Positions 1 through 64,000 of a stretch of DNA of 64,000 nt are shown one piece after another; the first letter of the stretch is position 1, and the number at the start of each line of letters is the position of its first letter. The stretch comes from an uncultured Ignavibacteria bacterium (GTDB lineage Bacteria; Zixibacteria; MSB-5A5; WJJR01; JAJRUJ01), in the NCBI GenBank assembly GCA_964461835.1, contig CAYWVO010000010.1:2775-66774 (forward strand), read 5' to 3'. The notes beneath the pieces were generated by a model, which was given only the letters and a program-made list of their open reading frames with translations, was not told the DNA's origin and did not search any database. Position numbers and translations under genes: made by a program.

Positions 1-3000
1 TTGTGTCGCTGATCAAAACATCTGTCTCGTTATCTTCCGGCCGGTTGATGAGGACCGTGGGGGCTACCTGTTCCGGAATACCGCGCCCGGTCAGGAAGAT
101 TGTCGTGTCGGTCACGACCGGATCGTCAGTTTGGATAGTCAGCACACCGTTGTACACTCGCCTTGCGGTCGGGCGGAACTTGACATTAAACGTAATCGAG
201 GAGTCGGGATCGATTTCCAGGTCTTCGAGCGGCGGCGCGTCAAATCCGTCTCCCTCTTCAGAGACGGACTCCACAGTCAAGATAACCCCCGACCCAACAG
301 GCGCGGAATTCGTGATAGTCACCGGCAGCAACTTCGCGGTCCGCGTGACCACCGAATCGAAGTCCACAGTGTCCGGTTCGAATTCCAGAAATGATGTACC
401 GCTATGTTCAACCAGGACTGCGGCCAATCGTTCGACATTCAACTCAGTATCCACGGCGCGTACCGTGACGTTGTAAATACCAGTCGGTAAATCTGCTGAT
501 GGTGTAACCAACATGGCGAGGGTATCCGGCGCGAAGATCGGCCCCGGGGGAAATGTCACCGCCAGTTCGCCCCGGCGTGGCGTCGGCTCAACCTCGGCAC
601 TCAAAGTGAGCAGATTGGGGTATGGCGTGACCAGGGTATCAAGATACAACGGGTAGATAATGGTATCCCCGGTTGCTTGTGCCCCCCCGATATTAAATGC
701 GAACGATCCGACCGTGACGCACTCGGTGGACACCACTGGTTCACCGGCCCCGCACGCGTTACCAGCGGTGTGAGAAACGGTATAGACACCCGGTTCATCA
801 TACACATGAGTTGGATCAGCGACGTAGGATGAATCACCGTCCCCAAAGTCCCAGGTCCACCTGGTTGGCACATTACTTGAGAGATCGGTGAACGATACCT
901 CATACGGGGCCAGGCCATATCCCTCGGGGCAGTCAAAAGCGGTCACCGGATGTCCCTGGACACTAATGGTATCACTCAACTGCACAACATCGGTGCCACA
1001 AGAATGTGTGACCACAACCGTGACCGGAAACGTACCCACGCTCTCGTATTCATGGGTTGGCGATAGTCCCGTGCCGGTGTCACCGTCACCGAAATCCCAC
1101 TGGACGCTTTCCACCGGTTGATCGGTGGTCAAATCGAAAGCCACTTCCAGCGGCGCACACCCGCTGGTCTGGGATGCTGCGGCCGACAGGGTGGGACGGG
1201 GGAGGACAGTGATGTAATCGGTGCGGGAGCGCTGGGAGGTACCGCATGCCGCAGTTACGATCAAACGTACGGAGTATGTTCCACCGGTCTCATAGGTGTG
1301 CGCAGGATCTCGTTCCGTAGAAAAATGGTTGTCGCCGAAATCCCATTCATAACTGAGCAGCGGATCGTCCGAAATCGTGTAGAATTGAACCTCAGCGGGA
1401 CTGCACACTCCGTCAACGTCGATCGAATCGGGATCGAGCGATGAGGTAAAATCAACGGACGGCGGCTTGCCGATACTAATCAGATCGGTCTTCTCCACCC
1501 ACTGGGAATCGCAGACGTTGCGTGCTCGAAATCGTACGGTGAACACTCCCGCAGAGTCATAGCGGTGCACCGGCGACATCATCGTGGAAGTAGTGCCATC
1601 ACCAAAATCCCAAAAATAATCGTCAATAATCCCGGTGATCGTTGGCGTAAAGGCGACATCGAATGGTATACACCCCTCAGTGGTATCCGGCGAGAAATCA
1701 GCCTCGACTGCCCCAAAGACCTTGATATGGTTGACTTTGATAATGGTGTCCCGACTATAATCGCCAATGGCGATCAAGGTTACCGTATATAAATCCGGCG
1801 CGGTGTATTCATGGATAGGATTTTTCTCAATCGAGGTTGCACCGTCACCAAAATCCCAGAGCCATTGCTCATCTATACAGGTTGACGTGTTCTCAAATTC
1901 GACGATAAGTTGATCACAACCCAACGTAGGTGAAGCGGTAAATGATGCTACCTTCTCGTCATCGATAAATTCGTAGCAGCCGAGGTCCGGAGCTTGATAA
2001 GCCACCCGCGGGTTGCCGGCCAGATCGAAATCGGCCAAGGTATCAATCGCCAGCAAATCCCCTTGATTTTGGGCATTCGCATGGCAGATAAACCGGTAGT
2101 CTTCGCCGGTCACCGAGCGAAAACCGGGAACTTTGATCGTTACTTCATCAGTGAGGTTCAGTCCTTGTGGGCTATAATTCCCGGCCGCGTTGTTATAGAA
2201 CATGGTGTATGCGATTCGGGGCAGGCCCTCCAGCGCCGATTCGCTGTAAACTCCCCAGCCGACATTATTTTCGGCGACGATACAATTCTTTATGTCCGCG
2301 TACCCTCGTTGCCAGATATGAATCCCCGCACCGGTACCTATCGAACCGGAAGTGTTATCCACAATCGTATTATTCACCAGACGGGGATCACTGTTATCCC
2401 CGATATAAATGCCGCCGCCGGCACGCGCGGTGTTTCCGGCAATGAGGTTATTGTAAATCAGGGGATCGGCGTAATACAGGTAGATGCCACCGCCCAAAGT
2501 CTCTGAGCCCTCGGAGGCATCGAAGACATTGTCAACGATTTTGTTGTTCCGAATGATCGGGTCCTCGCCGTCGATATACAGCCCGCTCCCGGCAAAGGAT
2601 CGACAATCCGAGCACGTGATGGTAAACCCGTCGACAATAGACCTGAATTCGTCCTGGCGCGCCTGTTTTTCCAGGCCATAGAATGTAATCGGATTGCCTA
2701 GACCCGCCCCGTCAATGATGGTTTCATCCGGACCGTTTAATGCCAATAATTGGACCGGGTATCCCCCATCGAAAAACACGGCTTCGTTATAGGTTCCCGG
2801 GAACACCGCAACGACGACACCAAATGAACCAACATTATTTATCGCAAATTGAATCGTACGATACGGGAGGGACCGCGTACCGTACTCCACCGAATCGATG
2901 CCGTAGGGAGCGACAAACAACGTATCATCCCACTCCATGGTATCCGCGCGGACCCCAACCGTCGTACACAGATTCAGGGCCGCAACCAGGCAGACCGCGA

Positions 3001-3061
3001 ACAAGGCCGGGAAATACCCACACTGAAGAAAGCTAATGAATGGGGGTCTTCGAATCATCAT
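1..3061 (-). CDS. Secreted right-handed beta-helix + 5x PKD-domain protein (N-terminal 1020 codons; C-terminus lies beyond the left window edge)
   Basis: Absent from the ORF track because it has no in-window stop. I read every triplet of this minus-strand frame (plus-strand triplets starting at 2,5,8...3059) and found no tta/cta/tca, so 1020 codons are open. ATG-ATG at 3061/3058 follows an AAGGGTG SD-like motif. The N-terminus MMIRRPPFISFLQCGYFPALFAVCLVAALNL is signal-peptide-like. GGGIYL/GGGIYI...NN.I..N repeats fit a pectin-lyase-fold beta-helix. Five WDFGDG PKD signatures are encoded near 1850, 1605, 1340, 1093 and 848. Confidence 0.85.
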   Translation of the reverse strand, partial: MMIRRPPFISFLQCGYFPALFAVCLVAALNLCTTVGVRADTMEWDDTLFVAPYGIDSVEYGTRSLPYRTIQFAINNVGSFGVVVAVFPGTYNEAVFFDGGYPVQLLALNGPDETIIDGAGLGNPITFYGLEKQARQDEFRSIVDGFTITCSDCRSFAGSGLYIDGEDPIIRNNKIVDNVFDASEGSETLGGGIYLYYADPLIYNNLIAGNTARAGGGIYIGDNSDPRLVNNTIVDNTSGSIGTGAGIHIWQRGYADIKNCIVAENNVGWGVYSESALEGLPRIAYTMFYNNAAGNYSPQGLNLTDEVTIKVPGFRSVTGEDYRFICHANAQNQGDLLAIDTLADFDLAGNPRVAYQAPDLGCYEFIDDEKVASFTASPTLGCDQLIVEFENTSTCIDEQWLWDFGDGATSIEKNPIHEYTAPDLYTVTLIAIGDYSRDTIIKVNHIKVFGAVEADFSPDTTEGCIPFDVAFTPTITGIIDDYFWDFGDGTTSTMMSPVHRYDSAGVFTVRFRARNVCDSQWVEKTDLISIGKPPSVDFTSSLDPDSIDVDGVCSPAEVQFYTISDDPLLSYEWDFGDNHFSTERDPAHTYETGGTYSVRLIVTAACGTSQRSRTDYITVLPRPTLSAAASQTSGCAPLEVAFDLTTDQPVESVQWDFGDGDTGTGLSPTHEYESVGTFPVTVVVTHSCGTDVVQLSDTISVQGHPVTAFDCPEGYGLAPYEVSFTDLSSNVPTRWTWDFGDGDSSYVADPTHVYDEPGVYTVSHTAGNACGAGEPVVSTECVTVGSFAFNIGGAQATGDTIIYPLYLDTLVTPYPNLLTLSAEVEPTPRRGELAVTFPPGPIFAPDTLAMLVTPSADLPTGIYNVTVRAVDTELNVERLAAVLVEHSGTSFLEFEPDTVDFDSVVTRTAKLLPVTITNSAPVGSGVILTVESVSEEGDGFDAPPLEDLEIDPDSSITFNVKFRPTARRVYNGVLTIQTDDPVVTDTTIFLTGRGIPEQVAPTVLINRPEDNETDVLISDT

Positions 3062-3072
3062 CACCTGCACCC

Positions 3073-3891
3073 TTACAGTTCGGCATTCACGACAATCGTC
3101 CCGGTCTCAAAAACGATATCATTTTCTTTGGGAATCGATTGTCCGTCGGCGGTAAGGAACGATGCCCGGGATGCGTCGAAAACCAGATCTGAGTCACCGC
3201 TGCCTACCGCCGAGAAATAAATAGTTACCAGATGCCCCGAGTCGTCCTCCACCCCGCCGGTGGCCGGGGGTATTCGGGTGAGACCAACCGCCACGTAATC
3301 GTCTTGAATTCGCGGCGCCATAAAGATATCGCTGCCCAGATATGATCCGGGGTCGACCCGGAGTGCTTCGAGGATTGCAGGATCATACATTAAGCGAAAC
3401 GCGGTACTGAAGACCTCGCTCACGTTGTACAGGTACACAGAAACGGCGATTTCGCCGCCTTCGCTCATTGCTACTTCCTGATACATCGGTGATGGACGAA
3501 GCATGGAAACCACCGGCTGCATTGACAGCGTTACATTGACTACCGAACCGGGCGGAACCTCCCTCGTCTCACGGGCTTTGTACAGCACATGTTCATCTTC
3601 GTCGCGTGCGTTCAAATAGAATTCGACGCTATCGCCGGGAGGTATCGTAAGGGTACCATTGATCCGTCCCTGACGTACCTGAAGCCCTTCATACAGCGTG
3701 TCCCCGGCAGGCAGATAGGCCACCCGCAACTCCGCCGTGTCAATTAAGGTGGTCATGAGGGATGGTTTAAACTGCACCTGCAAGCCCACCTGCGCGCCCT
3801 CGGCAGGACCACTCGGCGAACCCGAACACGCGATAACCCCAGCCAACAGCGCCGCCAGGGCTACGCACAAAATCACCCGACAACCATACAT
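3073..3891 (-). CDS. Lipoprotein with C-terminal cohesin-like domain
   Basis: ORF track gives 3073..3945 (TTG start). The ATG at 3891 is more plausible because it begins MYGCRVILCVALAALLAGVIAC-SG (signal peptide plus lipobox). The C-terminal ~140 aa (GGEIAVSVYLYNVSEVFSTAFRLMYDPAILEALRVDPGSYLG...GHLVTIYFSAVGSGDSDLVF...GTIVVNA) follow the cohesin pattern. Confidence 0.6.
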   Translation of the reverse strand: MYGCRVILCVALAALLAGVIACSGSPSGPAEGAQVGLQVQFKPSLMTTLIDTAELRVAYLPAGDTLYEGLQVRQGRINGTLTIPPGDSVEFYLNARDEDEHVLYKARETREVPPGSVVNVTLSMQPVVSMLRPSPMYQEVAMSEGGEIAVSVYLYNVSEVFSTAFRLMYDPAILEALRVDPGSYLGSDIFMAPRIQDDYVAVGLTRIPPATGGVEDDSGHLVTIYFSAVGSGDSDLVFDASRASFLTADGQSIPKENDIVFETGTIVVNAEL

Positions 3892-4014
3892 TCGAATATC
3901 CGTTACCATCAGGGAGAAAAAGTCCGCCCATTGAGATGATGTCAAGCGAAATTCCCTGCGTTTTCCTACTTATCCGGTGGGCACCATCGCATGCTCGTTC
4001 GATACAGCAATATG

Positions 4015-4043
4015 TTGACAGTCTCTATGATCTAGCCTACGTT
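4015..4043 (+). promoter_or_regulatory. Putative sigma70-type promoter of the kinase gene
   Basis: TTGACA (4015..4020), 17-nt spacer, TACGTT (4038..4043), then GGAGGAG SD and ATG at 4061. Confidence 0.35.
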
Positions 4044-4060
4044 CCGGCGGAGGAGTTGGC

Positions 4061-5593
4061 ATGACCGGCGAAAAGATCGGCAATTATTCAATTTTGGAGA
4101 AGCGCGGCGAAGGCGGCATGGGGATATTCTATAAGGCCCATGACGACGTGCTGGATGAAGTTGTCGGTCTCAAGACTCTCCACCCGGAATTGGTGGCCGA
4201 TGCGGAATTTCGCCGGCAATTACAGGAAGAGGCAAAACTCCAGGCCCGACTGCGCGGCCACCCGGGCATTGTCCGGCTTAATCATTACCTGATCCTCGAC
4301 GACCGCCATTACCTGGTGATGGAATATGTGGAGGGCCATACCCTGTCCGAGATCATCAACGATCGCGGCCCCTACTCCTTTGCCGAAGCCGGACCGATTA
4401 TCGTCAAAGTCCTCGACGCCCTCAACTACGCCCACCAGCAGGGCATCATCCATCGCGATATCAAGCCATCCAACATTATGATCACCGAGAACGGGGACGT
4501 CAAGGTCACCGACTTCGGGATTGCCAAGCTGCTCAGTGGTGGCCAACAGACCCGGACCAGCCAGGTAAAGGGATCCTTGTTCTATATGGCGCCGGAGCAA
4601 ATACGGCAACAGCAGCTGGATTCTCGTACGGATATTTACGCCCTTGGCGTAACGCTGTATGAGATGTTGACCGGGACTCTCCCGTTCACCGGGGCCTCGG
4701 AATACGATATCATGCAGCAGCATCTCGAATCGCCCCCCCGGCTGCCGTCGAAAGTCAATTCAGCTCTGACCGACGAAGATGATCGGCTCATCATGCGGGC
4801 GATGGCCAAAAAACCGGGCGACCGTTTTACCGACACTGCCGCGATGGCGGCCGCCATTCAGAAGCGGCTGGAGGCCAAAACGTCGCGGGACAGCTCCGAA
4901 ATCTCGGTGCCGATTGGCCGCTGGCTCATTTACGGGATCGCCGCGATTACGCTCGTCGTCGCCGGCTATTTTATCCTGAAACCTGCTGGGTCCGACCACA
5001 CCACGCCCGAAGATGACTTGGAAGAACCACTGGTCCATGTCGATTCTATTGATACCACAACCCCAACAGCAGAAGCCCCCGATACGGTGCACACCAACAG
5101 TACTGAGTTGGACCAGGAGCCGGTCATCCAGCAACCGACCGAGTTCCTGACTGTTCGCGCCACCCCGTTTAATCGGGAACCGGACGTCACCGGCGTATGG
5201 TTGGATGGCCGGCGTATCGGTTCAACGCTGCCATTGCAATACGGAGATATCACCTCCGGTGTTCACTGGCTAAAGATCGCTACCACCACCGCTACCTGGT
5301 CGGACACCGTCCGGTGGGAAGCCACCGACCGGGACAAAGTCTTTCATATCGTGAACGATTCGGGGGTGGTGATCGTATCCGCCGCAGTTCCGGACCAGGG
5401 ATTTGCCTGGATTTTCGTTGACGGAGAGGATATCGAAAAGGACACTCCCCACCGTATCCATTTACCACTTGGACCGCACCGTATTGATGTCCGGCTGGAG
5501 GGGTATTCGTCGGTGGAAGGCCCGCGATTCATCCGAGTCAAACCGGGGCCCCATGAAGTCCGCCTGGAGTTTACTTTGCAGCCGGAGCGGTGA
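4061..5593 (+). CDS. Hanks-type Ser/Thr protein kinase with one TM helix and extracytoplasmic PEGA-like domains
   Basis: G-loop GEGGMG, catalytic loop HRDIKPSNIM, DFGIAK, MAPEQ. TM segment WLIYGIAAITLVVAGYFIL. C-terminal PEGA-like units (VWLDGRRIGSTLPLQYGDITSGVHWLKI; IFVDGEDIEKDTPHRIHLPLGPHRIDVRLEGY). Confidence 0.9.
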   Translation: MTGEKIGNYSILEKRGEGGMGIFYKAHDDVLDEVVGLKTLHPELVADAEFRRQLQEEAKLQARLRGHPGIVRLNHYLILDDRHYLVMEYVEGHTLSEIINDRGPYSFAEAGPIIVKVLDALNYAHQQGIIHRDIKPSNIMITENGDVKVTDFGIAKLLSGGQQTRTSQVKGSLFYMAPEQIRQQQLDSRTDIYALGVTLYEMLTGTLPFTGASEYDIMQQHLESPPRLPSKVNSALTDEDDRLIMRAMAKKPGDRFTDTAAMAAAIQKRLEAKTSRDSSEISVPIGRWLIYGIAAITLVVAGYFILKPAGSDHTTPEDDLEEPLVHVDSIDTTTPTAEAPDTVHTNSTELDQEPVIQQPTEFLTVRATPFNREPDVTGVWLDGRRIGSTLPLQYGDITSGVHWLKIATTTATWSDTVRWEATDRDKVFHIVNDSGVVIVSAAVPDQGFAWIFVDGEDIEKDTPHRIHLPLGPHRIDVRLEGYSSVEGPRFIRVKPGPHEVRLEFTLQPER

Positions 5594-5621
5594 ACGAGAA
5601 TAAATTCCTCGCAAATTAAGG

Positions 5622-5648
5622 TTGACATCGGCGTACCTCGGCTATAGT
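5622..5648 (+). promoter_or_regulatory. Putative internal sigma70-type promoter ahead of the TPR/CsgG-like gene
   Basis: TTGACA (5622..5627), 15-nt spacer, TATAGT (5643..5648), then AGGAGG (5657..5662) and GTG at 5673. The hexamers are near consensus but the spacer is short. Confidence 0.3.
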
Positions 5649-5672
5649 GTCGCCTCAGGAGGAAATTGTATT

Positions 5673-7001
5673 GTGAGCTTTACCCGGTATAGATTCCTGG
5701 GCATAGCCGGTGTGTTGTTGATTTTATGCGGCTGCGCTGCGGGGGGCATGTCGCATTCCAGTCTGAAACGCATGATTGCCCAAGGCGAATATGCCAAGGC
5801 CGAGTCAGCATTGCTCCTGCGCACTGCGCGGGAGAAAGAGAATGCAACGACCCAGCGGCTGTTGGGGATGGCTCAGTATCACCTCGAACAATATGAATCC
5901 GCTGATGAGCATCTCGCCAATGCTTTAGCGCTGGACCCGGAAGACCCGGTTGCCCATCTTTACGCCGGATTCATCGCCGAGCGGCAGGACCGGACCCTGG
6001 AAGCAATCCACCATTATCTCAGTTTTCTGTCTTTACGAAGTAGCGGCGATCTTGCCGCCGACGTGCGCCGTCGGGTTCGCGAGCTGAAAGTTCAGTACGC
6101 CGAACAGTTAACCGAAAGGGCACTAGCGCGGGAACAGGAGATCTCACCAGGGGCGTTACCTGATTCCACTCTGGGTGTGGTTTATTTTGATGGCCGTTTT
6201 TTACCGGATGGGCTCAAACCGCTAGTCACCGGACTGGCCGACCTGCTGGCCAGTGACTTGAAAAAAGTAGGCGCCCTGCGTATAGTCGAGCGAATGCAGA
6301 TTAATACCTTGCTTGATGAATTGCAGATCAGTCAAACGGCGGCGTTCGACACGACCACGGCTCCGCGACTGGGCAAACTGCTGGGGGCAGCGCATATCCT
6401 GGGTGGCACGATTGCCGAATTGCCCCGCGAGCAATTGCGGATCGATCCCGCGTTGGTAAACACCAAGACCGGCGAAGTCGAAACCCCGGAAGAAGCAGTC
6501 GAAGAGTTGGATCAAATTATCAAGCTGGAAAAAGATGTTGTCTTCGCCACGTTGGACCAATTGGATATTAAACTCACCAAGGCCGAGCGCGACTCGATCG
6601 CGAAACCGCCGACAGAATCGTTTTTGGCGTTTTTGATGTATTCCCGCGGTCTGGCCTGGCTGGACAGCGGCAATTATGAACGCGCTCACGAGCAATTTAA
6701 ACAGGCGGTATACACCGATCCGAATTTCCAACAAGCTGCCGAAAAAACCCGAACGACAAAGGCCCTGATCGAACGGCCCGCCTTCGGCAATGTCAGTGAG
6801 TTTGAGCAACAGACCACATCTGACCCACTGGTCCGCGGGCGGTCGGGAGCAATCGAACGATCCCTGGTATCGGGGCACGAACGTTTAGGGTTTGTCCCAG
6901 AGTCCGGACGAGGTGTTGATGAGCCATACGTTGGCCCGTACGGCCACCGGTCACCCACCGCCACGGTGATAATTGAAGGATCGTTTGATGACGGGCCGTA
7001 A
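5673..7001 (+). CDS. Lipoprotein with TPR repeats and a CsgG-like domain
   Basis: ORF track starts at TTG 5622. GTG 5673 has AGGAGG 10 nt upstream and gives MSFTRYRFLGIAGVLLILC-GC (lipobox). TPR-like helices follow (AQGEYAKAESALL...LGMAQYHLEQYESADEHLANALALDPEDP). Central LGVVYFDGRF...LVTGLADLLASDLKKVGALRIVERMQINTLLDELQISQ...GKLLGAAHILGGTI matches the CsgG-family pattern. Confidence 0.65.
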   Translation: MSFTRYRFLGIAGVLLILCGCAAGGMSHSSLKRMIAQGEYAKAESALLLRTAREKENATTQRLLGMAQYHLEQYESADEHLANALALDPEDPVAHLYAGFIAERQDRTLEAIHHYLSFLSLRSSGDLAADVRRRVRELKVQYAEQLTERALAREQEISPGALPDSTLGVVYFDGRFLPDGLKPLVTGLADLLASDLKKVGALRIVERMQINTLLDELQISQTAAFDTTTAPRLGKLLGAAHILGGTIAELPREQLRIDPALVNTKTGEVETPEEAVEELDQIIKLEKDVVFATLDQLDIKLTKAERDSIAKPPTESFLAFLMYSRGLAWLDSGNYERAHEQFKQAVYTDPNFQQAAEKTRTTKALIERPAFGNVSEFEQQTTSDPLVRGRSGAIERSLVSGHERLGFVPESGRGVDEPYVGPYGHRSPTATVIIEGSFDDGP

Positions 7002-8166
7002 GCGAATACGGGCAACCTGCGGGCGACTGGCGATTGTGCTCGTGGTCGTTTTATTCCTCGGAATACCGGCAGCCGACGCCCAGATTATCTATCAAGACCC
7101 GGCCCGGATCACACAATCCGCGGTGTATCTGCACTGGAATATGACCGGAGAGACAGTCGATGCTTCCGTGTCCGAATGGGTGATGCCAATCTCCGGCATG
7201 GTTCCTGTGGCCGCCAATACAGAGCTACAATATTACACCGCAGTCGTCGGAGCACAGTCTTCACTCCCGGAAATCGACCAAGACCTCGCGGGGTTGACCG
7301 ATACCCGGTTGCACCTGGCGCGGAGCCTCGCCGAAGACCATCTGCTAGTCGCCGGCGGTGTTAACCTGCCGTCCGGGCAGAAGGAACTGAATCCGACGGA
7401 ATTTGCGCTGGCGCAATTTATCGCCGAGGAACGGTTTAACTTCCCCCTGAAGGTTTTTGGCCAGGGGTTGGGTATTTACGGTGAGGTGCTGGGCGCCTGG
7501 GCATATGAACAATGGATTTTCAGCGGCGGCGGTGGTCTGCACTACAGCGGTTCCTATACGCCACTGGATGACGATGTCTCCTATCAGCCGGGGGTCCGTT
7601 ATTATGTAACGGGATCGGCGCAGTTAACCAGTGCAAAACGGCAATCCGACTATGTGCGATTCGACGGTGTTGCCTCTATCGCTGCTGCCGACCAGGCAGA
7701 CGATGTTGACGTCTTTAAAGACGGTACCCAGATTGACGTAGCGGCCCTCGGTGCCCGCCGGTTCGGGCAGTGGCACGCGCAGGCGAATGTACGCCTTATC
7801 CTTCGGGGGAAAGACAAGCGGCTGGCGGAGGGCGGCAATCTGGTCGTTGAACGCAACAGCTCGACCGGAAGCGAATTTCGGTTTCGACTGCAGACCGGAC
7901 GGCCGGTGTACGCCGGCTGGCAGGGATCAGTCGATGTGTCGACAAAATTCCTGGCGGCGAACGGCTACCCGGAAGACGATGTATTATATGACGGAGGCGC
8001 CACCCTGTTTGGTATTGGCGGCACCGTTGCGAAAAAAATCAGGGACCAGATACATCTCCAGATCGGACTGCGGAAATGGTTTGGCTCGGCGGAAAAAAGC
8101 GGACTTACCGAGGCGCTGGACCTGGGAGGCTGGGAACTCTCCGAGCGGCTGACAATCACATTTTAG
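6988..8166 (+). CDS. Putative outer-membrane beta-barrel protein (unknown family)
   Basis: ORF 6973..8166 (TTG). ATG 6988 follows GAAGGA and gives MTGRKRIRATCGRLAIVLVVVLFLGIPAADA-Q, a signal peptide. Tyr/Gly-rich alternating segments. The C-terminal ...WELSERLTITF ends in Phe as in OM barrels. It overlaps the upstream gene by 14 nt. Confidence 0.5.
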   Translation: MTGRKRIRATCGRLAIVLVVVLFLGIPAADAQIIYQDPARITQSAVYLHWNMTGETVDASVSEWVMPISGMVPVAANTELQYYTAVVGAQSSLPEIDQDLAGLTDTRLHLARSLAEDHLLVAGGVNLPSGQKELNPTEFALAQFIAEERFNFPLKVFGQGLGIYGEVLGAWAYEQWIFSGGGGLHYSGSYTPLDDDVSYQPGVRYYVTGSAQLTSAKRQSDYVRFDGVASIAAADQADDVDVFKDGTQIDVAALGARRFGQWHAQANVRLILRGKDKRLAEGGNLVVERNSSTGSEFRFRLQTGRPVYAGWQGSVDVSTKFLAANGYPEDDVLYDGGATLFGIGGTVAKKIRDQIHLQIGLRKWFGSAEKSGLTEALDLGGWELSERLTITF

Positions 8167-8183
8167 CGCCGTTTTCGCAGCAA

Positions 8184-9353
8184 ATGCAAACGCGGTTCTC
8201 ATGTGCACTTCGCTGCCTGCCGATCATTATAGGCTTTTCACTCACTCTCCTGCCCTGGTCCAATACTACTGCTGCGGCTGATTTTACCGATTCTGTCCGC
8301 TTTTTCGTTATTGAAGAATATCTCTCGCCGTTAGCGAATGCACCCCTGGATTCCCTGCCGCCGGGGATCGATCCCTTTATAGTACTGGCCGCGAATCTGG
8401 CCGCTCGTTACGACACGATGGAACACGGCAAAGCTGACCCAGTACTCCCACCGGGCTTCGATCCACTCCGTATTCCCTTAGCATTCAACCGGACAATACC
8501 ACGCTCCGGAAAAATCCTCACCCGTCTTTCAGAATCGTTGACCCGGCACGGCCTACAATTCGAGATTGAATATCCGGCGGATTTTACAGAAGCCATACAA
8601 CTGCTGGCGAGAAAAGTAAGTAGCGGACATCCGATCGTTGTTTTTAATCCGGCACCTATCCTGTTATTCGGCTATGACGCCCGCGAGGACGATCCATTCC
8701 TCTACGCGTGGCAGTACAGGCCGAAAGGACAGTTATCAATTCTCGCCCAGTCACGACTCAGGGATCAGTGGTGGTTATGGGAGCCGGATCCACGGTCAAC
8801 CGTCATGCTCGAAATAGGTGGAATCGCTGAGGAGCAGGAACCATCTCCCCCGCCAAAAGAATATCTTACTTATATCCTCCAGACCGCCAGGACGGACACT
8901 ACCACCGGACAGGTATCGTATATTCGCCCCATCCTGGCGCTGATCGATTCGCTGGAGGAATCAACGGCGCCACCAGCATCGGCTATCCCACTTGAAGATG
9001 AAGACGATCCATATTACCTGCATCGCGCCCGATGGCAGCGGAGGCGATTTGAGGAATATCTCGACACACTCGCGCCGTTGGTACGAGATTCTGCGGTCGT
9101 AACTGACTTGAGACTTGCACGCTACTCGTGTGGCAAATCAGCCGAAGCATTTACCAGCGCCGCGCAGGGTCTATATGGAGCAGGCCCCCTGCCGGAGGAT
9201 TCGGCGGCTCGAGCCGAGTTCTTATTCACCCGGTGGGTTGAGTACCGGCTGGAGGCCGCTGAGCTGCTGACGGAAGTGTTGCGGTGGGAACGTCAGATGC
9301 TGGAGGCGCTGCAAGCGATTACGGAAGAAAGACGGCCGTTTACCGCACAGTAG
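8184..9353 (+). CDS. Secreted hypothetical protein
   Basis: ORF 8076..9353 would overlap the preceding gene by about 90 nt. ATG 8184 gives MQTRFSCALRCLPIIIGFSLTLLPWSNTTAAA, a signal peptide. I recognise no domain. Confidence 0.6.
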   Translation: MQTRFSCALRCLPIIIGFSLTLLPWSNTTAAADFTDSVRFFVIEEYLSPLANAPLDSLPPGIDPFIVLAANLAARYDTMEHGKADPVLPPGFDPLRIPLAFNRTIPRSGKILTRLSESLTRHGLQFEIEYPADFTEAIQLLARKVSSGHPIVVFNPAPILLFGYDAREDDPFLYAWQYRPKGQLSILAQSRLRDQWWLWEPDPRSTVMLEIGGIAEEQEPSPPPKEYLTYILQTARTDTTTGQVSYIRPILALIDSLEESTAPPASAIPLEDEDDPYYLHRARWQRRRFEEYLDTLAPLVRDSAVVTDLRLARYSCGKSAEAFTSAAQGLYGAGPLPEDSAARAEFLFTRWVEYRLEAAELLTEVLRWERQMLEALQAITEERRPFTAQ

Positions 9354-9731
9354 TCACTCTTCGGCAATAACGAAGGCCAGTGCATAGTCACCCTCGTAAC
9401 TCAGGCTGATCAGCCAGCGATTGATTCCCATTGATTGCGCGCACACTGCGGCCTGCCCGGTCAAAGATACGTCGGGACGGTTATCACTATCGCTGGTTAT
9501 CTCGATGTCGATGAACCGGATCCCCTGCGTCCACCCGGTACCTAAGGCTTTCATCACCGCCTCTTTGCCGGCAAATCGACCGGCTAAGGCCCGGGCAGGA
9601 TCGGGTCGGGAGAGCGAGACTTCCAGTTCATCGGAGGTGAAAATCTTCCTGGCGCACCGCTCCGGAAAGCGGGAATATATTCGCTGAATCCGTGCGACGT
9701 GGACCAGGTCCGTCCCCAGCGCGATACTCAT
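9354..9731 (-). CDS. acpS: Holo-[acyl-carrier-protein] synthase
   Basis: 125 aa. LGTDLVHVARI...FTSDELE...GRFAGKEAVMKALGTG is the typical AcpS 4'-phosphopantetheinyl transferase pattern. Its ATG overlaps the upstream stop (ATGA at 9729..9733). Confidence 0.9.
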   Translation of the reverse strand: MSIALGTDLVHVARIQRIYSRFPERCARKIFTSDELEVSLSRPDPARALAGRFAGKEAVMKALGTGWTQGIRFIDIEITSDSDNRPDVSLTGQAAVCAQSMGINRWLISLSYEGDYALAFVIAEE

Positions 9732-10693
9732 CAGCTTTCAGTGGTATCTGGTTTGGCAACCAAGTCGTCGAAAAGCGCGGTGATTCGGTCGTAGGTCGTC
9801 CTGAATGTTATCCCCACGGGTCGTTCCTGGTCCTTTGGTTTGACGAATATCCGCGACGGGGCCGTGGTATCGTCGGCGAAGATCAACTCCTGTTTGTTGC
9901 CACCGGTGTCGACCACGGTCATCGAGAGGATAAGTTCATCAAACTGTGCCTCCTGTTCTTGTTGCGACGGCAGGAATCCGCTGTACCCAAAATTCGCGAC
10001 AGCGGCAAATTTATCGGCAGCGGTGGCCGAATCCGCGGGAGTCCAGTCAAATTCCGGATTGCGGGCAACGCGATACGTGGCACTGTCTGCTCGCGCCAAG
10101 TGCACCTCGCTGGTAGGGTATTCCCAGTGTAGTGCCGCGATCTCCGCCGGAGTCATAGTCACCGCGCGACGATCCATCCAGCTTGAGGGGGGTTTGGTGT
10201 AAATTCCCGTAAACTTGCCTTTAGCCAAGAACACCGAATCGGAACCGACTCGACGGACATAGGTGTGGGTCATATCCTGCCCAATCCGTCCCAGAACAAA
10301 CCGGCTGAGGGGCTGACCACTATCGAAAAACTTAATGACGGTTCCCGAAATTGTATCGGTCTTGAATCGGGCCTGATTGGCGGGATTTATCGAGATCAGA
10401 TCGGTGAGCACCATCTCATTGGTCGTCCGGATTACCTGGGCGATATCCGTCTGCGAGGCCGGATACACCAGTTCGCTGTCAACCACCATTTGCCATTGAC
10501 CGTTAGCGTCGAGAAACAAATGGTTCCATGTACCATACTTGATCGCCATGCTGTCAATCAGAGTAGAGTCGACCCAGAAGAAGTCACGGATGTTTTCCGT
10601 GGAGAGCCGTTTTTCCTCGGTGGACCGGATGATCAAAACGGCAACCAACGCAACCACGAAAATAACGGCAAGAATGAGAATATTCCGTTTCAC
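9731..10693 (-). CDS. DUF4340-like protein (usual partner of GldG-type ABC systems)
   Basis: 320 aa with a single N-terminal TM (ILILAVIFVVALVAVLII). It sits immediately downstream of the GldG-like gene, the usual position for this family. Assignment is by context and architecture. Confidence 0.55.
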   Translation of the reverse strand: MKRNILILAVIFVVALVAVLIIRSTEEKRLSTENIRDFFWVDSTLIDSMAIKYGTWNHLFLDANGQWQMVVDSELVYPASQTDIAQVIRTTNEMVLTDLISINPANQARFKTDTISGTVIKFFDSGQPLSRFVLGRIGQDMTHTYVRRVGSDSVFLAKGKFTGIYTKPPSSWMDRRAVTMTPAEIAALHWEYPTSEVHLARADSATYRVARNPEFDWTPADSATAADKFAAVANFGYSGFLPSQQEQEAQFDELILSMTVVDTGGNKQELIFADDTTAPSRIFVKPKDQERPVGITFRTTYDRITALFDDLVAKPDTTES

Positions 10694-10709
10694 CGACTCC
10701 TCTCCCGAC

Positions 10710-12308
10710 CTACAATTTTATGCGACCGGCGGCAATGGCCGAGCGCCGGGCCTTCCGTGCCCGCCAGCGAATAAGACCAAAAATGACCACCAGCAGTGGT
10801 GGGCCCAGGATATTGGCATACTTGATGCGAAGCCGGGCGCCTTCCGAGAGAGTAGGGTCCAGCGGCCGGGAGGCATCCTCCCGCGAGCGAATCTCAATCA
10901 ACCCTTCATCTTGCGCCAGCCAGTCTATGGCGTTGAGGAAAAATGCAAGATTTCCCGGCATGCGCGCAGCTCGGTCACGCATAAAATCCCCATCCCCGAC
11001 GGCAATCATCCGCGTCACCGGACTGCGATTCTGATGCACTGGCATATCGGTCACGCCACTGTCCAGAATCCGCCGACCATTGAAGTAACTCCGAAAGATG
11101 CCAATCGCCGTCGCCGCTAACGGAATATGCGACTCGGAGAAATCGGCCAGTTTCATTTCCTGTTGCGGACTGATGCGATAGGGCGCTTTGCGCCGTCCGG
11201 ATTTATCGGACGAAAAGACAATCGGCTCCACCACGACACCCAGGTCACCGGCAACCGTGGTATCCAGGGAACTGATGAATGGGAAGCTGACACTGTTTAA
11301 TCCCTGGGCGATCAGGTTGTCTTCAGCAAAGGTGACCGCCTTCGGGAAAAACGGGTAATCAACGGCGCTCTGGAAAGTGAAACTGCCCTGTTGCTGACGG
11401 ACTGCGACCCGCTCATTCTGGGCGTCAATAACCAGGTCCTCATTGATTTTGAGTCCGTAGGAGGCCATCAACGTATCCAGGTTGGTCGTGAGATTGCTGG
11501 CCACCTGCGTCGTGGGGTCTACCTGGACCTTATTTATAAACCAGCCGACTTTTCCACCCCGCATGACAAACTGGTCGATGGCATAGAGTTCAAATGGTTT
11601 CACGCCACCGGTGGGACCGACAACCAATAAGGTCTGGATATCGTCCGGAATGAAATCGCCATGGTCGAGAATCACATCCCGGACCTGATACTGCCGTTGC
11701 AAAAGCTGGCCCGCAGTGGATAACTCACTTTGGATACTCGGTTCCCCATGTCCGCCCAGAATACCAACGGTGATCAGGGAGTCGGTGGTGATGCGTTTTA
11801 TGGCGGAGGTCAGTTCGTATTCGAGGTTTTCGGTCGATTGCACCACCGGCAAGACTTCCCGCTTATCCGCATAGAGGATGGCAATGCCCATATAGACGCG
11901 CTTGAGTTCTATCTTGTCTTTCTCGATTGCGTTGACTTGAACTGCGGGAATATTCAATCCACGGGCTTCGTCTTCCTTACCCTCCTTGACCGGATCAATA
12001 ATTTCAAACTTCATCTTGCCGCCCGCATGGGCCTTATAGTCATATAATTGATCCTTGAGGTACCGGGCGTTGGCGTTGTAGGGAGCCGGCAAGTCCTCGG
12101 TAAAATAGAGCTTGATCAACAGAACATCATCCAAGTCACGCATCACCTGCTTAGTGAAGTCCGACAGGGAGTACAAGCGGCCTTCGGTTAAATCCCAGCG
12201 AGCATAAACCGCCATACCGAGCAGATTGATCACAATCAGGACCGCGATGACCAGCACGACGGTAGTCGCCGAACTCGCTCCAAACTGTATTTTCTTCTTG
12301 GTTGCCAT
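10710..12308 (-). CDS. GldG-like auxiliary component of an ABC-2 transport system
   Basis: 532 aa. N-terminal TM then WDLTEGRLYSLSDFTKQVMRDLDDVLLIKLYF. C-terminal TM plus a basic tail (LLVVIFGLIRWRARKARR). This is the architecture of the ABC-type uncharacterized transport system (GldG) family. Confidence 0.75.
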   Translation of the reverse strand: MATKKKIQFGASSATTVVLVIAVLIVINLLGMAVYARWDLTEGRLYSLSDFTKQVMRDLDDVLLIKLYFTEDLPAPYNANARYLKDQLYDYKAHAGGKMKFEIIDPVKEGKEDEARGLNIPAVQVNAIEKDKIELKRVYMGIAILYADKREVLPVVQSTENLEYELTSAIKRITTDSLITVGILGGHGEPSIQSELSTAGQLLQRQYQVRDVILDHGDFIPDDIQTLLVVGPTGGVKPFELYAIDQFVMRGGKVGWFINKVQVDPTTQVASNLTTNLDTLMASYGLKINEDLVIDAQNERVAVRQQQGSFTFQSAVDYPFFPKAVTFAEDNLIAQGLNSVSFPFISSLDTTVAGDLGVVVEPIVFSSDKSGRRKAPYRISPQQEMKLADFSESHIPLAATAIGIFRSYFNGRRILDSGVTDMPVHQNRSPVTRMIAVGDGDFMRDRAARMPGNLAFFLNAIDWLAQDEGLIEIRSREDASRPLDPTLSEGARLRIKYANILGPPLLVVIFGLIRWRARKARRSAIAAGRIKL

Positions 12309-12321
12309 GACGCGTGTTCGC

Positions 12322-13038
12322 TCAGCTCCATTTCCGGCTTTCCATGGCGCGTACCGCCAGGAAAAGGAACAAAAAGATCATACTGATATAGTAGAGGAGA
12401 TCTTTAGAATCAATCACGCCCCGGGCCATATTGCGAAAATGGTAATCGACGCTGATAAACTCCAGCACCGACGCGACCGGAGCCGGGAAAAACGGGGTAA
12501 AACTCGCACTGAGATAAAACAGAGACATGATGACAATGGCGACCAAAAACGCGATGATCTGATTGGCGGTGATCGCCGAGGCAAACAAGCCAATCGCCAA
12601 ATAGGTGCATCCCAGAAGGAACAGGCCGAGATACTGGCCGGCAATGGCACCAGTATCCGGATTGCCCAACATGTTTATGCTGATAAAATAGGTAAAGGTC
12701 AGTAATATCGTAACGGCCAGCAAAACCGCCGAGGCAATATATTTTCCGAGAATGATTTCCCAATCAGTCACCGGCAGGGTGACGAGCAGTTCGATGGTCC
12801 CTGATTTCTTTTCCTCGGCCAGAAGCCGCATGGTAATAGCGGGAATAAAAATCAAAAAGACCACAGGCATCCACCCGGTCAACAGTCCCCGTAGCGAGGC
12901 CTGACCACTGATGAAAAAATCGAGGAAAAACAGCCAGCCGGAAATCACTAGGGCCAGCACAATGATAATATACGCAATCGCGGAATTGAAATAGGTCGCC
13001 AACTCGCGTCGCGCAAAAATGACTGTATTCGCCAACAT
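12322..13038 (-). CDS. ABC-2 type transporter permease (GldF-like)
   Basis: 238 aa with about 6 TM segments, located between the ATPase and the GldG-like gene. Confidence 0.8.
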   Translation of the reverse strand: MLANTVIFARRELATYFNSAIAYIIIVLALVISGWLFFLDFFISGQASLRGLLTGWMPVVFLIFIPAITMRLLAEEKKSGTIELLVTLPVTDWEIILGKYIASAVLLAVTILLTFTYFISINMLGNPDTGAIAGQYLGLFLLGCTYLAIGLFASAITANQIIAFLVAIVIMSLFYLSASFTPFFPAPVASVLEFISVDYHFRNMARGVIDSKDLLYYISMIFLFLFLAVRAMESRKWS

Positions 13039-13046
13039 CGGTATCC

Positions 13047-13991
13047 TCAGTCAGTTGCTGATGTAGTCAGATCGCGGAACACATCTTCCAGCGACTGCAC
13101 ATCCCGCCGCATTTCCAGAATTACCCAGCCGGCATCAACTACGGAACGGAAAACCTCTTCCCGCAGGTCCTGGTTTTTGTCGGTGGTGATTTCAATATGC
13201 GCAATCCCGTCAGCATCGACTTTCTTCTCGGTGACGGCGGTATTGGACAGCTCGTTCAGGCGGGTCGCAACTGCGTGCGGGTCGCCGTCCGCCTTGACTT
13301 GAACCATCAGCCGCTGCTGCCCGTGCATCCCGGCGCGGAGTGAATCCGGGGTACCGTCGGCGACCAGTTTGCCCCGGTTAATAATCAACACCCGGTTACA
13401 CACTGCTTCCACCTCGGAGAGGATATGGGTGCAGAGAATGAGCGTCTTCTCCGCGCCGAGGCGGCCGATCAGACTGCGAATCTCCACGACCTGGTTCGGA
13501 TCCAGACCAATGGTCGGCTCGTCCAGGATGAGAATTTCCGGATCGTGGATGATTGCCTGGGCCAGCCCGACCCGCTGCCGGTACCCCTTGGAAAGTTCCC
13601 CGATATCTTTGTGAATCACTTCACCCAGACCACACAACTCGATCATATCCATCAGACGCGGTCTTCGTGTTGCCACAGGCATTTTTCGCAAGGACTGAAT
13701 CAGCTCCAGGTAATCAAGGACGTTCATTTCCGGGTACAGGGGGGTGGTCTCCGGCAGGTAGCCAATTCGTTTGCGCACCTCCAGGGAATGATCGAAAACG
13801 TCGTACCCATCCACCTTTACCGAACCGGAGGTCGCAGACATAAAACAGGTGATAATTTTCACGGTCGTGGTCTTGCCCGCACCGTTTGGCCCGAGAAAAC
13901 CCAGGATTTCGCCTTTGGCGATATTGAAGGAGATGGAGTCGACCGCCGGTTGGTCGCCATATTTTTTGACCAGATTCGATACTTCAATCAT
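13047..13991 (-). CDS. ABC transporter ATP-binding protein (GldA-like)
   Basis: Walker A GPNGAGKTT, signature LSKGYRQRVGLA, Walker B ILILDEPTIGLD, H-loop CTHIL. Confidence 0.93.
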   Translation of the reverse strand: MIEVSNLVKKYGDQPAVDSISFNIAKGEILGFLGPNGAGKTTTVKIITCFMSATSGSVKVDGYDVFDHSLEVRKRIGYLPETTPLYPEMNVLDYLELIQSLRKMPVATRRPRLMDMIELCGLGEVIHKDIGELSKGYRQRVGLAQAIIHDPEILILDEPTIGLDPNQVVEIRSLIGRLGAEKTLILCTHILSEVEAVCNRVLIINRGKLVADGTPDSLRAGMHGQQRLMVQVKADGDPHAVATRLNELSNTAVTEKKVDADGIAHIEITTDKNQDLREEVFRSVVDAGWVILEMRRDVQSLEDVFRDLTTSATD

Positions 13992-14175
13992 AGCCGCTTA
14001 GGTATACACTCCCACCAACGTCGGTCCAAGTACAGCCAGTAAATTTATACGCTCACCTGTCATAACGCAAGGGTTTTTGCACGCGGCCGAACGCCGCCAG
14101 CCGCCAATCGGTTACACCGCCCCGCCATCGTGCTTCATACTCAGGGGAAAACGCAAAGTTCCCACGCGGGCCGGC

Positions 14176-14214
14176 AGAAAAATGGAAAAGCCGGCTGCCG
14201 GGCGGCAGTCGGCT
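14176..14214 (-). terminator. Rho-independent terminator downstream of the OmpA-family gene
   Basis: Minus-strand RNA reads AGCCGACUGCC-GCCC-GGCAGCCGGCU (11-bp stem with one A.C mismatch), followed by UUUCCAUUUUUCU. It lies 25 nt after the stop at 14239. Confidence 0.6.
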
Positions 14215-14238
14215 CTTCTCCAAACTAATCCGTTGTGG

Positions 14239-14865
14239 TTATTCCAAATCAAACCCCATAACCGATATTGTCGCGCGACGATTTCGGGCACGGCCGTCTT
14301 CAGTGTCGTTCGTCGCCTGAGGTTCCTGCTCACCCGCCGACGAAATGGCAATTCGTGACAGATCGACATTATGAGTGTTCGCGAAATAGGACCGGACAGC
14401 ATCCGCGCGCTGTTGCCCCAAGCGCAGGTTGTAGGCGTTGGAACCAACCGCATCGGTGTGCCCGGTGATTTCGATAATATAATCAGGATCCTGTTTGAGC
14501 CTTTCCGCCAGTCCGTCCAATTTCTCGCGGGCAAAATCCGTGAGTTCGGCGCTGTCAAAGCCAAAAAAGATTTCTTCGGTCATGACCGGTGCATAATCTT
14601 CCCGACAGCATTTCAGTGCCTTTTCCGCGGTGGTCATCGCTTCGGCAGTAGTCGTTTTGGCCTCGGTGAGTTGTTCCTGAAGGTGTTCGACCCGTTCTTC
14701 CAGGGAATCAACCTCGGTCTGTTTGGCCCACACCATTTCCTTCTCTTCCTCCGGTTTCTCTTCCGGACAACATGGTTCCTCGCGGAAGGCGCAGCCCGCT
14801 GACAGGATCAGTAGTAGGCTGATGCCTGCCAGTAATGCAAATCGCAAAACCCTGACTCCAGTCAT
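14239..14865 (-). CDS. OmpA-family lipoprotein (Pal/MotB-like C-terminal domain)
   Basis: Signal plus lipobox LLILSAGC. Glu/Lys-rich coiled segment. C-terminal ITGHTDAVGSNAYNLRLGQQRADAVRSYF...GRARNRR is an OmpA_C peptidoglycan-binding motif. Confidence 0.88.
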   Translation of the reverse strand: MTGVRVLRFALLAGISLLLILSAGCAFREEPCCPEEKPEEEKEMVWAKQTEVDSLEERVEHLQEQLTEAKTTTAEAMTTAEKALKCCREDYAPVMTEEIFFGFDSAELTDFAREKLDGLAERLKQDPDYIIEITGHTDAVGSNAYNLRLGQQRADAVRSYFANTHNVDLSRIAISSAGEQEPQATNDTEDGRARNRRATISVMGFDLE

Positions 14866-15094
14866 AAATCCTCCTCAACCATTACCAAAAGACTTCCTTA
14901 ACATCGATCGACGATCGTGGCTAAAAACTGAATCGTCCCCCCATCCGGTTTCGTTCATCCATCTAAAAAAGTCCTTAGACCTGTCCAGACTTGGCGACCA
15001 AGGTACCGGGGTGCAAAATGGCCGTCAAGAGAAAAATCGAGAAGTCACCGGCAAATCATACCGGCAGCCGGCAGCCCTCCGTGAATATGAATCG

Positions 15095-16789
15095 TCACAT
15101 CGTGCACGGTGCGAAACTCTGTCGGAAGACAAAATTTACCAAAACGAGCACATCGAGGGGATCAATGTCCCCATCGCAGTTGCAGTCGCCGAAACTATCA
15201 TGCGGTTCAATCCCCGTACCATAACGGTACACATAATTCACCAGCACGGTGACGTCCACCGGGGTGATCTCCTGGTCGTTATTCATGTCCCCCGGGGACA
15301 ACATTTCGGCGGCATACACGTAACTGGCGGCGGTCATATCAGACGAGAGGTGCGAAATGACCCCCAGCGCGTGATCCACATCGGGGAACAATGGAACATA
15401 GATCACCCCATCACCAGTTTCCTGGTCCACACTCGCGTGCTCAGTGGTCGCCCCAACACCGGCGGCATCAATCGGGGTTATGCTCATTGCCCACTGTTTA
15501 TAGTTCTGACCGTTAAAATCTACTTTCAGAATCGGGCCGGGGGTTCCGTCTTTGTCAAACCGCGTATAATTTGCCGCCCATCCCTGGGGACGAGTACTGC
15601 TGGTCTGGCTGCGTTCCACCGGGTAGACCGTCTCCGTGAAGTCAAGCATCAGCTGGGGATAACTGGCACCCTCTTCGTAATGAACACCATCGTCCCGGGT
15701 ATCGGTGAAATAATTCCAACTCGTGAAATCCGGGAATTGTTCGGCAAATGAGGTCCCGTAGGCCACCAGGCCAGAATCGATTGATTCGCTGGCGCCATAG
15801 TAACGTATGTACTCCCAGATCGCGGGAACGATCGCCGTACCGAACGACTGCCGGAGAAACGACCCAAAGATAAAGGTAGAGTACATATGGAAGGAGTTCT
15901 CTTTCAGTGAGGTATAAGGAGTGACAAAGAAATCGTCCAGGTAGTTATAATTGTCGTTGACCTCATCAAAGACTTCGTCCTCGACGTAGGTGGCACATAA
16001 CTCATAGAAATAGGTCTCATCGAATCGATCATAGGCATACTGGCACGCATGGTTGAATTCGTGCGCCACGGTCACTTTGGCCGCGCCGATCTCGTCGCCT
16101 TCAGGATCGTCATTGGGTGGGAAATTGATGAAATTCTTGTGTACGGAAATATAGGAGGTGTAGTCACTCCAGGGTTCCGGCCCGGCCAGCTCCGGCTTAC
16201 AGTAGCCATAATAACTCATGGCTTCGGTGTAGATGTCATAGCGATTATCTCCACCGGCGCCATCGTCTGTCGGGGGTTGCCGGAAGCCATGATTGAATAT
16301 TTCATGACGCCAACTGGAATCTGCGTAAAGGGCAATTCGTTCGATAAAATCGGGCACCCCGCTGCCGTCCAAATCTTCGGTGGGCACCCCGTGGAGACCG
16401 GATAGATCATAATGAATTTTGAAATAGCCCTCAGGCGAGTCGTAGGTGTACGCCCGCACCGGACGATCCAATTCCTGATAAATTGCCGCCTGAATTTGGG
16501 GGCTAAACCCCGGCGCCTGCTGCAGAGCCTCCTTGACAATCGGTGTGGCACAACGACCGACTATTGCCTCGTCAGGCCGGTATTGGGCCGGGATCAACTC
16601 TGGTGAACGAATGGTGTACAGTTTGTAGAGTGTTCCCAACTCCTGACTCAACGTACCGGAAGCCATCGCCCGATCGATCCGCTCCAGACCGGCCGAACCG
16701 GAGTAGGCAAACAGGGTACTTTGGGGTAGCAGCACCACACCAAGGACGATGCAACAGCGAATTGCGATTGGAAGTATGCGGGATGTCAT
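15095..16789 (-). CDS. Secreted HExxH zinc-metalloprotease-like protein with C-terminal dockerin
   Basis: Signal peptide MTSRILPIAIRCCIVLGVVLLPQSTLFA. Motif VTVAHEFNHACQY (HExxH). The last ~65 aa carry two dockerin repeats, GDMNNDQEITPVDVTVLVNYVY and GDCNCDGDIDPLDVLVLVNFVF (15095..15292). Confidence 0.75.
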   Translation of the reverse strand: MTSRILPIAIRCCIVLGVVLLPQSTLFAYSGSAGLERIDRAMASGTLSQELGTLYKLYTIRSPELIPAQYRPDEAIVGRCATPIVKEALQQAPGFSPQIQAAIYQELDRPVRAYTYDSPEGYFKIHYDLSGLHGVPTEDLDGSGVPDFIERIALYADSSWRHEIFNHGFRQPPTDDGAGGDNRYDIYTEAMSYYGYCKPELAGPEPWSDYTSYISVHKNFINFPPNDDPEGDEIGAAKVTVAHEFNHACQYAYDRFDETYFYELCATYVEDEVFDEVNDNYNYLDDFFVTPYTSLKENSFHMYSTFIFGSFLRQSFGTAIVPAIWEYIRYYGASESIDSGLVAYGTSFAEQFPDFTSWNYFTDTRDDGVHYEEGASYPQLMLDFTETVYPVERSQTSSTRPQGWAANYTRFDKDGTPGPILKVDFNGQNYKQWAMSITPIDAAGVGATTEHASVDQETGDGVIYVPLFPDVDHALGVISHLSSDMTAASYVYAAEMLSPGDMNNDQEITPVDVTVLVNYVYRYGTGIEPHDSFGDCNCDGDIDPLDVLVLVNFVFRQSFAPCTM

Positions 16790-16844
16790 CTGATCTCCGT
16801 CTGATCAGTATTTTGTTGCGCGCAAATACGTTATCACCATAAAC

Positions 16845-16872
16845 AAAATAACTGATTCGGCACATTTGTCAA
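16845..16872 (-). promoter_or_regulatory. Putative sigma70-type promoter of the metalloprotease-dockerin gene
   Basis: On the minus strand: TTGACA (16872..16867), 16-nt spacer, TATTTT (16850..16845). The 10-bp palindrome TTGCGCGCAA (16816..16825) lies between it and the ATG at 16789. Confidence 0.4.
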
Positions 16873-16997
16873 TGATCGACTCTGCTGGCAGGTAATCACA
16901 CATGCCTCCTCCCCTCCCTATATCGGCATACGGACACCATAACAAAGCCGTTAGAATCTATTGAACGGCAAAAAGATAATTGGAAACAGCCCACGTA

Positions 16998-17810
16998 TCA
17001 TCGCGCGTCGGGAGGAATGAACAGCCGTTCCGGCACCGTGGGATTGTATTTTTCTGCCAAAACTTCCCATTCATAGATGCCGGGACCGGAGAGGTTTTCC
17101 CAATCTGCGGACTCCAGCCGCCAGAAAGGATATGCCTGGGAAAAATCATCGTAGTCGACTCTGAATACCCAGCGATTCCCAGGAGTCTCATCTCTCCAGG
17201 TGACAGATTTTAACCGGGACCGCCACAAGTCCAGTTCCATCACCCGTCCCTGCTCATCACTAATGGTGAAGTGCTCAGGATCGTGTTTCGCCCGCGCCAA
17301 ATCGTTCGCCGATAATCGTTCGGGCAGCAGGGCACTCACGCCGCCGGCGAACAATCGGAGAAATCCCCCAAATGGACGGATGTCGAGCGTGAAGTCCTCG
17401 GGTTCCAAGTCGCGCAAATGTCCCCGGAGTGTCTCGCGCTCCCGGTGAAGCACCAGCACGTAGTTCGAATCGATTACCCACCCCGTGAAGACCGGGACAT
17501 CCATCGGGCCCTTGCCGACAACGTGGTAGGAGGCAGGCCTGCGATAGTCGATGCGAAGAATCAGATCGCTGTGCGGGTCGACTTCACGGACCCGCCACCG
17601 CAAGCGAAATGAAGCGGTCTTTGTGCTGTCCTGCCGTAGCAGGACCTTTTGCCGCAGGACGGCATAGCGTTGCGCCAATGCCGATTCTTTCAATGGTGGG
17701 CGACTCGAAGCACAGCCGATAAACACCATGAAGCCGAACATGAGACACCAGCATCCGGCCAAACGAGAGCAGTTAAAAAGGTTCGGCACGTTTGGTGGGT
17801 CTCCGGTCAC
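16998..17810 (-). CDS. Hypothetical lipoprotein
   Basis: GTG start, hydrophobic N-terminus ending in the lipobox FIGC-ASS, 270 aa. No domain recognised. Its size and lipoprotein nature are compatible with a LolB/DUF4292-like protein, but that is speculative. Confidence 0.55.
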   Translation of the reverse strand: MTGDPPNVPNLFNCSRLAGCWCLMFGFMVFIGCASSRPPLKESALAQRYAVLRQKVLLRQDSTKTASFRLRWRVREVDPHSDLILRIDYRRPASYHVVGKGPMDVPVFTGWVIDSNYVLVLHRERETLRGHLRDLEPEDFTLDIRPFGGFLRLFAGGVSALLPERLSANDLARAKHDPEHFTISDEQGRVMELDLWRSRLKSVTWRDETPGNRWVFRVDYDDFSQAYPFWRLESADWENLSGPGIYEWEVLAEKYNPTVPERLFIPPDAR

Positions 17811-17816
17811 ACGGAC

Positions 17817-18473
17817 TCAAAACGCAATTTGGATTCCGGCAAATAACCACGCTAATACCTTAACGAACGGACCGATAACCAGCCAGATCGGGGATACCGG
17901 GGTCAGAAAGCCAATCGCAATCAACCCGAACAGAAACATCGGGCCAATTTGCTGGAATTTCATCAGGGGCTCTTCCCAGGTGTGTGGCGCCAGACCGAGG
18001 ATGATTTTCGACCCGTCAAGCGGTGGAATAGGAATCAAATTGAAAAAGGCAAGCGCCAAGTTCATGACCAGACCCCAGAAAAGGATCACTGCCAGACCAC
18101 CGGCAAAACCGGATTCCGGTGCAACCGCTCCCAATCCGGTGAGTCGCAACAGAATGCCGCAACACAAGGCCAGGAGAATATTTGACGCGGGGCCCGCGGC
18201 TGCCGAAAGGAACATGCCGAATTTCGGATCACGGAAATTGAAAATGTTGACCGGCACCGGCCTGGCCCAGCCGAACATCCCAGTGATAAAGAGCACCAAC
18301 GTCCCCATGACATCCAGGTGTTTCAATGGATTCAGAGTCAGCCGCCCCGTCGCCGCGGCAGTAGGATCTCCAAGTTTGTACGCCGACCAGGCATGGGCAA
18401 ACTCATGGATGGTCAATGAAAAAAGTATCACCGGTACGAAGGGAATCAGAAATTGAGGATCAAGAAAGAGCAT
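17817..18473 (-). CDS. Site-2 protease family (peptidase M50) membrane metalloprotease
   Basis: 218 aa, multi-pass. HEFAHAW zinc motif inside the first TM region, followed by LGDPTA...GRLTLNPLKHLD. Confidence 0.85.
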   Translation of the reverse strand: MLFLDPQFLIPFVPVILFSLTIHEFAHAWSAYKLGDPTAAATGRLTLNPLKHLDVMGTLVLFITGMFGWARPVPVNIFNFRDPKFGMFLSAAAGPASNILLALCCGILLRLTGLGAVAPESGFAGGLAVILFWGLVMNLALAFFNLIPIPPLDGSKIILGLAPHTWEEPLMKFQQIGPMFLFGLIAIGFLTPVSPIWLVIGPFVKVLAWLFAGIQIAF

Positions 18474-18501
18474 CAGCCCGCTCCACTATGTTTGTTCTCA
18501 C

Positions 18502-19164
18502 CTAGCTCGTGCGCACCGCTTTCCCCCGCTGGCGTGCGGCCTTTGTTCCCATACGATAGGCAGACACCGAAGGATGGCCATGAATGCAAAACCGCCACGG
18601 TTTTTCCCAACCCTCGTTCACACCAACCCGGCCACCGACAGTGATACCGGGTCGTCGCTCCACCATCCGGTAGACTCCGATGCGAGTCCCATCCAGCGGT
18701 CGCCCGTTATCCCGCTTATCAATACCGAGGGCCTTAGTCACATTGCCGGGCCCGCGGCAGAGTTGATGTACCTTGTCAATTCTGCGACGGCCCACCATGA
18801 CTTCAAGTCCGTGCACCGGCTCCAACGCTCGAATCAACACGGCAGCCGGGAAGCCGACACGCTGGGTAACGAAGTTCAACATCCAGTGATTTCCATAGGT
18901 GAAGTACACGTAGGTATGACCGGCCGGTCCCCACATGACTTCGTTCCGGGGTGTGCGGCCGACGGCGGCATGACAGGCGGGATCGTTCCGCCCGACATAA
19001 GCCTCCGTCTCCACAATTTGCCCCGCAACCGGACCGTCCTCGTCCCGAACGATGATCAGTTGTCCCAGCAGCCCGCGGGCAACCGCGACTGTAGAACGAT
19101 TGTAATACGAGCGCGGCAGGAGACCATCGTGCAAACTGTCGAGTATGTAATTATTCATCGCCAT
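18502..19164 (-). CDS. mpg: DNA-3-methyladenine glycosylase (AAG/Mpg family)
   Basis: ARGLLGQLI...IVETEAYVGRNDPACHA...GHTYVYFTYGNHWMLNFV...VLIRALEP is the typical Mpg family pattern. Confidence 0.88.
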   Translation of the reverse strand: MAMNNYILDSLHDGLLPRSYYNRSTVAVARGLLGQLIIVRDEDGPVAGQIVETEAYVGRNDPACHAAVGRTPRNEVMWGPAGHTYVYFTYGNHWMLNFVTQRVGFPAAVLIRALEPVHGLEVMVGRRRIDKVHQLCRGPGNVTKALGIDKRDNGRPLDGTRIGVYRMVERRPGITVGGRVGVNEGWEKPWRFCIHGHPSVSAYRMGTKAARQRGKAVRTS

Positions 19165-19194
19165 TACGTCATTCCCAGCCTGGAGATACGGCGG

Positions 19195-21033
19195 CTACGT
19201 CTTGTCGCCCTGATCCCCCGGGTGAAAATAGCTATATACCGATAGGGCCGTGCGCTTATCAACCCCGATCGCCGCCGCGAGTTCGTCTTTGCCGGCGGAG
19301 CGGATTTTGTCTACCGAACCAAAGGCAGCAAGTAATGCCTGCCGTCGTGCCGGGCCGACGCCCGGGATCTTATCGAGTTCCGATTGGATTGTCCGTTTGG
19401 TCCGCTTTTTTCGTTGATAGGTCACGGCAAAGCGGTGGGCTTCATCTCGTATTCGCTGCAACAACCGGAGGGACGGCGAGGAGCGCGGGATGGTCAACCC
19501 CCGCCGGTCCGGGAAGATTACTTCCTCCAGACGTTTGGCCAGGCCAACAATGGGTTGATCGGTAATGTTCACCGATTCCAATGCCGACAATGCCGCCGAT
19601 AACTGGCCTTTGCCCCCGTCAATCAGCACCAAATCCGGGAGTGATTTGCCTTCCTCATTGAGCCGTGAAAAATAACGCGTGACCACCTCGCGCATCATGG
19701 CGAAATCATCCTGCCCGGTCACAGTCTTGATCTGGAATTTACGATATTCACGTTTCAGCGGTTTACCATCCCGGAAATAGACCAACGCACCCACGGGATC
19801 GGCTGGTCCCAGGTTCGAAATATCAAACGCGGCAACGTGCCGCGGCGGTGTGGGCAACTGGAGATCACGCTGCAATTGAAAAACACTTTCCGGAATTTTA
19901 TGGGCGATTCGTTCCTTCTGTGCAAGTACCTCAGATAACGACAGGCGGGCATTTGCCGCCGCCATTTTGACCAACTGCATTTTCTCCCCGCGCTGCGGCA
20001 TGTAAATCTGGACTTTTTCCTGGCGTTCCTGGGATAACCACTCGGTCACCAGGTCAACTTCCGGGATGGAAAACGGCAGCAGAATTTCGCGCGGGACCAT
20101 GCGAGAGTTAAGATAGTATTGCTTGATAAACCCGGCTAGAATTTCTGGTTCTTCCTCTGTCGTGCCGGCAGAAAGCTGGAAATCCTGCCGCCCGATCATT
20201 AATCCTTCCCGCACCTGCAGGGCAATGGCGGCAACGAGGGAGCCATCCCGAGCGATGGCCAGGATGTCGCGATCGATACTCTTTCCGGCGCTGATTTTCT
20301 GTTTTTCCCGGACGGTTTCGATGGCGCGAATTTTATCGCGAAATTCGGCAGCCCGTTCATACTCCTGCGCCTCCGCCGCGCTGTTCATGCTGGCAGTCAA
20401 ATCTTCAACGACTTCCTGTCCCTTCCCCGCTAATAACCGGCAGGCGTTATCGATGAGTTTTCCATAGTCGGCTTCCGATATTTTATCCTCACACGGCCCG
20501 GGACAGCGCTTGATAAAATAATCGAGACAAACCCGGTACTTCCGCTTGCTGGGAATCGTCAAATTGCAGCCGCGAATCGTGAACACCCGGCCCAGAGTTT
20601 TCAACGTCTGCCGCATGGCCTTGACATTGGTGTACGGTCCAAAATATCGTGCCCCGTCATTGCTCACCCGGCGCACCACCAGCAGCCGCGGGAAGGGTTC
20701 GTTGGTCGTGACTTTAATATACGGATATCGTTTATCATCTTTGAGATTAACGTTATAGCGGGGTTTGTGCTCTTTGATCAGGTTGGCTTCGAGAATGAGC
20801 GATTCGATTTCATTGTCGGTAGTCACCGTATCAAAATCATCGATGCGCTGAATGAGGGCTGCGACCCGTGGGTGATCGGGGGGACGAGACTGGAAATAGG
20901 ACCGCACCCGATTGCGCAGGACCTTAGCCTTCCCCACGTAAATCACTTCCCCCTTGCTATCCTTCATCAGGTAGACTCCGGGACGATCCGGGAGGACGGC
21001 CAGTTTTTTGGTTATTTGTTCGTTGAATGCCAT
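19195..21033 (-). CDS. uvrC: Excinuclease ABC subunit C
   Basis: 612 aa. GIY-YIG N-terminus (PGVYLMKDSKGEVIYVGKAKVLRNRVRSYF), UvrB-interaction region, RNase-H-like endonuclease domain, and a C-terminal HhH (IPGVGPARRQALLAAFGSVDKIRSA). Confidence 0.95.
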   Translation of the reverse strand: MAFNEQITKKLAVLPDRPGVYLMKDSKGEVIYVGKAKVLRNRVRSYFQSRPPDHPRVAALIQRIDDFDTVTTDNEIESLILEANLIKEHKPRYNVNLKDDKRYPYIKVTTNEPFPRLLVVRRVSNDGARYFGPYTNVKAMRQTLKTLGRVFTIRGCNLTIPSKRKYRVCLDYFIKRCPGPCEDKISEADYGKLIDNACRLLAGKGQEVVEDLTASMNSAAEAQEYERAAEFRDKIRAIETVREKQKISAGKSIDRDILAIARDGSLVAAIALQVREGLMIGRQDFQLSAGTTEEEPEILAGFIKQYYLNSRMVPREILLPFSIPEVDLVTEWLSQERQEKVQIYMPQRGEKMQLVKMAAANARLSLSEVLAQKERIAHKIPESVFQLQRDLQLPTPPRHVAAFDISNLGPADPVGALVYFRDGKPLKREYRKFQIKTVTGQDDFAMMREVVTRYFSRLNEEGKSLPDLVLIDGGKGQLSAALSALESVNITDQPIVGLAKRLEEVIFPDRRGLTIPRSSPSLRLLQRIRDEAHRFAVTYQRKKRTKRTIQSELDKIPGVGPARRQALLAAFGSVDKIRSAGKDELAAAIGVDKRTALSVYSYFHPGDQGDKT

Positions 21034-21117
21034 GCCTCAGCCTTACCTACAGCGGTCTCGTCAGTTATACGCGACAAAGAACTTACGCAGCACGGGAAAG
21101 TGACAACATTGCGGACA

Positions 21118-21660
21118 TCAATCGGGTCGACGGGCGCCGCGGTAATGATCCCGGTAATAATCGTCACTCAGCGAAGAAATAGTCACGCCTTTTGACTCTG
21201 AGGCATGTACGAACTGATCATTTTCCACATAAATACCGACGTGGGATGGTGACCGGGAATCAAACGCAAAAAACACCAGATCACCAAAGCGTAACTCGTC
21301 TTGTTCAACCGGTATTCCCGATCGATACATTTTGCCGACCGACGCGGGAAGCGACCGTCCGTCGAGCTCGTAGTATGCAGCGCGCACCAGCCCCGAGCAA
21401 TCAATACCGTCAATATTCGTGCCGCCTCGCTCATACGGTGTTCCCAGATAATAGTCGATTATCCGGGCCATGCGGCGTTCATCGATTGCGGCGTTTGGAG
21501 GATTATACTCATCTTCCGGTTGTGTATCGGCTATCACCGGCCGCTCATCACCGACTTCGTTGGAATAGCGGGGGTACGCCCGACAACCAACAACGGAAGT
21601 ACAGATCACCACACCGAGCACCACGATAACACCGGATAGCGTGAAAGTCTGATCGTTCAT
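21118..21660 (-). CDS. NlpC/P60 family cell-wall peptidase
   Basis: N-terminal TM/signal. GGTNIDGIDCSGLVRAAY (catalytic Cys) and SHVGIYVENDQFVHAS (His). Confidence 0.88.
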   Translation of the reverse strand: MNDQTFTLSGVIVVLGVVICTSVVGCRAYPRYSNEVGDERPVIADTQPEDEYNPPNAAIDERRMARIIDYYLGTPYERGGTNIDGIDCSGLVRAAYYELDGRSLPASVGKMYRSGIPVEQDELRFGDLVFFAFDSRSPSHVGIYVENDQFVHASESKGVTISSLSDDYYRDHYRGARRPD

Positions 21661-21677
21661 ATCTGCCCCCTGCGAAT

Positions 21678-22634
21678 TTACGGATAGCGGATGTCAAATC
21701 GCCGTCTGTAATACCACCGCGTAAATCCGAACAACCCTGCCAATATAAGAAAATACGGCCAAAATGAGAGGCAAGCGAAAAACGAAAGAACTATCAGCGG
21801 GATACGCACGGCCCAGGTCATCGCCGCCGAAGACCGTAACGATATTGAATATCCGGGAAGAGCGCAGGCGGCAGTGATCGCCAATGGTAACTGGGCGTTC
21901 ATTATTGCCAGAATTCCCGTGACGACCAGGAAGAGGGTGGCCATCAGGCCGGTCGTGAACGGCCCCCACACGACAGCGATTGTCCGGGCCCCGGTGGCCC
22001 GATCACCCGCCACGTCGGGGACAGTCGTCAAGAGATAAATGCTCGCCACGGCGAAGGCGTAGCCCAGAGACCGAACGGGATCAGGCATGGCGCCGGGGCT
22101 GGTCAGAAACACTCCGCAGTAATATACTAATGTCCCATGACCAAGGGCATTCGCCAGTACCGCTGGCCACGCCTGGCGTTTCAACCGGATCGGGCGGGCG
22201 GAATAGAGAACACCCAGAATTGCCGCCAACAGTACGCACAGCAGCCAGCCGGTGCCCAAAAAGACTCCTGTGGTCAAACCGGCCAGGAGATAGACGATAT
22301 ACTGGACGAAAGCGCTGCGCACAGCGATGATGCCTCGTGGCAGAAAATAGAGTTTTTCATTCTGCCGATCGGATTCAACATCAGTGATCTGATTGAGAAT
22401 ATAGGCGGCACCGGCGACACAATACGCCGAGCACAAACCCACCCAGATTCGCCAATTGGAGGGGGCAAGAACATTCCAAAGAAAACTGCCGTCTCTCTGT
22501 TCCCCAGCGGCGAGCAGGAGAATCGTCCACACCGGCGGCATCAGGATCGGCCGGGAAAAAAACCAATAATCGAGCAGGTGTAACCAGGAATCATGTTGTC
22601 GGATGGACGGTGCACTTGGTCGAGATGAACACAT
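21678..22634 (-). CDS. UbiA-family aromatic/isoprenoid prenyltransferase (substrate unknown)
   Basis: 318 aa, about 8 TM. First Asp-rich motif LNQITDVESDRQNEK (N...D...D). It sits directly downstream of cdsA on the minus strand. Confidence 0.75.
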   Translation of the reverse strand: MCSSRPSAPSIRQHDSWLHLLDYWFFSRPILMPPVWTILLLAAGEQRDGSFLWNVLAPSNWRIWVGLCSAYCVAGAAYILNQITDVESDRQNEKLYFLPRGIIAVRSAFVQYIVYLLAGLTTGVFLGTGWLLCVLLAAILGVLYSARPIRLKRQAWPAVLANALGHGTLVYYCGVFLTSPGAMPDPVRSLGYAFAVASIYLLTTVPDVAGDRATGARTIAVVWGPFTTGLMATLFLVVTGILAIMNAQLPLAITAACALPGYSISLRSSAAMTWAVRIPLIVLSFFACLSFWPYFLILAGLFGFTRWYYRRRFDIRYP

Positions 22635-22636
22635 CG

Positions 22637-23560
22637 CTAAATAAATCCGTACACGAACAACCGCAGCAGAATATACAGTAGAGGCGCCGCGAAGAGAATT
22701 GAGTCAAAACGATCCAGCACCCCGCCGTGGCCGGGGATAATTGACGACATATCTTTGACCCCGAAGCGACGTTTTACCAGGGACTCAAAGAGATCACCGA
22801 GTTGCCCGATACCCGCCAAGGCCGCGGCGAAGAGGATTATTCTCAACGGCGACGTGGGCAACCAGTCGAGCAAGACAAACACAATTCCCACGAGTATACC
22901 ACCGGCAAAACCGGCCCAAAAACCGACCCAGGTCTTATTGGGGGACACTACGGGCGCAAACGGTATTTTGCCCCAGCGGGAACCGGCGAACAACGCACTG
23001 GTATCGGTGACCCAGATAACCCCAAACAAGAAATACAACCAGCGGGCACCCTCCAGGTGGGAACCGAAATGACGAAGCGTGACCAGGGAGCCATACGCCA
23101 GTCCGACATAAATCACCAAAGCGATCAATTCAAAATAATCGGCTTCATCGCTCAGCGGTTTGGCATGCCGGGTATTGAAAAAGGCGCCGAGGAAAAAGAC
23201 CACAAAGATCCAGGGAGCGACCCAGCTCCACAAGTGGAAATGGAACAACAACGGCGGAATCAGCGCCAGTTGCAGAAATGACCACCACTGGACATCATGG
23301 TTTCGCTGACGATATAATTGTTTGATTTCAATCGTGGATAGAAGTACCAGAAGCTCGACAAAAACAGTCCACCACCATCCCCCGCGATAGATCAAAAAGA
23401 GGATGAGTGGAATCCCCACTACCGAGACAGCAACACGGATCAGGATGTTCTGCGGACCGGGACTCATGGGTTGGGGTTCCCCGATAGTGCGGCATGTCGG
23501 GTTTCTTGTCCCGCCAGGCGGGACGGCGGCACCCGACTTACGTCTATCCCTGCTACCCAA
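22637..23560 (-). CDS. cdsA: Phosphatidate cytidylyltransferase
   Basis: C-terminal signature SLVKRRFGVKDMSSIIPGHGGVLDRFDSILFAAP. Multi-pass. The TTG at 23560 may be an over-extension; ATG 23467 (MSPGPQNILIRV...) is an alternative start. Confidence 0.9.
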   Translation of the reverse strand: MGSRDRRKSGAAVPPGGTRNPTCRTIGEPQPMSPGPQNILIRVAVSVVGIPLILFLIYRGGWWWTVFVELLVLLSTIEIKQLYRQRNHDVQWWSFLQLALIPPLLFHFHLWSWVAPWIFVVFFLGAFFNTRHAKPLSDEADYFELIALVIYVGLAYGSLVTLRHFGSHLEGARWLYFLFGVIWVTDTSALFAGSRWGKIPFAPVVSPNKTWVGFWAGFAGGILVGIVFVLLDWLPTSPLRIILFAAALAGIGQLGDLFESLVKRRFGVKDMSSIIPGHGGVLDRFDSILFAAPLLYILLRLFVYGFI

Positions 23561-23583
23561 TGCTCATGAGACATGGCGGTGAG

Positions 23584-24351
23584 TTACCGCTTTTTTTTCG
23601 TTGAAGGTACCCGGCCGAACCGGCGCTCGCGGTTTTGGTATTCTTCGAGCGCCGCAAAAAAATCTTCGCGGTCGAAATCCGGCCAGAGCGTTTCGGTGAT
23701 ATACAATTCGGTATACGAAGTTTGCCAGAGGAGAAAATTGGAAAGTCGGTACTCCCCGGAGGTGCGGATCAATAAATCCGGGTCGGGCAGCCCGTCGGTC
23801 TGCAAATGTTGGGCGAAAGTTTCTTCGGTGATATCTTTCAACGCCATTTTGCGGCGGGAGACCAGCGAGGCGATCTCTTTGACCGCGTGGATGATTTCGG
23901 AGCGGCCACTGTAATTGAGTGCCAGATTTAAGATTAATCCGGTGTTGTCCCGCGTGAGGTCCATCGCCTCCTGCAGGATTTTCCGTCGCCGTGGTGACAG
24001 GCCGTTCAAATCCCCGGAGGCGGTGAGTCGAATGTTGTTTTCGCGCATTTCCCGCATCTCGCGCTTGGTGGTCTCGTACAAGAGATGCATGATTGCGGCG
24101 ACTTCGACCCGGGGTCGCCGCCAGTTTTCGGTGGAGAATGCGTAGAGTGTCAGGGCATTAATGCCGGCCTCGATCGCCGCCGTCACCGTCCGTTTGACCG
24201 CCTTAACCCCCTCCCGATGGCCGGCGGTCCGGGGTTTGCCGCGCCGTTTGGCCCAGCGGCCGTTGCCGTCCATGATAATGGCCACATGCCGGGGTAAGTT
24301 CCCGCGTCGCAGGACCCGTTGGAGCAGACGATCAGCGGACCCGGCCGGCAT
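23584..24351 (-). CDS. uppS: Undecaprenyl (isoprenyl) diphosphate synthase
   Basis: HVAIIMDGNGRWA, FSTENWRRP, IRTSGEYRLSNFLLWQ, ERRFG. Confidence 0.95.
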   Translation of the reverse strand: MPAGSADRLLQRVLRRGNLPRHVAIIMDGNGRWAKRRGKPRTAGHREGVKAVKRTVTAAIEAGINALTLYAFSTENWRRPRVEVAAIMHLLYETTKREMREMRENNIRLTASGDLNGLSPRRRKILQEAMDLTRDNTGLILNLALNYSGRSEIIHAVKEIASLVSRRKMALKDITEETFAQHLQTDGLPDPDLLIRTSGEYRLSNFLLWQTSYTELYITETLWPDFDREDFFAALEEYQNRERRFGRVPSTKKKR

Positions 24352-24353
24352 CG

Positions 24354-24911
24354 TTAGACCTCCATGATTTCCTTTTCTTTGTGTTCCAGGATTTCATCCA
24401 GTTTTTTGATAAAATCATCCGTCAGTTCCTGGACTTTATCGGCGGTCCGGTGCTGCTCATCTTCGGAGATTTCCTTGGCCTTTTCCGCCTTTTTCAACTG
24501 GTCGTTCGCGTCCCGGCGAATATTACGGATAGCGACCCGGCCCTCCTCCACGGTATTCTTAATCTGCTTAACCAGATCCTTGCGCCGGTCTTCGGTCAGG
24601 GGCGGGATCGGCAGGCGGATCACGTTGCCCTCCGCCACCGGGTTCAGCCCCAGATCGGAGCGCATGATGGTTTTAACAATCTCCGGGACCATTTTCTTCT
24701 CCCACGGCTGAATCACGATCAGGCGGGGTTCGGGCACGGAGATGGTCGCGGCCTGGTTAATCGGCACCATATTGGTATAATAGTCGACTTTGATCCCGTC
24801 CAACAGCGAGGGTGAGGCTTTTCCGCTGCGGACCCGGGCCAGTTCCCGCGCGGTGGCATCGACTGATTTTTGCATTCTCTCTTTGGCTTCACGCAACACA
24901 TCGTCGGCCAT
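24354..24911 (-). CDS. frr: Ribosome recycling factor
   Basis: 185 aa starting at ATG 24911 (MADDVLREAKERMQKSVDATARELARVRSGKASPSLLDGIKVDYY...). The 274-aa track ORF (to 25178) is an in-frame upstream extension that would overlap the neighbouring gene and its terminator. Confidence 0.93.
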   Translation of the reverse strand: MADDVLREAKERMQKSVDATARELARVRSGKASPSLLDGIKVDYYTNMVPINQAATISVPEPRLIVIQPWEKKMVPEIVKTIMRSDLGLNPVAEGNVIRLPIPPLTEDRRKDLVKQIKNTVEEGRVAIRNIRRDANDQLKKAEKAKEISEDEQHRTADKVQELTDDFIKKLDEILEHKEKEIMEV

Positions 24912-25030
24912 GGCAACTCCTTTCGACTGGTTCACAGTCAACACAGACGCTTCTGGCTCCTGCATTATGGACGGCCCCTCCCGTAGGGTCAAGGGAAATG
25001 TCGGGGGACCGGGAATACGGCCCCCGTGGG

Positions 25031-25061
25031 AAGAAAAAGCCGGGAGGGTCTGCCTCCCGGC
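25031..25061 (-). terminator. Rho-independent terminator of the TSP3/dockerin gene
   Basis: Minus-strand RNA reads GCCGGGAGG-CAGAC-CCUCCCGGC (perfect 9-bp stem), followed by UUUUUCUU. It lies 29 nt after the stop at 25090. Confidence 0.75.
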
Positions 25062-25089
25062 CGGTATTTTACGTGTTTGGAGAGGTTGC

Positions 25090-26709
25090 TCACGGACAGG
25101 GATCGCAGAGAGCATCCTGGCTTTGGTAGACAAACGCAACCAAATACTGTACATCCAGAGGATCAACGCCGTCGTCACAGTTCACATCCCCGACCTCATA
25201 CAGGCAGGCTGTTTGCAGACAACGCGCATCTTGACCTTGATAAATATATTTGACCAAGAACTGTACATCGAGTGGATCGACTCCGAGATCGCAATTCGTA
25301 TCGCCCCAGACCCCGCACTGACATTCATCGCAGGCATCACCGAAACCATCGCCGTCCGAATCAACTTGATCGGGATTTTCAATATTTGGGCAGTTGTCGC
25401 AGGCAGAGCCGATACCATCGGAATCAGGATCGTCCTGGTTGGGATTCACAACGTCGGGGCAGTTATCGCAGGCATCGCCCAATTGATCGCCGTCCGAATC
25501 AGTTTGATTGGTATTCCAAACTGACGGACAGTTGTCGCAGACATCCCCGGCACCATCACCATCACTATCCTCTTGGCCGACATTGGGCATTAGTACACAA
25601 TTGTCAAGATCATTTAATATACCGTCGTTATCGACGTCATCTGAAATAAGCAGTTGTATTTCATGCGATTCCCACGACCCCCAATCGGCATCGCCGGATT
25701 GAATGCTGTACCAGCTATCACTTATCCCGAAATATACGGACGAACCCTCTACCGCACCCTCGTCACGAACCGTAAATATATCATCTCCATAAACATGAAC
25801 AACAAAAGAACCACCGGTCGAAACAGTTGTTTGCCCGCATAGTGTTCCTTGCTCATCGTATGCCGAAAGAATTGACCCCGCAGGAGGATTCGAAGGGGCG
25901 CCTGCCGACCAAAAATCACAGACCCAGGGAGTAGGGATTATCTCCTCGCCCACGGTGTTGGGATTATTGCCGACAATGGAAGGTAACACAGTATTCCCCA
26001 CCGTGGTTGGGTAAGTCAATTCGGTCGCGGTGCCTACCCATATGTAATACCCATAACCTGTTCTGAGATCGACAAGGTCATTTAGATTGCCTGGTCGCAA
26101 AGTATCGTAGGAGCGGGCGCCATTCTCGCAATCAAAACCAAAAACAAGGTTATAATTCCCTTGAATCGGTGAGAGGGCATGTTGCAGATTGTCCGGCGGA
26201 TTGAGGTAGGAGACCATATTTATCCCGGCGCAAAGTCGGATGGTTATCCCGGCGGTAGCTGATCCTCCGAATACGCCCCCACTATTTACGAGATATCCGT
26301 GCATGTTATCAACCAATTGTAAGTCATTGAGTTCGTCGGGGCGCGCCTGATCCCAGCTCACCCACCCAATGTCACAGATGATCGTACTGATGTAAGTGAC
26401 ATTGTATGCGTTGGCCATGCTCTCTACTAGGGCAATTCCGGAACCAAAATTGGCCGAGATCAGCGACCAATAGCAGTACTCGGAACTTGTCACCGCGCTA
26501 TTCGCCGTTAGGGAGAATTGACTGAGAGCAGTCGCATCCCAATCTGAGCTCGCCGAAATCTCGGACTTCGCCAATTCTGACGTCGTTTCTTTGGGATGCT
26601 CTGCAACTATTTTTTTGGGGAGTTCATCGCCCAATGCACCATACGCAACGCATACCGCAATTACAAGATTACCAAGGAACCAACCCAGATAACGGGGACT
26701 GTTGTACAC
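25090..26709 (-). CDS. Membrane-anchored/secreted protein with thrombospondin type-3 (DxDxDGxxDxxD) repeats and C-terminal dockerin
   Basis: GTG start with a GGGGGAG SD. N-terminal [25 protein letters not shown]3-like repeats [15 protein letters not shown] / [15 protein letters not shown] / [13 protein letters not shown] / [12 protein letters not shown] (25324..25641). Dockerin repeats [22 protein letters not shown] and [22 protein letters not shown] (25093..25323). Confidence 0.8.
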
Positions 26710-26754
26710 AATATTCTCCCCCGAGTCGTGGTAAGTTATTCTTCTATTTGTTGT

Positions 26755-26784
26755 AAGCTAATGGATTGTGTGCGGTATTGTCAA
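26755..26784 (-). promoter_or_regulatory. Putative sigma70-type promoter of the TSP3/dockerin gene
   Basis: On the minus strand: perfect TTGACA (26784..26779), 18-nt spacer, TAGCTT (26760..26755), about 45 nt upstream of the GTG at 26709. Confidence 0.3.
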
Positions 26785-26914
26785 CCTTCTTCGACATTCT
26801 CTCAGGTGCGGGTTCTGTCAAGGGTCCTGTGTAAATTGGTCCTTGGGCATATCCGGGTTTTGATCCGCCATAGAACCGGTGGACAAGTTCAATGCGTTGG
26901 AGGACCAACAATTT

Positions 26915-27631
26915 TTAAGTGGTAACCAGCGTCCCCACCTGCTCGCCACAAATCACTTTGGCCAGGTTGCCGGGCGTGAAGAGATTGAAGACAATAATCG
27001 GGATATCATTTTCGCGACAGAGAGTCGCGGCGGTGGCATCCATAACTTGAAGTCCCTGTTGCAGGACTTCTGTGTGGGTCAGTTGATCGAACTTCGTTGC
27101 TTGGGGATCGATTTTAGGATCGGCGGAGTAGACACCATCGACTTTGGTGGCTTTCAATACCACATCGCAGCCAATCTCAGCGGCGCGGAGCGCGGCAGCG
27201 GTGTCGGTGGAGAAAAACGGTCGGCCGGTACCGGCGGCCAGGATCACGAGGCGTCCTTTTTCCATATGCCGTATTGCGCGTCGCCGGATATACGGTTCGG
27301 CGACTTCATCAATGTGAAGTGCGGTCAGCACCCGCACTTCCAGACCGGCCCGTTCCGCGGCCTGTTGCAGAGCCATGCCGTTGATCACGGTGCTGAGCAT
27401 GCCCATATAATCCGCGGTCGCGCGGTCGAATCCTTTTTTCGCCGCAGTGATACCGCGAATAAGGTTCCCGCCGCCTACCACGACAGAGAGCTGGACATCC
27501 ATGGCCAGGACGCCCTGAATTTCCCTGACCAATGTGCCGAGGATTTTGGTGTCAACGCCATGGCCGGCCGGTCCGGCGAGCGCCTCGCCGGAGATCTTCA
27601 GGCAGACCCGCTGGTATTTGGGCGTGGCCAT
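26915..27631 (-). CDS. pyrH: UMP kinase
   Basis: [61 protein letters not shown]. Confidence 0.95.
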
Positions 27632-27643
27632 AGAGGCGACTTC

Positions 27644-28240
27644 TTATTCTTCGCCGATCTGGAAGCGAACAAACCGGCCGATTGAGATATTCTCTCCAAG
27701 CTTGGCGATCACTTCATTGAGCAAGTCAGTGATGGTGCGATCCTGATCTTTAATGAAAGGCTGTTCCAGCAAGCAGTGTTCGCCATAAAACTTTTCCAAG
27801 CGTCCGGAAACGATTTTTTCCACGACCTTTTCCGGTTTGCCCTCATTAAGCGCCTGGGTCTTGTAAATTTCTTTTTCTTTGGCGACTACGTCTTCGGGCA
27901 TATCTTCCCGCCGTACCGCGGTGGGATTGGCTGCCGCGACCTGCATGGCAATGTCTTTGGCCAGGGCACGAAAATCATCGGTGCGCGCCACGAAGTCGGT
28001 TTCACAGTTGATCTCGACCAGGGTGCCGAGTTTGTCACCCGGATGGATGTACGAATAGATGACCCCTTCTGAGGTTGCCCGTCCGGCCTTTTTCGCAGCT
28101 TTGGTGATCCCTTTTTCCCGCAGATATTCGGTTGCTTTTTCAATGTCGCCGCCGGTCTCGGTGAGCGCCTGCTTGCAATCCATCATTCCCGCACCGGTCT
28201 TTTCCCGGAGCTCTTTGACTTTCGTCGCACTAATCGTCAT
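27644..28240 (-). CDS. tsf: Translation elongation factor Ts (short form)
   Basis: UBA-like N-terminus [38 protein letters not shown], then [22 protein letters not shown]. Confidence 0.95.
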
Positions 28241-28271
28241 TTGCCGTAACCTCTATGCTGACCTGGAAGCA

Positions 28272-29051
28272 TTATCGTTCCTGGGTGGTGGCGGTTTTTG
28301 CCGGACGTGGTCGGGCGGAGCGGCTGGCTGCGGCCGCTGCTTCTTTTTTCGCCTCATCCTGTTCCTTCTGCCGTTGAGCGCCTCCCTCTTCCGCGGCGTC
28401 GGCAATGGCCTGCGTAATAATGCGAATCGATTTGATCGCATCATCGTTGCCCGCGATCGGATACGAAATTTCGGTCGGATCCGCATTGGTATCGACAATG
28501 GCCACGGTGGGAATACCCAGTTTGACCGCTTCGGCCACCGCAATCTTTTCTTTCTTAGCGTCGACGACATACACCAGGCCCGGCAGCCGGTTCATATCCT
28601 TAATACCGCCGAGTGCGTTGTTGAGCTTGCCGACTTCCCGCTCGATCCGCAGGCGTTCTTTTTTCGTTAACTTCTCAACGGTGCCGTCTTCCTGCATTTG
28701 CTCCAGATCGCGGAGCCGCTTAATCGACTGGCGAATCGTCTGGTAGTTGGTCATCATCCCGCCCAGCCAGCGTTCAGTCACATAGAATTGCCCACAACGC
28801 ACCGCTTCGGCCTTCACCACTTCCTTGGCCTGCATTTTTGTGCCGACAAACAAAATCGGCGCTCCGGAAGCGGCCACTTCCCGTACTTTATTTTGCGCCG
28901 TCTGGATAGCTTTCAGCGTCTTTTGCAGGTCGATAATGTAGATGCCATTGCGAGCCGTGAAGATATACGGCTTCATCCGCGGGTTCCAGCGCCGTGTTTG
29001 ATGTCCAAAGTGTACGCCGGCTTCGAGGAGCGCACGGAGATCGGGATTCAC
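28272..29051 (-). CDS. rpsB: 30S ribosomal protein S2
   Basis: [24 protein letters not shown]...[10 protein letters not shown]...[26 protein letters not shown]. Lys/Ala-rich C-terminal tail. Confidence 0.96.
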
Positions 29052-29182
29052 GAAGAACTCCTTTCGGTTAATCCTCCACCGGAATCATCCTCAGCGTCTC
29101 GGGTACTGCCCGACCGTCGCCTCGTCTCCCGGTGTGTGTGATTTCGCGGTTGCTGACCGCGTGGCCGTCTGGTTCCGGACAA

Positions 29183-29596
29183 TTAGCGCTTCGAATACTG
29201 GAAGCGTTTCCGGGCCTTGACCTGACCGTACTTTTTCCGTTCGACTTCACGGGCGTCCCGCGTGAGAAAACCCGCGCGTTTTAATTTGGGCCGGTAATCG
29301 GGATCGAGCTCCACCAGGGCACGCGACAGACCCAACAGAATGGCGCCGGCCTGACCGCCGAGCCCGCCACCGTTGGATTTGCACACGATATCCAGCTTGC
29401 CCAGTTGATCCACGATGCGCAGCGGCTGTTCGACCACCATCACCAATGTCTCCCGACAAAGGTATTCCGCGAGCGGCTTGTCGTTGACGGTGAACTTGCC
29501 GTCCCCGGGGGCAATTGACACGCGCGCGGTGGCTTCTTTCCGTCGTCCGGTTCCTTGATATGTTTCAACTGCCAACTGATAACTCCCTATCTGCAC
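29183..29596 (-). CDS. rpsI: 30S ribosomal protein S9
   Basis: [12 protein letters not shown]...[19 protein letters not shown]...[27 protein letters not shown]. Confidence 0.95.
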
Positions 29597-29605
29597 ACAC
29601 GATAT

Positions 29606-30064
29606 TTACGCTTCGGTTGATCGGGAACGGAGGTCCAGCAGCTCGGGCTTCTGCGCTGCATGCGGGTGATTCGGGCCGGCGTATACTTTCAATTTTGAAA
29701 ACAACTGCCGCCCCAGTCGACTTTTGGGCAACATGCCTTTGACGGCATGGCGGATGATCGCCTCGGGCCGTCGCTGCCTCAGCCGCCGCAGGGGTTCATA
29801 CCGACCGCCGCCCGGATAGCCGGTATAATGAAAATACGTCTTCCGTTCTTCCTTGGCGCCGGTCAGCCGCACCTTCTCAGCATTGATTACGATCACAAAA
29901 TCGCCGGTGTCCATATGCGGAGTAAAATATGGTTTCTCCTTGCCCCGCAAGACCCGGGCTACCCGGCTTGCCAGCCGTCCCAGTACCTGGCCTTTGGCGT
30001 CTACGACATACCAGCGGCGATTAACCGATTCTTTCTTCGGGATAACTGTCCTGGTTTTCATCAT
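29606..30064 (-). CDS. rplM: 50S ribosomal protein L13
   Basis: [54 protein letters not shown]. Confidence 0.96.
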
Positions 30065-30125
30065 CTATCTCCGTTGGCCGACTGCCGACTATTTTCTCAA
30101 CCAGCCGATCGGGCGCAAGTTTACC

Positions 30126-30153
30126 AATTTACACCCTCATACGCATTTGTCAA
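30126..30153 (-). promoter_or_regulatory. Putative sigma70-type promoter of rplM-rpsI
   Basis: On the minus strand: TTGACA (30153..30148), 16-nt spacer, TAAATT (30131..30126), about 60 nt upstream of the rplM ATG at 30064. Confidence 0.4.
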
Positions 30154-30204
30154 GAATACAATTGGGATATTTTGCCACCGCCGATCAGCCAATGCTTTGC
30201 TGAG

Positions 30205-31098
30205 TTATCGGTGAGTGGAGGAAGATTGTTGAGCGCCCGCTTCCGGCACGGGAGGCGGTTCCTCACCCTGCCGACAGGCCTGGATGAAATTGAGCAGGTA
30301 CTCCCGGTATGGGGCACCCCCAGCCTCGAAAATATTGTTATGGGCTGCCCGGGCAACAGCATAAAACCGTTTGGGCTCCGGTGCAGCCCGGAAAAGCGCC
30401 TGACCGTCCCTAAACGGCACCGTCTCATCTTGTTGACCGTGGACGATCAATACCGGGCAGCGGGCCTTTTTGATCCGTGTAAGGTTATCGAACCGGTAGG
30501 TCATAAACCACCACAGCGGCAGATACGGGATAATACGTCGCGCCATTGCATCAGCGGAAATAAATGCCGACTCCAGAACCACTCCCGCAAGGTCATTCTG
30601 CGCGGCCAAGTGTGTGGCCACCGTGCCTCCGATAGATTGGCCATAGGCAACAATCGAGGAAAGTGGAACATCTTGCGTCTTCTGCAACCAAGCAAGCACA
30701 GCGTCGCCGTCGGCATATATGCCCTTCTCTGACGGTTTACCGGTCGACCCGCCGTAGCCTCGATAGTTAACTCCTAGCACTCCATAGCCTGCTTCAGCTA
30801 GTGGAGCCAAAACAGCGGCACGATCGGCTATCGTTCCGCTGTTGCCGCTGAAAAAGAGCACGGTCGCGCTGTTGTCATCCTGCGGCGCATACCACCAGCA
30901 GACCAAAACTTCGTCATCGGCGGTACTGATCTCAACTTCGGAAAAACCGGCCAGGAAATTGGGGCCAGTGCGCGTGGGATCGGGCCAGAAACTCATGCGT
31001 CGCTGCGCCCAGAGCACCCACAGTTGCAGGGCGGCGATCAGGGCAACTCCCACGACCAGCCAGACAATCAATGACATCCAACCTCCTCGCCATCGCAC
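30205..31098 (-). CDS. Alpha/beta-fold hydrolase with N-terminal membrane anchor
   Basis: N-terminal TM LIVWLVVGVALIAALQLWVLW. Nucleophile elbow GQSIGG, later HGQQDETVP (Asp) and ARAAHNN (His). Confidence 0.8.
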   Translation of the reverse strand: MRWRGGWMSLIVWLVVGVALIAALQLWVLWAQRRMSFWPDPTRTGPNFLAGFSEVEISTADDEVLVCWWYAPQDDNSATVLFFSGNSGTIADRAAVLAPLAEAGYGVLGVNYRGYGGSTGKPSEKGIYADGDAVLAWLQKTQDVPLSSIVAYGQSIGGTVATHLAAQNDLAGVVLESAFISADAMARRIIPYLPLWWFMTYRFDNLTRIKKARCPVLIVHGQQDETVPFRDGQALFRAAPEPKRFYAVARAAHNNIFEAGGAPYREYLLNFIQACRQGEEPPPVPEAGAQQSSSTHR

Positions 31099-31190
31099 GG
31101 ACTACAAACTCCCATAATGATGGAATAATGACGCGAAGAAGGAAAGCAAAACCGACCTCGGGAAGTCAGAAACTGCGCCAAACGCCACCG

Positions 31191-34007
31191 CTACTTCATC
31201 AACACCATGGTCTTCGACTGTCGGACACCTTGATCATTGTGGATGACGGCAAAATACACGCCGGAACTCACCGGGTTGCCCCGGTTGTCGGTGCCGTCCC
31301 AGGTATACCGATGCATTCCAGACTCCGCCACGCCTACATAGATCGTGGTCACCCGGCGACCAAGAACATCGTAGACCACGAGGGTGACCTCCTCGGCGGC
31401 AGAGGTTACCGAGAATTCAATGATTGTCTCAGCATTGAATGGATTTGGGTAATTCTGGCGCAGGTGAAACGTACCCGGCACTGCATTGGTGTCGGTAAAC
31501 TCAAACTCTTCCTCGGTGTCCAGAATACCGGTGCTGAGATTTACCAGCCACTCCAATACACGCGACAGCGCCTGCTCCCGGGTGAAAATACCGTATTGAG
31601 TCAATTCGGAATTGACTGCCTCAAAGCCAAATCCCCAGAACACAACCTTGAATCCATCACGAGCGAGGGTCACCGCGCCGATCTGATCGGTGGGCTGTCC
31701 AGGTTCGAACGACGCATTGTAATACATGCTGGGGAGTGTACCCGTTTCCGGAAGAAGGATATCTGAGCTCTGCTGGTTGGCTGCCGTACCGGGTCCCCCC
31801 AGGAGGAGGGACATTTCATCGGCGACCGGATCACCGGCCAGGCCGTGTACGCCGATACCCTCCCGGCTGTCAAAGTAACGCACACCAAGATATTCTTTCA
31901 TAAATGTGGAATCTGCACTGGCGGAGAGGGTTTGGGCGATATCCTGCCCGGTCATAAACAGACTCCCCCCACCATCGAGGTACCCGGTCAGGGCATCGAT
32001 ATCGGCCGAGTGCAGGATTGTTTCCGTACGCGGTTTTCCCGTAAACCAGAGGACCATCGGGTACCCCGCCAGCGTTGCGGCAGAGGGTGAGCCCTGGCTG
32101 AATTTATCATGCACCGCGTACGGGACACGGAGTCCTTCCAGCGCATCAGTATAGTAGTGGGCGTAATTGGAATTGAGGTGACGGTTATCGTCGTCAACTA
32201 CCAACACTTGCTTGGGACCGAGGTCGACACTCAGCGTTTCGGCAAAGGTGAATTCGCCACCTTCAGCGGAGTAGGTAATGATGAACTCAGTTATTTCCGG
32301 CTGGATACCCGCCGCCACGGAAAAAACGACCGGGTCTTCGAAGTTGAGATAGGGGTCACCGGATTCCATGAGTGGAATCGTGTATTGCGCGGTACTGAAT
32401 TGCACGGCGGGATGTTCGCAGGTGACTGTGACCTCAACATCGGACGTGGTTTTCCAGACATTGCGACTGGTAATCAACATATCGACGGTTTCACCCGGAT
32501 CGGGGGTCCCATCGTTGTCACCACCGGCAAGATCGTCGAACACGTGGCTGATATATTCAATGCGCGGACGCGAGAATCGCACATCCAGATTGGCGGTCAT
32601 CGTGGCGCCCGGTGCGGAAATATTCCAGACTGCCACCTCGGTAATGATACCACTATAGCCGCGCGAGCTGGGTTCGGTCAAATCATCAAATTCAATGGTT
32701 TGGTCGGTGTAAAGGTCCTGATTATCGCCGGTATTGGTATAACTTTCGAGGTCATAGTCACCATCCGCCTGCACTACCGCCGCCAGGTAGTGTTGGCTTG
32801 GGTCGCCGATACCGGGGATGTATTCCTGATTATTTACGGTACTATATAATTTTGATTCATCAATGCGCATAATCAGCAGGCCCGATCCGGGTAGCTCCGA
32901 ATCGAAACCGGTCGCATAGCGATTAGCCACTAGAAAATATTCACTGCTGGGCAAACCCGGAATCCAGAGACGGAAGACATCCGGCGACGTCGCAAACGCC
33001 GAAATTTCCTGATTCACCCGGTTGGTCTGCACCGCATCGACCGTGACCCAGCCCAACACCGATTTACACCAGGGGTCGAAGTGCGCGGGAGTATTGGAAT
33101 TATCCAGGTAATTACCGCTACCCATAATCGACCAGGAGCCGACGCCGTAGGAAGAACCATCGAGATCATACAAGTCCGGCAAACCGAAAATATGTCCCCA
33201 CTCATGGCAGAGCGTGCCAATACCATTGACCCCGCCACCGGCAAACGAGCCATGTTCTTCCGGCTGCACGGTGTAATTGAAGATTCGTGCACCATCGAGA
33301 AAAAGAGGCTGATCCCCAGGGATTTGCCACTGGTGTGATTGCATGGCGGTCGAGTCGGCAGATTCTTCGAAACCATATCCCGCCACGATAAGCATGACCC
33401 CATCCACTTCGTTGTCACCATTGAGATCGTATTGTGAAAAATCTACTAAGGCGTCTGCGGCGTTACATGCATCTTTTGCCATCGTCTGGGAATTTGGTTC
33501 ATCGCCAAGCCCTATCGCGTCGCCAACATAGTAGGAATACGGTTCCGGCATCATAATCGGACCATAGACGTCACCGGTTATATCTACAGCACCGTAAGAA
33601 GCTTCCCGGTAGTATTCACGCATGCTGCCGGTGGGGAATTCGCCAACCGAGAACAGCATGCTGTCGATATAGCCGACACTGGTACTGACGTCCCCGTCCG
33701 CCCAGAGATTGTCGGAAAACTCCAGCAGGAGACACGGTATTCGGGTTGCGAAGCCATCTGAGGTCTGATTGACACCGGCGGCCAGGGTATTCTTGCCCGG
33801 CAGCCGGTGTGCATCCATTCCGGCAGCACGGGCTTTCAGGATAATCTCTTTGGTGCGTTCCCACCGACCATCTTCTTTGAGGGCCTGTTTGACATCTGGA
33901 TGAATATCCACTGCGAGCGCAGCGTGGGGTATGGCGAAAGCAATCGCCAAGAGCGCAATCGCCGCCATGGCGAGCTGCGCGATCCGAGAGCGTGTATCGT
34001 TTTCCAT
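31191..34007 (-). CDS. M6-family (immune-inhibitor-A-like) metalloprotease with T9SS-type C-terminal sorting domain
   Basis: ATG 34007 (MENDTRSRIAQLAMAAIALLAIAFAIPHAALA) lies 14 nt after the upstream stop; the track start at 34130 would overlap that gene. Zinc motif GTLCHEWGHIFGLPDLYD. C-terminal NYPNPFNAETIIEF...VVYDVLGRRV...SGVYFAVI...KTMVLMK. Confidence 0.85.
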   Translation of the reverse strand: MENDTRSRIAQLAMAAIALLAIAFAIPHAALAVDIHPDVKQALKEDGRWERTKEIILKARAAGMDAHRLPGKNTLAAGVNQTSDGFATRIPCLLLEFSDNLWADGDVSTSVGYIDSMLFSVGEFPTGSMREYYREASYGAVDITGDVYGPIMMPEPYSYYVGDAIGLGDEPNSQTMAKDACNAADALVDFSQYDLNGDNEVDGVMLIVAGYGFEESADSTAMQSHQWQIPGDQPLFLDGARIFNYTVQPEEHGSFAGGGVNGIGTLCHEWGHIFGLPDLYDLDGSSYGVGSWSIMGSGNYLDNSNTPAHFDPWCKSVLGWVTVDAVQTNRVNQEISAFATSPDVFRLWIPGLPSSEYFLVANRYATGFDSELPGSGLLIMRIDESKLYSTVNNQEYIPGIGDPSQHYLAAVVQADGDYDLESYTNTGDNQDLYTDQTIEFDDLTEPSSRGYSGIITEVAVWNISAPGATMTANLDVRFSRPRIEYISHVFDDLAGGDNDGTPDPGETVDMLITSRNVWKTTSDVEVTVTCEHPAVQFSTAQYTIPLMESGDPYLNFEDPVVFSVAAGIQPEITEFIITYSAEGGEFTFAETLSVDLGPKQVLVVDDDNRHLNSNYAHYYTDALEGLRVPYAVHDKFSQGSPSAATLAGYPMVLWFTGKPRTETILHSADIDALTGYLDGGGSLFMTGQDIAQTLSASADSTFMKEYLGVRYFDSREGIGVHGLAGDPVADEMSLLLGGPGTAANQQSSDILLPETGTLPSMYYNASFEPGQPTDQIGAVTLARDGFKVVFWGFGFEAVNSELTQYGIFTREQALSRVLEWLVNLSTGILDTEEEFEFTDTNAVPGTFHLRQNYPNPFNAETIIEFSVTSAAEEVTLVVYDVLGRRVTTIYVGVAESGMHRYTWDGTDNRGNPVSSGVYFAVIHNDQGVRQSKTMVLMK

Positions 34008-34021
34008 AGTATACTTGTCGG

Positions 34022-36964
34022 CTACTTGAGCAGAACCATTTTGCGGGTCTTGGTCATTGATTTGGTGCTGACCCGCGTGAAGTAAATGCCCGAGGAGAGT
34101 GCCCGGCCCTGATCGTCTCTTCCCATCCACCGTATCACATGCCTCCCCGCCGGGCGATAGTCATTCAGCAGGAGGCTCACGCGCCGCCCCAACACATCAT
34201 AGACCGCGACAGAAACCTGCCCCCCGACGGACGTCTCAAAAGAAATACGCGTATCCGGGTTGAAGGGGTTTGGATAATTCTGGTATAAGACTAATTCCGG
34301 AGCATCAGGAATGACATCTTCTTCGTCAGTAAGACCGGTGGCCATGGCGTAGCGATCCCGCGCCGCAGCCGCGGCTTGATAAAATTCATCAATTGTCGTC
34401 CCCGAGCAGAGCGCGAAGGCCACAATCGCCGAATCACCCGGCGCCAGGTCGTATGGTCCCATCACCACCGTGCCGCACCAGTCGGCGGCACGTTGGGGCG
34501 CTTCGATTACGCCGGTATATTGCAGCATTTGCTGTTTTTCGAAACTGCTGAAGGTACGCTTGCCGGCTCCGTTTTCGTAGAAGTTAACTGTTTGCATCGA
34601 CCGGTTCAGGGCTACCACCCCTACCAGTGCTTCAACATCCAGGCGATATTGATAGTATAGATTTTCCTCCGCGTTAACCTGAATCAGATCCTGTTGAAAG
34701 GCACCGGGGATATCCCAGTCAGAGAAAAACCCGACGGTCAGATCGTCGAGCCCATGTTCACTTTCGTTGAAAATCGTCCACTCAATAAGGATGGCCCCAT
34801 CCGCCGCCGAGCCCGATAACATGACCGCTTCCTGCCGTACCGATACGCCGAGGGGATGTACGGCGTCAGCATCGTCAAATAGAGCCGATAGCGTTTCCCC
34901 ACCCGCGGTATTTAAACTAACGGCTTCGTCGATACCCAGCGCGAGCGGTTTGAAATCGCCGTCGTGGGTACCAGGATCATCATTGCGCAGCTCATCTACC
35001 ACAATACCACCGGCGCCTAGCACTAATCCCGCTTCATAGAGAAAATTACTGCCGGTATGTTCATGGTGATAGCCAATACCGCCGACCGGGACATTCGAGG
35101 ACTCGTGCAATCCAATTAAGCCAAAATTGGAGAGCGTCACGCCGACGGTGCCGTTATGCAGATTATCCCACTTGCCGTTGTAGGGAATTCCGGCAACCAT
35201 AGCCAGATCTTCGCGTAATACACCGGCGATCTTTGGACCGGAGACCGCAAGCGTGAACGCCAGAGAATCTCCAATCGCTATTTGATCGCTCAGGGTAAGA
35301 TCGAAGGCACCCTGTGCTAAAGCGTCGCCTTGCTCGTCAAAAACCAAAATAACTGAATCATTTGAAATGTTCACTGCTGAGTTCTGGGAACTCAACCGGG
35401 CGGTGACCTGCGCGCCGGGTTCAAACAAACCTTGTACGGTAAGCTGCAATGTCCCCTGATCCCCTGAGTCGAACAGGTTGTTTTGTCCGTCCTGGAAAAC
35501 AACGTTTGAGACGGTTAACTCCGGATTCTGCGGCGCGGGCAACAACTCGAATGCCGCGGCGAGATCAATCATTCCCATGCCGGATTCGTTATCCTCGCCC
35601 GGATCTTCAATATCAATCGCCGACAGCAGCAAGGCCGATTTCATCTGCTCCGGGGTTAGATCAGGATTGTATTGACGGAACAAGGCGATGGCCGCCGCGA
35701 CATGGGGTGCAGCCATCGACGTGCCGTTGATCAGCTTGTAGGTGCCGTCTTTGTAGGAAGAACGAATTCCCACGCCCGGTGCGACGATTTCGGGCTTTTT
35801 GACGCTGAAATCACAGGTGGACGGGCCACGGGAGGAGAAATCGGGAACACGCAGGCCCAGATCAACGGTATTGACTGCTCCGACAGCAAATGAATTACTT
35901 GGAGAACTGGCGCGAGTTGCCGGGTTACGAATCGTTTCCGAGTTTGGCCCCTCGTTCCCGGCGGCGAAGACACAAACTATTCCCAGCGCTTCCAGGTTAT
36001 CGATTGCATCCCAGAATTTTTCGTCACACGGTTTCATGAAGCCCTTGGGAATGCCCCAGGAGTTGCAAATGACATCGGGCACGTCGTCCATCGTTACCGG
36101 ATCACCGTCCGGATTTGCTGCCCACTCAAAGGCGGATAAAATATCACTAATCGTTTGCGAAAGCGTCCGTCCACGGTCAATAACCCCGGCGGTCATCCAG
36201 CGTGCACCCGGAGCGACACCAATCGTGTCAGCGCCGTCGTGGCCGACCATGATTCCCATCACATGCGTGCCGTGGCCGCTGGCGTCGTTCGGTTCGGTTG
36301 ACGCCCGAGGATCAAACCAGCCAAGCTCGGTGTTGCCATCATGACCTTTCCACGTATTGACAAGGGCCGGATGGTCACCGTCAACACCGGTATCGATACT
36401 GCAAATGAGTCGGCCATCGCCAGTCAGTCCCCGATTCCAGAGCGCGCGGACGCCGACGGCTTCCAGATTTTCGGCCGCACCCTCGGCGGATTCCGCCGCA
36501 CTGAGTGCGACCGGCGCAATCAACTCGACTGGAATATCCGCTGCAACTTCGGCGACACCCTTCAGCTTCCTGAGAAGCGCAATCTCTGACGCCCTTCCGC
36601 GAACCTGGATGACATTCGAGATCCAGAATTGCCTGACCGAAACCAGTTCTCCCCGGCTCAAGCGAGAGCGGAGTTCTTGCATGATATGTTCCTGCGCGTC
36701 GGCAGTTTCGGTCTGCAGAATGTGCATCGCTGTTGCATAGCGACTCTTTGCCGTACTTTGCTGGTGAGCGCGCTGGAGCGCCCGGTAGCCGATATCGTTG
36801 GTTTTGTCGACAACCAGCAAGGCAGTGACTGTGTCGGTTGGTGCAGCCTGGGCCAGCAGGTTTTGCAGCGGTGCATCGATGGTTGCGGCTGACGCCGGTG
36901 GGACAGTGAGAATGCAACAACTTGCAAGAGAAACGGTGGCGGCAAATCTAATTATTTGAGTCAT
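34022..36964 (-). CDS. S8-family subtilisin-like serine peptidase with T9SS-type C-terminal sorting domain
   Basis: Catalytic triad contexts SIDTGVDGDHPAL (Asp), SGHGTHVMGI (His), NGTSMAAPHVAAA (Ser). C-terminal NYPNPFNPDTRISF...VYDVLGRRV...SGIYFTRV...KMVLLK. ATG 36964 (GGAAGAAGG SD-like upstream, MTQIIRFAATVSLASCCILTVPPASA) is preferred over the TTG at 37015. Confidence 0.88.
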   Translation of the reverse strand: MTQIIRFAATVSLASCCILTVPPASAATIDAPLQNLLAQAAPTDTVTALLVVDKTNDIGYRALQRAHQQSTAKSRYATAMHILQTETADAQEHIMQELRSRLSRGELVSVRQFWISNVIQVRGRASEIALLRKLKGVAEVAADIPVELIAPVALSAAESAEGAAENLEAVGVRALWNRGLTGDGRLICSIDTGVDGDHPALVNTWKGHDGNTELGWFDPRASTEPNDASGHGTHVMGIMVGHDGADTIGVAPGARWMTAGVIDRGRTLSQTISDILSAFEWAANPDGDPVTMDDVPDVICNSWGIPKGFMKPCDEKFWDAIDNLEALGIVCVFAAGNEGPNSETIRNPATRASSPSNSFAVGAVNTVDLGLRVPDFSSRGPSTCDFSVKKPEIVAPGVGIRSSYKDGTYKLINGTSMAAPHVAAAIALFRQYNPDLTPEQMKSALLLSAIDIEDPGEDNESGMGMIDLAAAFELLPAPQNPELTVSNVVFQDGQNNLFDSGDQGTLQLTVQGLFEPGAQVTARLSSQNSAVNISNDSVILVFDEQGDALAQGAFDLTLSDQIAIGDSLAFTLAVSGPKIAGVLREDLAMVAGIPYNGKWDNLHNGTVGVTLSNFGLIGLHESSNVPVGGIGYHHEHTGSNFLYEAGLVLGAGGIVVDELRNDDPGTHDGDFKPLALGIDEAVSLNTAGGETLSALFDDADAVHPLGVSVRQEAVMLSGSAADGAILIEWTIFNESEHGLDDLTVGFFSDWDIPGAFQQDLIQVNAEENLYYQYRLDVEALVGVVALNRSMQTVNFYENGAGKRTFSSFEKQQMLQYTGVIEAPQRAADWCGTVVMGPYDLAPGDSAIVAFALCSGTTIDEFYQAAAAARDRYAMATGLTDEEDVIPDAPELVLYQNYPNPFNPDTRISFETSVGGQVSVAVYDVLGRRVSLLLNDYRPAGRHVIRWMGRDDQGRALSSGIYFTRVSTKSMTKTRKMVLLK

Positions 36965-37380
36965 AAGATTTTCCCTTCTTCCACCGTCTCTTCTGCGCAA
37001 ACTCAGTGCCGCCAATTAGCGGCGCCGACAAATTCCTCAGTTAATTCCCGCTCACCGGAGCTTCTGGAAAACTGTTCTCATTGTGTTAAGCTACAACGAG
37101 TTACAAATCCAGCACTTGTCCGGTGAGTTTTGATGGTTCGATCCACTTGTGCAGGTGAGTCTGCGGTCCGTTCGCCCAGTGCAGTTTCATGCGCATGTGG
37201 TCCTTCATCTGCAAATCCCTGCGCGCATGAGGCGGTTGCTCGATATGGATGCGGCCACAGAACAGCACCGCCGGGAGAACGAGATGTCTACTGTGATGCA
37301 CCATAGCCCCTTCCGGACCTCGCCCAAAGATAGTGATTTGAGGATGGTTTGACAAGAAATCAATCACCCGGAGAGTACCA

Positions 37381-37418
37381 CAAAAATAACCCGGCCCCTT
37401 CGGGGATTGGGGCCGGGT
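37381..37418 (-). terminator. Rho-independent terminator of gene 37445..39148
   Basis: Minus-strand RNA reads ACCCGGCCCC-(10-nt loop)-GGGGCCGGGU (perfect 10-bp stem), followed by UAUUUUUG. It lies 27 nt after the stop at 37445. Confidence 0.8.
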
Positions 37419-37444
37419 CCACAGGAGTAGAGCGCGGTTGAGTT

Positions 37445-39148
37445 CTATTTCATGAGTAACATCTTGCGGCTCTGGATCCTATCGCTTAGAACCAGCCGGT
37501 AAAAATACACGCCACTGGCCAGGGCAGCACCGGTTTCCGAGCGACCATCCCAGCGAACAGCATGGGTTCCGGCATCACGGAAACCGAGATCGAACGTGCG
37601 CACGGTTTGCCCCAGGACATTGTAAATAATCAAATCAACGTGATCGCGGCTGGGCATCGTAAACTGAATTGTTGTCTCCGGATTGAACGGATTCGGGTAG
37701 TTCTGGGCCAGTTCGAATTCCTGGGGTATGCCGTTCTCTTCTTCTTCCAGCACTGAGGTCGGGATGGTGTAAATGGTCCGGATCATCCAGTCGGCATACG
37801 GCCAACTGGTCCAGCCTTGGGAGCGATCGTACCAGTACGAGCGTCCGTCCGCTTGCGTCGTGTCGGCGCCAACACCGGGCGCAGTTGGTGAATCGGCCAG
37901 CCACTGCAATACGACATAGTAATGGCCGGCACTGATAATCGGTTGTGCCGCTTCCGGGATTTCAATTTCTGCCCACCCGGGGCCGTCATCCGCACTGATC
38001 GTAAACGGTCCGGCAAAGGGGTCACCGGGTTGACTCATCCCGGCACGCGTTATAGATACTTGGAACGGCGACGTGTCGTCTACGTACACGCGCAATTTCG
38101 TAACCCGGATCGGATAGGTCGGCGGTGTAAAGAGCGTGGCGAATGAATTGTCATTGCCCGCGATATCCGAAACAATCAGAAACTGGGACGGCCAGCCATT
38201 ATCATATTGTAACTGATTCCCGGCTAAGGTAGTGAATTGGTGTGGCGCTGCCTTGCCGGCGGCCGGCTCGGTGGATTTATTACCAGCCGGTGAGCTGTCG
38301 ATGGCTTCGATGTAGTATTTGACCGTGCTCATCGACGGCTGTGCCGGGATGCCCGCCGAGTATAAGCCGGCAACCAGGCTCATTGGTATTTTTTGATAAT
38401 TGTTGCCACCATCGGTGGAAAAATAGAGGTACACACCTTGAATCCCGGTGGCATCGGCAATCCCCGCAGTAATAATCGATTGTCCATCGGAGGCGTAGGC
38501 CTCATCATCCGGATAATGTTCGATCGTCGGTGCCAGGACATCGGCGCCGTATGGCTTCACAAAGGCGCGAATATTCATGTCCACGTCCTCGACCCAATCC
38601 CAGGCTTGTGTTGGGCCTTTGTACCACGAACGGCCGGTCCCGCCATCAGCGTCACCCGTGAGGTGCGGTGAATTTGCATTGAGATTTTTGATGGCAACGA
38701 AAAAATCGTCGCTGCCAACATCGAGCGGCACATCAAATTCCACCGCCTGTCGGGAAGCGTCGCCGGCAGCGGGGAACGGTATTGTGGAGGTTAACGCCTC
38801 TGTCGGACCATTTGCGCTGTCGCCGGCGTAAACAGTCAAGCCAACATCACCGGCCGTGCCTGTTTCGCTATAGGTGGTCAATTCGAAGTATACCAGCGAA
38901 CAGGCCTGCGGAGGAGTGAACCGCACCGCCCATTCGGCATCAATCGAGTCCAAAGAGGGAAAATAGTAGTACGGATCGGAATCATACGAGAGCCGCGTTT
39001 CGCCTGCCGTCACCGACAATTTCAGTTCCGGGGCGGCAACTGCTGGGTGATCAGCTTTTGGGGCAACAACTTCGCCACCATCCAAACTCAGGCCAAACGC
39101 CGGCATGCTGAAGACGAAGACACAAAGACAAATAATAACAGTACGCAT
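37445..39148 (-). CDS. Secreted protein of unknown function with T9SS-type C-terminal sorting domain
   Basis: Signal peptide MRTVIICLCVFVFSMPAFG. Two internally similar beta-rich halves. C-terminal NYPNPFNPETTIQF...IIYNVLGQTV...SGVYFYRL...KMLLMK. Confidence 0.8.
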   Translation of the reverse strand: MRTVIICLCVFVFSMPAFGLSLDGGEVVAPKADHPAVAAPELKLSVTAGETRLSYDSDPYYYFPSLDSIDAEWAVRFTPPQACSLVYFELTTYSETGTAGDVGLTVYAGDSANGPTEALTSTIPFPAAGDASRQAVEFDVPLDVGSDDFFVAIKNLNANSPHLTGDADGGTGRSWYKGPTQAWDWVEDVDMNIRAFVKPYGADVLAPTIEHYPDDEAYASDGQSIITAGIADATGIQGVYLYFSTDGGNNYQKIPMSLVAGLYSAGIPAQPSMSTVKYYIEAIDSSPAGNKSTEPAAGKAAPHQFTTLAGNQLQYDNGWPSQFLIVSDIAGNDNSFATLFTPPTYPIRVTKLRVYVDDTSPFQVSITRAGMSQPGDPFAGPFTISADDGPGWAEIEIPEAAQPIISAGHYYVVLQWLADSPTAPGVGADTTQADGRSYWYDRSQGWTSWPYADWMIRTIYTIPTSVLEEEENGIPQEFELAQNYPNPFNPETTIQFTMPSRDHVDLIIYNVLGQTVRTFDLGFRDAGTHAVRWDGRSETGAALASGVYFYRLVLSDRIQSRKMLLMK

Positions 39149-39439
39149 TATGATCTACCCCCTGATTTCGGGTCATCTCTATAGCCACTTGCCATTTGCG
39201 CAAGCATCATGCCGAAAGCCCAAGCAATAACGCGGGCCAAGTCACCGGACAGCCTCTCGGCCGCAACTCGCTGGCGAGAACGAGGTTTGAGACATCTCTG
39301 GTCGGGATTGCGTCCTGGTTTTCCGCCCCGTCCCACCGAAATTCTGCAAGTAGATGCATAAGTAGTTGTGCAAAGCGACGGAATATCACATTGTAAGGAA
39401 TAGAGAAACCGGGGGGCGTTTTTCGTTTACGATACTAAT

Positions 39440-41821
39440 ATGGCGAAGCGCAAAAGACAAGAACAACCGGCAAACGAACCATCGACACCGACCAGCTTTT
39501 CCGCCTGGTGGATGCAGCCGTCTATGCTGTACCAAGTCCTCCTGGTGGGGCTAGCCTTTGGGCTACGCGTCATTTATCTCAGTCAGGTCCGGGATAATCC
39601 ATTCTTCTTAGATCCTATTATGGATGCGGCCGTACATCTGGAATGGGCGCAACGCATTTTGGACGGGAATCTTCTCGGCAGCGATGCGTTTTTCCGGGCA
39701 CCGCTGTACCCCTACCTGCTTGCCCTCCTGCAGGCAATCAGCGGTGGAGACCTGTTCGCCGTTCGCCTGCTACAACATGTAATTGGTGTCGTGGGTGTGT
39801 GGGGTATTTATCGTCTCGCCCGGCACCTGCATTCCGAGAGCGCAGCCAAGATCGCGGGGCTGGGCGCCGCGGTGTATCTGCCGCTGATTTATTTTGAAAA
39901 TGAACTGTTGCTCGATTTCCTCCTGGTACCGGGCATGCTCCTTATCGGGTATACTGCTTATCGATACCACCGAAATCCATCGTCCCGCGCAGTGCTGTTT
40001 CTGGGTGGTGCAACCGGTTTGTTCGCTATCACGCGGCCCAATATCCTCCTGTGCGTGCCGGTAATTATCATCGCTGTCTGGCTTTGGGCCCGGCAGGTCA
40101 ACCTGACTCGACGGACCATGATGGTGGGCATCCTGCTGGTCGGCCTGTTGATTCCCATCTTGCCCGTAACCCTGCACAATGCGATTGTCGGCGATGATTT
40201 CGTCCTCATTTCCTCACAGGGTGGCATCAATTTCTATGTCGGGAATAATGCCGAGGCGGATGGTCTATCCGCAGCGATGCCGGAACCATGGGGGCACACC
40301 TGGACCATGGCGGATGTTCACCACCACGCAGAAGAGACGGTGGGAGAAGAGCTAAAGCCGTCCGGGGCCTCGTGGTTCTGGCTGCAAAAGGGCCTGCAAT
40401 GGTGGGAGGATAATCCCGGTGAAGCAACTGCCCTGTTATGGAAAAAGGCCGTCCTCCTCCTGACAAATACCGAAGTCGCCAACAATCAAAATATTCGCCA
40501 TTTCCATGACCAGTATGCTCCGCTCGCACGGTGGTTGCCATTGAGCTTTGGCATTGTTGCACCACTGGGATTGATTGGGTTGCTATTGGCGGCGCGGGAT
40601 AATCGGGTTGCCCGATTATTGTTATGGCTGATGGTGGTGTATGCAATATCGGTGATTATCTTTTTCGTGCCCGCACGGTTTCGTCTGCCGCTGGTGCCGC
40701 TGTTGTTCATTGGGTTCGGGGTGTTTCTTTGGAAGTTGGTGCGCAGTCTCGCTCGACGGAAAATTCATTCGTTCGTTATCCCGGCGATTGCAGCCGGTCT
40801 CTTTATGGTTGTCGCCTTTGGCAATTGGTATCCAACACAACCGGCGACAGACGTCCAGGCAATTTTCCAACTGGGAAACGCCGCGCTGCGCAAGGGGAAC
40901 CTGACCGAAGCCGAAGAATATTTTCAACAAGTTCTGTCACTGGACCCAAATTACCGGGCGGTCCATTTGAACTTGGGGGTGGTTCATCTCCGCCGTGGCC
41001 ATCCCGCAAGTGCGCAACGGGAATTCGAGGAAGAACTGAAGGTCAATCCAAATTCCGATCGGGCCTACGCTAATTTGTCCTCAGTATATGCTTTGCAGGG
41101 GCGGCGCATCGAAGCGGCACGGGCAGGCGAAAAGGCCCTGGAAATTAACCCAAATAATCCGACGGCGCGTTTTAACTTGAGTAATGTCCGCTGGTCGGAA
41201 GGGAGGTTTAAAGACGCGTTACGGATCTTGCTGGAGGGGCCTGATTATATCCAGGAATCGCCCTTGGGTCGCTCGGCGCTGGGAGCAACCTACCTGAAAA
41301 TGGAGCGATTCGCCGAGGCGGAATCGGTTCTGCTGCCTCTGGCGAACGGGGAAGTCCAACTTGACCCGACCGGGCAACTTGGTTTTGATATTGAGGACGC
41401 ACGAGAGCAACTGGGCTTCAACGACCTGACCAACCTTCAGGCCCGCGCCAATTACAATCTTGGGTGGATGACTGCCCGCCAGGGTGATCGTGCGGCGAGT
41501 CTTCCCTATTTCCGCAAAGCCGTCGCCTTAAACAGCCAATTTGATGAGGCCCTGGCCAACATTGGCTCGGCGTTCCTCGACGGCGGCCGGCCGGATTCGG
41601 CGTTGCACTACTTTACGCGGGCTGCTGAAATCAACAGCAAGAATCCCGGCTACCCCCTTAACATCGGTTTAGCCTATCTCGAACTTGCCGATACGACCCG
41701 CGCCATGCAGCATATCGAACAGGCACTCGAGATTAATCCGCAATTTTCTCCCGCCAGACAAAAAATGATCGAATTGAAAACAGCGAATAAAGCGCGGGTA
41801 CGGCCGCTGGATCCCGGTTAG
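39440..41821 (+). CDS. GT39-like (ArnT/PMT-type) membrane glycosyltransferase fused to C-terminal TPR repeats
   Basis: N-terminal ~450 aa with about 10 TM segments and the loop DAAVHLEWAQRILDGNLLGSDAFFRAPLYPYLLA, typical of PMT_2/GT39-type proteins. The C-terminal ~330 aa are TPR units (GNLTEAEEYFQQVLSLDPNYRAVHLNLGVVHLRRG...). Confidence 0.75.
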   Translation: MAKRKRQEQPANEPSTPTSFSAWWMQPSMLYQVLLVGLAFGLRVIYLSQVRDNPFFLDPIMDAAVHLEWAQRILDGNLLGSDAFFRAPLYPYLLALLQAISGGDLFAVRLLQHVIGVVGVWGIYRLARHLHSESAAKIAGLGAAVYLPLIYFENELLLDFLLVPGMLLIGYTAYRYHRNPSSRAVLFLGGATGLFAITRPNILLCVPVIIIAVWLWARQVNLTRRTMMVGILLVGLLIPILPVTLHNAIVGDDFVLISSQGGINFYVGNNAEADGLSAAMPEPWGHTWTMADVHHHAEETVGEELKPSGASWFWLQKGLQWWEDNPGEATALLWKKAVLLLTNTEVANNQNIRHFHDQYAPLARWLPLSFGIVAPLGLIGLLLAARDNRVARLLLWLMVVYAISVIIFFVPARFRLPLVPLLFIGFGVFLWKLVRSLARRKIHSFVIPAIAAGLFMVVAFGNWYPTQPATDVQAIFQLGNAALRKGNLTEAEEYFQQVLSLDPNYRAVHLNLGVVHLRRGHPASAQREFEEELKVNPNSDRAYANLSSVYALQGRRIEAARAGEKALEINPNNPTARFNLSNVRWSEGRFKDALRILLEGPDYIQESPLGRSALGATYLKMERFAEAESVLLPLANGEVQLDPTGQLGFDIEDAREQLGFNDLTNLQARANYNLGWMTARQGDRAASLPYFRKAVALNSQFDEALANIGSAFLDGGRPDSALHYFTRAAEINSKNPGYPLNIGLAYLELADTTRAMQHIEQALEINPQFSPARQKMIELKTANKARVRPLDPG

Positions 41822-41830
41822 CCTAACCAC

Positions 41831-41864
41831 AAACAAAAAAGCGGGGATCACGTGTGATCCCCGC
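41831..41864 (-). terminator. Rho-independent terminator closing the 57354..41887 operon (possibly bidirectional)
   Basis: Palindrome GCGGGGATCAC-GT-GTGATCCCCGC (41841..41864). On the minus strand it is followed by UUUUUUGUUUGUGG, 23 nt after the stop at 41887. It sits between convergent genes. Confidence 0.8.
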
Positions 41865-41886
41865 CAATTCCGTTTACGCAAATACC

Positions 41887-43842
41887 TTACGGTAACGGCT
41901 CTTCAAACCAATCGAGCATGACTCTAAACACCTCGATCATTGGCTCATACTCGAAGCCGTAAGGCGAAGTGCCAAACCACGCGGTCTTAAATACAGGATT
42001 GAGTACACTTGGGCCGATGTTCCGTGCTGCGACAACTTTCTCATGGGGGAAAGCCGTTCCGGCATACCTGCTCTGGTACAGGTAGAGCGCCTCGGCATTC
42101 ACGCCCAGGACCAGAAAGTTCGTTGCCGGAATGGTCTTGAACCGGAAGCCTTTCGGCACATTGTAGTAGTCCCGAATCACGCCGGGGATGAGATACTGAC
42201 CCGTACGCGCCGTGTCGACCGAAAGCGAAGGAAGGATACCGACAAAAGGTTCAGCCGGCAAGGCGCCGACGAAATCATCTTTACCCGGAATGAATTGCGT
42301 GCCTTCCGGCGGGAAACTCGATTTATAGAACCACGGAACATAGATTTCCTCAACGTCCGTGTAGAAGGAGGCAAATTGACCGCTCGGGTGCACCGTCGGG
42401 GAACTAATTCTGTTGCGCGGATCGTCGTCGTTATTGAGGAAACAGTTCCGTCCGAACACCCACAACTTGCCGCCAATGTTCAGATACCGGGCCAGTTGAC
42501 TGTGCACAGACGTCGGGATGACAGTGGCGTCATCATCATCCATGTAGAACACCAGTTCATACTGGCAGAATTTTTCGATCGGGATATCGATCGTTTGCTG
42601 GGGATCCCAGCGACGGATGAAATCCGGCGAGTCTTGATCGAGATCAATGCTGCCATTGGTCGCATCACGAAGCAAATTGAACACGTTTGCGATAGCGAGC
42701 GTGTCGTCTACCCCCCCCGAGATACCTGATCCCGCCGGGATGATTGGCACGGTGAACAGGTTGTAGTTAATGTCATCCACGATAAGAATACGGCGTTCCA
42801 GATGGGCATCGACGACTTTCAGGACCGCTTGTGAAGGCGTTGGATCGGGCGCGAACGCGTCATCCCGCGTCTGTACTTCAAAGAGAAAATATCCCACTCT
42901 CGTGGTAGCGGATTCCGGTTGGTTGCGCCACAAATCAATCAGCAGTGTTTGCTTAGCGGTGGTCCAGATGCCTTCCGGACGGCGTATCCACCCCTCGGAG
43001 GTCAGGGAATCTCCGGAATCGAGCGCCAATGAATTGGCGAGCGTATCTACCTCTGCTTCGCTGTTGAATGGGCCAAACAGACGCCACCGGTATTCAAAAT
43101 CCGGCTGCGTGCGCGGGTAATCCGAGGAGTCCGATCCGCTCCACTGCACAGATATCCCCGGATAAATCGGTGTCCGGCGAGCGATACTGATGTGGGTAAT
43201 GTTCTCCAGAAGGACGCTGTTCTCAATTTTCGTCTGCGGCCAGTGGTTGTTCCGCAGGTACTGCCGCCATTTAATGTCCGAGGAGGCCCCGTCGTCATCT
43301 ATCGCGCGGACGAACATATACTGTTGAATTGACTCCGAGACACAGTTCAAAGTGTCCTTAATGGTCACGGTATCCCCGTCAATAACCTCAAACCCAATTG
43401 AGTCGATATCACAGTCGATTGACCAGATGGTGTCGCCATCCTCGTTAACGCCAATTGCCACCTCATTCGTGTCGAATGAAGCAAAGAGACGGACTTCACC
43501 ACGGGTAGCCGTTTGAACCGAATCCACCCAGATATTGATCCAGTCATATTCGTCCTCGGGTGTGGTAAGGATGTAATCATCCGGATTACCGACTTCGAAG
43601 TCCCGCTTGACCGCGTACTGGTACTGTTCAATGGTTCCATCGTTATCCGTGCCATACCAGTAGATGGTCGGATTTCGCGAAAAGGTCGTTCCGTCAACCG
43701 GAATATTGGCGAAGAAAACTTCCGGCGGATTGTTATCCGGCGGCTCTCCTTCGTTAGTGAGTTTTCCGCACCCGGCGGCAAATAAAACGCCGATGACGGC
43801 GATCGTGAGCAACAGGTGAAGTTTCCGATACATCCTCAACAC
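41887..43842 (-). CDS. Large lipoprotein of unknown function (last gene of the OM module)
   Basis: MLRMYRKLHLLLTIAVIGVLFAAGC-GK lipobox. N-terminal half has Ig-like units with ...IYWYGTDNDGTIEQYQYAV... / ...DFEYRWRLFGPF.... The C-terminal half begins RRILIVDDINYN...YELVFYMDDDD...YLNIGGKLWVFG, resembling the VLVVDDD...YLDGGGSLFMTG region of the M6 protease at 31191..34007. Confidence 0.75.
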   Translation of the reverse strand: MLRMYRKLHLLLTIAVIGVLFAAGCGKLTNEGEPPDNNPPEVFFANIPVDGTTFSRNPTIYWYGTDNDGTIEQYQYAVKRDFEVGNPDDYILTTPEDEYDWINIWVDSVQTATRGEVRLFASFDTNEVAIGVNEDGDTIWSIDCDIDSIGFEVIDGDTVTIKDTLNCVSESIQQYMFVRAIDDDGASSDIKWRQYLRNNHWPQTKIENSVLLENITHISIARRTPIYPGISVQWSGSDSSDYPRTQPDFEYRWRLFGPFNSEAEVDTLANSLALDSGDSLTSEGWIRRPEGIWTTAKQTLLIDLWRNQPESATTRVGYFLFEVQTRDDAFAPDPTPSQAVLKVVDAHLERRILIVDDINYNLFTVPIIPAGSGISGGVDDTLAIANVFNLLRDATNGSIDLDQDSPDFIRRWDPQQTIDIPIEKFCQYELVFYMDDDDATVIPTSVHSQLARYLNIGGKLWVFGRNCFLNNDDDPRNRISSPTVHPSGQFASFYTDVEEIYVPWFYKSSFPPEGTQFIPGKDDFVGALPAEPFVGILPSLSVDTARTGQYLIPGVIRDYYNVPKGFRFKTIPATNFLVLGVNAEALYLYQSRYAGTAFPHEKVVAARNIGPSVLNPVFKTAWFGTSPYGFEYEPMIEVFRVMLDWFEEPLP

Positions 43843-43933
43843 CCCTTCTATCGTACCTCAAGTGAATACGTTATTTATTCCTCAAGTCCCCGAAACGCAA
43901 TATGTCACACTACGCACAATGCAATTATTGACA

Positions 43934-44825
43934 CCCTTTAAAACGTGAGCCGGAAGGTGAAGCGGTCGACATCACCCAAAACGCCCATGTCCTGCCGGGC
44001 GTAGTCCGCCTCCAGGCTCCGCTCGCCCAGCGGCAACCGGAAGCCCAACCCCCAGGTCATCCCCGACAGGTCGTGCTCAAACCGGTCACCAACCCGCAAG
44101 GCAAACATGTCGTTATACCAATATTCCAACCCCGCGTTGTACTTCTCCAAATTGTCCGACGGATGGGACCCCTCCATCGCAAACGTCGCCCGATGCCGCT
44201 CACCGTCCAACACATCGATCGCCGCACCAAAATGAAAGTTGATCGGCAACGGATACTCCTGCGAAATAAACGTCATGTCCGGACCAAAATTCGTAATCAC
44301 CATCGTAATCTTGAAGTTCCGAAACCCCGTGTTATAGTTGGTCCCCACGTCCGCCGCCCAACCGGTCGCACGCTCCTCCTCGTACAACTCGTCGATCACC
44401 TTCGCCGTCACCCCCAGCGAAAAACGGTCCGTCAAATACCGACTGTACGATACCCCAAACGCGTAATCCTTCGCCGAAAAGGTCCACCCCGGCGCACCCA
44501 GCGGGTACTCATACGTCGTCACCGACATATCCCCCGCCGATAAATTGTAAAACGAAAAACCCAGCACCCCGCCAAAATCCAGCGGCAACGCCAGACCCGC
44601 AAACCCGTAGTTGATCTCCGCCGGATACTCAACCCAGGTCAACACCACTTCCCGGCCGCCCAGCTGCACCAGACCCGCCGGATTGTAATACAACGCCGAG
44701 GCATCGTCCGCCACCGCCACAAACGCGCCGCCCATGCCGTCCGCACGCGCCGATACCCCAATCTCTAAAAACTGTGCACCCGTCGTACCTACCTTCGCCT
44801 GACCGTACACCAACGACGGCGCAAC
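43934..44825. repeat. 892-bp perfect direct repeat, copy 1 (partner 47599..48490)
   Basis: I compared the two copies line by line at an offset of 3665 nt and all 892 positions are identical. Identity starts 4 nt beyond the stop codon. It ends inside the signal-peptide coding region (codon 22/23), where A reads g at 44826 and B reads c at 48491. Confidence 0.95.
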
Positions 44826-44888
44826 GAGAAGCAATGCTGCGGCGCACATACCTACCACGAAGGATTTCAATTTCGGGCTCATACTCAC
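43938..44888 (-). CDS. PorV/PorQ-family-like outer-membrane beta-barrel, copy A
   Basis: GTG start, signal MSMSPKLKSFVVGMCAAALLLVAPSLVYG-Q. N-terminal GTTGAQFLEIGVSARADGMGGAFVAVADDASALYYNPAGL matches the PorV pattern (FL.I..dARa.gMG.a.vA...Da.s...NPA.l). Gly/Tyr-rich strands. The C-terminal ...RFTFRLTF ends in Phe. Confidence 0.65.
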   Translation of the reverse strand: MSMSPKLKSFVVGMCAAALLLVAPSLVYGQAKVGTTGAQFLEIGVSARADGMGGAFVAVADDASALYYNPAGLVQLGGREVVLTWVEYPAEINYGFAGLALPLDFGGVLGFSFYNLSAGDMSVTTYEYPLGAPGWTFSAKDYAFGVSYSRYLTDRFSLGVTAKVIDELYEEERATGWAADVGTNYNTGFRNFKITMVITNFGPDMTFISQEYPLPINFHFGAAIDVLDGERHRATFAMEGSHPSDNLEKYNAGLEYWYNDMFALRVGDRFEHDLSGMTWGLGFRLPLGERSLEADYARQDMGVLGDVDRFTFRLTF

Positions 44889-44932
44889 CGACTCCTTATC
44901 ATCACAGATTCACAATACTCTTCTCTACCCTT

Positions 44933-47572
44933 CTACTTAATGATCACGAGTTTCCCGATGTCGGTCCCCTGTTCGGATTCAATCGTATAGAGGTAAATTC
45001 CCGACACCACCGCCTGCGTGTTCTTGGAGATCAAGTCCCAATAGGCCTTGGAATCCGTATGCGAGAACGGCGCACCTTCATAATGTTCAATCTCTCGGAC
45101 GAGATCGCCGTCCAGGCTGAAGATTTTGATCGTGGCCTCCGAGGGCAAATTAACAAAATGAATGCGTCGGTCGCGTTCAGTCCAGCCCTCGCGGTTGGGA
45201 TCTTCGTATTGCCGCCCGCGATAATTGGCTGAAATCTTGTAGGGATTGGGATACACCGAGACCTCCAACCCCAATGATTCCGCCACGGCGGCTGAATAGG
45301 CCGGAAACGCCCGCTCCGAGTTCACCATGGGCGAGGACTCCAGCGGCTCCAGGTCATTCTGCGGGAAGCCAAAGTCAAATGCGGTCACCGCAAAATAATA
45401 CGATTCCGACGGCAACAGGTTGTCGATGGTGAACCGGTATTTACCGTACTGCAGCGTATCGTTGGTCGCTTCATCTACTGAATCGATAAGGGCTACCCGT
45501 TCAATGGGATTCTCAACTTCAACTCCGTGTTCCATGTAGGTATTGCCGCGGTTCCAGTCCTCTTTCTCGAAGTAGTACCGCTGGCTGCCCTCTGCCGTGT
45601 AATGTGTAAACGGATTTTCTTTGTTCGGATACTGTGTCGGATCGAAGTCGGGATCGTCAAACAGGGTGCGCAATTCTTCCAGCGTCAACGGGTGGTCCTT
45701 GTATACCCACCGGTCATCCGAACCGATTTGTGCCGTCATATCTTCCCGGAACGGCCGGAAGTCGACTATATCCCACGAGGCGATCAGGGCGAAGCTGTTG
45801 ACCTGATTCATATCGCCCATGTAGACCCGATATCCTTCGAAGTCATTCAGGAAGCTGAACGGATCGGCGGTCAATTCCGTCGTCGATCCGTACCATTCAA
45901 TTTCCACCTGTCCGGGTAGTGTGGTGATGTGCAGCTTCGGAGATTGCGGTGGGGGGGGGCCGGAGTAATCCGGAATACCATCACCCGCATACCAAACTGT
46001 ATCACAGCCATAGCAGACAACCGAATCACCAATAACGGAATCCTGGCAATTCGCGAGATACCTCAATCCGCGGCATTCATCGGCGACGCCGGTAATCGGA
46101 TCGGGTGTGCTGATTCCCGGGTTATCGAAAACCCAGGCCGCCCAGCGGGCGTTCACTGCCAGGTCCGTAAAGTCGATGTTGTCATTAAAGGTCCACGGAT
46201 CATCAGGAAGGTTTTCAGCATTATCGGGCTTCAGGTGGAAGTCCTCACCCGCGACATAACCGATGGTTACCTGCAGAGAATCGGCAACACCAATTTCGAA
46301 CGGGCCAAAAGACAGGAGATAACGCGTATCGTACCCATCGGCAAATGTCCGCGCCTGACTTTCGTGGGGCGGCAACCAGCCCTCATCCGAAAAGTCTTGC
46401 GCGGAGAAGACCTGGTCATAATCAAACTCGTTGTTGGACATATACCGATACTTATGTGCATCCCCGTCCGGGGTGCCCAGACCGCCGGAAATATTGCGAT
46501 CACCCGGCAATCGTTGCGGTCCCCAGTCCAGGTTGGTCTGCCCGTGTGAGTTCCACCAGTTAAAAGAATAATCAATGGGTCGCGGACCGCAGCCCCCCGG
46601 CGGAGTAGGTGAGCGTACCACGCGGGTCCCGGTCACCGCTTTGGGCGACCGATAATCAAAGACGCCACCGCTCGGGTCACCGTCATTATCGCTAATCCAG
46701 GCAATGTTAATCGTGTCCTGTGCGGGTTCGGATTCTCCACAGGGGATTGCCCCGGACAAACTCGGCACCGTCTCACGGAAACCACAAATATCATCCTGAA
46801 AACCGTTTAGCGTCGATGCATGGTACACGTCCGCATCAATATAAACTCCCATGTATAGTTTGCTGAGGCTGTCCTCACCGATGTTCTTGATGGTAAAATC
46901 AAGCAGGACAAAATCCTGGGCGTATGAATACGACCAGGCATACGACTTTTGAATGATTTTTAATCCTAATGGAACGTGAGGACCAGTAAAAGGATCAGGA
47001 GATACATATGCCTGATCGGTTAGTGTGTCTGTGTATTCGGCGATGAAGTCTTGTTCGGAGACTGCATCCTCCGAGAAGTTCGGGTTGCCGGGACGATTGG
47101 TCAGTTCGCGAATAATCCCCCCATTTTCGATGGTCTCCGGATACATCTCCGCGATATGCTGCCAACCATCATGGCCGGTCGAGGTCAGCGTATCAATCCC
47201 GCGAATGGCGCTAATCCAGAGGGCGCCCTGAAAAAGATAGTCAATGCTTGAACCGGCGGGGAATTCCGCCCCCACACACAGGCCGGTAACGTCATCGCAG
47301 AATTCACGGTCTTGACTGCCGAAGAATCCCCAGTTGGTCACGGAAAGATAGAAGTTGCCAACGTTATGGGTACGCAGGATCGTGTTTGGAACCTGCGCAG
47401 ACTTCGTCAATTGATGCTTATCAGAGATCGTGGTATTCTCACCATCAATATATTTTAGTCGAGCAGCCCCGGGCCGGGCCAGGCACGCGACCATCAATAG
47501 ACATGTCCCAATTCGAACCGCCAACCGCATAATATCCCCTTTCCGGAAACTCCTGATCTCTCGCATCGTCAT
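44933..47572 (-). CDS. ~870-aa secreted protein family member, paralog 1, with variant T9SS-like C-terminal domain
   Basis: Signal-like N-terminus (MRLAVRIGTCLLMVACLARPGAA). Alignable along its whole length with 48611..51262 and 51334..53934 (e.g. HNVGNFYLSVTNWGFFGS / HKVGNVWMTITNYGIFGS / HRVGNVWMTITNYGFFGS; FPAGS..YL.QGALW). C-terminal VYPNPYKISANYRG...RRIHFVNLPSEATIKIFSLDGDLVREI...VVSGIYLYTIES...GKLVIIK. Confidence 0.85.
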   Translation of the reverse strand: MTMREIRSFRKGDIMRLAVRIGTCLLMVACLARPGAARLKYIDGENTTISDKHQLTKSAQVPNTILRTHNVGNFYLSVTNWGFFGSQDREFCDDVTGLCVGAEFPAGSSIDYLFQGALWISAIRGIDTLTSTGHDGWQHIAEMYPETIENGGIIRELTNRPGNPNFSEDAVSEQDFIAEYTDTLTDQAYVSPDPFTGPHVPLGLKIIQKSYAWSYSYAQDFVLLDFTIKNIGEDSLSKLYMGVYIDADVYHASTLNGFQDDICGFRETVPSLSGAIPCGESEPAQDTINIAWISDNDGDPSGGVFDYRSPKAVTGTRVVRSPTPPGGCGPRPIDYSFNWWNSHGQTNLDWGPQRLPGDRNISGGLGTPDGDAHKYRYMSNNEFDYDQVFSAQDFSDEGWLPPHESQARTFADGYDTRYLLSFGPFEIGVADSLQVTIGYVAGEDFHLKPDNAENLPDDPWTFNDNIDFTDLAVNARWAAWVFDNPGISTPDPITGVADECRGLRYLANCQDSVIGDSVVCYGCDTVWYAGDGIPDYSGPPPPQSPKLHITTLPGQVEIEWYGSTTELTADPFSFLNDFEGYRVYMGDMNQVNSFALIASWDIVDFRPFREDMTAQIGSDDRWVYKDHPLTLEELRTLFDDPDFDPTQYPNKENPFTHYTAEGSQRYYFEKEDWNRGNTYMEHGVEVENPIERVALIDSVDEATNDTLQYGKYRFTIDNLLPSESYYFAVTAFDFGFPQNDLEPLESSPMVNSERAFPAYSAAVAESLGLEVSVYPNPYKISANYRGRQYEDPNREGWTERDRRIHFVNLPSEATIKIFSLDGDLVREIEHYEGAPFSHTDSKAYWDLISKNTQAVVSGIYLYTIESEQGTDIGKLVIIK

Positions 47573-47598
47573 GTCGACATCCTTTACGTCGCTCGGAT

Positions 47599-48490
47599 CC
47601 CTTTAAAACGTGAGCCGGAAGGTGAAGCGGTCGACATCACCCAAAACGCCCATGTCCTGCCGGGCGTAGTCCGCCTCCAGGCTCCGCTCGCCCAGCGGCA
47701 ACCGGAAGCCCAACCCCCAGGTCATCCCCGACAGGTCGTGCTCAAACCGGTCACCAACCCGCAAGGCAAACATGTCGTTATACCAATATTCCAACCCCGC
47801 GTTGTACTTCTCCAAATTGTCCGACGGATGGGACCCCTCCATCGCAAACGTCGCCCGATGCCGCTCACCGTCCAACACATCGATCGCCGCACCAAAATGA
47901 AAGTTGATCGGCAACGGATACTCCTGCGAAATAAACGTCATGTCCGGACCAAAATTCGTAATCACCATCGTAATCTTGAAGTTCCGAAACCCCGTGTTAT
48001 AGTTGGTCCCCACGTCCGCCGCCCAACCGGTCGCACGCTCCTCCTCGTACAACTCGTCGATCACCTTCGCCGTCACCCCCAGCGAAAAACGGTCCGTCAA
48101 ATACCGACTGTACGATACCCCAAACGCGTAATCCTTCGCCGAAAAGGTCCACCCCGGCGCACCCAGCGGGTACTCATACGTCGTCACCGACATATCCCCC
48201 GCCGATAAATTGTAAAACGAAAAACCCAGCACCCCGCCAAAATCCAGCGGCAACGCCAGACCCGCAAACCCGTAGTTGATCTCCGCCGGATACTCAACCC
48301 AGGTCAACACCACTTCCCGGCCGCCCAGCTGCACCAGACCCGCCGGATTGTAATACAACGCCGAGGCATCGTCCGCCACCGCCACAAACGCGCCGCCCAT
48401 GCCGTCCGCACGCGCCGATACCCCAATCTCTAAAAACTGTGCACCCGTCGTACCTACCTTCGCCTGACCGTACACCAACGACGGCGCAAC
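47599..48490. repeat. 892-bp perfect direct repeat, copy 2 (partner 43934..44825)
   Basis: See copy 1. The offset is exactly 3665 nt. Flanks diverge immediately: a/t at 43933/47598 and g/c at 44826/48491. Confidence 0.95.
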
Positions 48491-48556
48491 CAATACTACT
48501 GCACTCAATACAACCGCACATGTCACGAGTTTCCGCATTGTCCTCACTCCACTCAC
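47603..48556 (-). CDS. PorV/PorQ-family-like outer-membrane beta-barrel, copy B
   Basis: GTG start. The signal peptide MSGVRTMRKLVTCAVVLSAVVLVAPSLVYG-Q differs from copy A only before ...LVAPSLVYG. The remaining 293 residues are identical because the DNA is identical. Confidence 0.65.
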   Translation of the reverse strand: MSGVRTMRKLVTCAVVLSAVVLVAPSLVYGQAKVGTTGAQFLEIGVSARADGMGGAFVAVADDASALYYNPAGLVQLGGREVVLTWVEYPAEINYGFAGLALPLDFGGVLGFSFYNLSAGDMSVTTYEYPLGAPGWTFSAKDYAFGVSYSRYLTDRFSLGVTAKVIDELYEEERATGWAADVGTNYNTGFRNFKITMVITNFGPDMTFISQEYPLPINFHFGAAIDVLDGERHRATFAMEGSHPSDNLEKYNAGLEYWYNDMFALRVGDRFEHDLSGMTWGLGFRLPLGERSLEADYARQDMGVLGDVDRFTFRLTF

Positions 48557-48610
48557 AGCCTTTGCCTATCATTGCCCACGGGATGATTTTCACCCCTTTG
48601 GCTCTAAACT

Positions 48611-51262
48611 CTATTTGATCACCACAATCTTGCCAACTTGTGTCCCTAACTCCGATTCAATGGTGTACAGGTAAATTCCGGAGACAATCGCCTGAATATT
48701 CCGGCTCACCATATCCCACGCCAGATGGGAATCCGAATCCGAGAGATTCGGATGGGGATGCTGCAGTTCACGCACCAGGTCGCCATCCAACGAGAAGATT
48801 TTGATTGTCGCTTCGGACGGCAAGTTAACGAAATGGATCCGCCGGTCGCGCTCCGACCATCCTTCCTTGAACGGATCTTCATAGCCCATCCCACGGTAGT
48901 CTTCCGAAATCTTATAGGGATTCGGATAGACCGCCACCGCGAGTCCTTTTTCCTCGACCACGTCCGCCGAATACGCCGGATAGGCCAAATACGAATTGGC
49001 AATCGGCGAGGATTCCAGCGGCTCCAGGTTGGTCACCGGATTGCCGAAATCGAACGCGGTTACGGAGAAATACATGGGCTTGCTTGGCAACAGATTATCA
49101 ATTCGCGCCTCATACACCCCGTATTTCAATTCCCGAACGGCCAACGTGTCATTGACATAGAAGGTGTCCACGTACAGCTCTGATCCAGTCCGTAGGATAA
49201 TATTGCTTACTGAATCTTCCCGCGGCCCCGGGTATTTATTCGCCAGATTGTTGTCCATCGGGACAAAATAAAAGGTCGAGTCAACCCCCTCCGTCGTCTG
49301 GACGAACACGTTGTCCGGCGAGTCATACAGTTCCGGATCGAAATCTTCCCCATACATCTCGCGCAATTGTTCCACGGTCAGCGGATCAAGTCGTTGGAGA
49401 AATTCGTTGCGCGATGCATTATATTCCAACCGTTTGTAATCGACCTTGTCCCACGACGCAATCAGCGACATTGCATTGATGGTGTTCAATTCGCCCATGT
49501 ACAGCCGGTAGCCTTCCCAGTCACGGCGGTTGGTAAAATCATCCGGGGTTAATTCCGACTCCCGACCGATCCAGCGGATAATCATTTCGCCAGGGTCCAC
49601 GACTTCGGTGACAAATTCCGGCGACGGCGGCGGCGGTGGTCCTTTAAAATCCGGAATGCCGTCACCGGCATAGTAGAATGAATCGCACTGGCTGAGCACC
49701 ATGGAATCACCGACAAACTGCGTGTCCAGACAGTTGACCAAATAGAACAGCCCCTTACAGCCATCCTGCTCGCCGGTAATCGGGTCGGGGGTGTCCACGC
49801 CCGGATTATCAAATACCCAGGCGGCCCATTGCGCGTTCACCCCGAAATCGTTGAAATTGAGCTTGTCGTAGAAAACCCAAGGTTTGCCGGCATCGAAGAA
49901 TCGATCAAAATCGTCGGCGTTGACATGGAAATTATCGCCACCAATGTAGCCAACGGTGATGTTTGTTGAATCTCCCGGTCCCATGTCTGCCAGCGGACCG
50001 AAGGAGAACAGATATCGTGTGTCGTAGCCATTGGCAATGTTGGAGGCCAGTTGTTCATTGGTGGGAGCCATCCAATTCGTTGAATCGGAGAAGTCAATCG
50101 CGGCAAACAACTGATCATAGTCGAATTCACGATTGGACATAATGTAGTATTTGTTGGGATCTCCCGCCGGGGTCCCTTCCCCCCCGGTTCCGTAATCCCG
50201 ATGGCGCCGGCGGTCCCGCGGGCCCCAGTCGAAACGGGTATCCGATTCGGATGTCCACCAGTTAAAAGAATAATTCAACGGCGCCGGCCCGCACCGGTCG
50301 GGTTCCAGCGGACCTCGGACAACACGGGTGCCGGCCACTGCAGTGTTGCTGCGGAAATCAAACGCTCCCCCAAACGGGTCACCGTCATTGTCGGCAGTCC
50401 AGGCAATATTAATCGTATCCATCAGGCCGGGATAATTGGAGGGCACGGCAAACTTATAGCCGGAGTAGTCGTCGCGAAAACCCTCCGTGGACAGGCCCAT
50501 CGCCCGGTTCCAGCAGTCGGCATCGACATACAGCCCCATATAAGCGCTCTTCAGGCTGTCTTCCTGCGAAATGTTAAAGATGGTGAAATCGAGCAGGATA
50601 AAATCCTGTGCGTACTCATACGACCAGGAATAACTGCGTTGCCGCACCTTGATATTCAGCGGCTGGTGGGGCCGGCCATCGTACGGATCGGGATCGATAT
50701 ACGACGTCGAGGTCATCGTATCGGTATACTCGGCGATATGATCCCACTCGGAGATGGCGTCCTCCGAATAATATTCGGATGATTTTCGGGTCGTCCGGGT
50801 AATGATTTCACCTTCCGGAATGTGGTCGGGATACATTTCATTAATCCGCATCCACCCGTCCGAACCAACCGTCACCAGAGTGTCAATCCCCACGACCGCG
50901 CCGAACCACAACGCACCAGCGTAGAGGTAATTCGAACCCGATCCTGCCGGGAATTCGAAGGAGGGCGCCGGGCTGCCGTCCGGCTCCAGCAATTCATCCC
51001 ACTGGTCCATAAAGTTAGAACCGAAAATCCCGTAGTTGGTAATGGTCATCCAGACATTGCCCACCTTGTGAGAGCGGTTCATCACGTTGGGAACACCGGC
51101 AGCAACTTTCCCCAATTCGACTTGTCGATTCAAATACCGCCGATGGGAATCGGGTACGTCATTTATCGCCCATGCTTGCCCGGTGAAAAGCACCACGATA
51201 GCCACGGCGAGTATACCCATGACCCGTTGACCTCGTCCCTCGTGTATCCGAAAGGTACCCAT
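48611..51262 (-). CDS. ~870-aa secreted protein family member, paralog 2, with variant T9SS-like C-terminal domain
   Basis: Signal MGILAVAIVVLFTGQAWA. Same family as 44933..47572 and 51334..53934. C-terminal VYPNPYKISEDYRG...RRIHFVNLPSEATIKIFSLDGDLVREL...IVSGIYLYTIES...GKIVVIK. Confidence 0.85.
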   Translation of the reverse strand: MGTFRIHEGRGQRVMGILAVAIVVLFTGQAWAINDVPDSHRRYLNRQVELGKVAAGVPNVMNRSHKVGNVWMTITNYGIFGSNFMDQWDELLEPDGSPAPSFEFPAGSGSNYLYAGALWFGAVVGIDTLVTVGSDGWMRINEMYPDHIPEGEIITRTTRKSSEYYSEDAISEWDHIAEYTDTMTSTSYIDPDPYDGRPHQPLNIKVRQRSYSWSYEYAQDFILLDFTIFNISQEDSLKSAYMGLYVDADCWNRAMGLSTEGFRDDYSGYKFAVPSNYPGLMDTINIAWTADNDGDPFGGAFDFRSNTAVAGTRVVRGPLEPDRCGPAPLNYSFNWWTSESDTRFDWGPRDRRRHRDYGTGGEGTPAGDPNKYYIMSNREFDYDQLFAAIDFSDSTNWMAPTNEQLASNIANGYDTRYLFSFGPLADMGPGDSTNITVGYIGGDNFHVNADDFDRFFDAGKPWVFYDKLNFNDFGVNAQWAAWVFDNPGVDTPDPITGEQDGCKGLFYLVNCLDTQFVGDSMVLSQCDSFYYAGDGIPDFKGPPPPPSPEFVTEVVDPGEMIIRWIGRESELTPDDFTNRRDWEGYRLYMGELNTINAMSLIASWDKVDYKRLEYNASRNEFLQRLDPLTVEQLREMYGEDFDPELYDSPDNVFVQTTEGVDSTFYFVPMDNNLANKYPGPREDSVSNIILRTGSELYVDTFYVNDTLAVRELKYGVYEARIDNLLPSKPMYFSVTAFDFGNPVTNLEPLESSPIANSYLAYPAYSADVVEEKGLAVAVYPNPYKISEDYRGMGYEDPFKEGWSERDRRIHFVNLPSEATIKIFSLDGDLVRELQHPHPNLSDSDSHLAWDMVSRNIQAIVSGIYLYTIESELGTQVGKIVVIK

Positions 51263-51333
51263 TCACTAACCCTGCCTGTTATCTGTGCCGGGTGACGACC
51301 CGACACGCGAATGTTGTTGGTTCTCGTTCGTCA

Positions 51334-53934
51334 TCATTTGATTATGACAAATTTGCCTACCTGCGTGCCGGTTTCGGCCTCTACGGTGTAAAGGTACATG
51401 CCGGACACGATTGCCTGCGTGTTTTTCGTGATCAAATCCCAATAGGCGGTGGAAGTGGTTTCGGTAAACGGTTGGCCCGGCCCGTGTTGGATTTCCCGGA
51501 TTATGTCGCCGTCCAGCGAATAAATGGTGATCTTCGCCTCAGCGGGAAGATTAACGAAATGGATACGACGGGAACGCTCCGACCACCCGGAACGATCACG
51601 ATCTTCATAGCCCCGCCCCCGGTAATCAGCGGAAATCTTATACGGGTTGGGATACACACCTACCTTCAAGCCTTCTTCGACAACCCGGTCGGCCGAGTGG
51701 CTGGGAAAGGCCAACGCCGCGTTGATCAACGGCGATGATTCCAGGGGGGCCAAAATTTCGCGGTTACCGTAATCGAACGTGGTGACGGCAATATAATACG
51801 GCTGTGACGGGAGCAAATTGTCAAATTCGATCTTATACTCACCGTACGACAGCAAAACACTATCCTCATCTCTGAATTCTACCGTGTTGACCCGCTCAAT
51901 CCGGTTATAGACCGTATCAGTGCCGTTAATGTCTGCAATATTCCCTTGGTTCCAATCCTGCGGTTCAAAATAGAACAGGGAGTCGTGCGCATCACGAAAC
52001 GGGTCGTCCGGAGAGCCGTAGCGGTTCGGATCAAAATCTTCGCCGTACCATTTCTTCAACGTATCCAGCGGTACGGGATACAGTTCCTGCGTCCACTTGT
52101 CGGAGGACGGATTATAATCATAGCGCCGAAAATCGATCAAATCCCACGAGGCGACCAGGGCGTAGTTGGTCAGGGTGTTGAAATCCGCCACATAGACCCG
52201 ATATCCCTCAAAATCGGGACGCAGCGTGAAATCATCCGGGGTAAGCTCCGATTCCCGCCCGTTCCAGCGAACGGTGAGTCGCCCCGGGCCGGCCTGAATG
52301 TTCAGATCGGGTGCCGGCGGGGGCGGCGGCCCTTCGAAATCGGGAACTCCATCACCAGCATACCATACCGTATCGCAGTCGGCCAGCTCAACGGTATCAC
52401 CCGACGGGATCGTATCGCGGCAATTCACCAGGTAAAACAAGCCCGCACAGCCGTCCTCGTCCGTGTCCACGCCCGGGTTATCAAAGACCCACGCTGCCCA
52501 TTGGGCGTTGACCGCGAAATCAGAAAAATCGAGTTTTTCGTAAAACGGGTTCGGATCGAGTGGATCAAAATACTCTTCAAAATCGTCGCCGCCGACATGG
52601 AAATTTTCTCCGCCCACATAGCCCACCGTGACGTACGTCGACTCACCCGGCGCCATGTCATCAAGCGGGCCAAAAGAGAACAGGTACCGCGTATCATATC
52701 CATCGGCGATATCGGTGGCCAATCCCGATTGTTTGGGAGCACGCCAATCGGTGGAATCGGAAAAATCAACGCCGGAAAACAACTGATCGTAATCAAATTC
52801 TCTATTCGACATGATGTAGTATTTATTCAAATCACCGGCCGGCGTCCCATCACCGCCCGTGCCGTAATCGCGGTAGTTGGTCTTTTTGCGCGGACCCCAA
52901 TCAAATCGCGTATCGCCATTGGAGGTCCACCAATTAAACGAATAATTCAGCGGCGCCGGCCCGCAGAGTTCCGCGTCTGACGGACCCCGCACCACACGCG
53001 TTCCCGAGATCCCCGTAGGGCTCATGTAATTAAAAATACCACCAGAGATCGGATCACCGTCGTTATCGGCCGTCCAGGCGATATTAATGGTATCTTGCAA
53101 ACCCGGATACGGGGACGGCACGGTCCGCAGATATCCGGAGTAATCATCCGCATACCCCGTACCCGGCGACGCCTCATGCCAGCAGTCGGCGTCCACATAC
53201 AGCGCCATGTATGGTTTTTCGATGACCTCGTCACTGATGTTTTGCAGAATAAAATCAATCAGAATAAAATCCTGCGCATAATCATACGACCAGGAATAGC
53301 TCTTCTGGGTAATGCGCAGACCGATCGGGAGGTGCGGCCGTCCGGCGTCAGGGTCCGGCGGCACAAATGACTGATCCGTCAGTGTGTCTGTATAGACCGC
53401 GATGTAATCCTGTTCCGAAACTGCATCCTCCGAAAAATACTCCGACGATTGACGATTGGAGAGTTGAATGATCTCTCCCGCCGCTCCCTCGTCGGGAAAC
53501 GTCTCGTTGATAGGTTGCCAGCCATCGGCGCCCACCGAAACCAGCGTATCGTACCCCTTGATCGCGCCAAACCACAAGGCGCCTTGAAACAGGTAGTTAA
53601 TTCCCGATCCCGCCGGAAATTCAAATGAGGGCGCCGGCTGCCCGGCGTAGGGCCCCACCTGCTCCGTTAACTGGTTCTGGCGGAATTGACTGCCAAAAAA
53701 ACCGTAATTGGTAATGGTCATCCAAACATTACCGACACGATGGCTCCGATTTTGTACATTCGGAATCGCTGTGGTCTTACCCAACTGCTCACGCATCTCA
53801 TGTTCGGCGGTGGGGTCTTCTTTCATGCGGGCTGAGGCGGGTTGTATCATCACAAATAAAAGCGGGACGAGAAGGACCCCGACGATGCCGCGGCACCGGT
53901 TCCTCATACCCATTGTGCTCCTCCAGACATTCAT
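51334..53934 (-). CDS. ~870-aa secreted protein family member, paralog 3, with variant T9SS-like C-terminal domain
   Basis: Signal GIVGVLLVPLLFVMIQPASA. Closest to paralog 2. C-terminal VYPNPYKISADYRG...RRIHFVNLPAEAKITIYSLDGDIIREI...IVSGMYLYTVEA...GKFVIIK. Confidence 0.85.
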   Translation of the reverse strand: MNVWRSTMGMRNRCRGIVGVLLVPLLFVMIQPASARMKEDPTAEHEMREQLGKTTAIPNVQNRSHRVGNVWMTITNYGFFGSQFRQNQLTEQVGPYAGQPAPSFEFPAGSGINYLFQGALWFGAIKGYDTLVSVGADGWQPINETFPDEGAAGEIIQLSNRQSSEYFSEDAVSEQDYIAVYTDTLTDQSFVPPDPDAGRPHLPIGLRITQKSYSWSYDYAQDFILIDFILQNISDEVIEKPYMALYVDADCWHEASPGTGYADDYSGYLRTVPSPYPGLQDTINIAWTADNDGDPISGGIFNYMSPTGISGTRVVRGPSDAELCGPAPLNYSFNWWTSNGDTRFDWGPRKKTNYRDYGTGGDGTPAGDLNKYYIMSNREFDYDQLFSGVDFSDSTDWRAPKQSGLATDIADGYDTRYLFSFGPLDDMAPGESTYVTVGYVGGENFHVGGDDFEEYFDPLDPNPFYEKLDFSDFAVNAQWAAWVFDNPGVDTDEDGCAGLFYLVNCRDTIPSGDTVELADCDTVWYAGDGVPDFEGPPPPPAPDLNIQAGPGRLTVRWNGRESELTPDDFTLRPDFEGYRVYVADFNTLTNYALVASWDLIDFRRYDYNPSSDKWTQELYPVPLDTLKKWYGEDFDPNRYGSPDDPFRDAHDSLFYFEPQDWNQGNIADINGTDTVYNRIERVNTVEFRDEDSVLLSYGEYKIEFDNLLPSQPYYIAVTTFDYGNREILAPLESSPLINAALAFPSHSADRVVEEGLKVGVYPNPYKISADYRGRGYEDRDRSGWSERSRRIHFVNLPAEAKITIYSLDGDIIREIQHGPGQPFTETTSTAYWDLITKNTQAIVSGMYLYTVEAETGTQVGKFVIIK

Positions 53935-54006
53935 TCGTTTTGCCGGTACATCTCCACCGGGGGCGGACAGGCGCCGTCCCCGGCGAACATGTTTTCTCCA
54001 CGGAGC

Positions 54007-57000
54007 TTAGAAATTCACTCCCAGGCCGACCCGGATGTTGCGTCCCGCACCGTAATTAGTCGGCGCATCATCCGACTCGAGGCCGGTATATACGATACCG
54101 TCAATGTTGAGCGCGGTATTCGGGCGACCAGTCGCACCGTACACGTTGTCGATGTTCTTGGTGTCGAAAATGTTGTTGACCCATACTTCAAACGAATACC
54201 GGAGATTCCAGATCGCGAAATCCTTGTTGAAACGGACGTCGACCGTTGACGAGGCCGGCATCCGCTCGGAGTTCGGCAACGGATCTTCACCCGGCACCAG
54301 TGTTTCCGCGGTGCCCGGGTGTTCCCGTGAGGGTGTGTACGGGAAGCCGGAACCATACTGCCAGAGGATATTCAAGCCCCAGTTGTCCGGCAATTTCAAA
54401 CCGAACAGCCGCGGATGATCCCCGGGGGGGATCCGCAAGTCAAGGTTTAATGTCAACTGGTGCCGAACGTCCCAGTCCAGCGGGGACTCCTGAATAGGAA
54501 TGTCGCGGTTGTAGTAGTTGTCGTAGTAGTTCGACGATTCCGAAGAGGACTTCCCGTAGGCGAACGCGTAGTTATACGTCGCGTAACCTGAGGTGTAGTT
54601 TCCGTACTTCTTTTCCAGCTCCAGCTCGAGACCCCGGGCCCGCGCATAGTCATGGTTTTCATAGACGTTGCGCGAGATCGGCCCGATGTTCTCAATCGTG
54701 GTGTTGATTAGCCCGAAGTCGTCTTTGTAGAAGCCTTGAATCGACAGCACGTACTCCGGCGACATCGCGTACTGAACACCAAACTCATACTGGATGGTCT
54801 TTTTATAGTCAATATTGGAGTTGCCGATAATCCCGAAGGCGTTGGAGGCCTGCGAGGCCCGCTTGTACATGTAATCCAGGTCGGGCATCTGATAAAAATG
54901 CCCGTAGTTGAAGAAGACCTTCGCCTTATCGGAGATCGGATAGGAAAACGCGATCCGCGGGGAGAATTTATCCTGGCGGTCGATAATCTCTTTCTCCTCC
55001 ACGCTCTGTTTTTCCTGTTCATCTTCAACCGCCTCGACATCCTGAATGAAGAAATCGTAACGGAACCCGAGGTTCGCCACCATCTGGCCGTACTCCATCT
55101 TGTCCCGGACATAGAACGCGCCGGTCAGCGGCTCACGGACATAGAAGTCACGGAAAGTGCCGCGCTCCGGCCATGGCCCGCCATCCGGATAGCCGTCATA
55201 CGGATAATAGGGGTACTGCAGCTCGCCCATATTCAGCGAGTTATTGGTCAGTTTGAAACCGGTCTTGACTTCATGCTCTTTGGCCAATTGGCTGGTGAGG
55301 TCAACGTTAAAAGTGGTAATCTGCAGATCTCGCTCGTGCCAGAGGGCCCATTGATTCCAGCCGAAATCCCAGAATCCATCCGCCGGGTCCCATTTGCCGT
55401 TACCATTCACATCCGTGAACGGTTCACCCAGATCATACTTAAAATTGGGCGGATCATAAATGCCGTTACCATTCAAATCCTGATACGGGATATTCATCAT
55501 CCAGGGATCGTCCGGGCCGTCATAGCGGGAATTCCGCGAGAGGTCTTGATATGGTTCACCGAACTCGTACCCCAGCAGCCATGAATCCCAGACACCGTTG
55601 TTGTTGACATCCGTGAACGGTTCACCCAGCGAGTGGTCGCCGTCGACATAGGGTTCCGGCTGATCCTGGTTTACCGGACGGCCGCGTTCCGGGTTGTAAG
55701 TGCCGTCATTGTTGGAATCAAAGATCAGCACGTCGCCGGAATCCCAGCGTCCGTTGTTGTTGGCATCGACAAACGGTTCGCCGCTGTCCGGATCGTACTT
55801 GCCGTTGTTGTTGAAATCATACACCAGAGAGTCGGAGGTGGCGTCCGGGAAATTCGGATCAGGGGGATCGTACCGGCCGTTCGGGATGTTATCCAGGTAG
55901 ATATCACCAAAATTGTAGTTTGGATCACCCGTAAAGAGGTTGGTATCCGGCCATTCGTTGATGAACTCTTCCGGAGGATCATAGACAGCATTGTTGTTTC
56001 GGTCCTGGAAGCTTTCCCACTGATCATACAGCAGGAAGGCATCCGGCCGTTGCCGCCCGCCCGGCGTATTCGGATCGCCCGGCATCTGTGAATACAGCCG
56101 GCTGTACCGGGAGAGAATCACCTGGTAGTACGTCGATTTATTCACGTTATGGAGGAACGTCAGAGAAAAGCGATCGTTGTGATCCTCAATCCAGCCCACC
56201 GTGCCCGGCGTGTAGCGGTAGGCCCAGCCATACCGGTCTTCGGAAGGCATCCGACGTTCCCAGGACCCTTTCCAGTTGAAGGTCAGGTGCATGTCCGGCG
56301 TCATGCGATAGTTGATCTTTACCCCGGCATTGGCGGCGTTGTCCTGACGATCTTTGATTTTGAGGCCAAGGAATTTCACTTCACGGAAATCAGCGCGACG
56401 GGATATAGAAGTGACTTCGTTGTACGGGAAATACGTGTCGTGCCGTTCGATGTCCCCGGTAATATTATAGAACAGTTTTCCGCGGAACAGCGGTCCCACA
56501 TCCAGTCCCCAACCGGACAACGGTTCCGGACCACCGAGGTTGAATTCCACCCGGTCATAGTTGAAGGAGTTGGCATTCAAATTTTCCGTGCCGAAATCGT
56601 CCGTCCACAACTGGAAATGACCGGAAGTAATCCGCCGACCGGACTTGGTCGCCACGTTAATAACACCCGACGTGGCATTCCCGTACTCGGCGTCCCAGCC
56701 ACCTTTCAAGATTGACAGGTTCTCAATATCCTGACCGGAAAGGTTCAGCGATTCCGTTGGCCCACGACCACCGAGTGGGTCTTTCAATTCTACACCGTCA
56801 ACGATGTAGATCAACTCGTTGGCTCGGCCGCCACGGATATGGATTTGTCCGTCCCGATTGACCACGCCGACTTGGGTGCGCAAAATATCCTCGACATTGG
56901 TCACCGGCATACTCTGAATGCGTTCGGAGGTCACGGTCCGACGAGTCGAAGTCACGTCAACCTGAATGGTCTTTTTTTCCGACTGCACGACAATCGTCTT

Positions 57001-57354
57001 GTCGATGTCGAGTACGGCCTGGGAAATCTCCAAATTAATTTGCTCAGTCAGACCGGGCGAGATCGTCACATCAGTATATTCCAATGTTTGGTAGCCGATC
57101 ATCCTCACGATTACGGTATAAGTTCCCGCCGGCACCGCCTGGATTTGGAAACTGCCGTCCATATCGGTTAGGGCACCCAGGGTTGTCCCCGCTACCTGGA
57201 CCGGACAGTTCGGGACGGGTTCTTTTGTCTTGGCGTCGATGACCGTTCCGGCAATTTTACCGTGCGTCTGCGCCATGACTTGTGTCGAGGCAGCCACCAC
57301 GAGCAGTGCCGCGGCACAGATAAGCAAAAACTTTGCGCTTCCTCGATTAAGCAT
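54007..57354 (-). CDS. TonB-dependent-receptor-like outer-membrane barrel (Oar/SusC-like: CarboxypepD_reg + plug + barrel) with a DxNxNG repeat insertion
   Basis: Signal KFLLICAAALLVVAASTQVMA. Carboxypeptidase-regulatory-like domain GKIAGTVIDAKTKEPVPNCPVQVAGTTLGALTDMDGSFQIQAVPAGTYTVIV. Plug VTSERIQSMPVTNVEDILRTQVGVV...IHIRGGRANELIYIVDGVELKDPLGG. The C-terminal ...GAGRNIRVGLGVNF ends in Phe. About 240 aa (roughly residues 425-665) carry repeated GEPF(T/V)D.N.NG.(W/Y)D units. Confidence 0.85.
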   Translation of the reverse strand: MLNRGSAKFLLICAAALLVVAASTQVMAQTHGKIAGTVIDAKTKEPVPNCPVQVAGTTLGALTDMDGSFQIQAVPAGTYTVIVRMIGYQTLEYTDVTISPGLTEQINLEISQAVLDIDKTIVVQSEKKTIQVDVTSTRRTVTSERIQSMPVTNVEDILRTQVGVVNRDGQIHIRGGRANELIYIVDGVELKDPLGGRGPTESLNLSGQDIENLSILKGGWDAEYGNATSGVINVATKSGRRITSGHFQLWTDDFGTENLNANSFNYDRVEFNLGGPEPLSGWGLDVGPLFRGKLFYNITGDIERHDTYFPYNEVTSISRRADFREVKFLGLKIKDRQDNAANAGVKINYRMTPDMHLTFNWKGSWERRMPSEDRYGWAYRYTPGTVGWIEDHNDRFSLTFLHNVNKSTYYQVILSRYSRLYSQMPGDPNTPGGRQRPDAFLLYDQWESFQDRNNNAVYDPPEEFINEWPDTNLFTGDPNYNFGDIYLDNIPNGRYDPPDPNFPDATSDSLVYDFNNNGKYDPDSGEPFVDANNNGRWDSGDVLIFDSNNDGTYNPERGRPVNQDQPEPYVDGDHSLGEPFTDVNNNGVWDSWLLGYEFGEPYQDLSRNSRYDGPDDPWMMNIPYQDLNGNGIYDPPNFKYDLGEPFTDVNGNGKWDPADGFWDFGWNQWALWHERDLQITTFNVDLTSQLAKEHEVKTGFKLTNNSLNMGELQYPYYPYDGYPDGGPWPERGTFRDFYVREPLTGAFYVRDKMEYGQMVANLGFRYDFFIQDVEAVEDEQEKQSVEEKEIIDRQDKFSPRIAFSYPISDKAKVFFNYGHFYQMPDLDYMYKRASQASNAFGIIGNSNIDYKKTIQYEFGVQYAMSPEYVLSIQGFYKDDFGLINTTIENIGPISRNVYENHDYARARGLELELEKKYGNYTSGYATYNYAFAYGKSSSESSNYYDNYYNRDIPIQESPLDWDVRHQLTLNLDLRIPPGDHPRLFGLKLPDNWGLNILWQYGSGFPYTPSREHPGTAETLVPGEDPLPNSERMPASSTVDVRFNKDFAIWNLRYSFEVWVNNIFDTKNIDNVYGATGRPNTALNIDGIVYTGLESDDAPTNYGAGRNIRVGLGVNF

Positions 57355-57672
57355 CCTGACCTCCTTCTAACACCTCACACAATCAACGAATGTATTATTC
57401 TGTCTTACGAGACCAAAAAGGAACACCGCGATGAGAACCTGCTTGCTTTGAATGGAGTACTGTCGCAGCGACAACTGTCCTCGAAGTACACTCTCACAAC
57501 CGCCCTGCGCTCTCGCTGTGCCCCAACACCTCTTCACGAGACATCCTGTCCTGCTCGGCTGCCACCTGGGTGAAACATACTGACGGCATTCGTCGTAGGA
57601 AAAAACCGAGCGGGTTGACCTCCTCCCTTTCACCTTGGTGCGACGCTGCCCGCGCCGCGGAAACAGAATAAA

Positions 57673-57702
57673 TATTTAGTTTTTCATCCGGTTTTAAGTC
57701 AA
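57673..57702 (-). promoter_or_regulatory. Weak candidate promoter for the OM-module operon
   Basis: On the minus strand: TTGACT (57702..57697), 18-nt spacer, TAAATA (57678..57673), in the only AT-rich patch of the 458-nt gap. It would give a leader of about 310 nt. Confidence 0.2.
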
Positions 57703-57812
57703 GCTGTTTTTGGGTTTTCATCACCTTTTAGTCATTTTCCCAAAAGGAGTTACCCCTCCCTTCAGTCACCATACCACAACGGGGAGCAAATATTCCCCAA
57801 ATTCGCTAAAAT

Positions 57813-58646
57813 TTACGGGCGATGAAAGCAGCGGGATGGATCCTCCATGGTTTGAGCAAGTTCTTCGATGGCGGCAAGATCGATCGGATCGATCACACAA
57901 TCCTGTGGTGATTCGCCCAACGTGCGAGTGAAGCTGCTGACGATGCTCGCTTGTACTTCCGTGACAGTCAACGTCTTCGATAGTAGACTCCAGAGATCAA
58001 TCATGTGATTGGCATTTTTGACAGAACTGCCGCGGAATAACGCAGTTGGGACGATCTCGGCCTCCCGCAGATAGATCGTCCCATGTTGCAGCAGCCTATT
58101 CGCTGACACCAGTTGAGCGGCGGCCACCACCTTGCGGCCACCGCTGTCGATCTCATACGCCGTGGTGCTGGAGGCGCACACTCCTCCCCCGGGAACCGGC
58201 CGGGTCCCTCCCGGACGCTTTGTGTCATCACCGCGCTCGGCTCGCACTCCAAGGACAAGCAGACCAGCGGAAATCATCTCAGATATTTTTGTAAACGCGG
58301 CTTTGAACCCCGTCGCGAACTCGGCCCGTCGATGTAAGTCTATGATTACCGAATAGTTAATTTCATTGCGGTGCAATAGCGCGCGACCACCCGTCGGCCG
58401 TCGCACCACATCGATACCGGCCTTCGTGCAAGCGGCGAGGTCGACCGCTCGCTCAAGGGTCTGATGGTACCCCAGCGAGACTGTCGGCGGCAGAAATTGG
58501 TAAAACCGAAGGATGAAAGGAAACCGTTGATCGGCAATGCGGCGATAGAGATACAAATCTGCCGCCATCTGCCAGGCACCGGGTCGTTGCACATAGGACA
58601 GTACGCACCAGGAAGATTCACCTGAGTGTTCACCGGAAGGGGTCAT
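57813..58646 (-). CDS. Lipoate-protein ligase / octanoyltransferase family (BPL_LplA_LipB domain) protein
   Basis: LRFYQFLPPTVSLGYHQ...VVRRPTGGRALLHRNEINYSVI...GGRKVVAAAQLVSANRLLQHGTIYL matches the LplA/LipM-type catalytic-domain pattern. Confidence 0.75.
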   Translation of the reverse strand: MTPSGEHSGESSWCVLSYVQRPGAWQMAADLYLYRRIADQRFPFILRFYQFLPPTVSLGYHQTLERAVDLAACTKAGIDVVRRPTGGRALLHRNEINYSVIIDLHRRAEFATGFKAAFTKISEMISAGLLVLGVRAERGDDTKRPGGTRPVPGGGVCASSTTAYEIDSGGRKVVAAAQLVSANRLLQHGTIYLREAEIVPTALFRGSSVKNANHMIDLWSLLSKTLTVTEVQASIVSSFTRTLGESPQDCVIDPIDLAAIEELAQTMEDPSRCFHRP

Positions 58647-58672
58647 TTCTCTTCACCGTCTGTCAATTCCCG

Positions 58673-58701
58673 TTGACCTGCGCAGGTCTCCCCGGTACCA
58701 T
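58673..58701 (+). promoter_or_regulatory. Putative sigma70-type promoter of the ThyX-like gene
   Basis: TTGACC (58673..58678), 17-nt spacer, TACCAT (58696..58701), 33 nt upstream of the ATG at 58734. Confidence 0.3.
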
Positions 58702-58733
58702 CCCTACGTGGTAGATAACGCGTAGAGTAGAAT

Positions 58734-60131
58734 ATGCAACGACGGATATACCTCATCGATGATTTGCCGCCGGAAACGGTAGCGGTGACCTTTGCCAAGA
58801 CATCCCGCAGCCCGGAACCCTTTCACGTTATCGCCGAAGGACTTACCGACAAAAAATCGGCTAAGTTTCATGAAAAATGGGTCGTAGGATACGGCCACTC
58901 GTCTGTTGCTGAACACGCGGTACTCCATATTGCCTTTGAAGACATCTCGATTATCGCAGCCAAAGCAATTGAAGATAACCGGCTCTCGTCCTTTACCGAA
59001 AAGTCAACCCGCTATCAAATCTACGATCCCGAGCGGTTTCATACGCCGGCCCCAATCCGCGAATCTTCCCTGCACGATATTTATGTCTCAACCATGCAAC
59101 AAATTATGCAACACTACATGGAGGGGATGGATCGCGCGGTCGCCTGGCACCGCGAGAACCTTCCCCGTAAAGAGAATGAAAAGGATCGCGCCTTCGCCAA
59201 CCGGTGTCGCACCGCGTCCTGCGATGTGTTGCGATTTTTCCTACCCGCGGGTACGTTGACCAATCTTGGCTGGACGGCCAACGCCCGCGTACTCGAACAC
59301 GCAATCAGCAAATTGCTTTCCTCGAAGGTGAGCGAGTTACAGGAAATCGGTGAAGAAATAAAGCAGCGTGCCCAAGCAGTCGTGCCAACCCTGGTGAAAT
59401 ACGCAGAACCAAGTGAGTACCGTCTGTCCTGCCGGCTGGACGCCAAAGACCTGCCTCATGCTCTGCCGGAAGAACGTGCGGCCGGGATGGATGCAAAATC
59501 AGAAAACACTATTCGTTTGGTCGAGTATGACCCGGAGGCTGAGGATAAAGTCGTTGCTGCCCTGACGTACGAGTTTAGTTCCGCACCCTATGAACAGATT
59601 CTCGCCTGGGTTCGCGGATTATCCACGAAGCAGAAAGAAAGATTACTGTCAAAAGAATTGGGCACTCCCCGTTCATTTGATGCCGGACCGCGCGCGCTCG
59701 AAACTACGACCTATACATTTGAAATCACGATTGATTACGGCGCTTGGCGCGATATCCAACGTCATCGGTTATGCACTCAGTTGGCGCAATCCTTTACGCC
59801 GGAACTGGGATATGTGGAACCTGAAGCCATACAGCAAATTGAGTTAACCGAGCTCTACCGAAAATCCCGCGGACATTCGGCTGCGTTGTATTCACAATTG
59901 CATGGTGTTTTTCCCGACGAGGCGGCCTATGCATTATTGCTTGGCTTTAGAACTAGGACCTTATTCATCATGAACTTGCGGGAAGCCTATCACTTCTCGC
60001 GTCTCCGTTCTTCCCCTCACGGACATCCATCTTACCGCCATATCGCCATCGCCTTGTGGGAGCAGATCTGTCACACACATCCATTGTTGGCCAAGTACCT
60101 GCCCGGTGTTCATCCCCGTTCTGCCACATAA
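58734..60131 (+). CDS. Long (tandem-domain) ThyX-family FAD-dependent thymidylate-synthase-like protein
   Basis: N-half GYGHSSVAEHAVLHIAFEDISIIAAKAIEDNRLSSFTEKSTRYQ has ThyX-like layout but DNR replaces RHR. C-half TYTFEITIDYGAWRDIQRHRLCTQ plus MNLREAYHFSRLRSSPHGHPSYRHIA carries the ThyX RHR motif and C-terminal helix. Confidence 0.65.
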   Translation: MQRRIYLIDDLPPETVAVTFAKTSRSPEPFHVIAEGLTDKKSAKFHEKWVVGYGHSSVAEHAVLHIAFEDISIIAAKAIEDNRLSSFTEKSTRYQIYDPERFHTPAPIRESSLHDIYVSTMQQIMQHYMEGMDRAVAWHRENLPRKENEKDRAFANRCRTASCDVLRFFLPAGTLTNLGWTANARVLEHAISKLLSSKVSELQEIGEEIKQRAQAVVPTLVKYAEPSEYRLSCRLDAKDLPHALPEERAAGMDAKSENTIRLVEYDPEAEDKVVAALTYEFSSAPYEQILAWVRGLSTKQKERLLSKELGTPRSFDAGPRALETTTYTFEITIDYGAWRDIQRHRLCTQLAQSFTPELGYVEPEAIQQIELTELYRKSRGHSAALYSQLHGVFPDEAAYALLLGFRTRTLFIMNLREAYHFSRLRSSPHGHPSYRHIAIALWEQICHTHPLLAKYLPGVHPRSAT

Positions 60132-60171
60132 GGATGGCTGTCAAAAGTCTGGTTTATTGTCGGAGATTTCC

Positions 60172-60200
60172 TTGCCGCTTATTCCGTTGCCGTATAAAAT
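60172..60200 (+). promoter_or_regulatory. Putative sigma70-type promoter of the oxidoreductase operon
   Basis: TTGCCG (60172..60177), 17-nt spacer, TAAAAT (60195..60200), about 197 nt upstream of the GTG at 60397. Confidence 0.25.
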
Positions 60201-60396
60201 GTAGGTGAAGGGGACAACCCACTCGTTGCATTCATCACGAAAGATATTGATCGTGGTTGATCCCCAGTGGTGTGGTCGAATACGATACAAGATTTGTCAA
60301 ATATGTTGTTTCGAACGGAGTACTCCAAGTGGAGTTAAGCGTTATGGTTAAGTTGGCTTATGTGAGCTGGCAACACTGATTTTCACGGAGGATTTC

Positions 60397-60663
60397 GTGG
60401 CTTTGCCGGAATATGTTAAGGAACTCCCCTGGGTCCATGTCGAATCAGAGCTCTGCAAGGGGTGTGATTTTTGCGTGCAAAGTTGCCCGCCCGACGTCCT
60501 GGGGTTTTCGACAGATATTAATAGACGGGGATATCGGTTCTCGTATTATAAAGGCGATGGCTGCACCGGGTGCGGCATCTGTTTCTACAACTGTCCGGAG
60601 CCGGGAGCAATTGAAGTATATCGCAAACCAAAAGATAAGAAGAAAAAGAAAGTGCTAAAATAA
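60397..60663 (+). CDS. 2-oxoacid:ferredoxin oxidoreductase delta subunit (2x[4Fe-4S] ferredoxin-type)
   Basis: GTG start with a GGAGG SD. Two CxxCxxCxxxCP motifs ([24 protein letters not shown]). Lys-rich tail. Confidence 0.85.
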
Positions 60664-60715
60664 TCACGGTTATCCTTGAGGAAAATGAGATTCTCTTACC
60701 GATAGAGGTGTTGGT

Positions 60716-61771
60716 TTGTCTAAGCAATTAGTGAAGGGAAACGAGGCGATTGTCTACGGCGCCATTTTGGCGGGATGCCGGGCCTACTATGGGTATCCGA
60801 TCACGCCGGCATCGGAGATTGCGGAAACCGCCGCGCTGTTAATGCCGAAAGTTGGCGGCACGTTTCTGCAGGCGGAATCGGAAATCGGCTCGATTAATAT
60901 GGTCTACGGCGCCGCCTCAACCGGACAACGCGTGATGACCGCATCCTCCTCCCCCGGCATCTCCCTGAAGATGGAGGGGATTTCCTACTGCGCGGGCGCG
61001 GAATTACCCTGCCTGGTAATCAACATCAACCGCGGCGGTCCGGGACTGGGGAATATCGGTCCGGAACAATCAGACTACTGGCAAATGACCAAAGGCGGCG
61101 GTCATGGCAGCTACCACATGGTCGTCCTGGCGCCCAATTCTGCCCAGGAGATGTGTGATTTTGCCATGCTGGCATTCGAGTTGGCGGACAAGTACCGCAA
61201 CCCGGCGGCGTTGCTCACTGACGGGTTCATTGGCCAAATGATGGAACCGGTGGAATTCCCCGAACCCCTGGAGAAGTTGCCGGAGAAAGATTGGAAAGTT
61301 GACGCGACTGCTGAAACGACGAACAACCTTGTCTCTTCGATTTTTATCAGCCATGACGGCCTGGAAGAACACATTACCAAGCTAAAGAAAAAATACGACA
61401 GCATCGAAGCGAATGAAGTTCGATATGAGGAATATCGCACAGATGATGCCGACTATCTGGCAGTTGCTTTTGGGATCGTGTCGCGGGTGATGATGTCGGC
61501 CATCGATATGGCGCGGGAAGAGGGGATCAAGATCGGCTTGCTTCGTCCCATCACCCTCTGGCCGTTCCCGTACGAGGCAATCGGCGCCTGGGAAAAGAAG
61601 GCCAAAGCGATCCTGGTCTCGGAATTATCTACCGGCCAGATGATCGATGATGTCCGGCTGGCCGTCTCCTGCAACGTGCCGATTGAGTTTTTCAGTCGGT
61701 ATGGCGGCAATGTACCGACCCCGCACAACTTGCTTGACGAAATTAGAAAACTCCCGGAGGTCCACCCATGA
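60716..61771 (+). CDS. 2-oxoacid:ferredoxin oxidoreductase alpha subunit
   Basis: GNEAIVYGAILAGCRAYYGYPITPASEI...QAESEIGSINMVYGAASTGQRVMTASSSPG is the typical POR/KOR/VOR alpha N-terminal domain. Confidence 0.88.
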   Translation: MSKQLVKGNEAIVYGAILAGCRAYYGYPITPASEIAETAALLMPKVGGTFLQAESEIGSINMVYGAASTGQRVMTASSSPGISLKMEGISYCAGAELPCLVININRGGPGLGNIGPEQSDYWQMTKGGGHGSYHMVVLAPNSAQEMCDFAMLAFELADKYRNPAALLTDGFIGQMMEPVEFPEPLEKLPEKDWKVDATAETTNNLVSSIFISHDGLEEHITKLKKKYDSIEANEVRYEEYRTDDADYLAVAFGIVSRVMMSAIDMAREEGIKIGLLRPITLWPFPYEAIGAWEKKAKAILVSELSTGQMIDDVRLAVSCNVPIEFFSRYGGNVPTPHNLLDEIRKLPEVHP

Positions 61772-63204
61772 AAGATGTCCTGAAGAAACCGGAATCGTTC
61801 TACGATGTATTTGAACGCAAGGGTGGCCCGGATCAGGAATCGACCCACTACTGCCCCGGGTGCGGCCACGGCAATCTGCACAAGCTCATTGCCGAAGCTC
61901 TGGACGACTTGGGCGTTGGTGAACGTACGGTCTTCGTCAGTCCAGTCGGCTGCTCGGTGTTTGGCTATTACTATTTCAAAACCGGCAATATCCAGTCAGC
62001 ACACGGTCGCGCGCCGGCGGTGGCGACCGGCGTGAAGCGTGCCCTGCCGCACTCGATTGTCATCTCGTATCAGGGAGACGGTGACCTCGGGGCAATCGGT
62101 GGCAACGAAATCCTGCAGGCCGCCAACCGCGGTGAGTCCATCACCGTCTTCTTCATTAATAATGCAATTTATGGTATGACGGGCGGCCAGATGGCTCCCA
62201 CTACGCTTTTAGAACAAAAGACCACAACTACACCCTACGGCCGACGGGAAGAAAACGAAGGGTACCCAATGCTGGTATCCGAATTACTCTCCGCGTTGAA
62301 AGCTCCTGTCTATATTGAACGTGTCACCCTGCAAGACACCAAGACCATTATGAAGGCCCGTCGCGCGGTCCGCAAGGCGTTACAAAACCAGATTGACAAC
62401 CGCGGTTTCAGCCTGGTGGAGGTCCTTTCACCGTGCCCCACCGGCTGGAAAATGGAACCGGTCGAATCGCGTGAATGGATTGCCGACCAAATGGTAAAAG
62501 TTTTCCCACCGGGTGTCTACAAGGACGAAAAAGACCGTCCCGCTCGCCCGATTAAGCCACATCCAGAGTTAATTCCGGTTGAGGTCAAGGACGCCCTGGG
62601 GATCGTCGAAGAAGAGGAGAGCATCGAGCAGGAATCGCTGGAGCGGTTTGGCACCCATCAGATGATTGCCGCCGGCTTTGGTGGTCAGGGTGTGTTGTTG
62701 TTGGGGCAATTAGTGGCCAAGTCGGGTATGTTGGAAGGCAAAGAAGTTTCCTGGCTTCCTTCCTATGGCCCGGAAATGCGTGGCGGCACAGCCAACTGCC
62801 ACGTGGTCGTCTCCGGCCAGCGGATCGGCGCACCGTATGTAGCCAAACCCACGCTGCTGGTGGCGATGAATCAGCCATCACTGGAAAAATTCTCCCCCAT
62901 CGTTGATCCGGATGGATTAATTATTTACGACAGCTCGTTCGTTAAGGATGTCAGCTTGCCTGAGGGTATTCGCGCGGTGCCGGTACCGTTTTCGGCAATC
63001 GCCAATGAGCAGATGGGCAATGCCAAAGTAGCCAATATTGTTGCCGCCGGCGCCATTATTGCGCTTACCGGGATTATCAACGCCGACACCCTGCGCACCT
63101 TGATCCGCAACCTCCCGCGCAAGCACCTGATTGAACCGAACCTCAAGGCGCTTGATGCCGGATTGGAAAGTGTCGGGAAATATGTTGACACGGCGGCTGT
63201 ATAA
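61768..63204 (+). CDS. 2-oxoacid:ferredoxin oxidoreductase beta subunit fused to gamma subunit
   Basis: Start overlaps the alpha stop (ATGA). Beta part: HYCPGCGHG...GDGD...NNAIYGMTGGQ (TPP binding). From about residue 300: MIAAGFGGQGVLLLGQLVAKSGMLEGKEVSWLPSYGPEMRGGTANCHVVVS...PTLLVAMNQPSLEKF, which is the gamma-subunit pattern. Confidence 0.85.
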   Translation: MKDVLKKPESFYDVFERKGGPDQESTHYCPGCGHGNLHKLIAEALDDLGVGERTVFVSPVGCSVFGYYYFKTGNIQSAHGRAPAVATGVKRALPHSIVISYQGDGDLGAIGGNEILQAANRGESITVFFINNAIYGMTGGQMAPTTLLEQKTTTTPYGRREENEGYPMLVSELLSALKAPVYIERVTLQDTKTIMKARRAVRKALQNQIDNRGFSLVEVLSPCPTGWKMEPVESREWIADQMVKVFPPGVYKDEKDRPARPIKPHPELIPVEVKDALGIVEEEESIEQESLERFGTHQMIAAGFGGQGVLLLGQLVAKSGMLEGKEVSWLPSYGPEMRGGTANCHVVVSGQRIGAPYVAKPTLLVAMNQPSLEKFSPIVDPDGLIIYDSSFVKDVSLPEGIRAVPVPFSAIANEQMGNAKVANIVAAGAIIALTGIINADTLRTLIRNLPRKHLIEPNLKALDAGLESVGKYVDTAAV

Positions 63205-63293
63205 GCCCATAACTGGCAATCGAGAATAGAACGGAAAATCAATCATCCCGTTCGATCGGCTAATCTTGTTTCGGGGTGGTGCCGGCCACGTCT

Positions 63294-64000
63294 ATGGATA
63301 TCAGTATTTTCAACGAACGCTACCCGGATGAACGCCGCGTTGGGCTGACCCCAGTAGCGGTTCACCGGCTGGTCGAAGCCGGACATTTCGTGTACGTTGA
63401 AGTCGACGCCGGCTTGCGGTCCGGATTTCCCAACGAAGAGTACATTGAAGCGGGCGGCATGGTCGTCTACGATCGTGAAGAGGCATTCAGTCGTTGTGAG
63501 CTGGCGGTCGGGGTTTCCCCACTAAATCTGGATGATTTGCAGTATGTTTCTCCCGGTCAAATCATCATGTCGTTCACTTACCAGGCGGCGACCCGGGAGG
63601 CGGTCGTCTTTGAACTGTGTGAGAAGGAAACAACGGTCATTGGGTATGAGGCCATTGAGACTGAATCCGGTCGGCGGCCAATCCTGGAGCCCATGTCCGA
63701 AATCGCCGGCACGATGGCGCTGACCCTCGCGGCGCGGCTACTGGAGTCCAACAGTGGCGGCCGAGGTGTGCTGTTAAGCGGCATGCCGGGGATTCCGTCA
63801 GCCAACGTGGTTATCCTGGGAGCGGGTAACGTGGGCTTCATGGCAGCGCGAGCCGCCTTGGGTTCCGGCGCGCAGGTGATGGTGTTTGACGCCAATCCCG
63901 ATCGATTGCGCTACCTGCGGCGGACACTCAGCCAGAACATTGTGACCAGCCTCCCCTATAAACGTTCCCTCGAACAGGCGGTCAAATTCGCGGATGTGCT
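63294..64000 (+). CDS. ald: Alanine dehydrogenase / PNT-alpha family protein (N-terminal 235 codons; continues past the right edge)
   Basis: Not in the ORF track because it has no in-window stop. The frame from ATG 63294 reads open to 64000: MDISIFNERYPDERRVGLTPVAVHRLVEAGHFVYVEVDAGLRSGF...PMSEIAGTMAL...VVILGAGNVGFMAARAALGSGAQVMVFD (Rossmann GxGxxG). GTG at 63276/63279 are alternative starts. Confidence 0.75.
   Translation, partial: MDISIFNERYPDERRVGLTPVAVHRLVEAGHFVYVEVDAGLRSGFPNEEYIEAGGMVVYDREEAFSRCELAVGVSPLNLDDLQYVSPGQIIMSFTYQAATREAVVFELCEKETTVIGYEAIETESGRRPILEPMSEIAGTMALTLAARLLESNSGGRGVLLSGMPGIPSANVVILGAGNVGFMAARAALGSGAQVMVFDANPDRLRYLRRTLSQNIVTSLPYKRSLEQAVKFADV

Follow-up and report, generated by a model that had tools for sequence, protein, structure and literature searches.

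In Porphyromonas, the PorQ barrel holds the T9SS substrate PorZ on the cell surface through an uncleaved CTD (PMC10947112). PorQ-PorZ and PorV-PorU of the P. gingivalis attachment complex each combine a PorV/PorQ-family barrel and a large T9SS substrate that is probably tethered to it by a retained, atypical CTD. For cargo with type B CTDs, the cargo gene is followed by that of its own PorP/SprF-like barrel, which anchors the cargo non-covalently at the surface, and several such pairs can occur in one genome (PMC9143113). In the SusC/SusD and RagA/RagB utilisomes of Bacteroidota, a TonB-dependent transporter (TBDT) that bears a carboxypeptidase-regulatory-like N-terminal extension is encoded alongside surface accessory proteins. 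RagAB is fed by gingipains. Myxococcus Oar-type receptors combine CarboxypepD_reg, plug and a large barrel, and we know of no case in which Oar is encoded with PorV-family barrels or T9SS cargo.

Here, we analysed a window of 64,000 nucleotides of Zixibacteria-like DNA, in which genes for a TBDT (T), large secreted proteins (P), PorV/PorQ-family barrels (V) and a lipoprotein (Lp) are clustered. As in PorQ-PorZ and PorV-PorU, a barrel of this family is paired with a putative large T9SS substrate. Unlike in those pairs, the P head is predicted to be a beta-supersandwich on an FN3-like stalk, where PorZ has propellers and PorU a peptidase; the P and V genes are adjacent, amplified as a cassette, and embedded between TBDT and lipoprotein genes; and V misses both equivalog cutoffs in a host that belongs to Zixibacteria, not Bacteroidota. 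The order of a P gene followed by its barrel gene recalls the type B CTD pairs (PMC9143113), but the barrel is of the PorV/PorQ family and the CTD of P resembles type A apart from an insertion; the CHU_C model for type B reached no more than 15.9 bits, on one paralog. Like the utilisomes, the locus encodes a TBDT with the N-terminal extension together with surface accessory proteins and, like RagA/RagB in particular, has secreted T9SS peptidases encoded nearby. It departs from them in that T lies far below the SusC/RagA cutoffs and carries a Ca-loop-repeat insert, no SusD-like protein is present, and a barrel, not a lipid anchor, would retain the accessory protein P. T resembles Oar in domain architecture. 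The original prediction knew of no described system with this combination, and we found no published description either in the literature on Zixibacteria with T9SS or TonB, or in that on PorV/PorQ with TonB-dependent proteins or paralogs.

Organisation of the cluster

The region 41887..57354 contains seven co-directional ORFs, all on the minus strand, in the transcription order T-P-P-V-P-V-Lp. The intergenic gaps are 72, 71, 54, 30, 44, and 95 nt. An intrinsic terminator closes the cluster (41840..41865, minus strand), with an 11-bp stem containing 7 G-C pairs, a 4-nt loop and a following T-run (TTTTTGTTT). It sits between convergent genes and is the strongest terminator-like site of the region; the overall tally of such sites did not exceed chance, and only this one stood out. 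On the other side, the T gene is preceded by a 458-nt leader without ORF (57355..57812, minus strand). The layout given in the original prediction, with seven minus-strand genes spaced by 30-95 nt, a 458-nt non-coding region on the 5' side and a strong terminator at the end, was thus recovered in full. Just downstream of the module, three proteins with canonical CTDs are encoded, including S8 and M6 peptidases, lending indirect support to the use of T9SS by this genome. An ArnT-like PMT_2/TPR glycosyltransferase is also encoded in the neighbourhood.

P proteins have a predicted supersandwich head and a divergent T9SS CTD

The three P genes, all on the minus strand, encode secreted proteins of 866 aa (P3, 51334..53934), 883 aa (P2, 48611..51262, 60% identical to P3) and 879 aa (P1, 44933..47572, 53% identical to P3). 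P2 is followed by the barrel VB and P1 by VA. They had been described as paralogs that match no recognised family, and this description holds: they share 53-60% identity, searches of Pfam, NCBIfam, and PDB returned no family match except a sub-threshold CTD, and the P profile found no PDB relatives. The AF2 model of P3 (pLDDT 83, pTM 0.77) divides the protein into a signal peptide, a head (~55-490), a Cys-containing hairpin module (~495-526), an FN3-like region (~540-760) and the CTD (~760-866). P is therefore predicted, from this model, to comprise a beta-supersandwich head, an FN3-like stalk and a divergent T9SS CTD. Foldseek matched the P3 model to the N-domains of GH116, GH94 and dextran dextrinase and to the P1 domain of YidC, all at a TM of about 0.2. 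These are non-catalytic beta-supersandwich domains, and the matches identified no ligand or active site in the head.

The tails of the three proteins had been likened to a T9SS sorting domain. Curated models did not reach their cutoffs, with 20.2-20.8 bits on TIGR04183 (cutoff 23) and 15-19.7 bits on PF18962 (cutoff 27). The resemblance itself stood: hhalign aligned the P C-terminus with canonical CTDs of this lineage at 95.3% probability (E 2.3e-8), the AF2 model forms a beta-sandwich of 6-7 strands at 759-864, and the alignment shows the type A motifs VYPNPY and SGxYLY as well as IIK at the C-terminus. The P CTD thus combines homology, the sandwich fold and the PNP, G-x-Y and terminal K features of type A CTDs with a family-specific insertion of about 25 aa. 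Its best NCBIfam matches, weak at 12-21 bits, are the C-termini of PorZ and PorU, which are the only two proteins known to keep their CTD. On the PorZ model NF052228, P scored 18-21 bits against a cutoff of 260, in the CTD region only, and the AF2 model shows no propeller; a PorZ-like protein was accordingly rejected. A PorU-like C25 sortase was rejected as well, with 12-13 bits on NF033707 against a cutoff of 420, no Cys invariant in 66 homologs and a Foldseek match to PorU at a TM of 0.08.

The P family is large (972 clusters at 50% identity, E<=1e-30) and heavily expanded: tandem arrays contain up to 4 copies, and a genome can have several loci. The P proteins of the module form one clade within it. 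Most family members carry the same special CTD and occur away from any V gene, in tandem arrays or other settings, which means that V acts in trans or that this CTD needs no V. In one such context, with MFS and C1-peptidase genes, the ~400-aa proteins encoded beside P are not recognisable PorV-family barrels. The proposal that cargo genes carry their own PorV-type partner applies to the module, where P and V are adjacent, but not to most of the family.

V barrels belong to the PorV/PorQ family and score closer to PorQ

VB (47603..48556, minus strand; NF033709 and PF19572) has 317 aa when read from its GTG start, although the ATG at 48538 is the likelier start. VA (43938..44888, minus strand; NF033709) has 316 aa. 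The mature parts of the two proteins are identical and their signal peptides differ. Both scored 215.9 bits on the PorV/PorQ-family model NF033709 (cutoff 90), and four orthologs scored 197-224; VB gave 34.6 bits on PF19572. Neither equivalog assignment was reached. On the PorV model NF033710, the window proteins gave 81-82 bits and the orthologs 49-82 against a cutoff of 250. On the PorQ model NF033711 (cutoff 220), they gave 110.2 and 116-132 bits, respectively, the match of V covering only model positions about 5-210. The PorQ score exceeded the PorV score in every ortholog tested. The original prediction of PorV-like barrels is thus right as to family; the proteins are not PorV proper and score nearer to PorQ. 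Because the PorV cutoff was missed by a wide span (82 versus 250) and the PorQ score was higher (110 versus 220), stable anchoring as by PorQ would fit V better than shuttling as by PorV.

A four-gene unit is conserved across Zixibacteria

The seven genes had been regarded as a self-contained module. Comparison with other genomes revises this: the conserved unit comprises four genes, T-P-V-Lp, and the window holds an amplified variant. Homologs are co-localised in many genomes, as had been anticipated, in the same order and at the same chromosomal position, even at loci whose Lp is 25-34% identical to that of the window. Of the outcomes named beforehand as refuting the original prediction, namely failure on PorV-family models, membership of the large proteins in a well-characterised family and lack of co-localisation, none was observed. 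In a map of 79 loci built with custom HMMs, T, V, and Lp were found only together with P and in invariant order, with 0 counter-examples, a tally that covers 16 complete loci and another 13 truncated at contig ends. Loci of the forms T-P-V-Lp and T-P-V-P-V-Lp have one P gene per V gene; in the window and its nearest relatives, 3 P genes accompany 2 V genes. A 1:1 dosage is expected of a stoichiometric partner rather than of a catalytic shuttle. The conserved synteny extends to the housekeeping genes lplA-like, rplM, rpsI, rpsB, and tsf, so adjacency alone overstates the functional linkage of the module.

The fixed, housekeeping-like position across the phylum would suit a part of the Zixibacterial T9SS machinery, in which P and V are the counterpart of PorZ-PorQ or PorU-PorV, processing or anchoring other cargo, and T and Lp are accessory outer-membrane components. 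The closeness of V to PorQ, the weak CTD matches to PorZ and PorU, and the adjoining T9SS cargo and glycosyltransferase genes point the same way, and a beta-supersandwich, typical of carbohydrate-binding domains, would suit LPS or glycan handling. Against this, P has no C25 peptidase domain, no Cys that is invariant (66 homologs) and neither of the two propellers found in PorZ, and its scores on the PorZ and PorU models (12-21 bits) are far from the cutoffs of 260 and 420. The duplication of P with diverging heads, in a heavily expanded family, is also unlike a single-copy machine part, and the core components of the attachment complex include no TBDT (PMC10947112). We consider this explanation unlikely.

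V copies are kept nearly identical while P heads diverge

The VA and VB genes share a block of 892 nt that is 100% identical (43934..44825 and 47599..48490, delimited by exact extension and alignment), and beyond either end of it the identity between the copies collapses. In all 11 genomes with two V genes, V1 and V2 are 97.4-100% identical in DNA, values of 100% in short-read assemblies being possibly inflated by repeat collapse, whereas the adjacent P1 and P2 are 61-75% identical. Across 8 species, the P1 and P2 orthologs fall in separate clades, placing the P duplication before the speciation of these 8 genomes as judged from sequence, and in the same species the V copies are still 99.8-100% identical. 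The combination of an old P duplication and near-identical V copies argues that V has been homogenised by repeated gene conversion. The ends of the tract differ from genome to genome, and in 6 of the 11 it extends into the CTD-coding end of P. Together with the contrast between V and P, this indicates that anchor and CTD evolve as one unit while the heads diverge. The pattern is a clear case, found in nature, of variable heads on a constant dock, kept by gene conversion.

A different reading of the same data takes P as mainly a variable surface coat or adhesin family, linked to T and Lp by position only, and the identical V genes as an assembly artefact or a very recent, meaningless duplication. 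The P family is indeed very large, with tandem arrays lacking T, V or Lp; assembly from short reads can make the copies of a repeat artificially identical, and many V homologs sit on contigs of 1-2 kb. However, the two V copies have distinct flanks and signal peptides in 11 independent genomes, some with MFD-type names that suggest long reads. At one locus of the L020 type, whose MFD name may point to a long-read assembly, the V copies are 98.1% identical. An artefact also fits poorly with P copies that separated before the split of 8 species beside V copies at 99.8-100%, with tract ends that vary between genomes, and with a T-P-V-Lp order that holds down to 25% Lp identity. This reading is therefore very improbable. 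The V repeat explains why these loci are fragmented in short-read MAGs.

T has the anatomy of an uptake transporter and Lp is a novel lipoprotein

T (54007..57354, minus strand; 1115 aa) was predicted to be a TonB-dependent barrel with CarboxypepD_reg and plug domains, and all three Pfam domains were found: PF13715 (CarbopepD_reg_2, 73.9 bits), PF07715 (Plug, 47.3 bits) and PF00593 (TonB_dep_Rec_b-barrel, 77.2 bits). The protein consists of a signal peptide, the CarboxypepD_reg-like N-terminal extension, a TonB-box-like segment DKTIVVQ, the plug and the barrel. Plug and barrel both score above cutoff and, with the TonB-box-like segment, identify T as a TBDT. DKTIVVQ comes after the N-terminal extension and before the plug, a position kept in orthologs. 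A D/N/P/G-rich insert of ~230 aa (about aa 430-660) contains six DxNxNGxxD Ca-loop-like repeats, which are conserved in 8 orthologs. PDB chains showed weak similarity to T in the plug and N-terminal extension only. The suggested SusC-like identity was not supported: TIGR04056 gave 87.4 bits (cutoff 368) in a match confined to the N-terminal 240 aa, and the signature TIGR04057 gave 14.4 against 46. A SusC/SusD-type PUL was likewise rejected, as no module protein matched SusD and the Lp model is not all-helical and TPR-like.

The CarboxypepD_reg, plug and barrel architecture is common to Oar-type proteins, and work on Myxococcus PopC has reportedly linked Oar to protein secretion. By analogy, T might help P, Lp or some other protein to cross or enter the outer membrane, with V as a cargo-dedicated shuttle from the T9SS translocon, a role in which PorV-family barrels do act (PMC10947112). 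The export of P is already explained by its Sec signal peptide and T9SS-homologous CTD, and the 1:1 dosage and the homogenisation of V are more in keeping with a stoichiometric partner than with a shuttle that is recycled. A TonB-box-like segment is, moreover, typical of importers. We give an export role little credence.

Lp (41887..43842, minus strand; 651 aa) was expected to be a lipoprotein, and it has a lipobox-like FAAGC whose Cys25 is invariant among 25 homologs. Its AF2 model (pLDDT 83) shows about three Ig/FN3-like domains (~40-345) followed by an alpha/beta domain (~350-651), and Foldseek with the whole model returned generic Ig/FN3 matches only. Lp, its profile and its C-terminal domain had no sequence match in Pfam, NCBIfam or PDB, and weak Pfam signals across the 25 homologs were not consistent (Y_Y_Y in 2 of 25, at E 0.05).

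A possible barrel-anchored complex for nutrient capture

Taken together, we tentatively favour, at slightly less than an even chance, a lineage-wide Zixibacterial outer-membrane module whose products form one surface complex for nutrient capture and TonB-powered import, with P held by V. In such a complex, T would serve as the energised import channel and Lp as an accessory lipoprotein, surface or periplasmic. P would be kept on the surface, neither released nor linked by a sortase, its unusual retained CTD binding V, a dedicated PorQ-like barrel encoded immediately downstream, on the pattern of PorQ and PorZ in Porphyromonas. Once duplicated, the P-V cassette would place several different heads on one constant anchor, and recurrent gene conversion would keep the anchor genes, and often the CTD-coding end of P, identical as the heads diverge. 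The data themselves give the gene order, the family assignments, the conservation across genomes, the concerted evolution and the predicted folds; physical binding of P to V, retention of the CTD, the complex with T and Lp, the direction of transport and the substrate are what we infer here. The import direction is suggested by the full uptake-type anatomy of T, with N-terminal extension, TonB-box-like segment, plug and barrel. Peptides or a glycan are guesses at the substrate.

A more specific form of this proposal is doubtful: a utilisome that is barrel-anchored, not lipid-anchored, in which interchangeable heads delivered by T9SS are permanently docked through the retained CTD on PorQ-like barrels beside the Ca-loop TBDT and the novel lipoprotein, gene conversion keeping the dock constant. 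No such design is known from Bacteroidota. If so, T9SS anchoring barrels would for the first time be functionally coupled to a TonB-dependent importer, and a family of about 1,000 sequence clusters, so far without a function, would acquire one.

In Bacteroidota, barrels of the PorV/PorQ family are familiar chiefly as general components of the T9SS. Here, they appear in an uncultured phylum as cassette partners of a specific cargo family, a PorQ-like barrel genetically welded to a TBDT and evolving in concert across duplicated copies. The cluster suggests a manner of assembling nutrient-capture complexes that is so far undescribed. Docking of P on V, if true, would extend surface anchoring by a retained CTD from two components of the machinery, PorU and PorZ, to cargo with an ordinary function. 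It would also connect T9SS with TonB-dependent uptake beyond Bacteroidota, and would open a first way into the P head domain and Lp, both large families that are uncharacterised.

The leader of the cluster

The far border of the leader is an LplA-like gene (57813..58646). A search of its 458 nt against Rfam gave no family at E<=1, and no riboswitch or known RNA was detected. Sigma-54 activators flank the module at four loci (L001, L005, L080, and L081), which prompted a search for a sigma-54 promoter 5' of T. This candidate was rejected, since the leader has no -24/-12 match within 2 mismatches and matches across the window were fewer than expected by chance. Neither scan of the leader thus yielded a substrate clue from a riboswitch or regulator motif. 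A TTGACT-18 nt-TAAATA element, unscored in the promoter scan, is readable by eye in the leader at ~57702..57673.

The seven-gene cluster is an amplified form of a conserved four-gene module

The seven minus-strand ORFs of the original prediction were confirmed at exactly the predicted positions. In transcription order, they encode a TonB-dependent transporter (TBDR), T (54007..57354, 1115 aa); two paralogous surface proteins, P3 (51334..53934, 866 aa) and P2 (48611..51262, 883 aa); an outer-membrane barrel, VB (47603..48556, 317 aa); the third paralog, P1 (44933..47572, 879 aa); a second barrel, VA (43938..44888, 316 aa); and a lipoprotein, Lp (41887..43842, 651 aa). The intergenic gaps are, in order, 72, 71, 54, 30, 44, and 95 nt. 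A 458-nt leader (57355..57812) separates T from an LplA-like gene, and a minus-strand terminator (41865..41840), with an 11-bp stem of 7 G-C pairs and a following T-run, lies beyond Lp. It is the top-scoring terminator-like site of the region and, since the total count of such sites there is not above chance, the only notable one.

The closest homologs of P were found in Candidatus Zixiibacteriota MAGs, and the window is collinear with Zixibacterial contigs beyond the module, in the order module, PMT_2/TPR glycosyltransferase, proteins with type IX secretion system (T9SS) C-terminal domains (CTDs), with an S8 peptidase among them, alpha/beta hydrolase, rplM, rpsI, rpsB, tsf, frr, uppS, and cdsA. 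Distant homologs (Lp at 25-34% identity, V at 57-61%) were traced to contigs that all have the same order: a TBDR of ~1125 aa, a large protein of ~885 aa, a PorV-like barrel of ~315 aa, and a lipoprotein of ~615-700 aa. P relatives were scanned in one genome per GTDB species (480 stretches, 72 loci returned), and T, P, V, and Lp were mapped on 79 loci with custom HMMs. In the mapped loci, T, V, and Lp occurred solely with P, without a single counter-example, in the orders T-P-V-Lp, T-P-V-P-V-Lp, or T-P-P-(V-P-V-Lp), the last in the window and its two closest relatives. With two further loci (L080 and L081) included, the complete loci number 16, and contig ends truncate another 13. The neighborhood conservation expected for the module was thereby borne out; all seven genes are present as proposed, but the fixed order identifies the conserved unit as four genes, T-P-V-Lp, which is amplified in the window.

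Immediately upstream of the module, L001, L005, L006, and L080 carry an LplA-like gene, which L081 lacks at this place. A sigma-54 activator, an enhancer-binding protein of ~975 aa with TPR and GAF domains, is encoded upstream in L001, L005, L080, and L081. In the window, this position is taken by a ThyX gene instead, and no sigma-54 promoter was found in the 458-nt leader. On the other side, a gene for a 793-aa ArnT/PMT_2-type glycosyltransferase fused to TPR repeats (39440..41821, plus strand) converges on the module terminator; it adjoins the module in L001 and L081 and lies ~6 kb away in L006. Just downstream of the module, three minus-strand genes (31191..39148) encode canonical T9SS-CTD proteins, all with FlgD_ig/Por_Secre_tail C-termini: a 567-aa protein of unknown type (37445..39148), an S8 subtilase (34022..37015), and an M6 immune-inhibitor-A-like peptidase (31191..34130). 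The S8 gene is a conserved module neighbor in L001, L005, L080, and L081.

V belongs to the PorV/PorQ family

VA and VB scored 215.9 bits on NF033709 (cutoff 90) and are therefore genuine PorV/PorQ-family barrels. Both fell below the equivalog cutoffs of PorV (82 versus 250), PorQ (110 versus 220), and PorV2 (83 versus 325). Four V orthologs from other genomes behaved in the same way, with the PorQ model highest of the three in each. The proposed PorV-like character thus holds at the level of the family, but the PorV equivalog cutoff is missed and PorQ scores higher. In the L060 region 4300..7346, there is a second, distinct PorV/PorQ-family barrel, with PorV2 (NF052325) as its best model at 115.8 bits, below the cutoff; it is followed by a 659-aa protein without family match, an AgcS amino-acid carrier, a P-family gene, and a P5C dehydrogenase. 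L068 also has a similar barrel upstream of a P gene. As at least one P-bearing genome contains a PorV2-best barrel, V is not the sole PorV/PorQ-family member in the phylum.

P combines a predicted supersandwich head with a divergent CTD

P1-P3 share 53-60% identity. Their sole family signal is a set of sub-threshold CTD matches (TIGR04183, 20-21 bits, cutoff 23), together with weak matches to the C-termini of PorZ and PorU. A profile of the last 112 residues of 66 homologs was compared with the canonical CTDs of the lineage, comprising the S8, M6, and 567-aa proteins of the window, three orthologous S8 proteins, and four proteins that join a P head to a standard tail. The profiles matched with 95.3% probability (E 2.3e-8), which identifies the P tail as a real but divergent type-A-like CTD, as its resemblance to a T9SS sorting domain had suggested. 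A family-specific insertion of ~25 residues follows the first YPNPY strand. The AlphaFold2 model of P3, built on a 66-sequence alignment, is confident (pLDDT 83, pTM 0.77); a large beta-supersandwich (about 55-490) forms its head, followed by a small module with a hairpin, a region resembling FN3, and the sandwich of the CTD. Among PDB structures, Foldseek matched it best to non-catalytic supersandwich domains at the N-termini of dextran dextrinase, GH116, GH94 phosphorylases, and an exo-arabinanase, and to the YidC P1 domain. All these matches are local, with a whole-chain TM of ~0.2, and none reaches a catalytic domain. The P sequence profile gave no match in the PDB.

An exhaustive P profile search yielded 7702 clusters (50% identity) at E<=1e-3 and 972 at E<=1e-30; the weakest matches may cover FN3 or CTD parts alone. 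In longer relatives, the head is joined to canonical CTDs that exceed the threshold, to FG-GAP repeats, Big_5, or fn3, and to no known enzyme domain. Several genomes hold many P loci each. Zixibacterial P genes also form tandem arrays of up to four (e.g., L053, L058, L061, and L062), and others have MFS transporters and C1 peptidases, or an amino-acid carrier, nearby, in every case with T, V, and Lp absent. Divergently arranged P genes surround an MFS_1 transporter in L002/L037, L039, L042, L043, L046, L063, L078, and L003, a context that also holds a ~400-aa protein without family match and a Peptidase_C1_2 (aminopeptidase C-like) gene. A neighbor-joining tree of 134 full-length sequences places the P proteins of the module in a single clade (39 module sequences and 6 others); four of these six are on P-only contigs of <=3.3 kb and two are lone copies in long contigs.

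T has importer anatomy and Lp is an uncharacterized lipoprotein

T contains a CarboxypepD_reg-like N-terminal extension, a plug, and a barrel, each exceeding its Pfam cutoff, and a TonB-box-like DKTIVVQ between the extension and the plug, giving the complete anatomy of an importer. Alternatively, T could have an Oar-like role in export. Membership of the SusC/RagA family was rejected (87 bits versus a cutoff of 368; signature motif 14 versus 46), and no close relative of T was found among solved structures. An insert of ~230 residues (aa ~430-660), presumably in an extracellular loop, is rich in D, N, P, and G (15% D, 13% N, 11% P) and carries six DxNxNGxxD repeats, often preceded by GEPF. All eight aligned orthologs have 5-7 such repeats, which resemble Ca2+ loops of the EF-hand or dockerin type.

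Lp has a lipobox-like FAAGC, with Cys25 invariant across 25 homologs, and no match in Pfam, NCBIfam, or the PDB. In its model (pLDDT 83), an alpha/beta domain follows about three Ig/FN3-like domains, and Foldseek returned generic Ig matches only. T and V add new members to known superfamilies, both failing specific subfamily tests; P and Lp are uncharacterized families.

V copies are repeatedly homogenized

VA and VB share a block of 892 nt at 100% identity (43934..44825 and 47599..48490), a feature absent from the original prediction. It begins just past the divergent signal peptides and ends 4 nt after the stop codon, with a collapse of similarity beyond either end. The same pattern was observed in all ten other two-V genomes, with V1 and V2 98.1-100% identical in DNA. 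P1 and P2 of these genomes are 65-75% identical in DNA and, in protein, 60-69% in the body and 79-100% in the last 110 residues. In eight of these species, P1 orthologs group together and P2 orthologs likewise (73-88% between species versus 60-69% within genomes), indicating that the P-V duplication predates the species and that V, which diverges by up to 19% among them, has been homogenized repeatedly. Conversion tracts span 0.8-1.5 kb, a conservative estimate that backs off 60 nt per end. Their ends are genome-specific, which indicates independent conversion events, and in 6 of 11 genomes they extend 83-544 nt into the CTD-coding end of P. The 100% identity of V is an upper bound, as repeat copies can be forced into identity by short-read assemblers; V1 and V2 are 98.1% identical in the L020-type locus, whose MFD name suggests long-read assembly. 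The linkage of T and Lp could be merely positional and the V duplicates artefactual, a reading that the cross-genome data oppose. Many V homologs sit on 1-2 kb contigs, which fits a near-identical V repeat breaking short-read assemblies, and MAGs probably under-represent the module loci or contain them in fragments.

A barrel-anchored, utilisome-like reading of the module

PorZ is a T9SS substrate whose CTD stays uncleaved, and the outer-membrane barrel PorQ keeps it at the cell surface; PorU, which partners PorV, also retains its CTD (PMC10947112). For type-B CTD cargo, the anchors are PorP-like barrels (PMC9143113). A stable heterodimer of P and V, with V acting as a dock and not as a shuttle, would fit five features: the PorQ-like barrel, the divergent, family-specific CTD of P, the position of the V gene directly after P, the 1:1 P:V gene dosage in most genomes, and the joint homogenization of V and the CTD while the heads diverge.

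Accessory lipoproteins of the Lp type accompany TonB-dependent importers. From the anatomy of T, the accessory Lp, and the features of the proposed P-V dimer, we infer a barrel-anchored, utilisome-like nutrient-capture complex, together with its physical contacts, transport direction, and substrate. For the substrate there are no more than hints: the secreted S8 and M6 peptidases nearby, and amino-acid and peptide genes around other P loci, would suit peptides, and the predicted supersandwich fold of the P head would suit a glycan. The module could alternatively be the phylum's own PorQ/PorZ-type attachment machinery, as its housekeeping-like chromosomal position and the resemblances to PorQ, PorZ, and PorU would favor; the fold of P, its lack of an invariant Cys, and its duplication and expansion argue against this.

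Within our incomplete coverage of the literature, we found no published description of the T-P-V-Lp combination, the P-V cassette, or V homogenization. T9SS barrel-anchoring and TonB-dependent uptake each have precedent and their coupling, a new variation, is what we infer, so the module is not categorically new. Its pattern is robust, phylum-wide, and evolutionarily striking, and the proposed architecture is new and testable.

Other features of the window

A minus-strand GldA/GldF/GldG-like ABC system (9731..13991) consists of ABC_tran, an ABC-2 membrane protein, and ABC_transp_aux with DUF7088; a DUF4340 protein comes next. This set is consistent with an FCB-type envelope or gliding-related transporter. 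A cohesin-domain protein (3073..3945) and a dockerin-type-I protein with a weak DUF6055 match (15095..16789) are both encoded on the minus strand, suggesting cohesin-dockerin surface assemblies in this organism. Between frr and tsf, where the surrounding housekeeping synteny is conserved, a minus-strand 539-aa ORF with thrombospondin type-3 repeats (25090..26709) overlaps the 5' end of the extended frr ORF (24354..25178). With 465 aa and two Thy1 matches, the ThyX (Thy1) protein (58734..60131, plus strand) suggests a flavin-dependent thymidylate synthase that is tandem-duplicated or fused.

Follow-up and report, generated by a model that had tools for sequence, protein, structure and literature searches.

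Long-lasting concerted evolution is reportedly rare in prokaryotes, with 26 genes listed in one survey (PMC6053082). In tufA/tufB of Salmonella, in rRNA operons and in the 26 "long-lasting" cases of Wang and Chen (2018), paralogues of one genome resemble each other more than they resemble their orthologues elsewhere (PMC6053082, PMC5485169). In these systems identity reaches synonymous sites, synteny dates the duplication before speciation, tracts end together with the homology, and the encoded proteins work as parts of a multi-protein machine. The two PorV-like genes (PorV-A and PorV-B) of the window, i.e. the whole 64,000-nt stretch of DNA analysed, resemble these cases in all these respects, their role in such a machine being putative. 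They differ in being direct repeats only 2.7 kb apart within one operon, with only one gene between them, which has itself escaped conversion, and in encoding a predicted outer-membrane barrel of an uncultured phylum rather than a core informational or energy gene. The pair adds an outer-membrane example from an uncultured phylum to this known process. Outer-membrane protein genes homogenised by intragenomic recombination are also found among the bab/hop genes of Helicobacter pylori (PMC3960876; PMC6053082); there, however, the copies are dispersed and the systems generate antigenic or adhesin variation among strains, whereas the PorV pair shows uniformity across many species.

With regard to the encoded proteins, the closest described systems belong to type IX secretion (T9SS), in which PorV acts as the shuttle of type A C-terminal domains and PorQ as the anchor of PorZ (PMC5562754, PMC10994853). 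The window protein belongs to the same family (NF033709/PF19572) and has a predicted PorV-like fold, and the neighbouring genes encode type-A-like C-terminal domains. In contrast to the T9SS proteins, it falls below the equivalog cutoffs, is shorter, comes from Zixibacteria and not from Bacteroidota, is known here from its sequence and a model, and is encoded alongside a SusC-like TonB receptor and a lipoprotein in a common operon. The type B C-terminal-domain proteins of Flavobacterium johnsoniae and their PorP/SprF-like barrels offer a further parallel, as a cargo gene adjoins a barrel gene in several copies per genome (PMC12618676, PMC9143113). However, the barrel family in the window is PorV/PorQ and not PorP/SprF, the type of C-terminal domain differs, and the type B shuttles are divergent and cargo-specific, whereas the window barrels are identical. 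Literature searches combining PorV with gene conversion, and Zixibacteria with type IX secretion, yielded nothing relevant.

The operon and its products

The PorV-like genes are part of one seven-gene operon on the minus strand, composed of genes for a SusC-like TonB receptor, P3, P2, PorV-B, P1, PorV-A and a lipoprotein, followed by a terminator (Table 1). A promoter scan of the operon gave 13 matches versus 13.1 in shuffled sequences; only the terminator past the last gene stands out. The TonB-dependent receptor is syntenic in all related loci and the 651-aa protein follows PorV in nearly all of them, while the operon also occurs without any P gene. The 651-aa protein is probably a lipoprotein, as suggested by its LFAAGC lipobox. 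In this conserved, uncharacterised operon, which lies outside Bacteroidota, a PorV/PorQ-like barrel is linked with a SusC-like receptor.

Table 1. Features of the PorV operon in the window.
Feature	Coordinates	Strand	Basis
SusC/RagA-like TonB-dependent receptor (CarboxypepD_reg + Plug + barrel), operon gene 1	54007..57354	-	Pfam, NCBIfam
P3, 866-aa paralogue without a PorV of its own	51334..53934	-	sequence comparison
P2, 883-aa P1 paralogue (51.7% aa identity), upstream of PorV-B	48611..51262	-	sequence comparison
PorV-B, 311 aa from ATG (MRKLV...); alternative GTG start 48556	47603..48538	-	mature part identical to PorV-A
Unconverted PorV-B 5' end, signal-peptide n/h region	48491..48556	-	sequence comparison with copy A
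Repeat copy B, homogenised tract in PorV-B	47599..48490	-	exact match to 43934-44825
P1, 879-aa secreted protein with T9SS type-A-like C-terminal domain, between the PorV copies	44933..47572	-	weak Por_Secre_tail/TIGR04183 matches
P1 C-terminal-domain stretch encoding 29 aa common to P2	45092..45178	-	P2 counterpart 48767-48853
PorV-A, 314 aa from ATG; alternative GTG start 44888	43938..44882	-	NF033709, PF19572, AlphaFold model
Unconverted PorV-A 5' end, signal-peptide n/h region	44826..44888	-	without similarity to copy-B 5' end
Repeat copy A, homogenised tract (signal-peptide end, entire mature PorV-A, stop, +4 nt)	43934..44825	-	exact match to 47599-48490
651-aa protein (X651), last operon gene, no known family	41887..43842	-	Pfam, NCBIfam searches
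Intrinsic-terminator-like hairpin, 11-bp stem then T run, closing the operon	41840..41865	-	scan of the operon

PorV-A was assigned to the PorV/PorQ family on the basis of its scores against NCBIfam NF033709 (215.9 bits, cutoff 90) and Pfam PF19572 (34.8 bits, cutoff 27); the Pfam screen covered about a third of the window ORFs. Its scores against the equivalog models of PorV (NF033710, 81.4 vs 250), PorQ (NF033711, 109.8 vs 220) and PorV2 (NF052325, 82.8 vs 325) are below the respective cutoffs. In PDB searches with an AlphaFold model of PorV-A (pLDDT 83.7), the top matches were structures of F. johnsoniae PorV (8gl6_F, E 1.7e-16; 6h3i_F, E 5.5e-13; TM 0.73-0.75), with FadL/TodX next in the ranking. 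A FadL-like outer-membrane beta-barrel fold resembling the solved PorV is therefore predicted, although the mature protein has about 295 aa, compared with 345-402 residues of F. johnsoniae PorV in the solved structures. The 314-aa ATG form of PorV-A is on record as P0001, while exact-protein look-ups of the GTG-start PorV ORFs returned no match. In the relatives, the PorV copies in the B position begin with MRK/MKK, as does PorV-B.

The C-terminal domains of P1-P3 score below the cutoff of TIGR04183 (20.2-20.8 bits, cutoff 23; values of 19.7-20.2 were noted for P1 against Por_Secre_tail/TIGR04183) and below that of PF18962 (17.5-19.7 bits, cutoff 27). Features that speak for a type A assignment are a YPNPY motif, an invariant Lys located six residues before the C-terminus and, in the model of P1 (pLDDT 84.5), a predicted sandwich of seven strands in the C-terminal part. 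The bodies of P1-P3 and the 651-aa protein had no match in Pfam, NCBIfam or PDB sequence searches. The predicted N-terminal beta-supersandwich of P1 partially matches the N-domains of GH116, GH94 and dextran dextrinase, and YidC P1; these matches are partial (TM about 0.2) and justify no catalytic assignment.

The repeat tract and its boundaries

Base-by-base comparison at an offset of 3665 revealed 892 identical positions out of 892 between the two tracts, and a repeat search found the same pair independently. Outside the tract, 100-nt blocks compared at this offset show 14-35% identity, which is the random level. The tract ends 4 nt past the TAA stop codons (43938-43940 and 47603-47605) on its 3' side and at codon 20-22 or so of each PorV ORF, within the signal peptide, on its 5' side. 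The common protein sequence starts with ...VAPSLVYGQAKVG, and the differing parts of the signal peptides are MSMSPKLKSFVVGMCAAALLL and MSGVRTMRKLVTCAVVLSAVVL.

The P paralogues present a different picture. Synonymous sites among P1, P2 and P3 are saturated (pS 0.74-0.81), and the longest exact match between any two of them is 14-21 nt, so that an 892-nt perfect match beside them rules out chance. A 29-aa stretch, ERDRRIHFVNLPSEATIKIFSLDGDLVRE, occurs in both P1 and P2, but its coding DNA differs at 21 of 87 nt, which points to purifying selection and not to conversion. These results agree with an earlier note on this DNA, which had described perfect 892-bp copies with identity running from 4 nt past the stop codon into the signal peptide, identical mature proteins, and P1 and P2 as an old duplication under purifying selection. 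It had also reported the 29-aa stretch as identical in amino acids and divergent in codons, which is correct apart from slightly misplaced coordinates.

Among the relatives, the 3' boundary of the tract is fixed, lying within 7 nt of the PorV stop codon, whereas the 5' boundary varies by lineage: in some it lies within the signal peptide, in others as far as 561 nt inside the P gene upstream. In L143 the repeat is perfect over 911 nt with boundaries as in the window, and in L069, L126/L127 and L039/L046 the identity begins at the same signal-peptide position. In the sister clade, with P genes designated Pa and Pb, the tracts cover 0-561 nt of the P gene upstream, at its C-terminal-domain end, and Pa/Pb identity declines away from PorV, first from 100% to 80-90% and then to about 60%. 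Variable 5' edges, a fixed 3' edge and such a decay of identity are what many independent tracts would be expected to leave behind. On the 3' side the end always coincides with the stop codon, since the genes following the two copies are different, and in the window's clade the 5' end lies inside the signal peptide because the copies are unalignable upstream. The edges show the reach of conversion and how a paralogue "escapes" it.

Comparison with related genomes

Ten genomes of sister-clade GTDB species (L001, L003 and L006-L013), of which L001, L008 and L012 are long-read assemblies, carry the arrangement TBDR-Pa-PorV-Pb-PorV-X651. Within the window's own clade, five or six assemblies also have the P-PorV-P-PorV order, and the positional orthogroups of P1, P2 and P3 span at least six assemblies. 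PorV copies share 98.1-100% nt identity within a genome, compared with 73-94% between genomes. Contigs L067 and L119, which come from the same sample and are 95.6% identical over 226 nt, were left out of the within-genome pairs, as they may represent different strains. The copies of L001, assembled from long reads, are 1.6% divergent, which indicates that homogenisation is not always complete.

Phylogenetic trees separate the two kinds of genes. Pa and Pb orthologues form distinct cross-genome clades and P1 orthologues a clade of their own, whereas PorV copies pair by genome. The same signal is seen at individual sites. Across five species pairs, 54-217 sites are concerted, in that neither copy of one genome matches either copy of the other, and 0 are copy-specific, while the comparison of the window with L143 gave 155 concerted and 5 copy-specific sites, all 5 of them in the flanks. 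The analysis proposed in the earlier note has thereby been performed: within-genome PorV copies cluster in every two-copy relative, and the flanking P genes cluster by position.

Between lineages, PorV shows dS of 0.6-0.87 and dN of 0.06-0.13. Synonymous sites are thus free to change, and the identity within genomes does not result from constraint. Purifying selection at the nucleotide level, e.g. on an embedded RNA or regulatory element, could in principle keep the copies identical without recombination, but nothing beyond the identity itself speaks for it. Orthologues differ at 13-27% of nucleotides, mainly synonymous ones, and each between-species substitution is present in both copies, which makes this explanation barely credible.

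The earlier note had also considered a very recent duplication of PorV alone, by which a fresh copy would have been placed between P2 and P1 in the window's lineage. Perfect identity bounded by the gene would fit such an event, as would the Pa-Pb-PorV layout of L020, in which the middle PorV is absent. However, the order P2-PorV-P1-PorV is found in relatives whose PorV lies at dS 0.6-0.87 from that of the window, and the same insertion would have had to recur independently at the same site in at least 15 genomes. Furthermore, the 5' end of copy A and its upstream flank with the ribosome-binding site are orthologous between the window and L143 and dissimilar to those of copy B, and signal-peptide starts sort by position across genomes (M.PK vs MRK). 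We therefore reject this alternative as highly improbable.

Taken together, the PorV genes are very probably old tandem paralogues, whose coding regions have been repeatedly homogenised by intrachromosomal non-reciprocal recombination, i.e. gene conversion leading to concerted evolution. The comparative data bear out the earlier preference for recent or ongoing conversion superimposed on an old duplication. Positional P orthogroups, the orthologous copy-A flank and the conserved gene order indicate that the PorV duplication predates the divergence of the genomes compared. The earlier statement that the locus does not look like a simple tandem duplication of a 3.7-kb unit holds for the present identity, which such an event leaves unexplained, but the arrangement most likely began as an ancient tandem duplication of a unit comprising P and PorV. 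P trees place P1-P3 of the window apart from Pa and Pb of the sister clade, and given this position the P-PorV-P-PorV layout may have had a single origin or several.

The following history is proposed. An ancestral P+PorV unit would have been duplicated inside a conserved operon of the TonB receptor-P-PorV-lipoprotein type. Divergence of the P copies, functional as well as in sequence, left them without a common stretch of more than about 20 nt and may have put them out of the reach of recombination. The PorV copies, under no pressure to differ, would have stayed recombinable, with identity restored by every conversion and the tracts ending where homology ends. Such conversion may depend on RecA, by analogy with tufA/tufB, where RecA-dependent conversion aborts at the ends of homology (PMC5485169). 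The split from the nearest sampled relatives is older than the last conversion in the window by a factor of at least about 100. The individual conversion events are deduced from sequence patterns. The locus constitutes an unusually clean natural experiment, in which one duplicate is held identical across many species, while the intervening gene and its paralogues are synonymously saturated.

Unequal crossing-over was also considered as the homogenising process. As this process alters the number of copies, P1 would be duplicated or lost; since P1 is single and conserved, gene conversion appears the better explanation. It is plausible that the direct repeats could mediate deletion or amplification of P1. 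GC-biased gene conversion was not supported: the excess of PorV GC3 over neighbouring genes averages +4.5 points in two-copy and +2.0 points in single-copy genomes, a non-significant difference (one-sided Mann-Whitney p 0.07; genomes not phylogenetically independent).

Homogenisation might, in addition, be actively favoured by selection, if both barrels must fit the same partners, so that diverged copies would interfere and converting lineages would win. Candidate shared partners are the conserved C-terminal domains carried by the P proteins, the barrel resembling a TonB receptor together with the lipoprotein, or a T9SS translocon. Identity persisting over deep divergence in two clades is consistent with such selection, and so are the sister-clade tracts that often co-convert the C-terminal-domain end of P along with PorV, and the 29-aa stretch retained by P1 and P2 through purifying selection. 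Moreover, most long-lasting prokaryotic cases are members of protein complexes (PMC6053082), and PorV loops bind the C-terminal domains of cargo (PMC10994853). On the other hand, neutral conversion alone suffices. For tuf genes, conversion rates of 2e-8 to 2e-5 per generation are reported (PMC5485169), and by our rough estimate point mutation in a 900-nt tract does not clearly exceed them. Nor do barrels and P proteins have to be paired one to one, as no PorV is present between the P genes of L020 or between P3 and P2 of the window. We consider a role of selection possible but doubtful.

An even more tentative proposal combines these observations into an undescribed surface module of Zixibacteria, composed of a SusC-like barrel, a lipoprotein, a PorV/PorQ-like barrel and 0-3 C-terminal-domain proteins. 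The PorV-like barrel would be a putative dedicated carrier or anchor of P, and selection rather than recombinational inertia would preserve the identity of the barrels and, in one clade, the co-conversion of barrel and cargo C-terminal domain, so that the two would evolve as one interaction unit. Although we regard this proposal as unlikely, it would, if true, represent long-lasting, selection-maintained concerted evolution and a type-A analogue of the type B cargo-shuttle pairs.

Effect of the repeat on assembly

Short-read assemblers collapse or smooth repeats, and an identical pair might arise by mis-assembly of a single PorV gene or of two clearly different ones. A case of apparent smoothing is present among the relatives. 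L117 and L118 show 6 synonymous differences near the 5' edge, while L143, from the same population, has 0 such differences and carries one variant in both copies. This discrepancy indicates that real differences can be smoothed by short-read assemblers, so the 0/892 of the window may hide a few differences, and "perfect" may slightly overstate the identity. An artefact producing the pair as a whole is, however, very improbable. The repeat flanks P1 on both sides and only an A-R-B-R-C path fits, the same layout occurs in many independent assemblies, and relatives assembled from long reads, L001 (1.9-Mb contig) and L008, contain both copies, which are 98.4-100% identical.

In De Bruijn assemblies the contigs end precisely at the repeat: a 1241-nt segment is common to L004 and L005 at 100% identity, and the tails of L039 and L046 are identical over exactly 141 nt, which is the value of k. 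Seven of the eight P1 orthologues are located on "loop" contigs of about 3 kb. The repeat thus systematically breaks or smooths short-read assemblies and leaves P1 on orphan contigs of this size, which affects both genome completeness and variant calling at the PorV locus.

The repeated barrel genes and their operon

The two PorV/PorQ-like barrel genes, PorV-A and PorV-B, belong to a minus-strand operon whose genes are separated by gaps of 30–95 nt. A base-by-base comparison of copies A (43934–44825) and B (47599–48490), at an offset of 3665, found 892 of 892 positions equal, as the earlier note had claimed, and an independent repeat search recovered the same pair. In 100-nt blocks around the tracts, identity at this offset is at the random level (14–35%). 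The limits given in that note also held: both tracts, on the minus strand and within ORFs of 316 and 317 aa, begin 4 nt beyond the TAA stop and reach approximately codon 21, inside the signal peptide, and the proteins are common from ...VAPSLVYGQAKVG onward, with only the first ~20 residues differing.

Features of the operon carrying PorV-A and PorV-B
Feature	Position	Strand
SusC/RagA-like TonB-dependent receptor (TBDR), first gene	57354–54007	minus
P3, secreted-protein paralogue	53934–51334	minus
P2, secreted-protein paralogue	51262–48611	minus
PorV-B	48538/48556–47603	minus
P1, secreted-protein paralogue	47572–44933	minus
PorV-A	44882/44888–43938	minus
651-aa protein, probably a lipoprotein, last gene	43842–41887	minus
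Strong terminator-like hairpin past the last gene	41865–41840	minus

The PorV-like proteins clear NF033709 (PorV/PorQ family; 215.9 bits versus a cutoff of 90) and PF19572 (34.8 versus 27); in profile scoring they fell short of the equivalog cutoffs for PorV, PorQ and PorV2. The structure model (pLDDT 83.7) is closest to F. johnsoniae PorV (8gl6_F and 6h3i_F; TM 0.73–0.75), with FadL-type barrels next. Homologues come overwhelmingly from Zixibacteria MAGs. The GC3 of the window copies (43938–44888 and 47603–48556; 73–74%) exceeds that of the P genes (44933–53934; 61–65%) by ~10 points, and either GC-biased conversion or expression level could account for this; across relatives the PorV excess is +4.5 in two-copy and +2.0 in single-copy genomes, a non-significant difference (p = 0.07).

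Matches of P1–P3 to the T9SS type A sorting domain are below threshold. The three proteins contain a YPNPY motif and an invariant near-C-terminal lysine, and a structure model predicts a seven-strand sandwich at the C-terminus. Profile searches found no family for the remainder, and the modelled N-terminal beta-supersandwich bears only a loose likeness to accessory domains of glycoside hydrolases/phosphorylases. The old divergence previously proposed for these paralogues was borne out: the 29-aa stretch common to P1 and P2 (45092–45178 and 48767–48853) differs at 21 of 87 nt, comparisons among P1, P2 and P3 show saturation at synonymous sites (pS 0.74–0.81), and the longest exact match in any pair is 14–21 nt.

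An insertion in the receptor gene (55388–55629) encodes a series of repeated Asp/Asn-rich motifs (EPF.D.N.NG.WD) that look like calcium-binding thrombospondin-type-3-like repeats. The 539-aa product of another minus-strand gene (25090–26709) matches thrombospondin type 3 repeats, and this gene includes three diverged 69-nt tandem units (25322–25576; 65–72% identity).

Concerted evolution of PorV among relatives

The order P2-PorV-P1-PorV was found in closer relatives with PorV proteins of 80–96% aa identity (loci L066, L069, L117/L118, L126/L127, L039/L046 and L143). Orthologues of P1, P2 and P3 form three cross-genome clades, so the P duplications are older than the lineages. The 78.9-kb scaffold L143 carries two complete PorV copies identical over 911 nt, with limits like those in the window: a start in the signal peptide and an end 5 nt beyond the stop. 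Between the two loci, 155 sites show the concerted pattern versus five with the orthology pattern, all five in the flanks. The ribosome-binding-site flank and start of copy A (GATAAGGAG..GTATGAG.CC) are recognisably orthologous in the window and L143 and unlike those of copy B, and signal-peptide starts sort by position (M.PK versus MRK/MKK). A recent duplication of PorV alone, the alternative raised in the earlier note, is contradicted by this conserved layout and the orthologous 5′ ends. PorV of the window differs from its relatives by dS 0.6–0.87 and dN 0.06–0.13; synonymous sites therefore evolve freely, and this divergence between species contradicts nucleotide-level constraint. Set against these dS values, 0 differences in 892 nt place the last homogenisation in the window at least about 100-fold more recently than the splits from relatives.

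P3 is an 81-aa remnant in one close relative (L143 5595–5840; L118 5963–6076), absent in L127 and intact in L119 and L046, which implies turnover of P copy number in this clade. On the plus strand, convergent to the operon, a gene (39440–41821) for a PMT_2 glycosyltransferase-like membrane protein of 793 aa that includes a long TPR array keeps its position in L066 and L143.

In the sister clade, scanned with one genome per species, the core operon TBDR-PorV-X651 (X651 being the ~650-aa putative lipoprotein gene) was found with 0, 1 or 2 P genes. Ten species (L001, L003, L006–L013; long-read assemblies L001, L008 and L012) share the arrangement TBDR-Pa-PorV-Pb-PorV-X651. In nine of them the PorV ORF pairs are 98.1–100% identical within and 73–94% between genomes; the frameshifted L012, with ~2–3% mismatches between its copies, was left out of scoring. 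Pa and Pb of the same genome share just 60–70% protein identity, and in eight species they fall into two distinct clades, each spanning the species, whereas every PorV pair groups by genome, as the earlier note expected under conversion. In five species pairs, both copies of one genome differ from both of the other at 54–217 sites, and the copy-specific sites expected without conversion number 0. The 3′ end of the tract always lies ≤7 nt from the PorV stop, and the 5′ end varies by lineage, reaching 0–561 nt into the upstream P gene from its 3′ end, with Pa/Pb identity dropping away from PorV from 100% through 80–90% to ~60%. This pattern records many independent tracts of differing lengths.

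Across Zixibacteria-like MAGs (L001–L037) and the window (41887–57354), the receptor, barrel and ~650-aa lipoprotein core is conserved, and the number of P genes inserted between receptor and barrel varies from 0 to 3. To our knowledge, no described system matches this core.

Assembly evidence

The repeat is a breakpoint of De Bruijn assemblies. The end of L004 and the start of L005 have 1241 nt in common; the tails of L039 and L046, which belong to one MEGAHIT k141 MAG, match over exactly 141 nt from the signal-peptide boundary; L117/L118 and L126/L127 break likewise, and the first 151 nt of L066 are the end of the upstream copy. All but one of eight P1 orthologues lie on ~3-kb contigs, the loop between two collapsed repeats. 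These breaks support two real, near-identical PorV copies, and an assembly artefact is contradicted by the long-read relatives and the repeat on both sides of P1.

In one population with two assemblies, L117 and L118 have different bases at six synonymous positions close to the 5′ edge of the tract, whereas scaffold L143 shows none and has the copy-B variant in both places (8643–8760, 12328–12445), owing to either assembler smoothing or tract-length polymorphism. Long-read pairs diverge by 1.6% (L001) or not at all (L008), and true within-genome identity therefore ranges from ~98.4 to 100%; the perfect identity in the window could hide a few differences.

Mechanism and secretion context

The best explanation is, with high probability, that gene conversion has recurred within the chromosome between the two direct repeats, which lie 2.7 kb apart. 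This is the reading favoured earlier, and it is upheld by PorV pairs clustering by genome and P genes by position in relatives. Conversion tracts terminate where homology does: the 3′ end is fixed at the stop codon because different genes follow the two copies, whereas diverged signal-peptide and intergenic sequences set the 5′ limit within the window's clade. In Salmonella, RecA-dependent conversion of tuf aborts at gene ends and occurs at 2e-8 to 2e-5 per generation (PMC5485169). The P paralogues, with no common stretch >21 nt, would be beyond recombination, and their escape presumably reflects selection to differ.

PorV identity may be neutral or may be maintained by selection. By analogy with known systems, in which PorV binds cargo C-terminal domains (PMC5562754, PMC10994853), the barrels might be held to a shared partner; long-lasting cases of concerted evolution mostly involve members of complexes (PMC6053082), and in the sister clade conversion often takes in the C-terminal-domain end of P along with PorV. 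However, neutral conversion suffices to explain the identity, and some lineages have no PorV gene between P genes.

Long-lasting concerted evolution is reviewed as rare (PMC6053082); the process here is that of tuf and rRNA genes, acting in an uncultured phylum on the gene for a PorV/PorQ-family barrel. In F. johnsoniae, a type B cargo gene is similarly paired with a cognate PorP/SprF barrel gene (PMC12618676, PMC9143113), but here the barrel family is another and the barrels are identical, not specialised. A literature search turned up no paper that connects PorV with gene conversion, or Zixibacteria with type IX secretion.

Near the operon, the minus strand also encodes a 997-aa S8 subtilase (34022–37015) and a 567-aa FlgD_ig protein (37445–39148), each ending in a type-A-like T9SS C-terminal domain; judged from sequence, this suggests a T9SS-like export route in the organism. 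Both genes are syntenic in L066 and L143.
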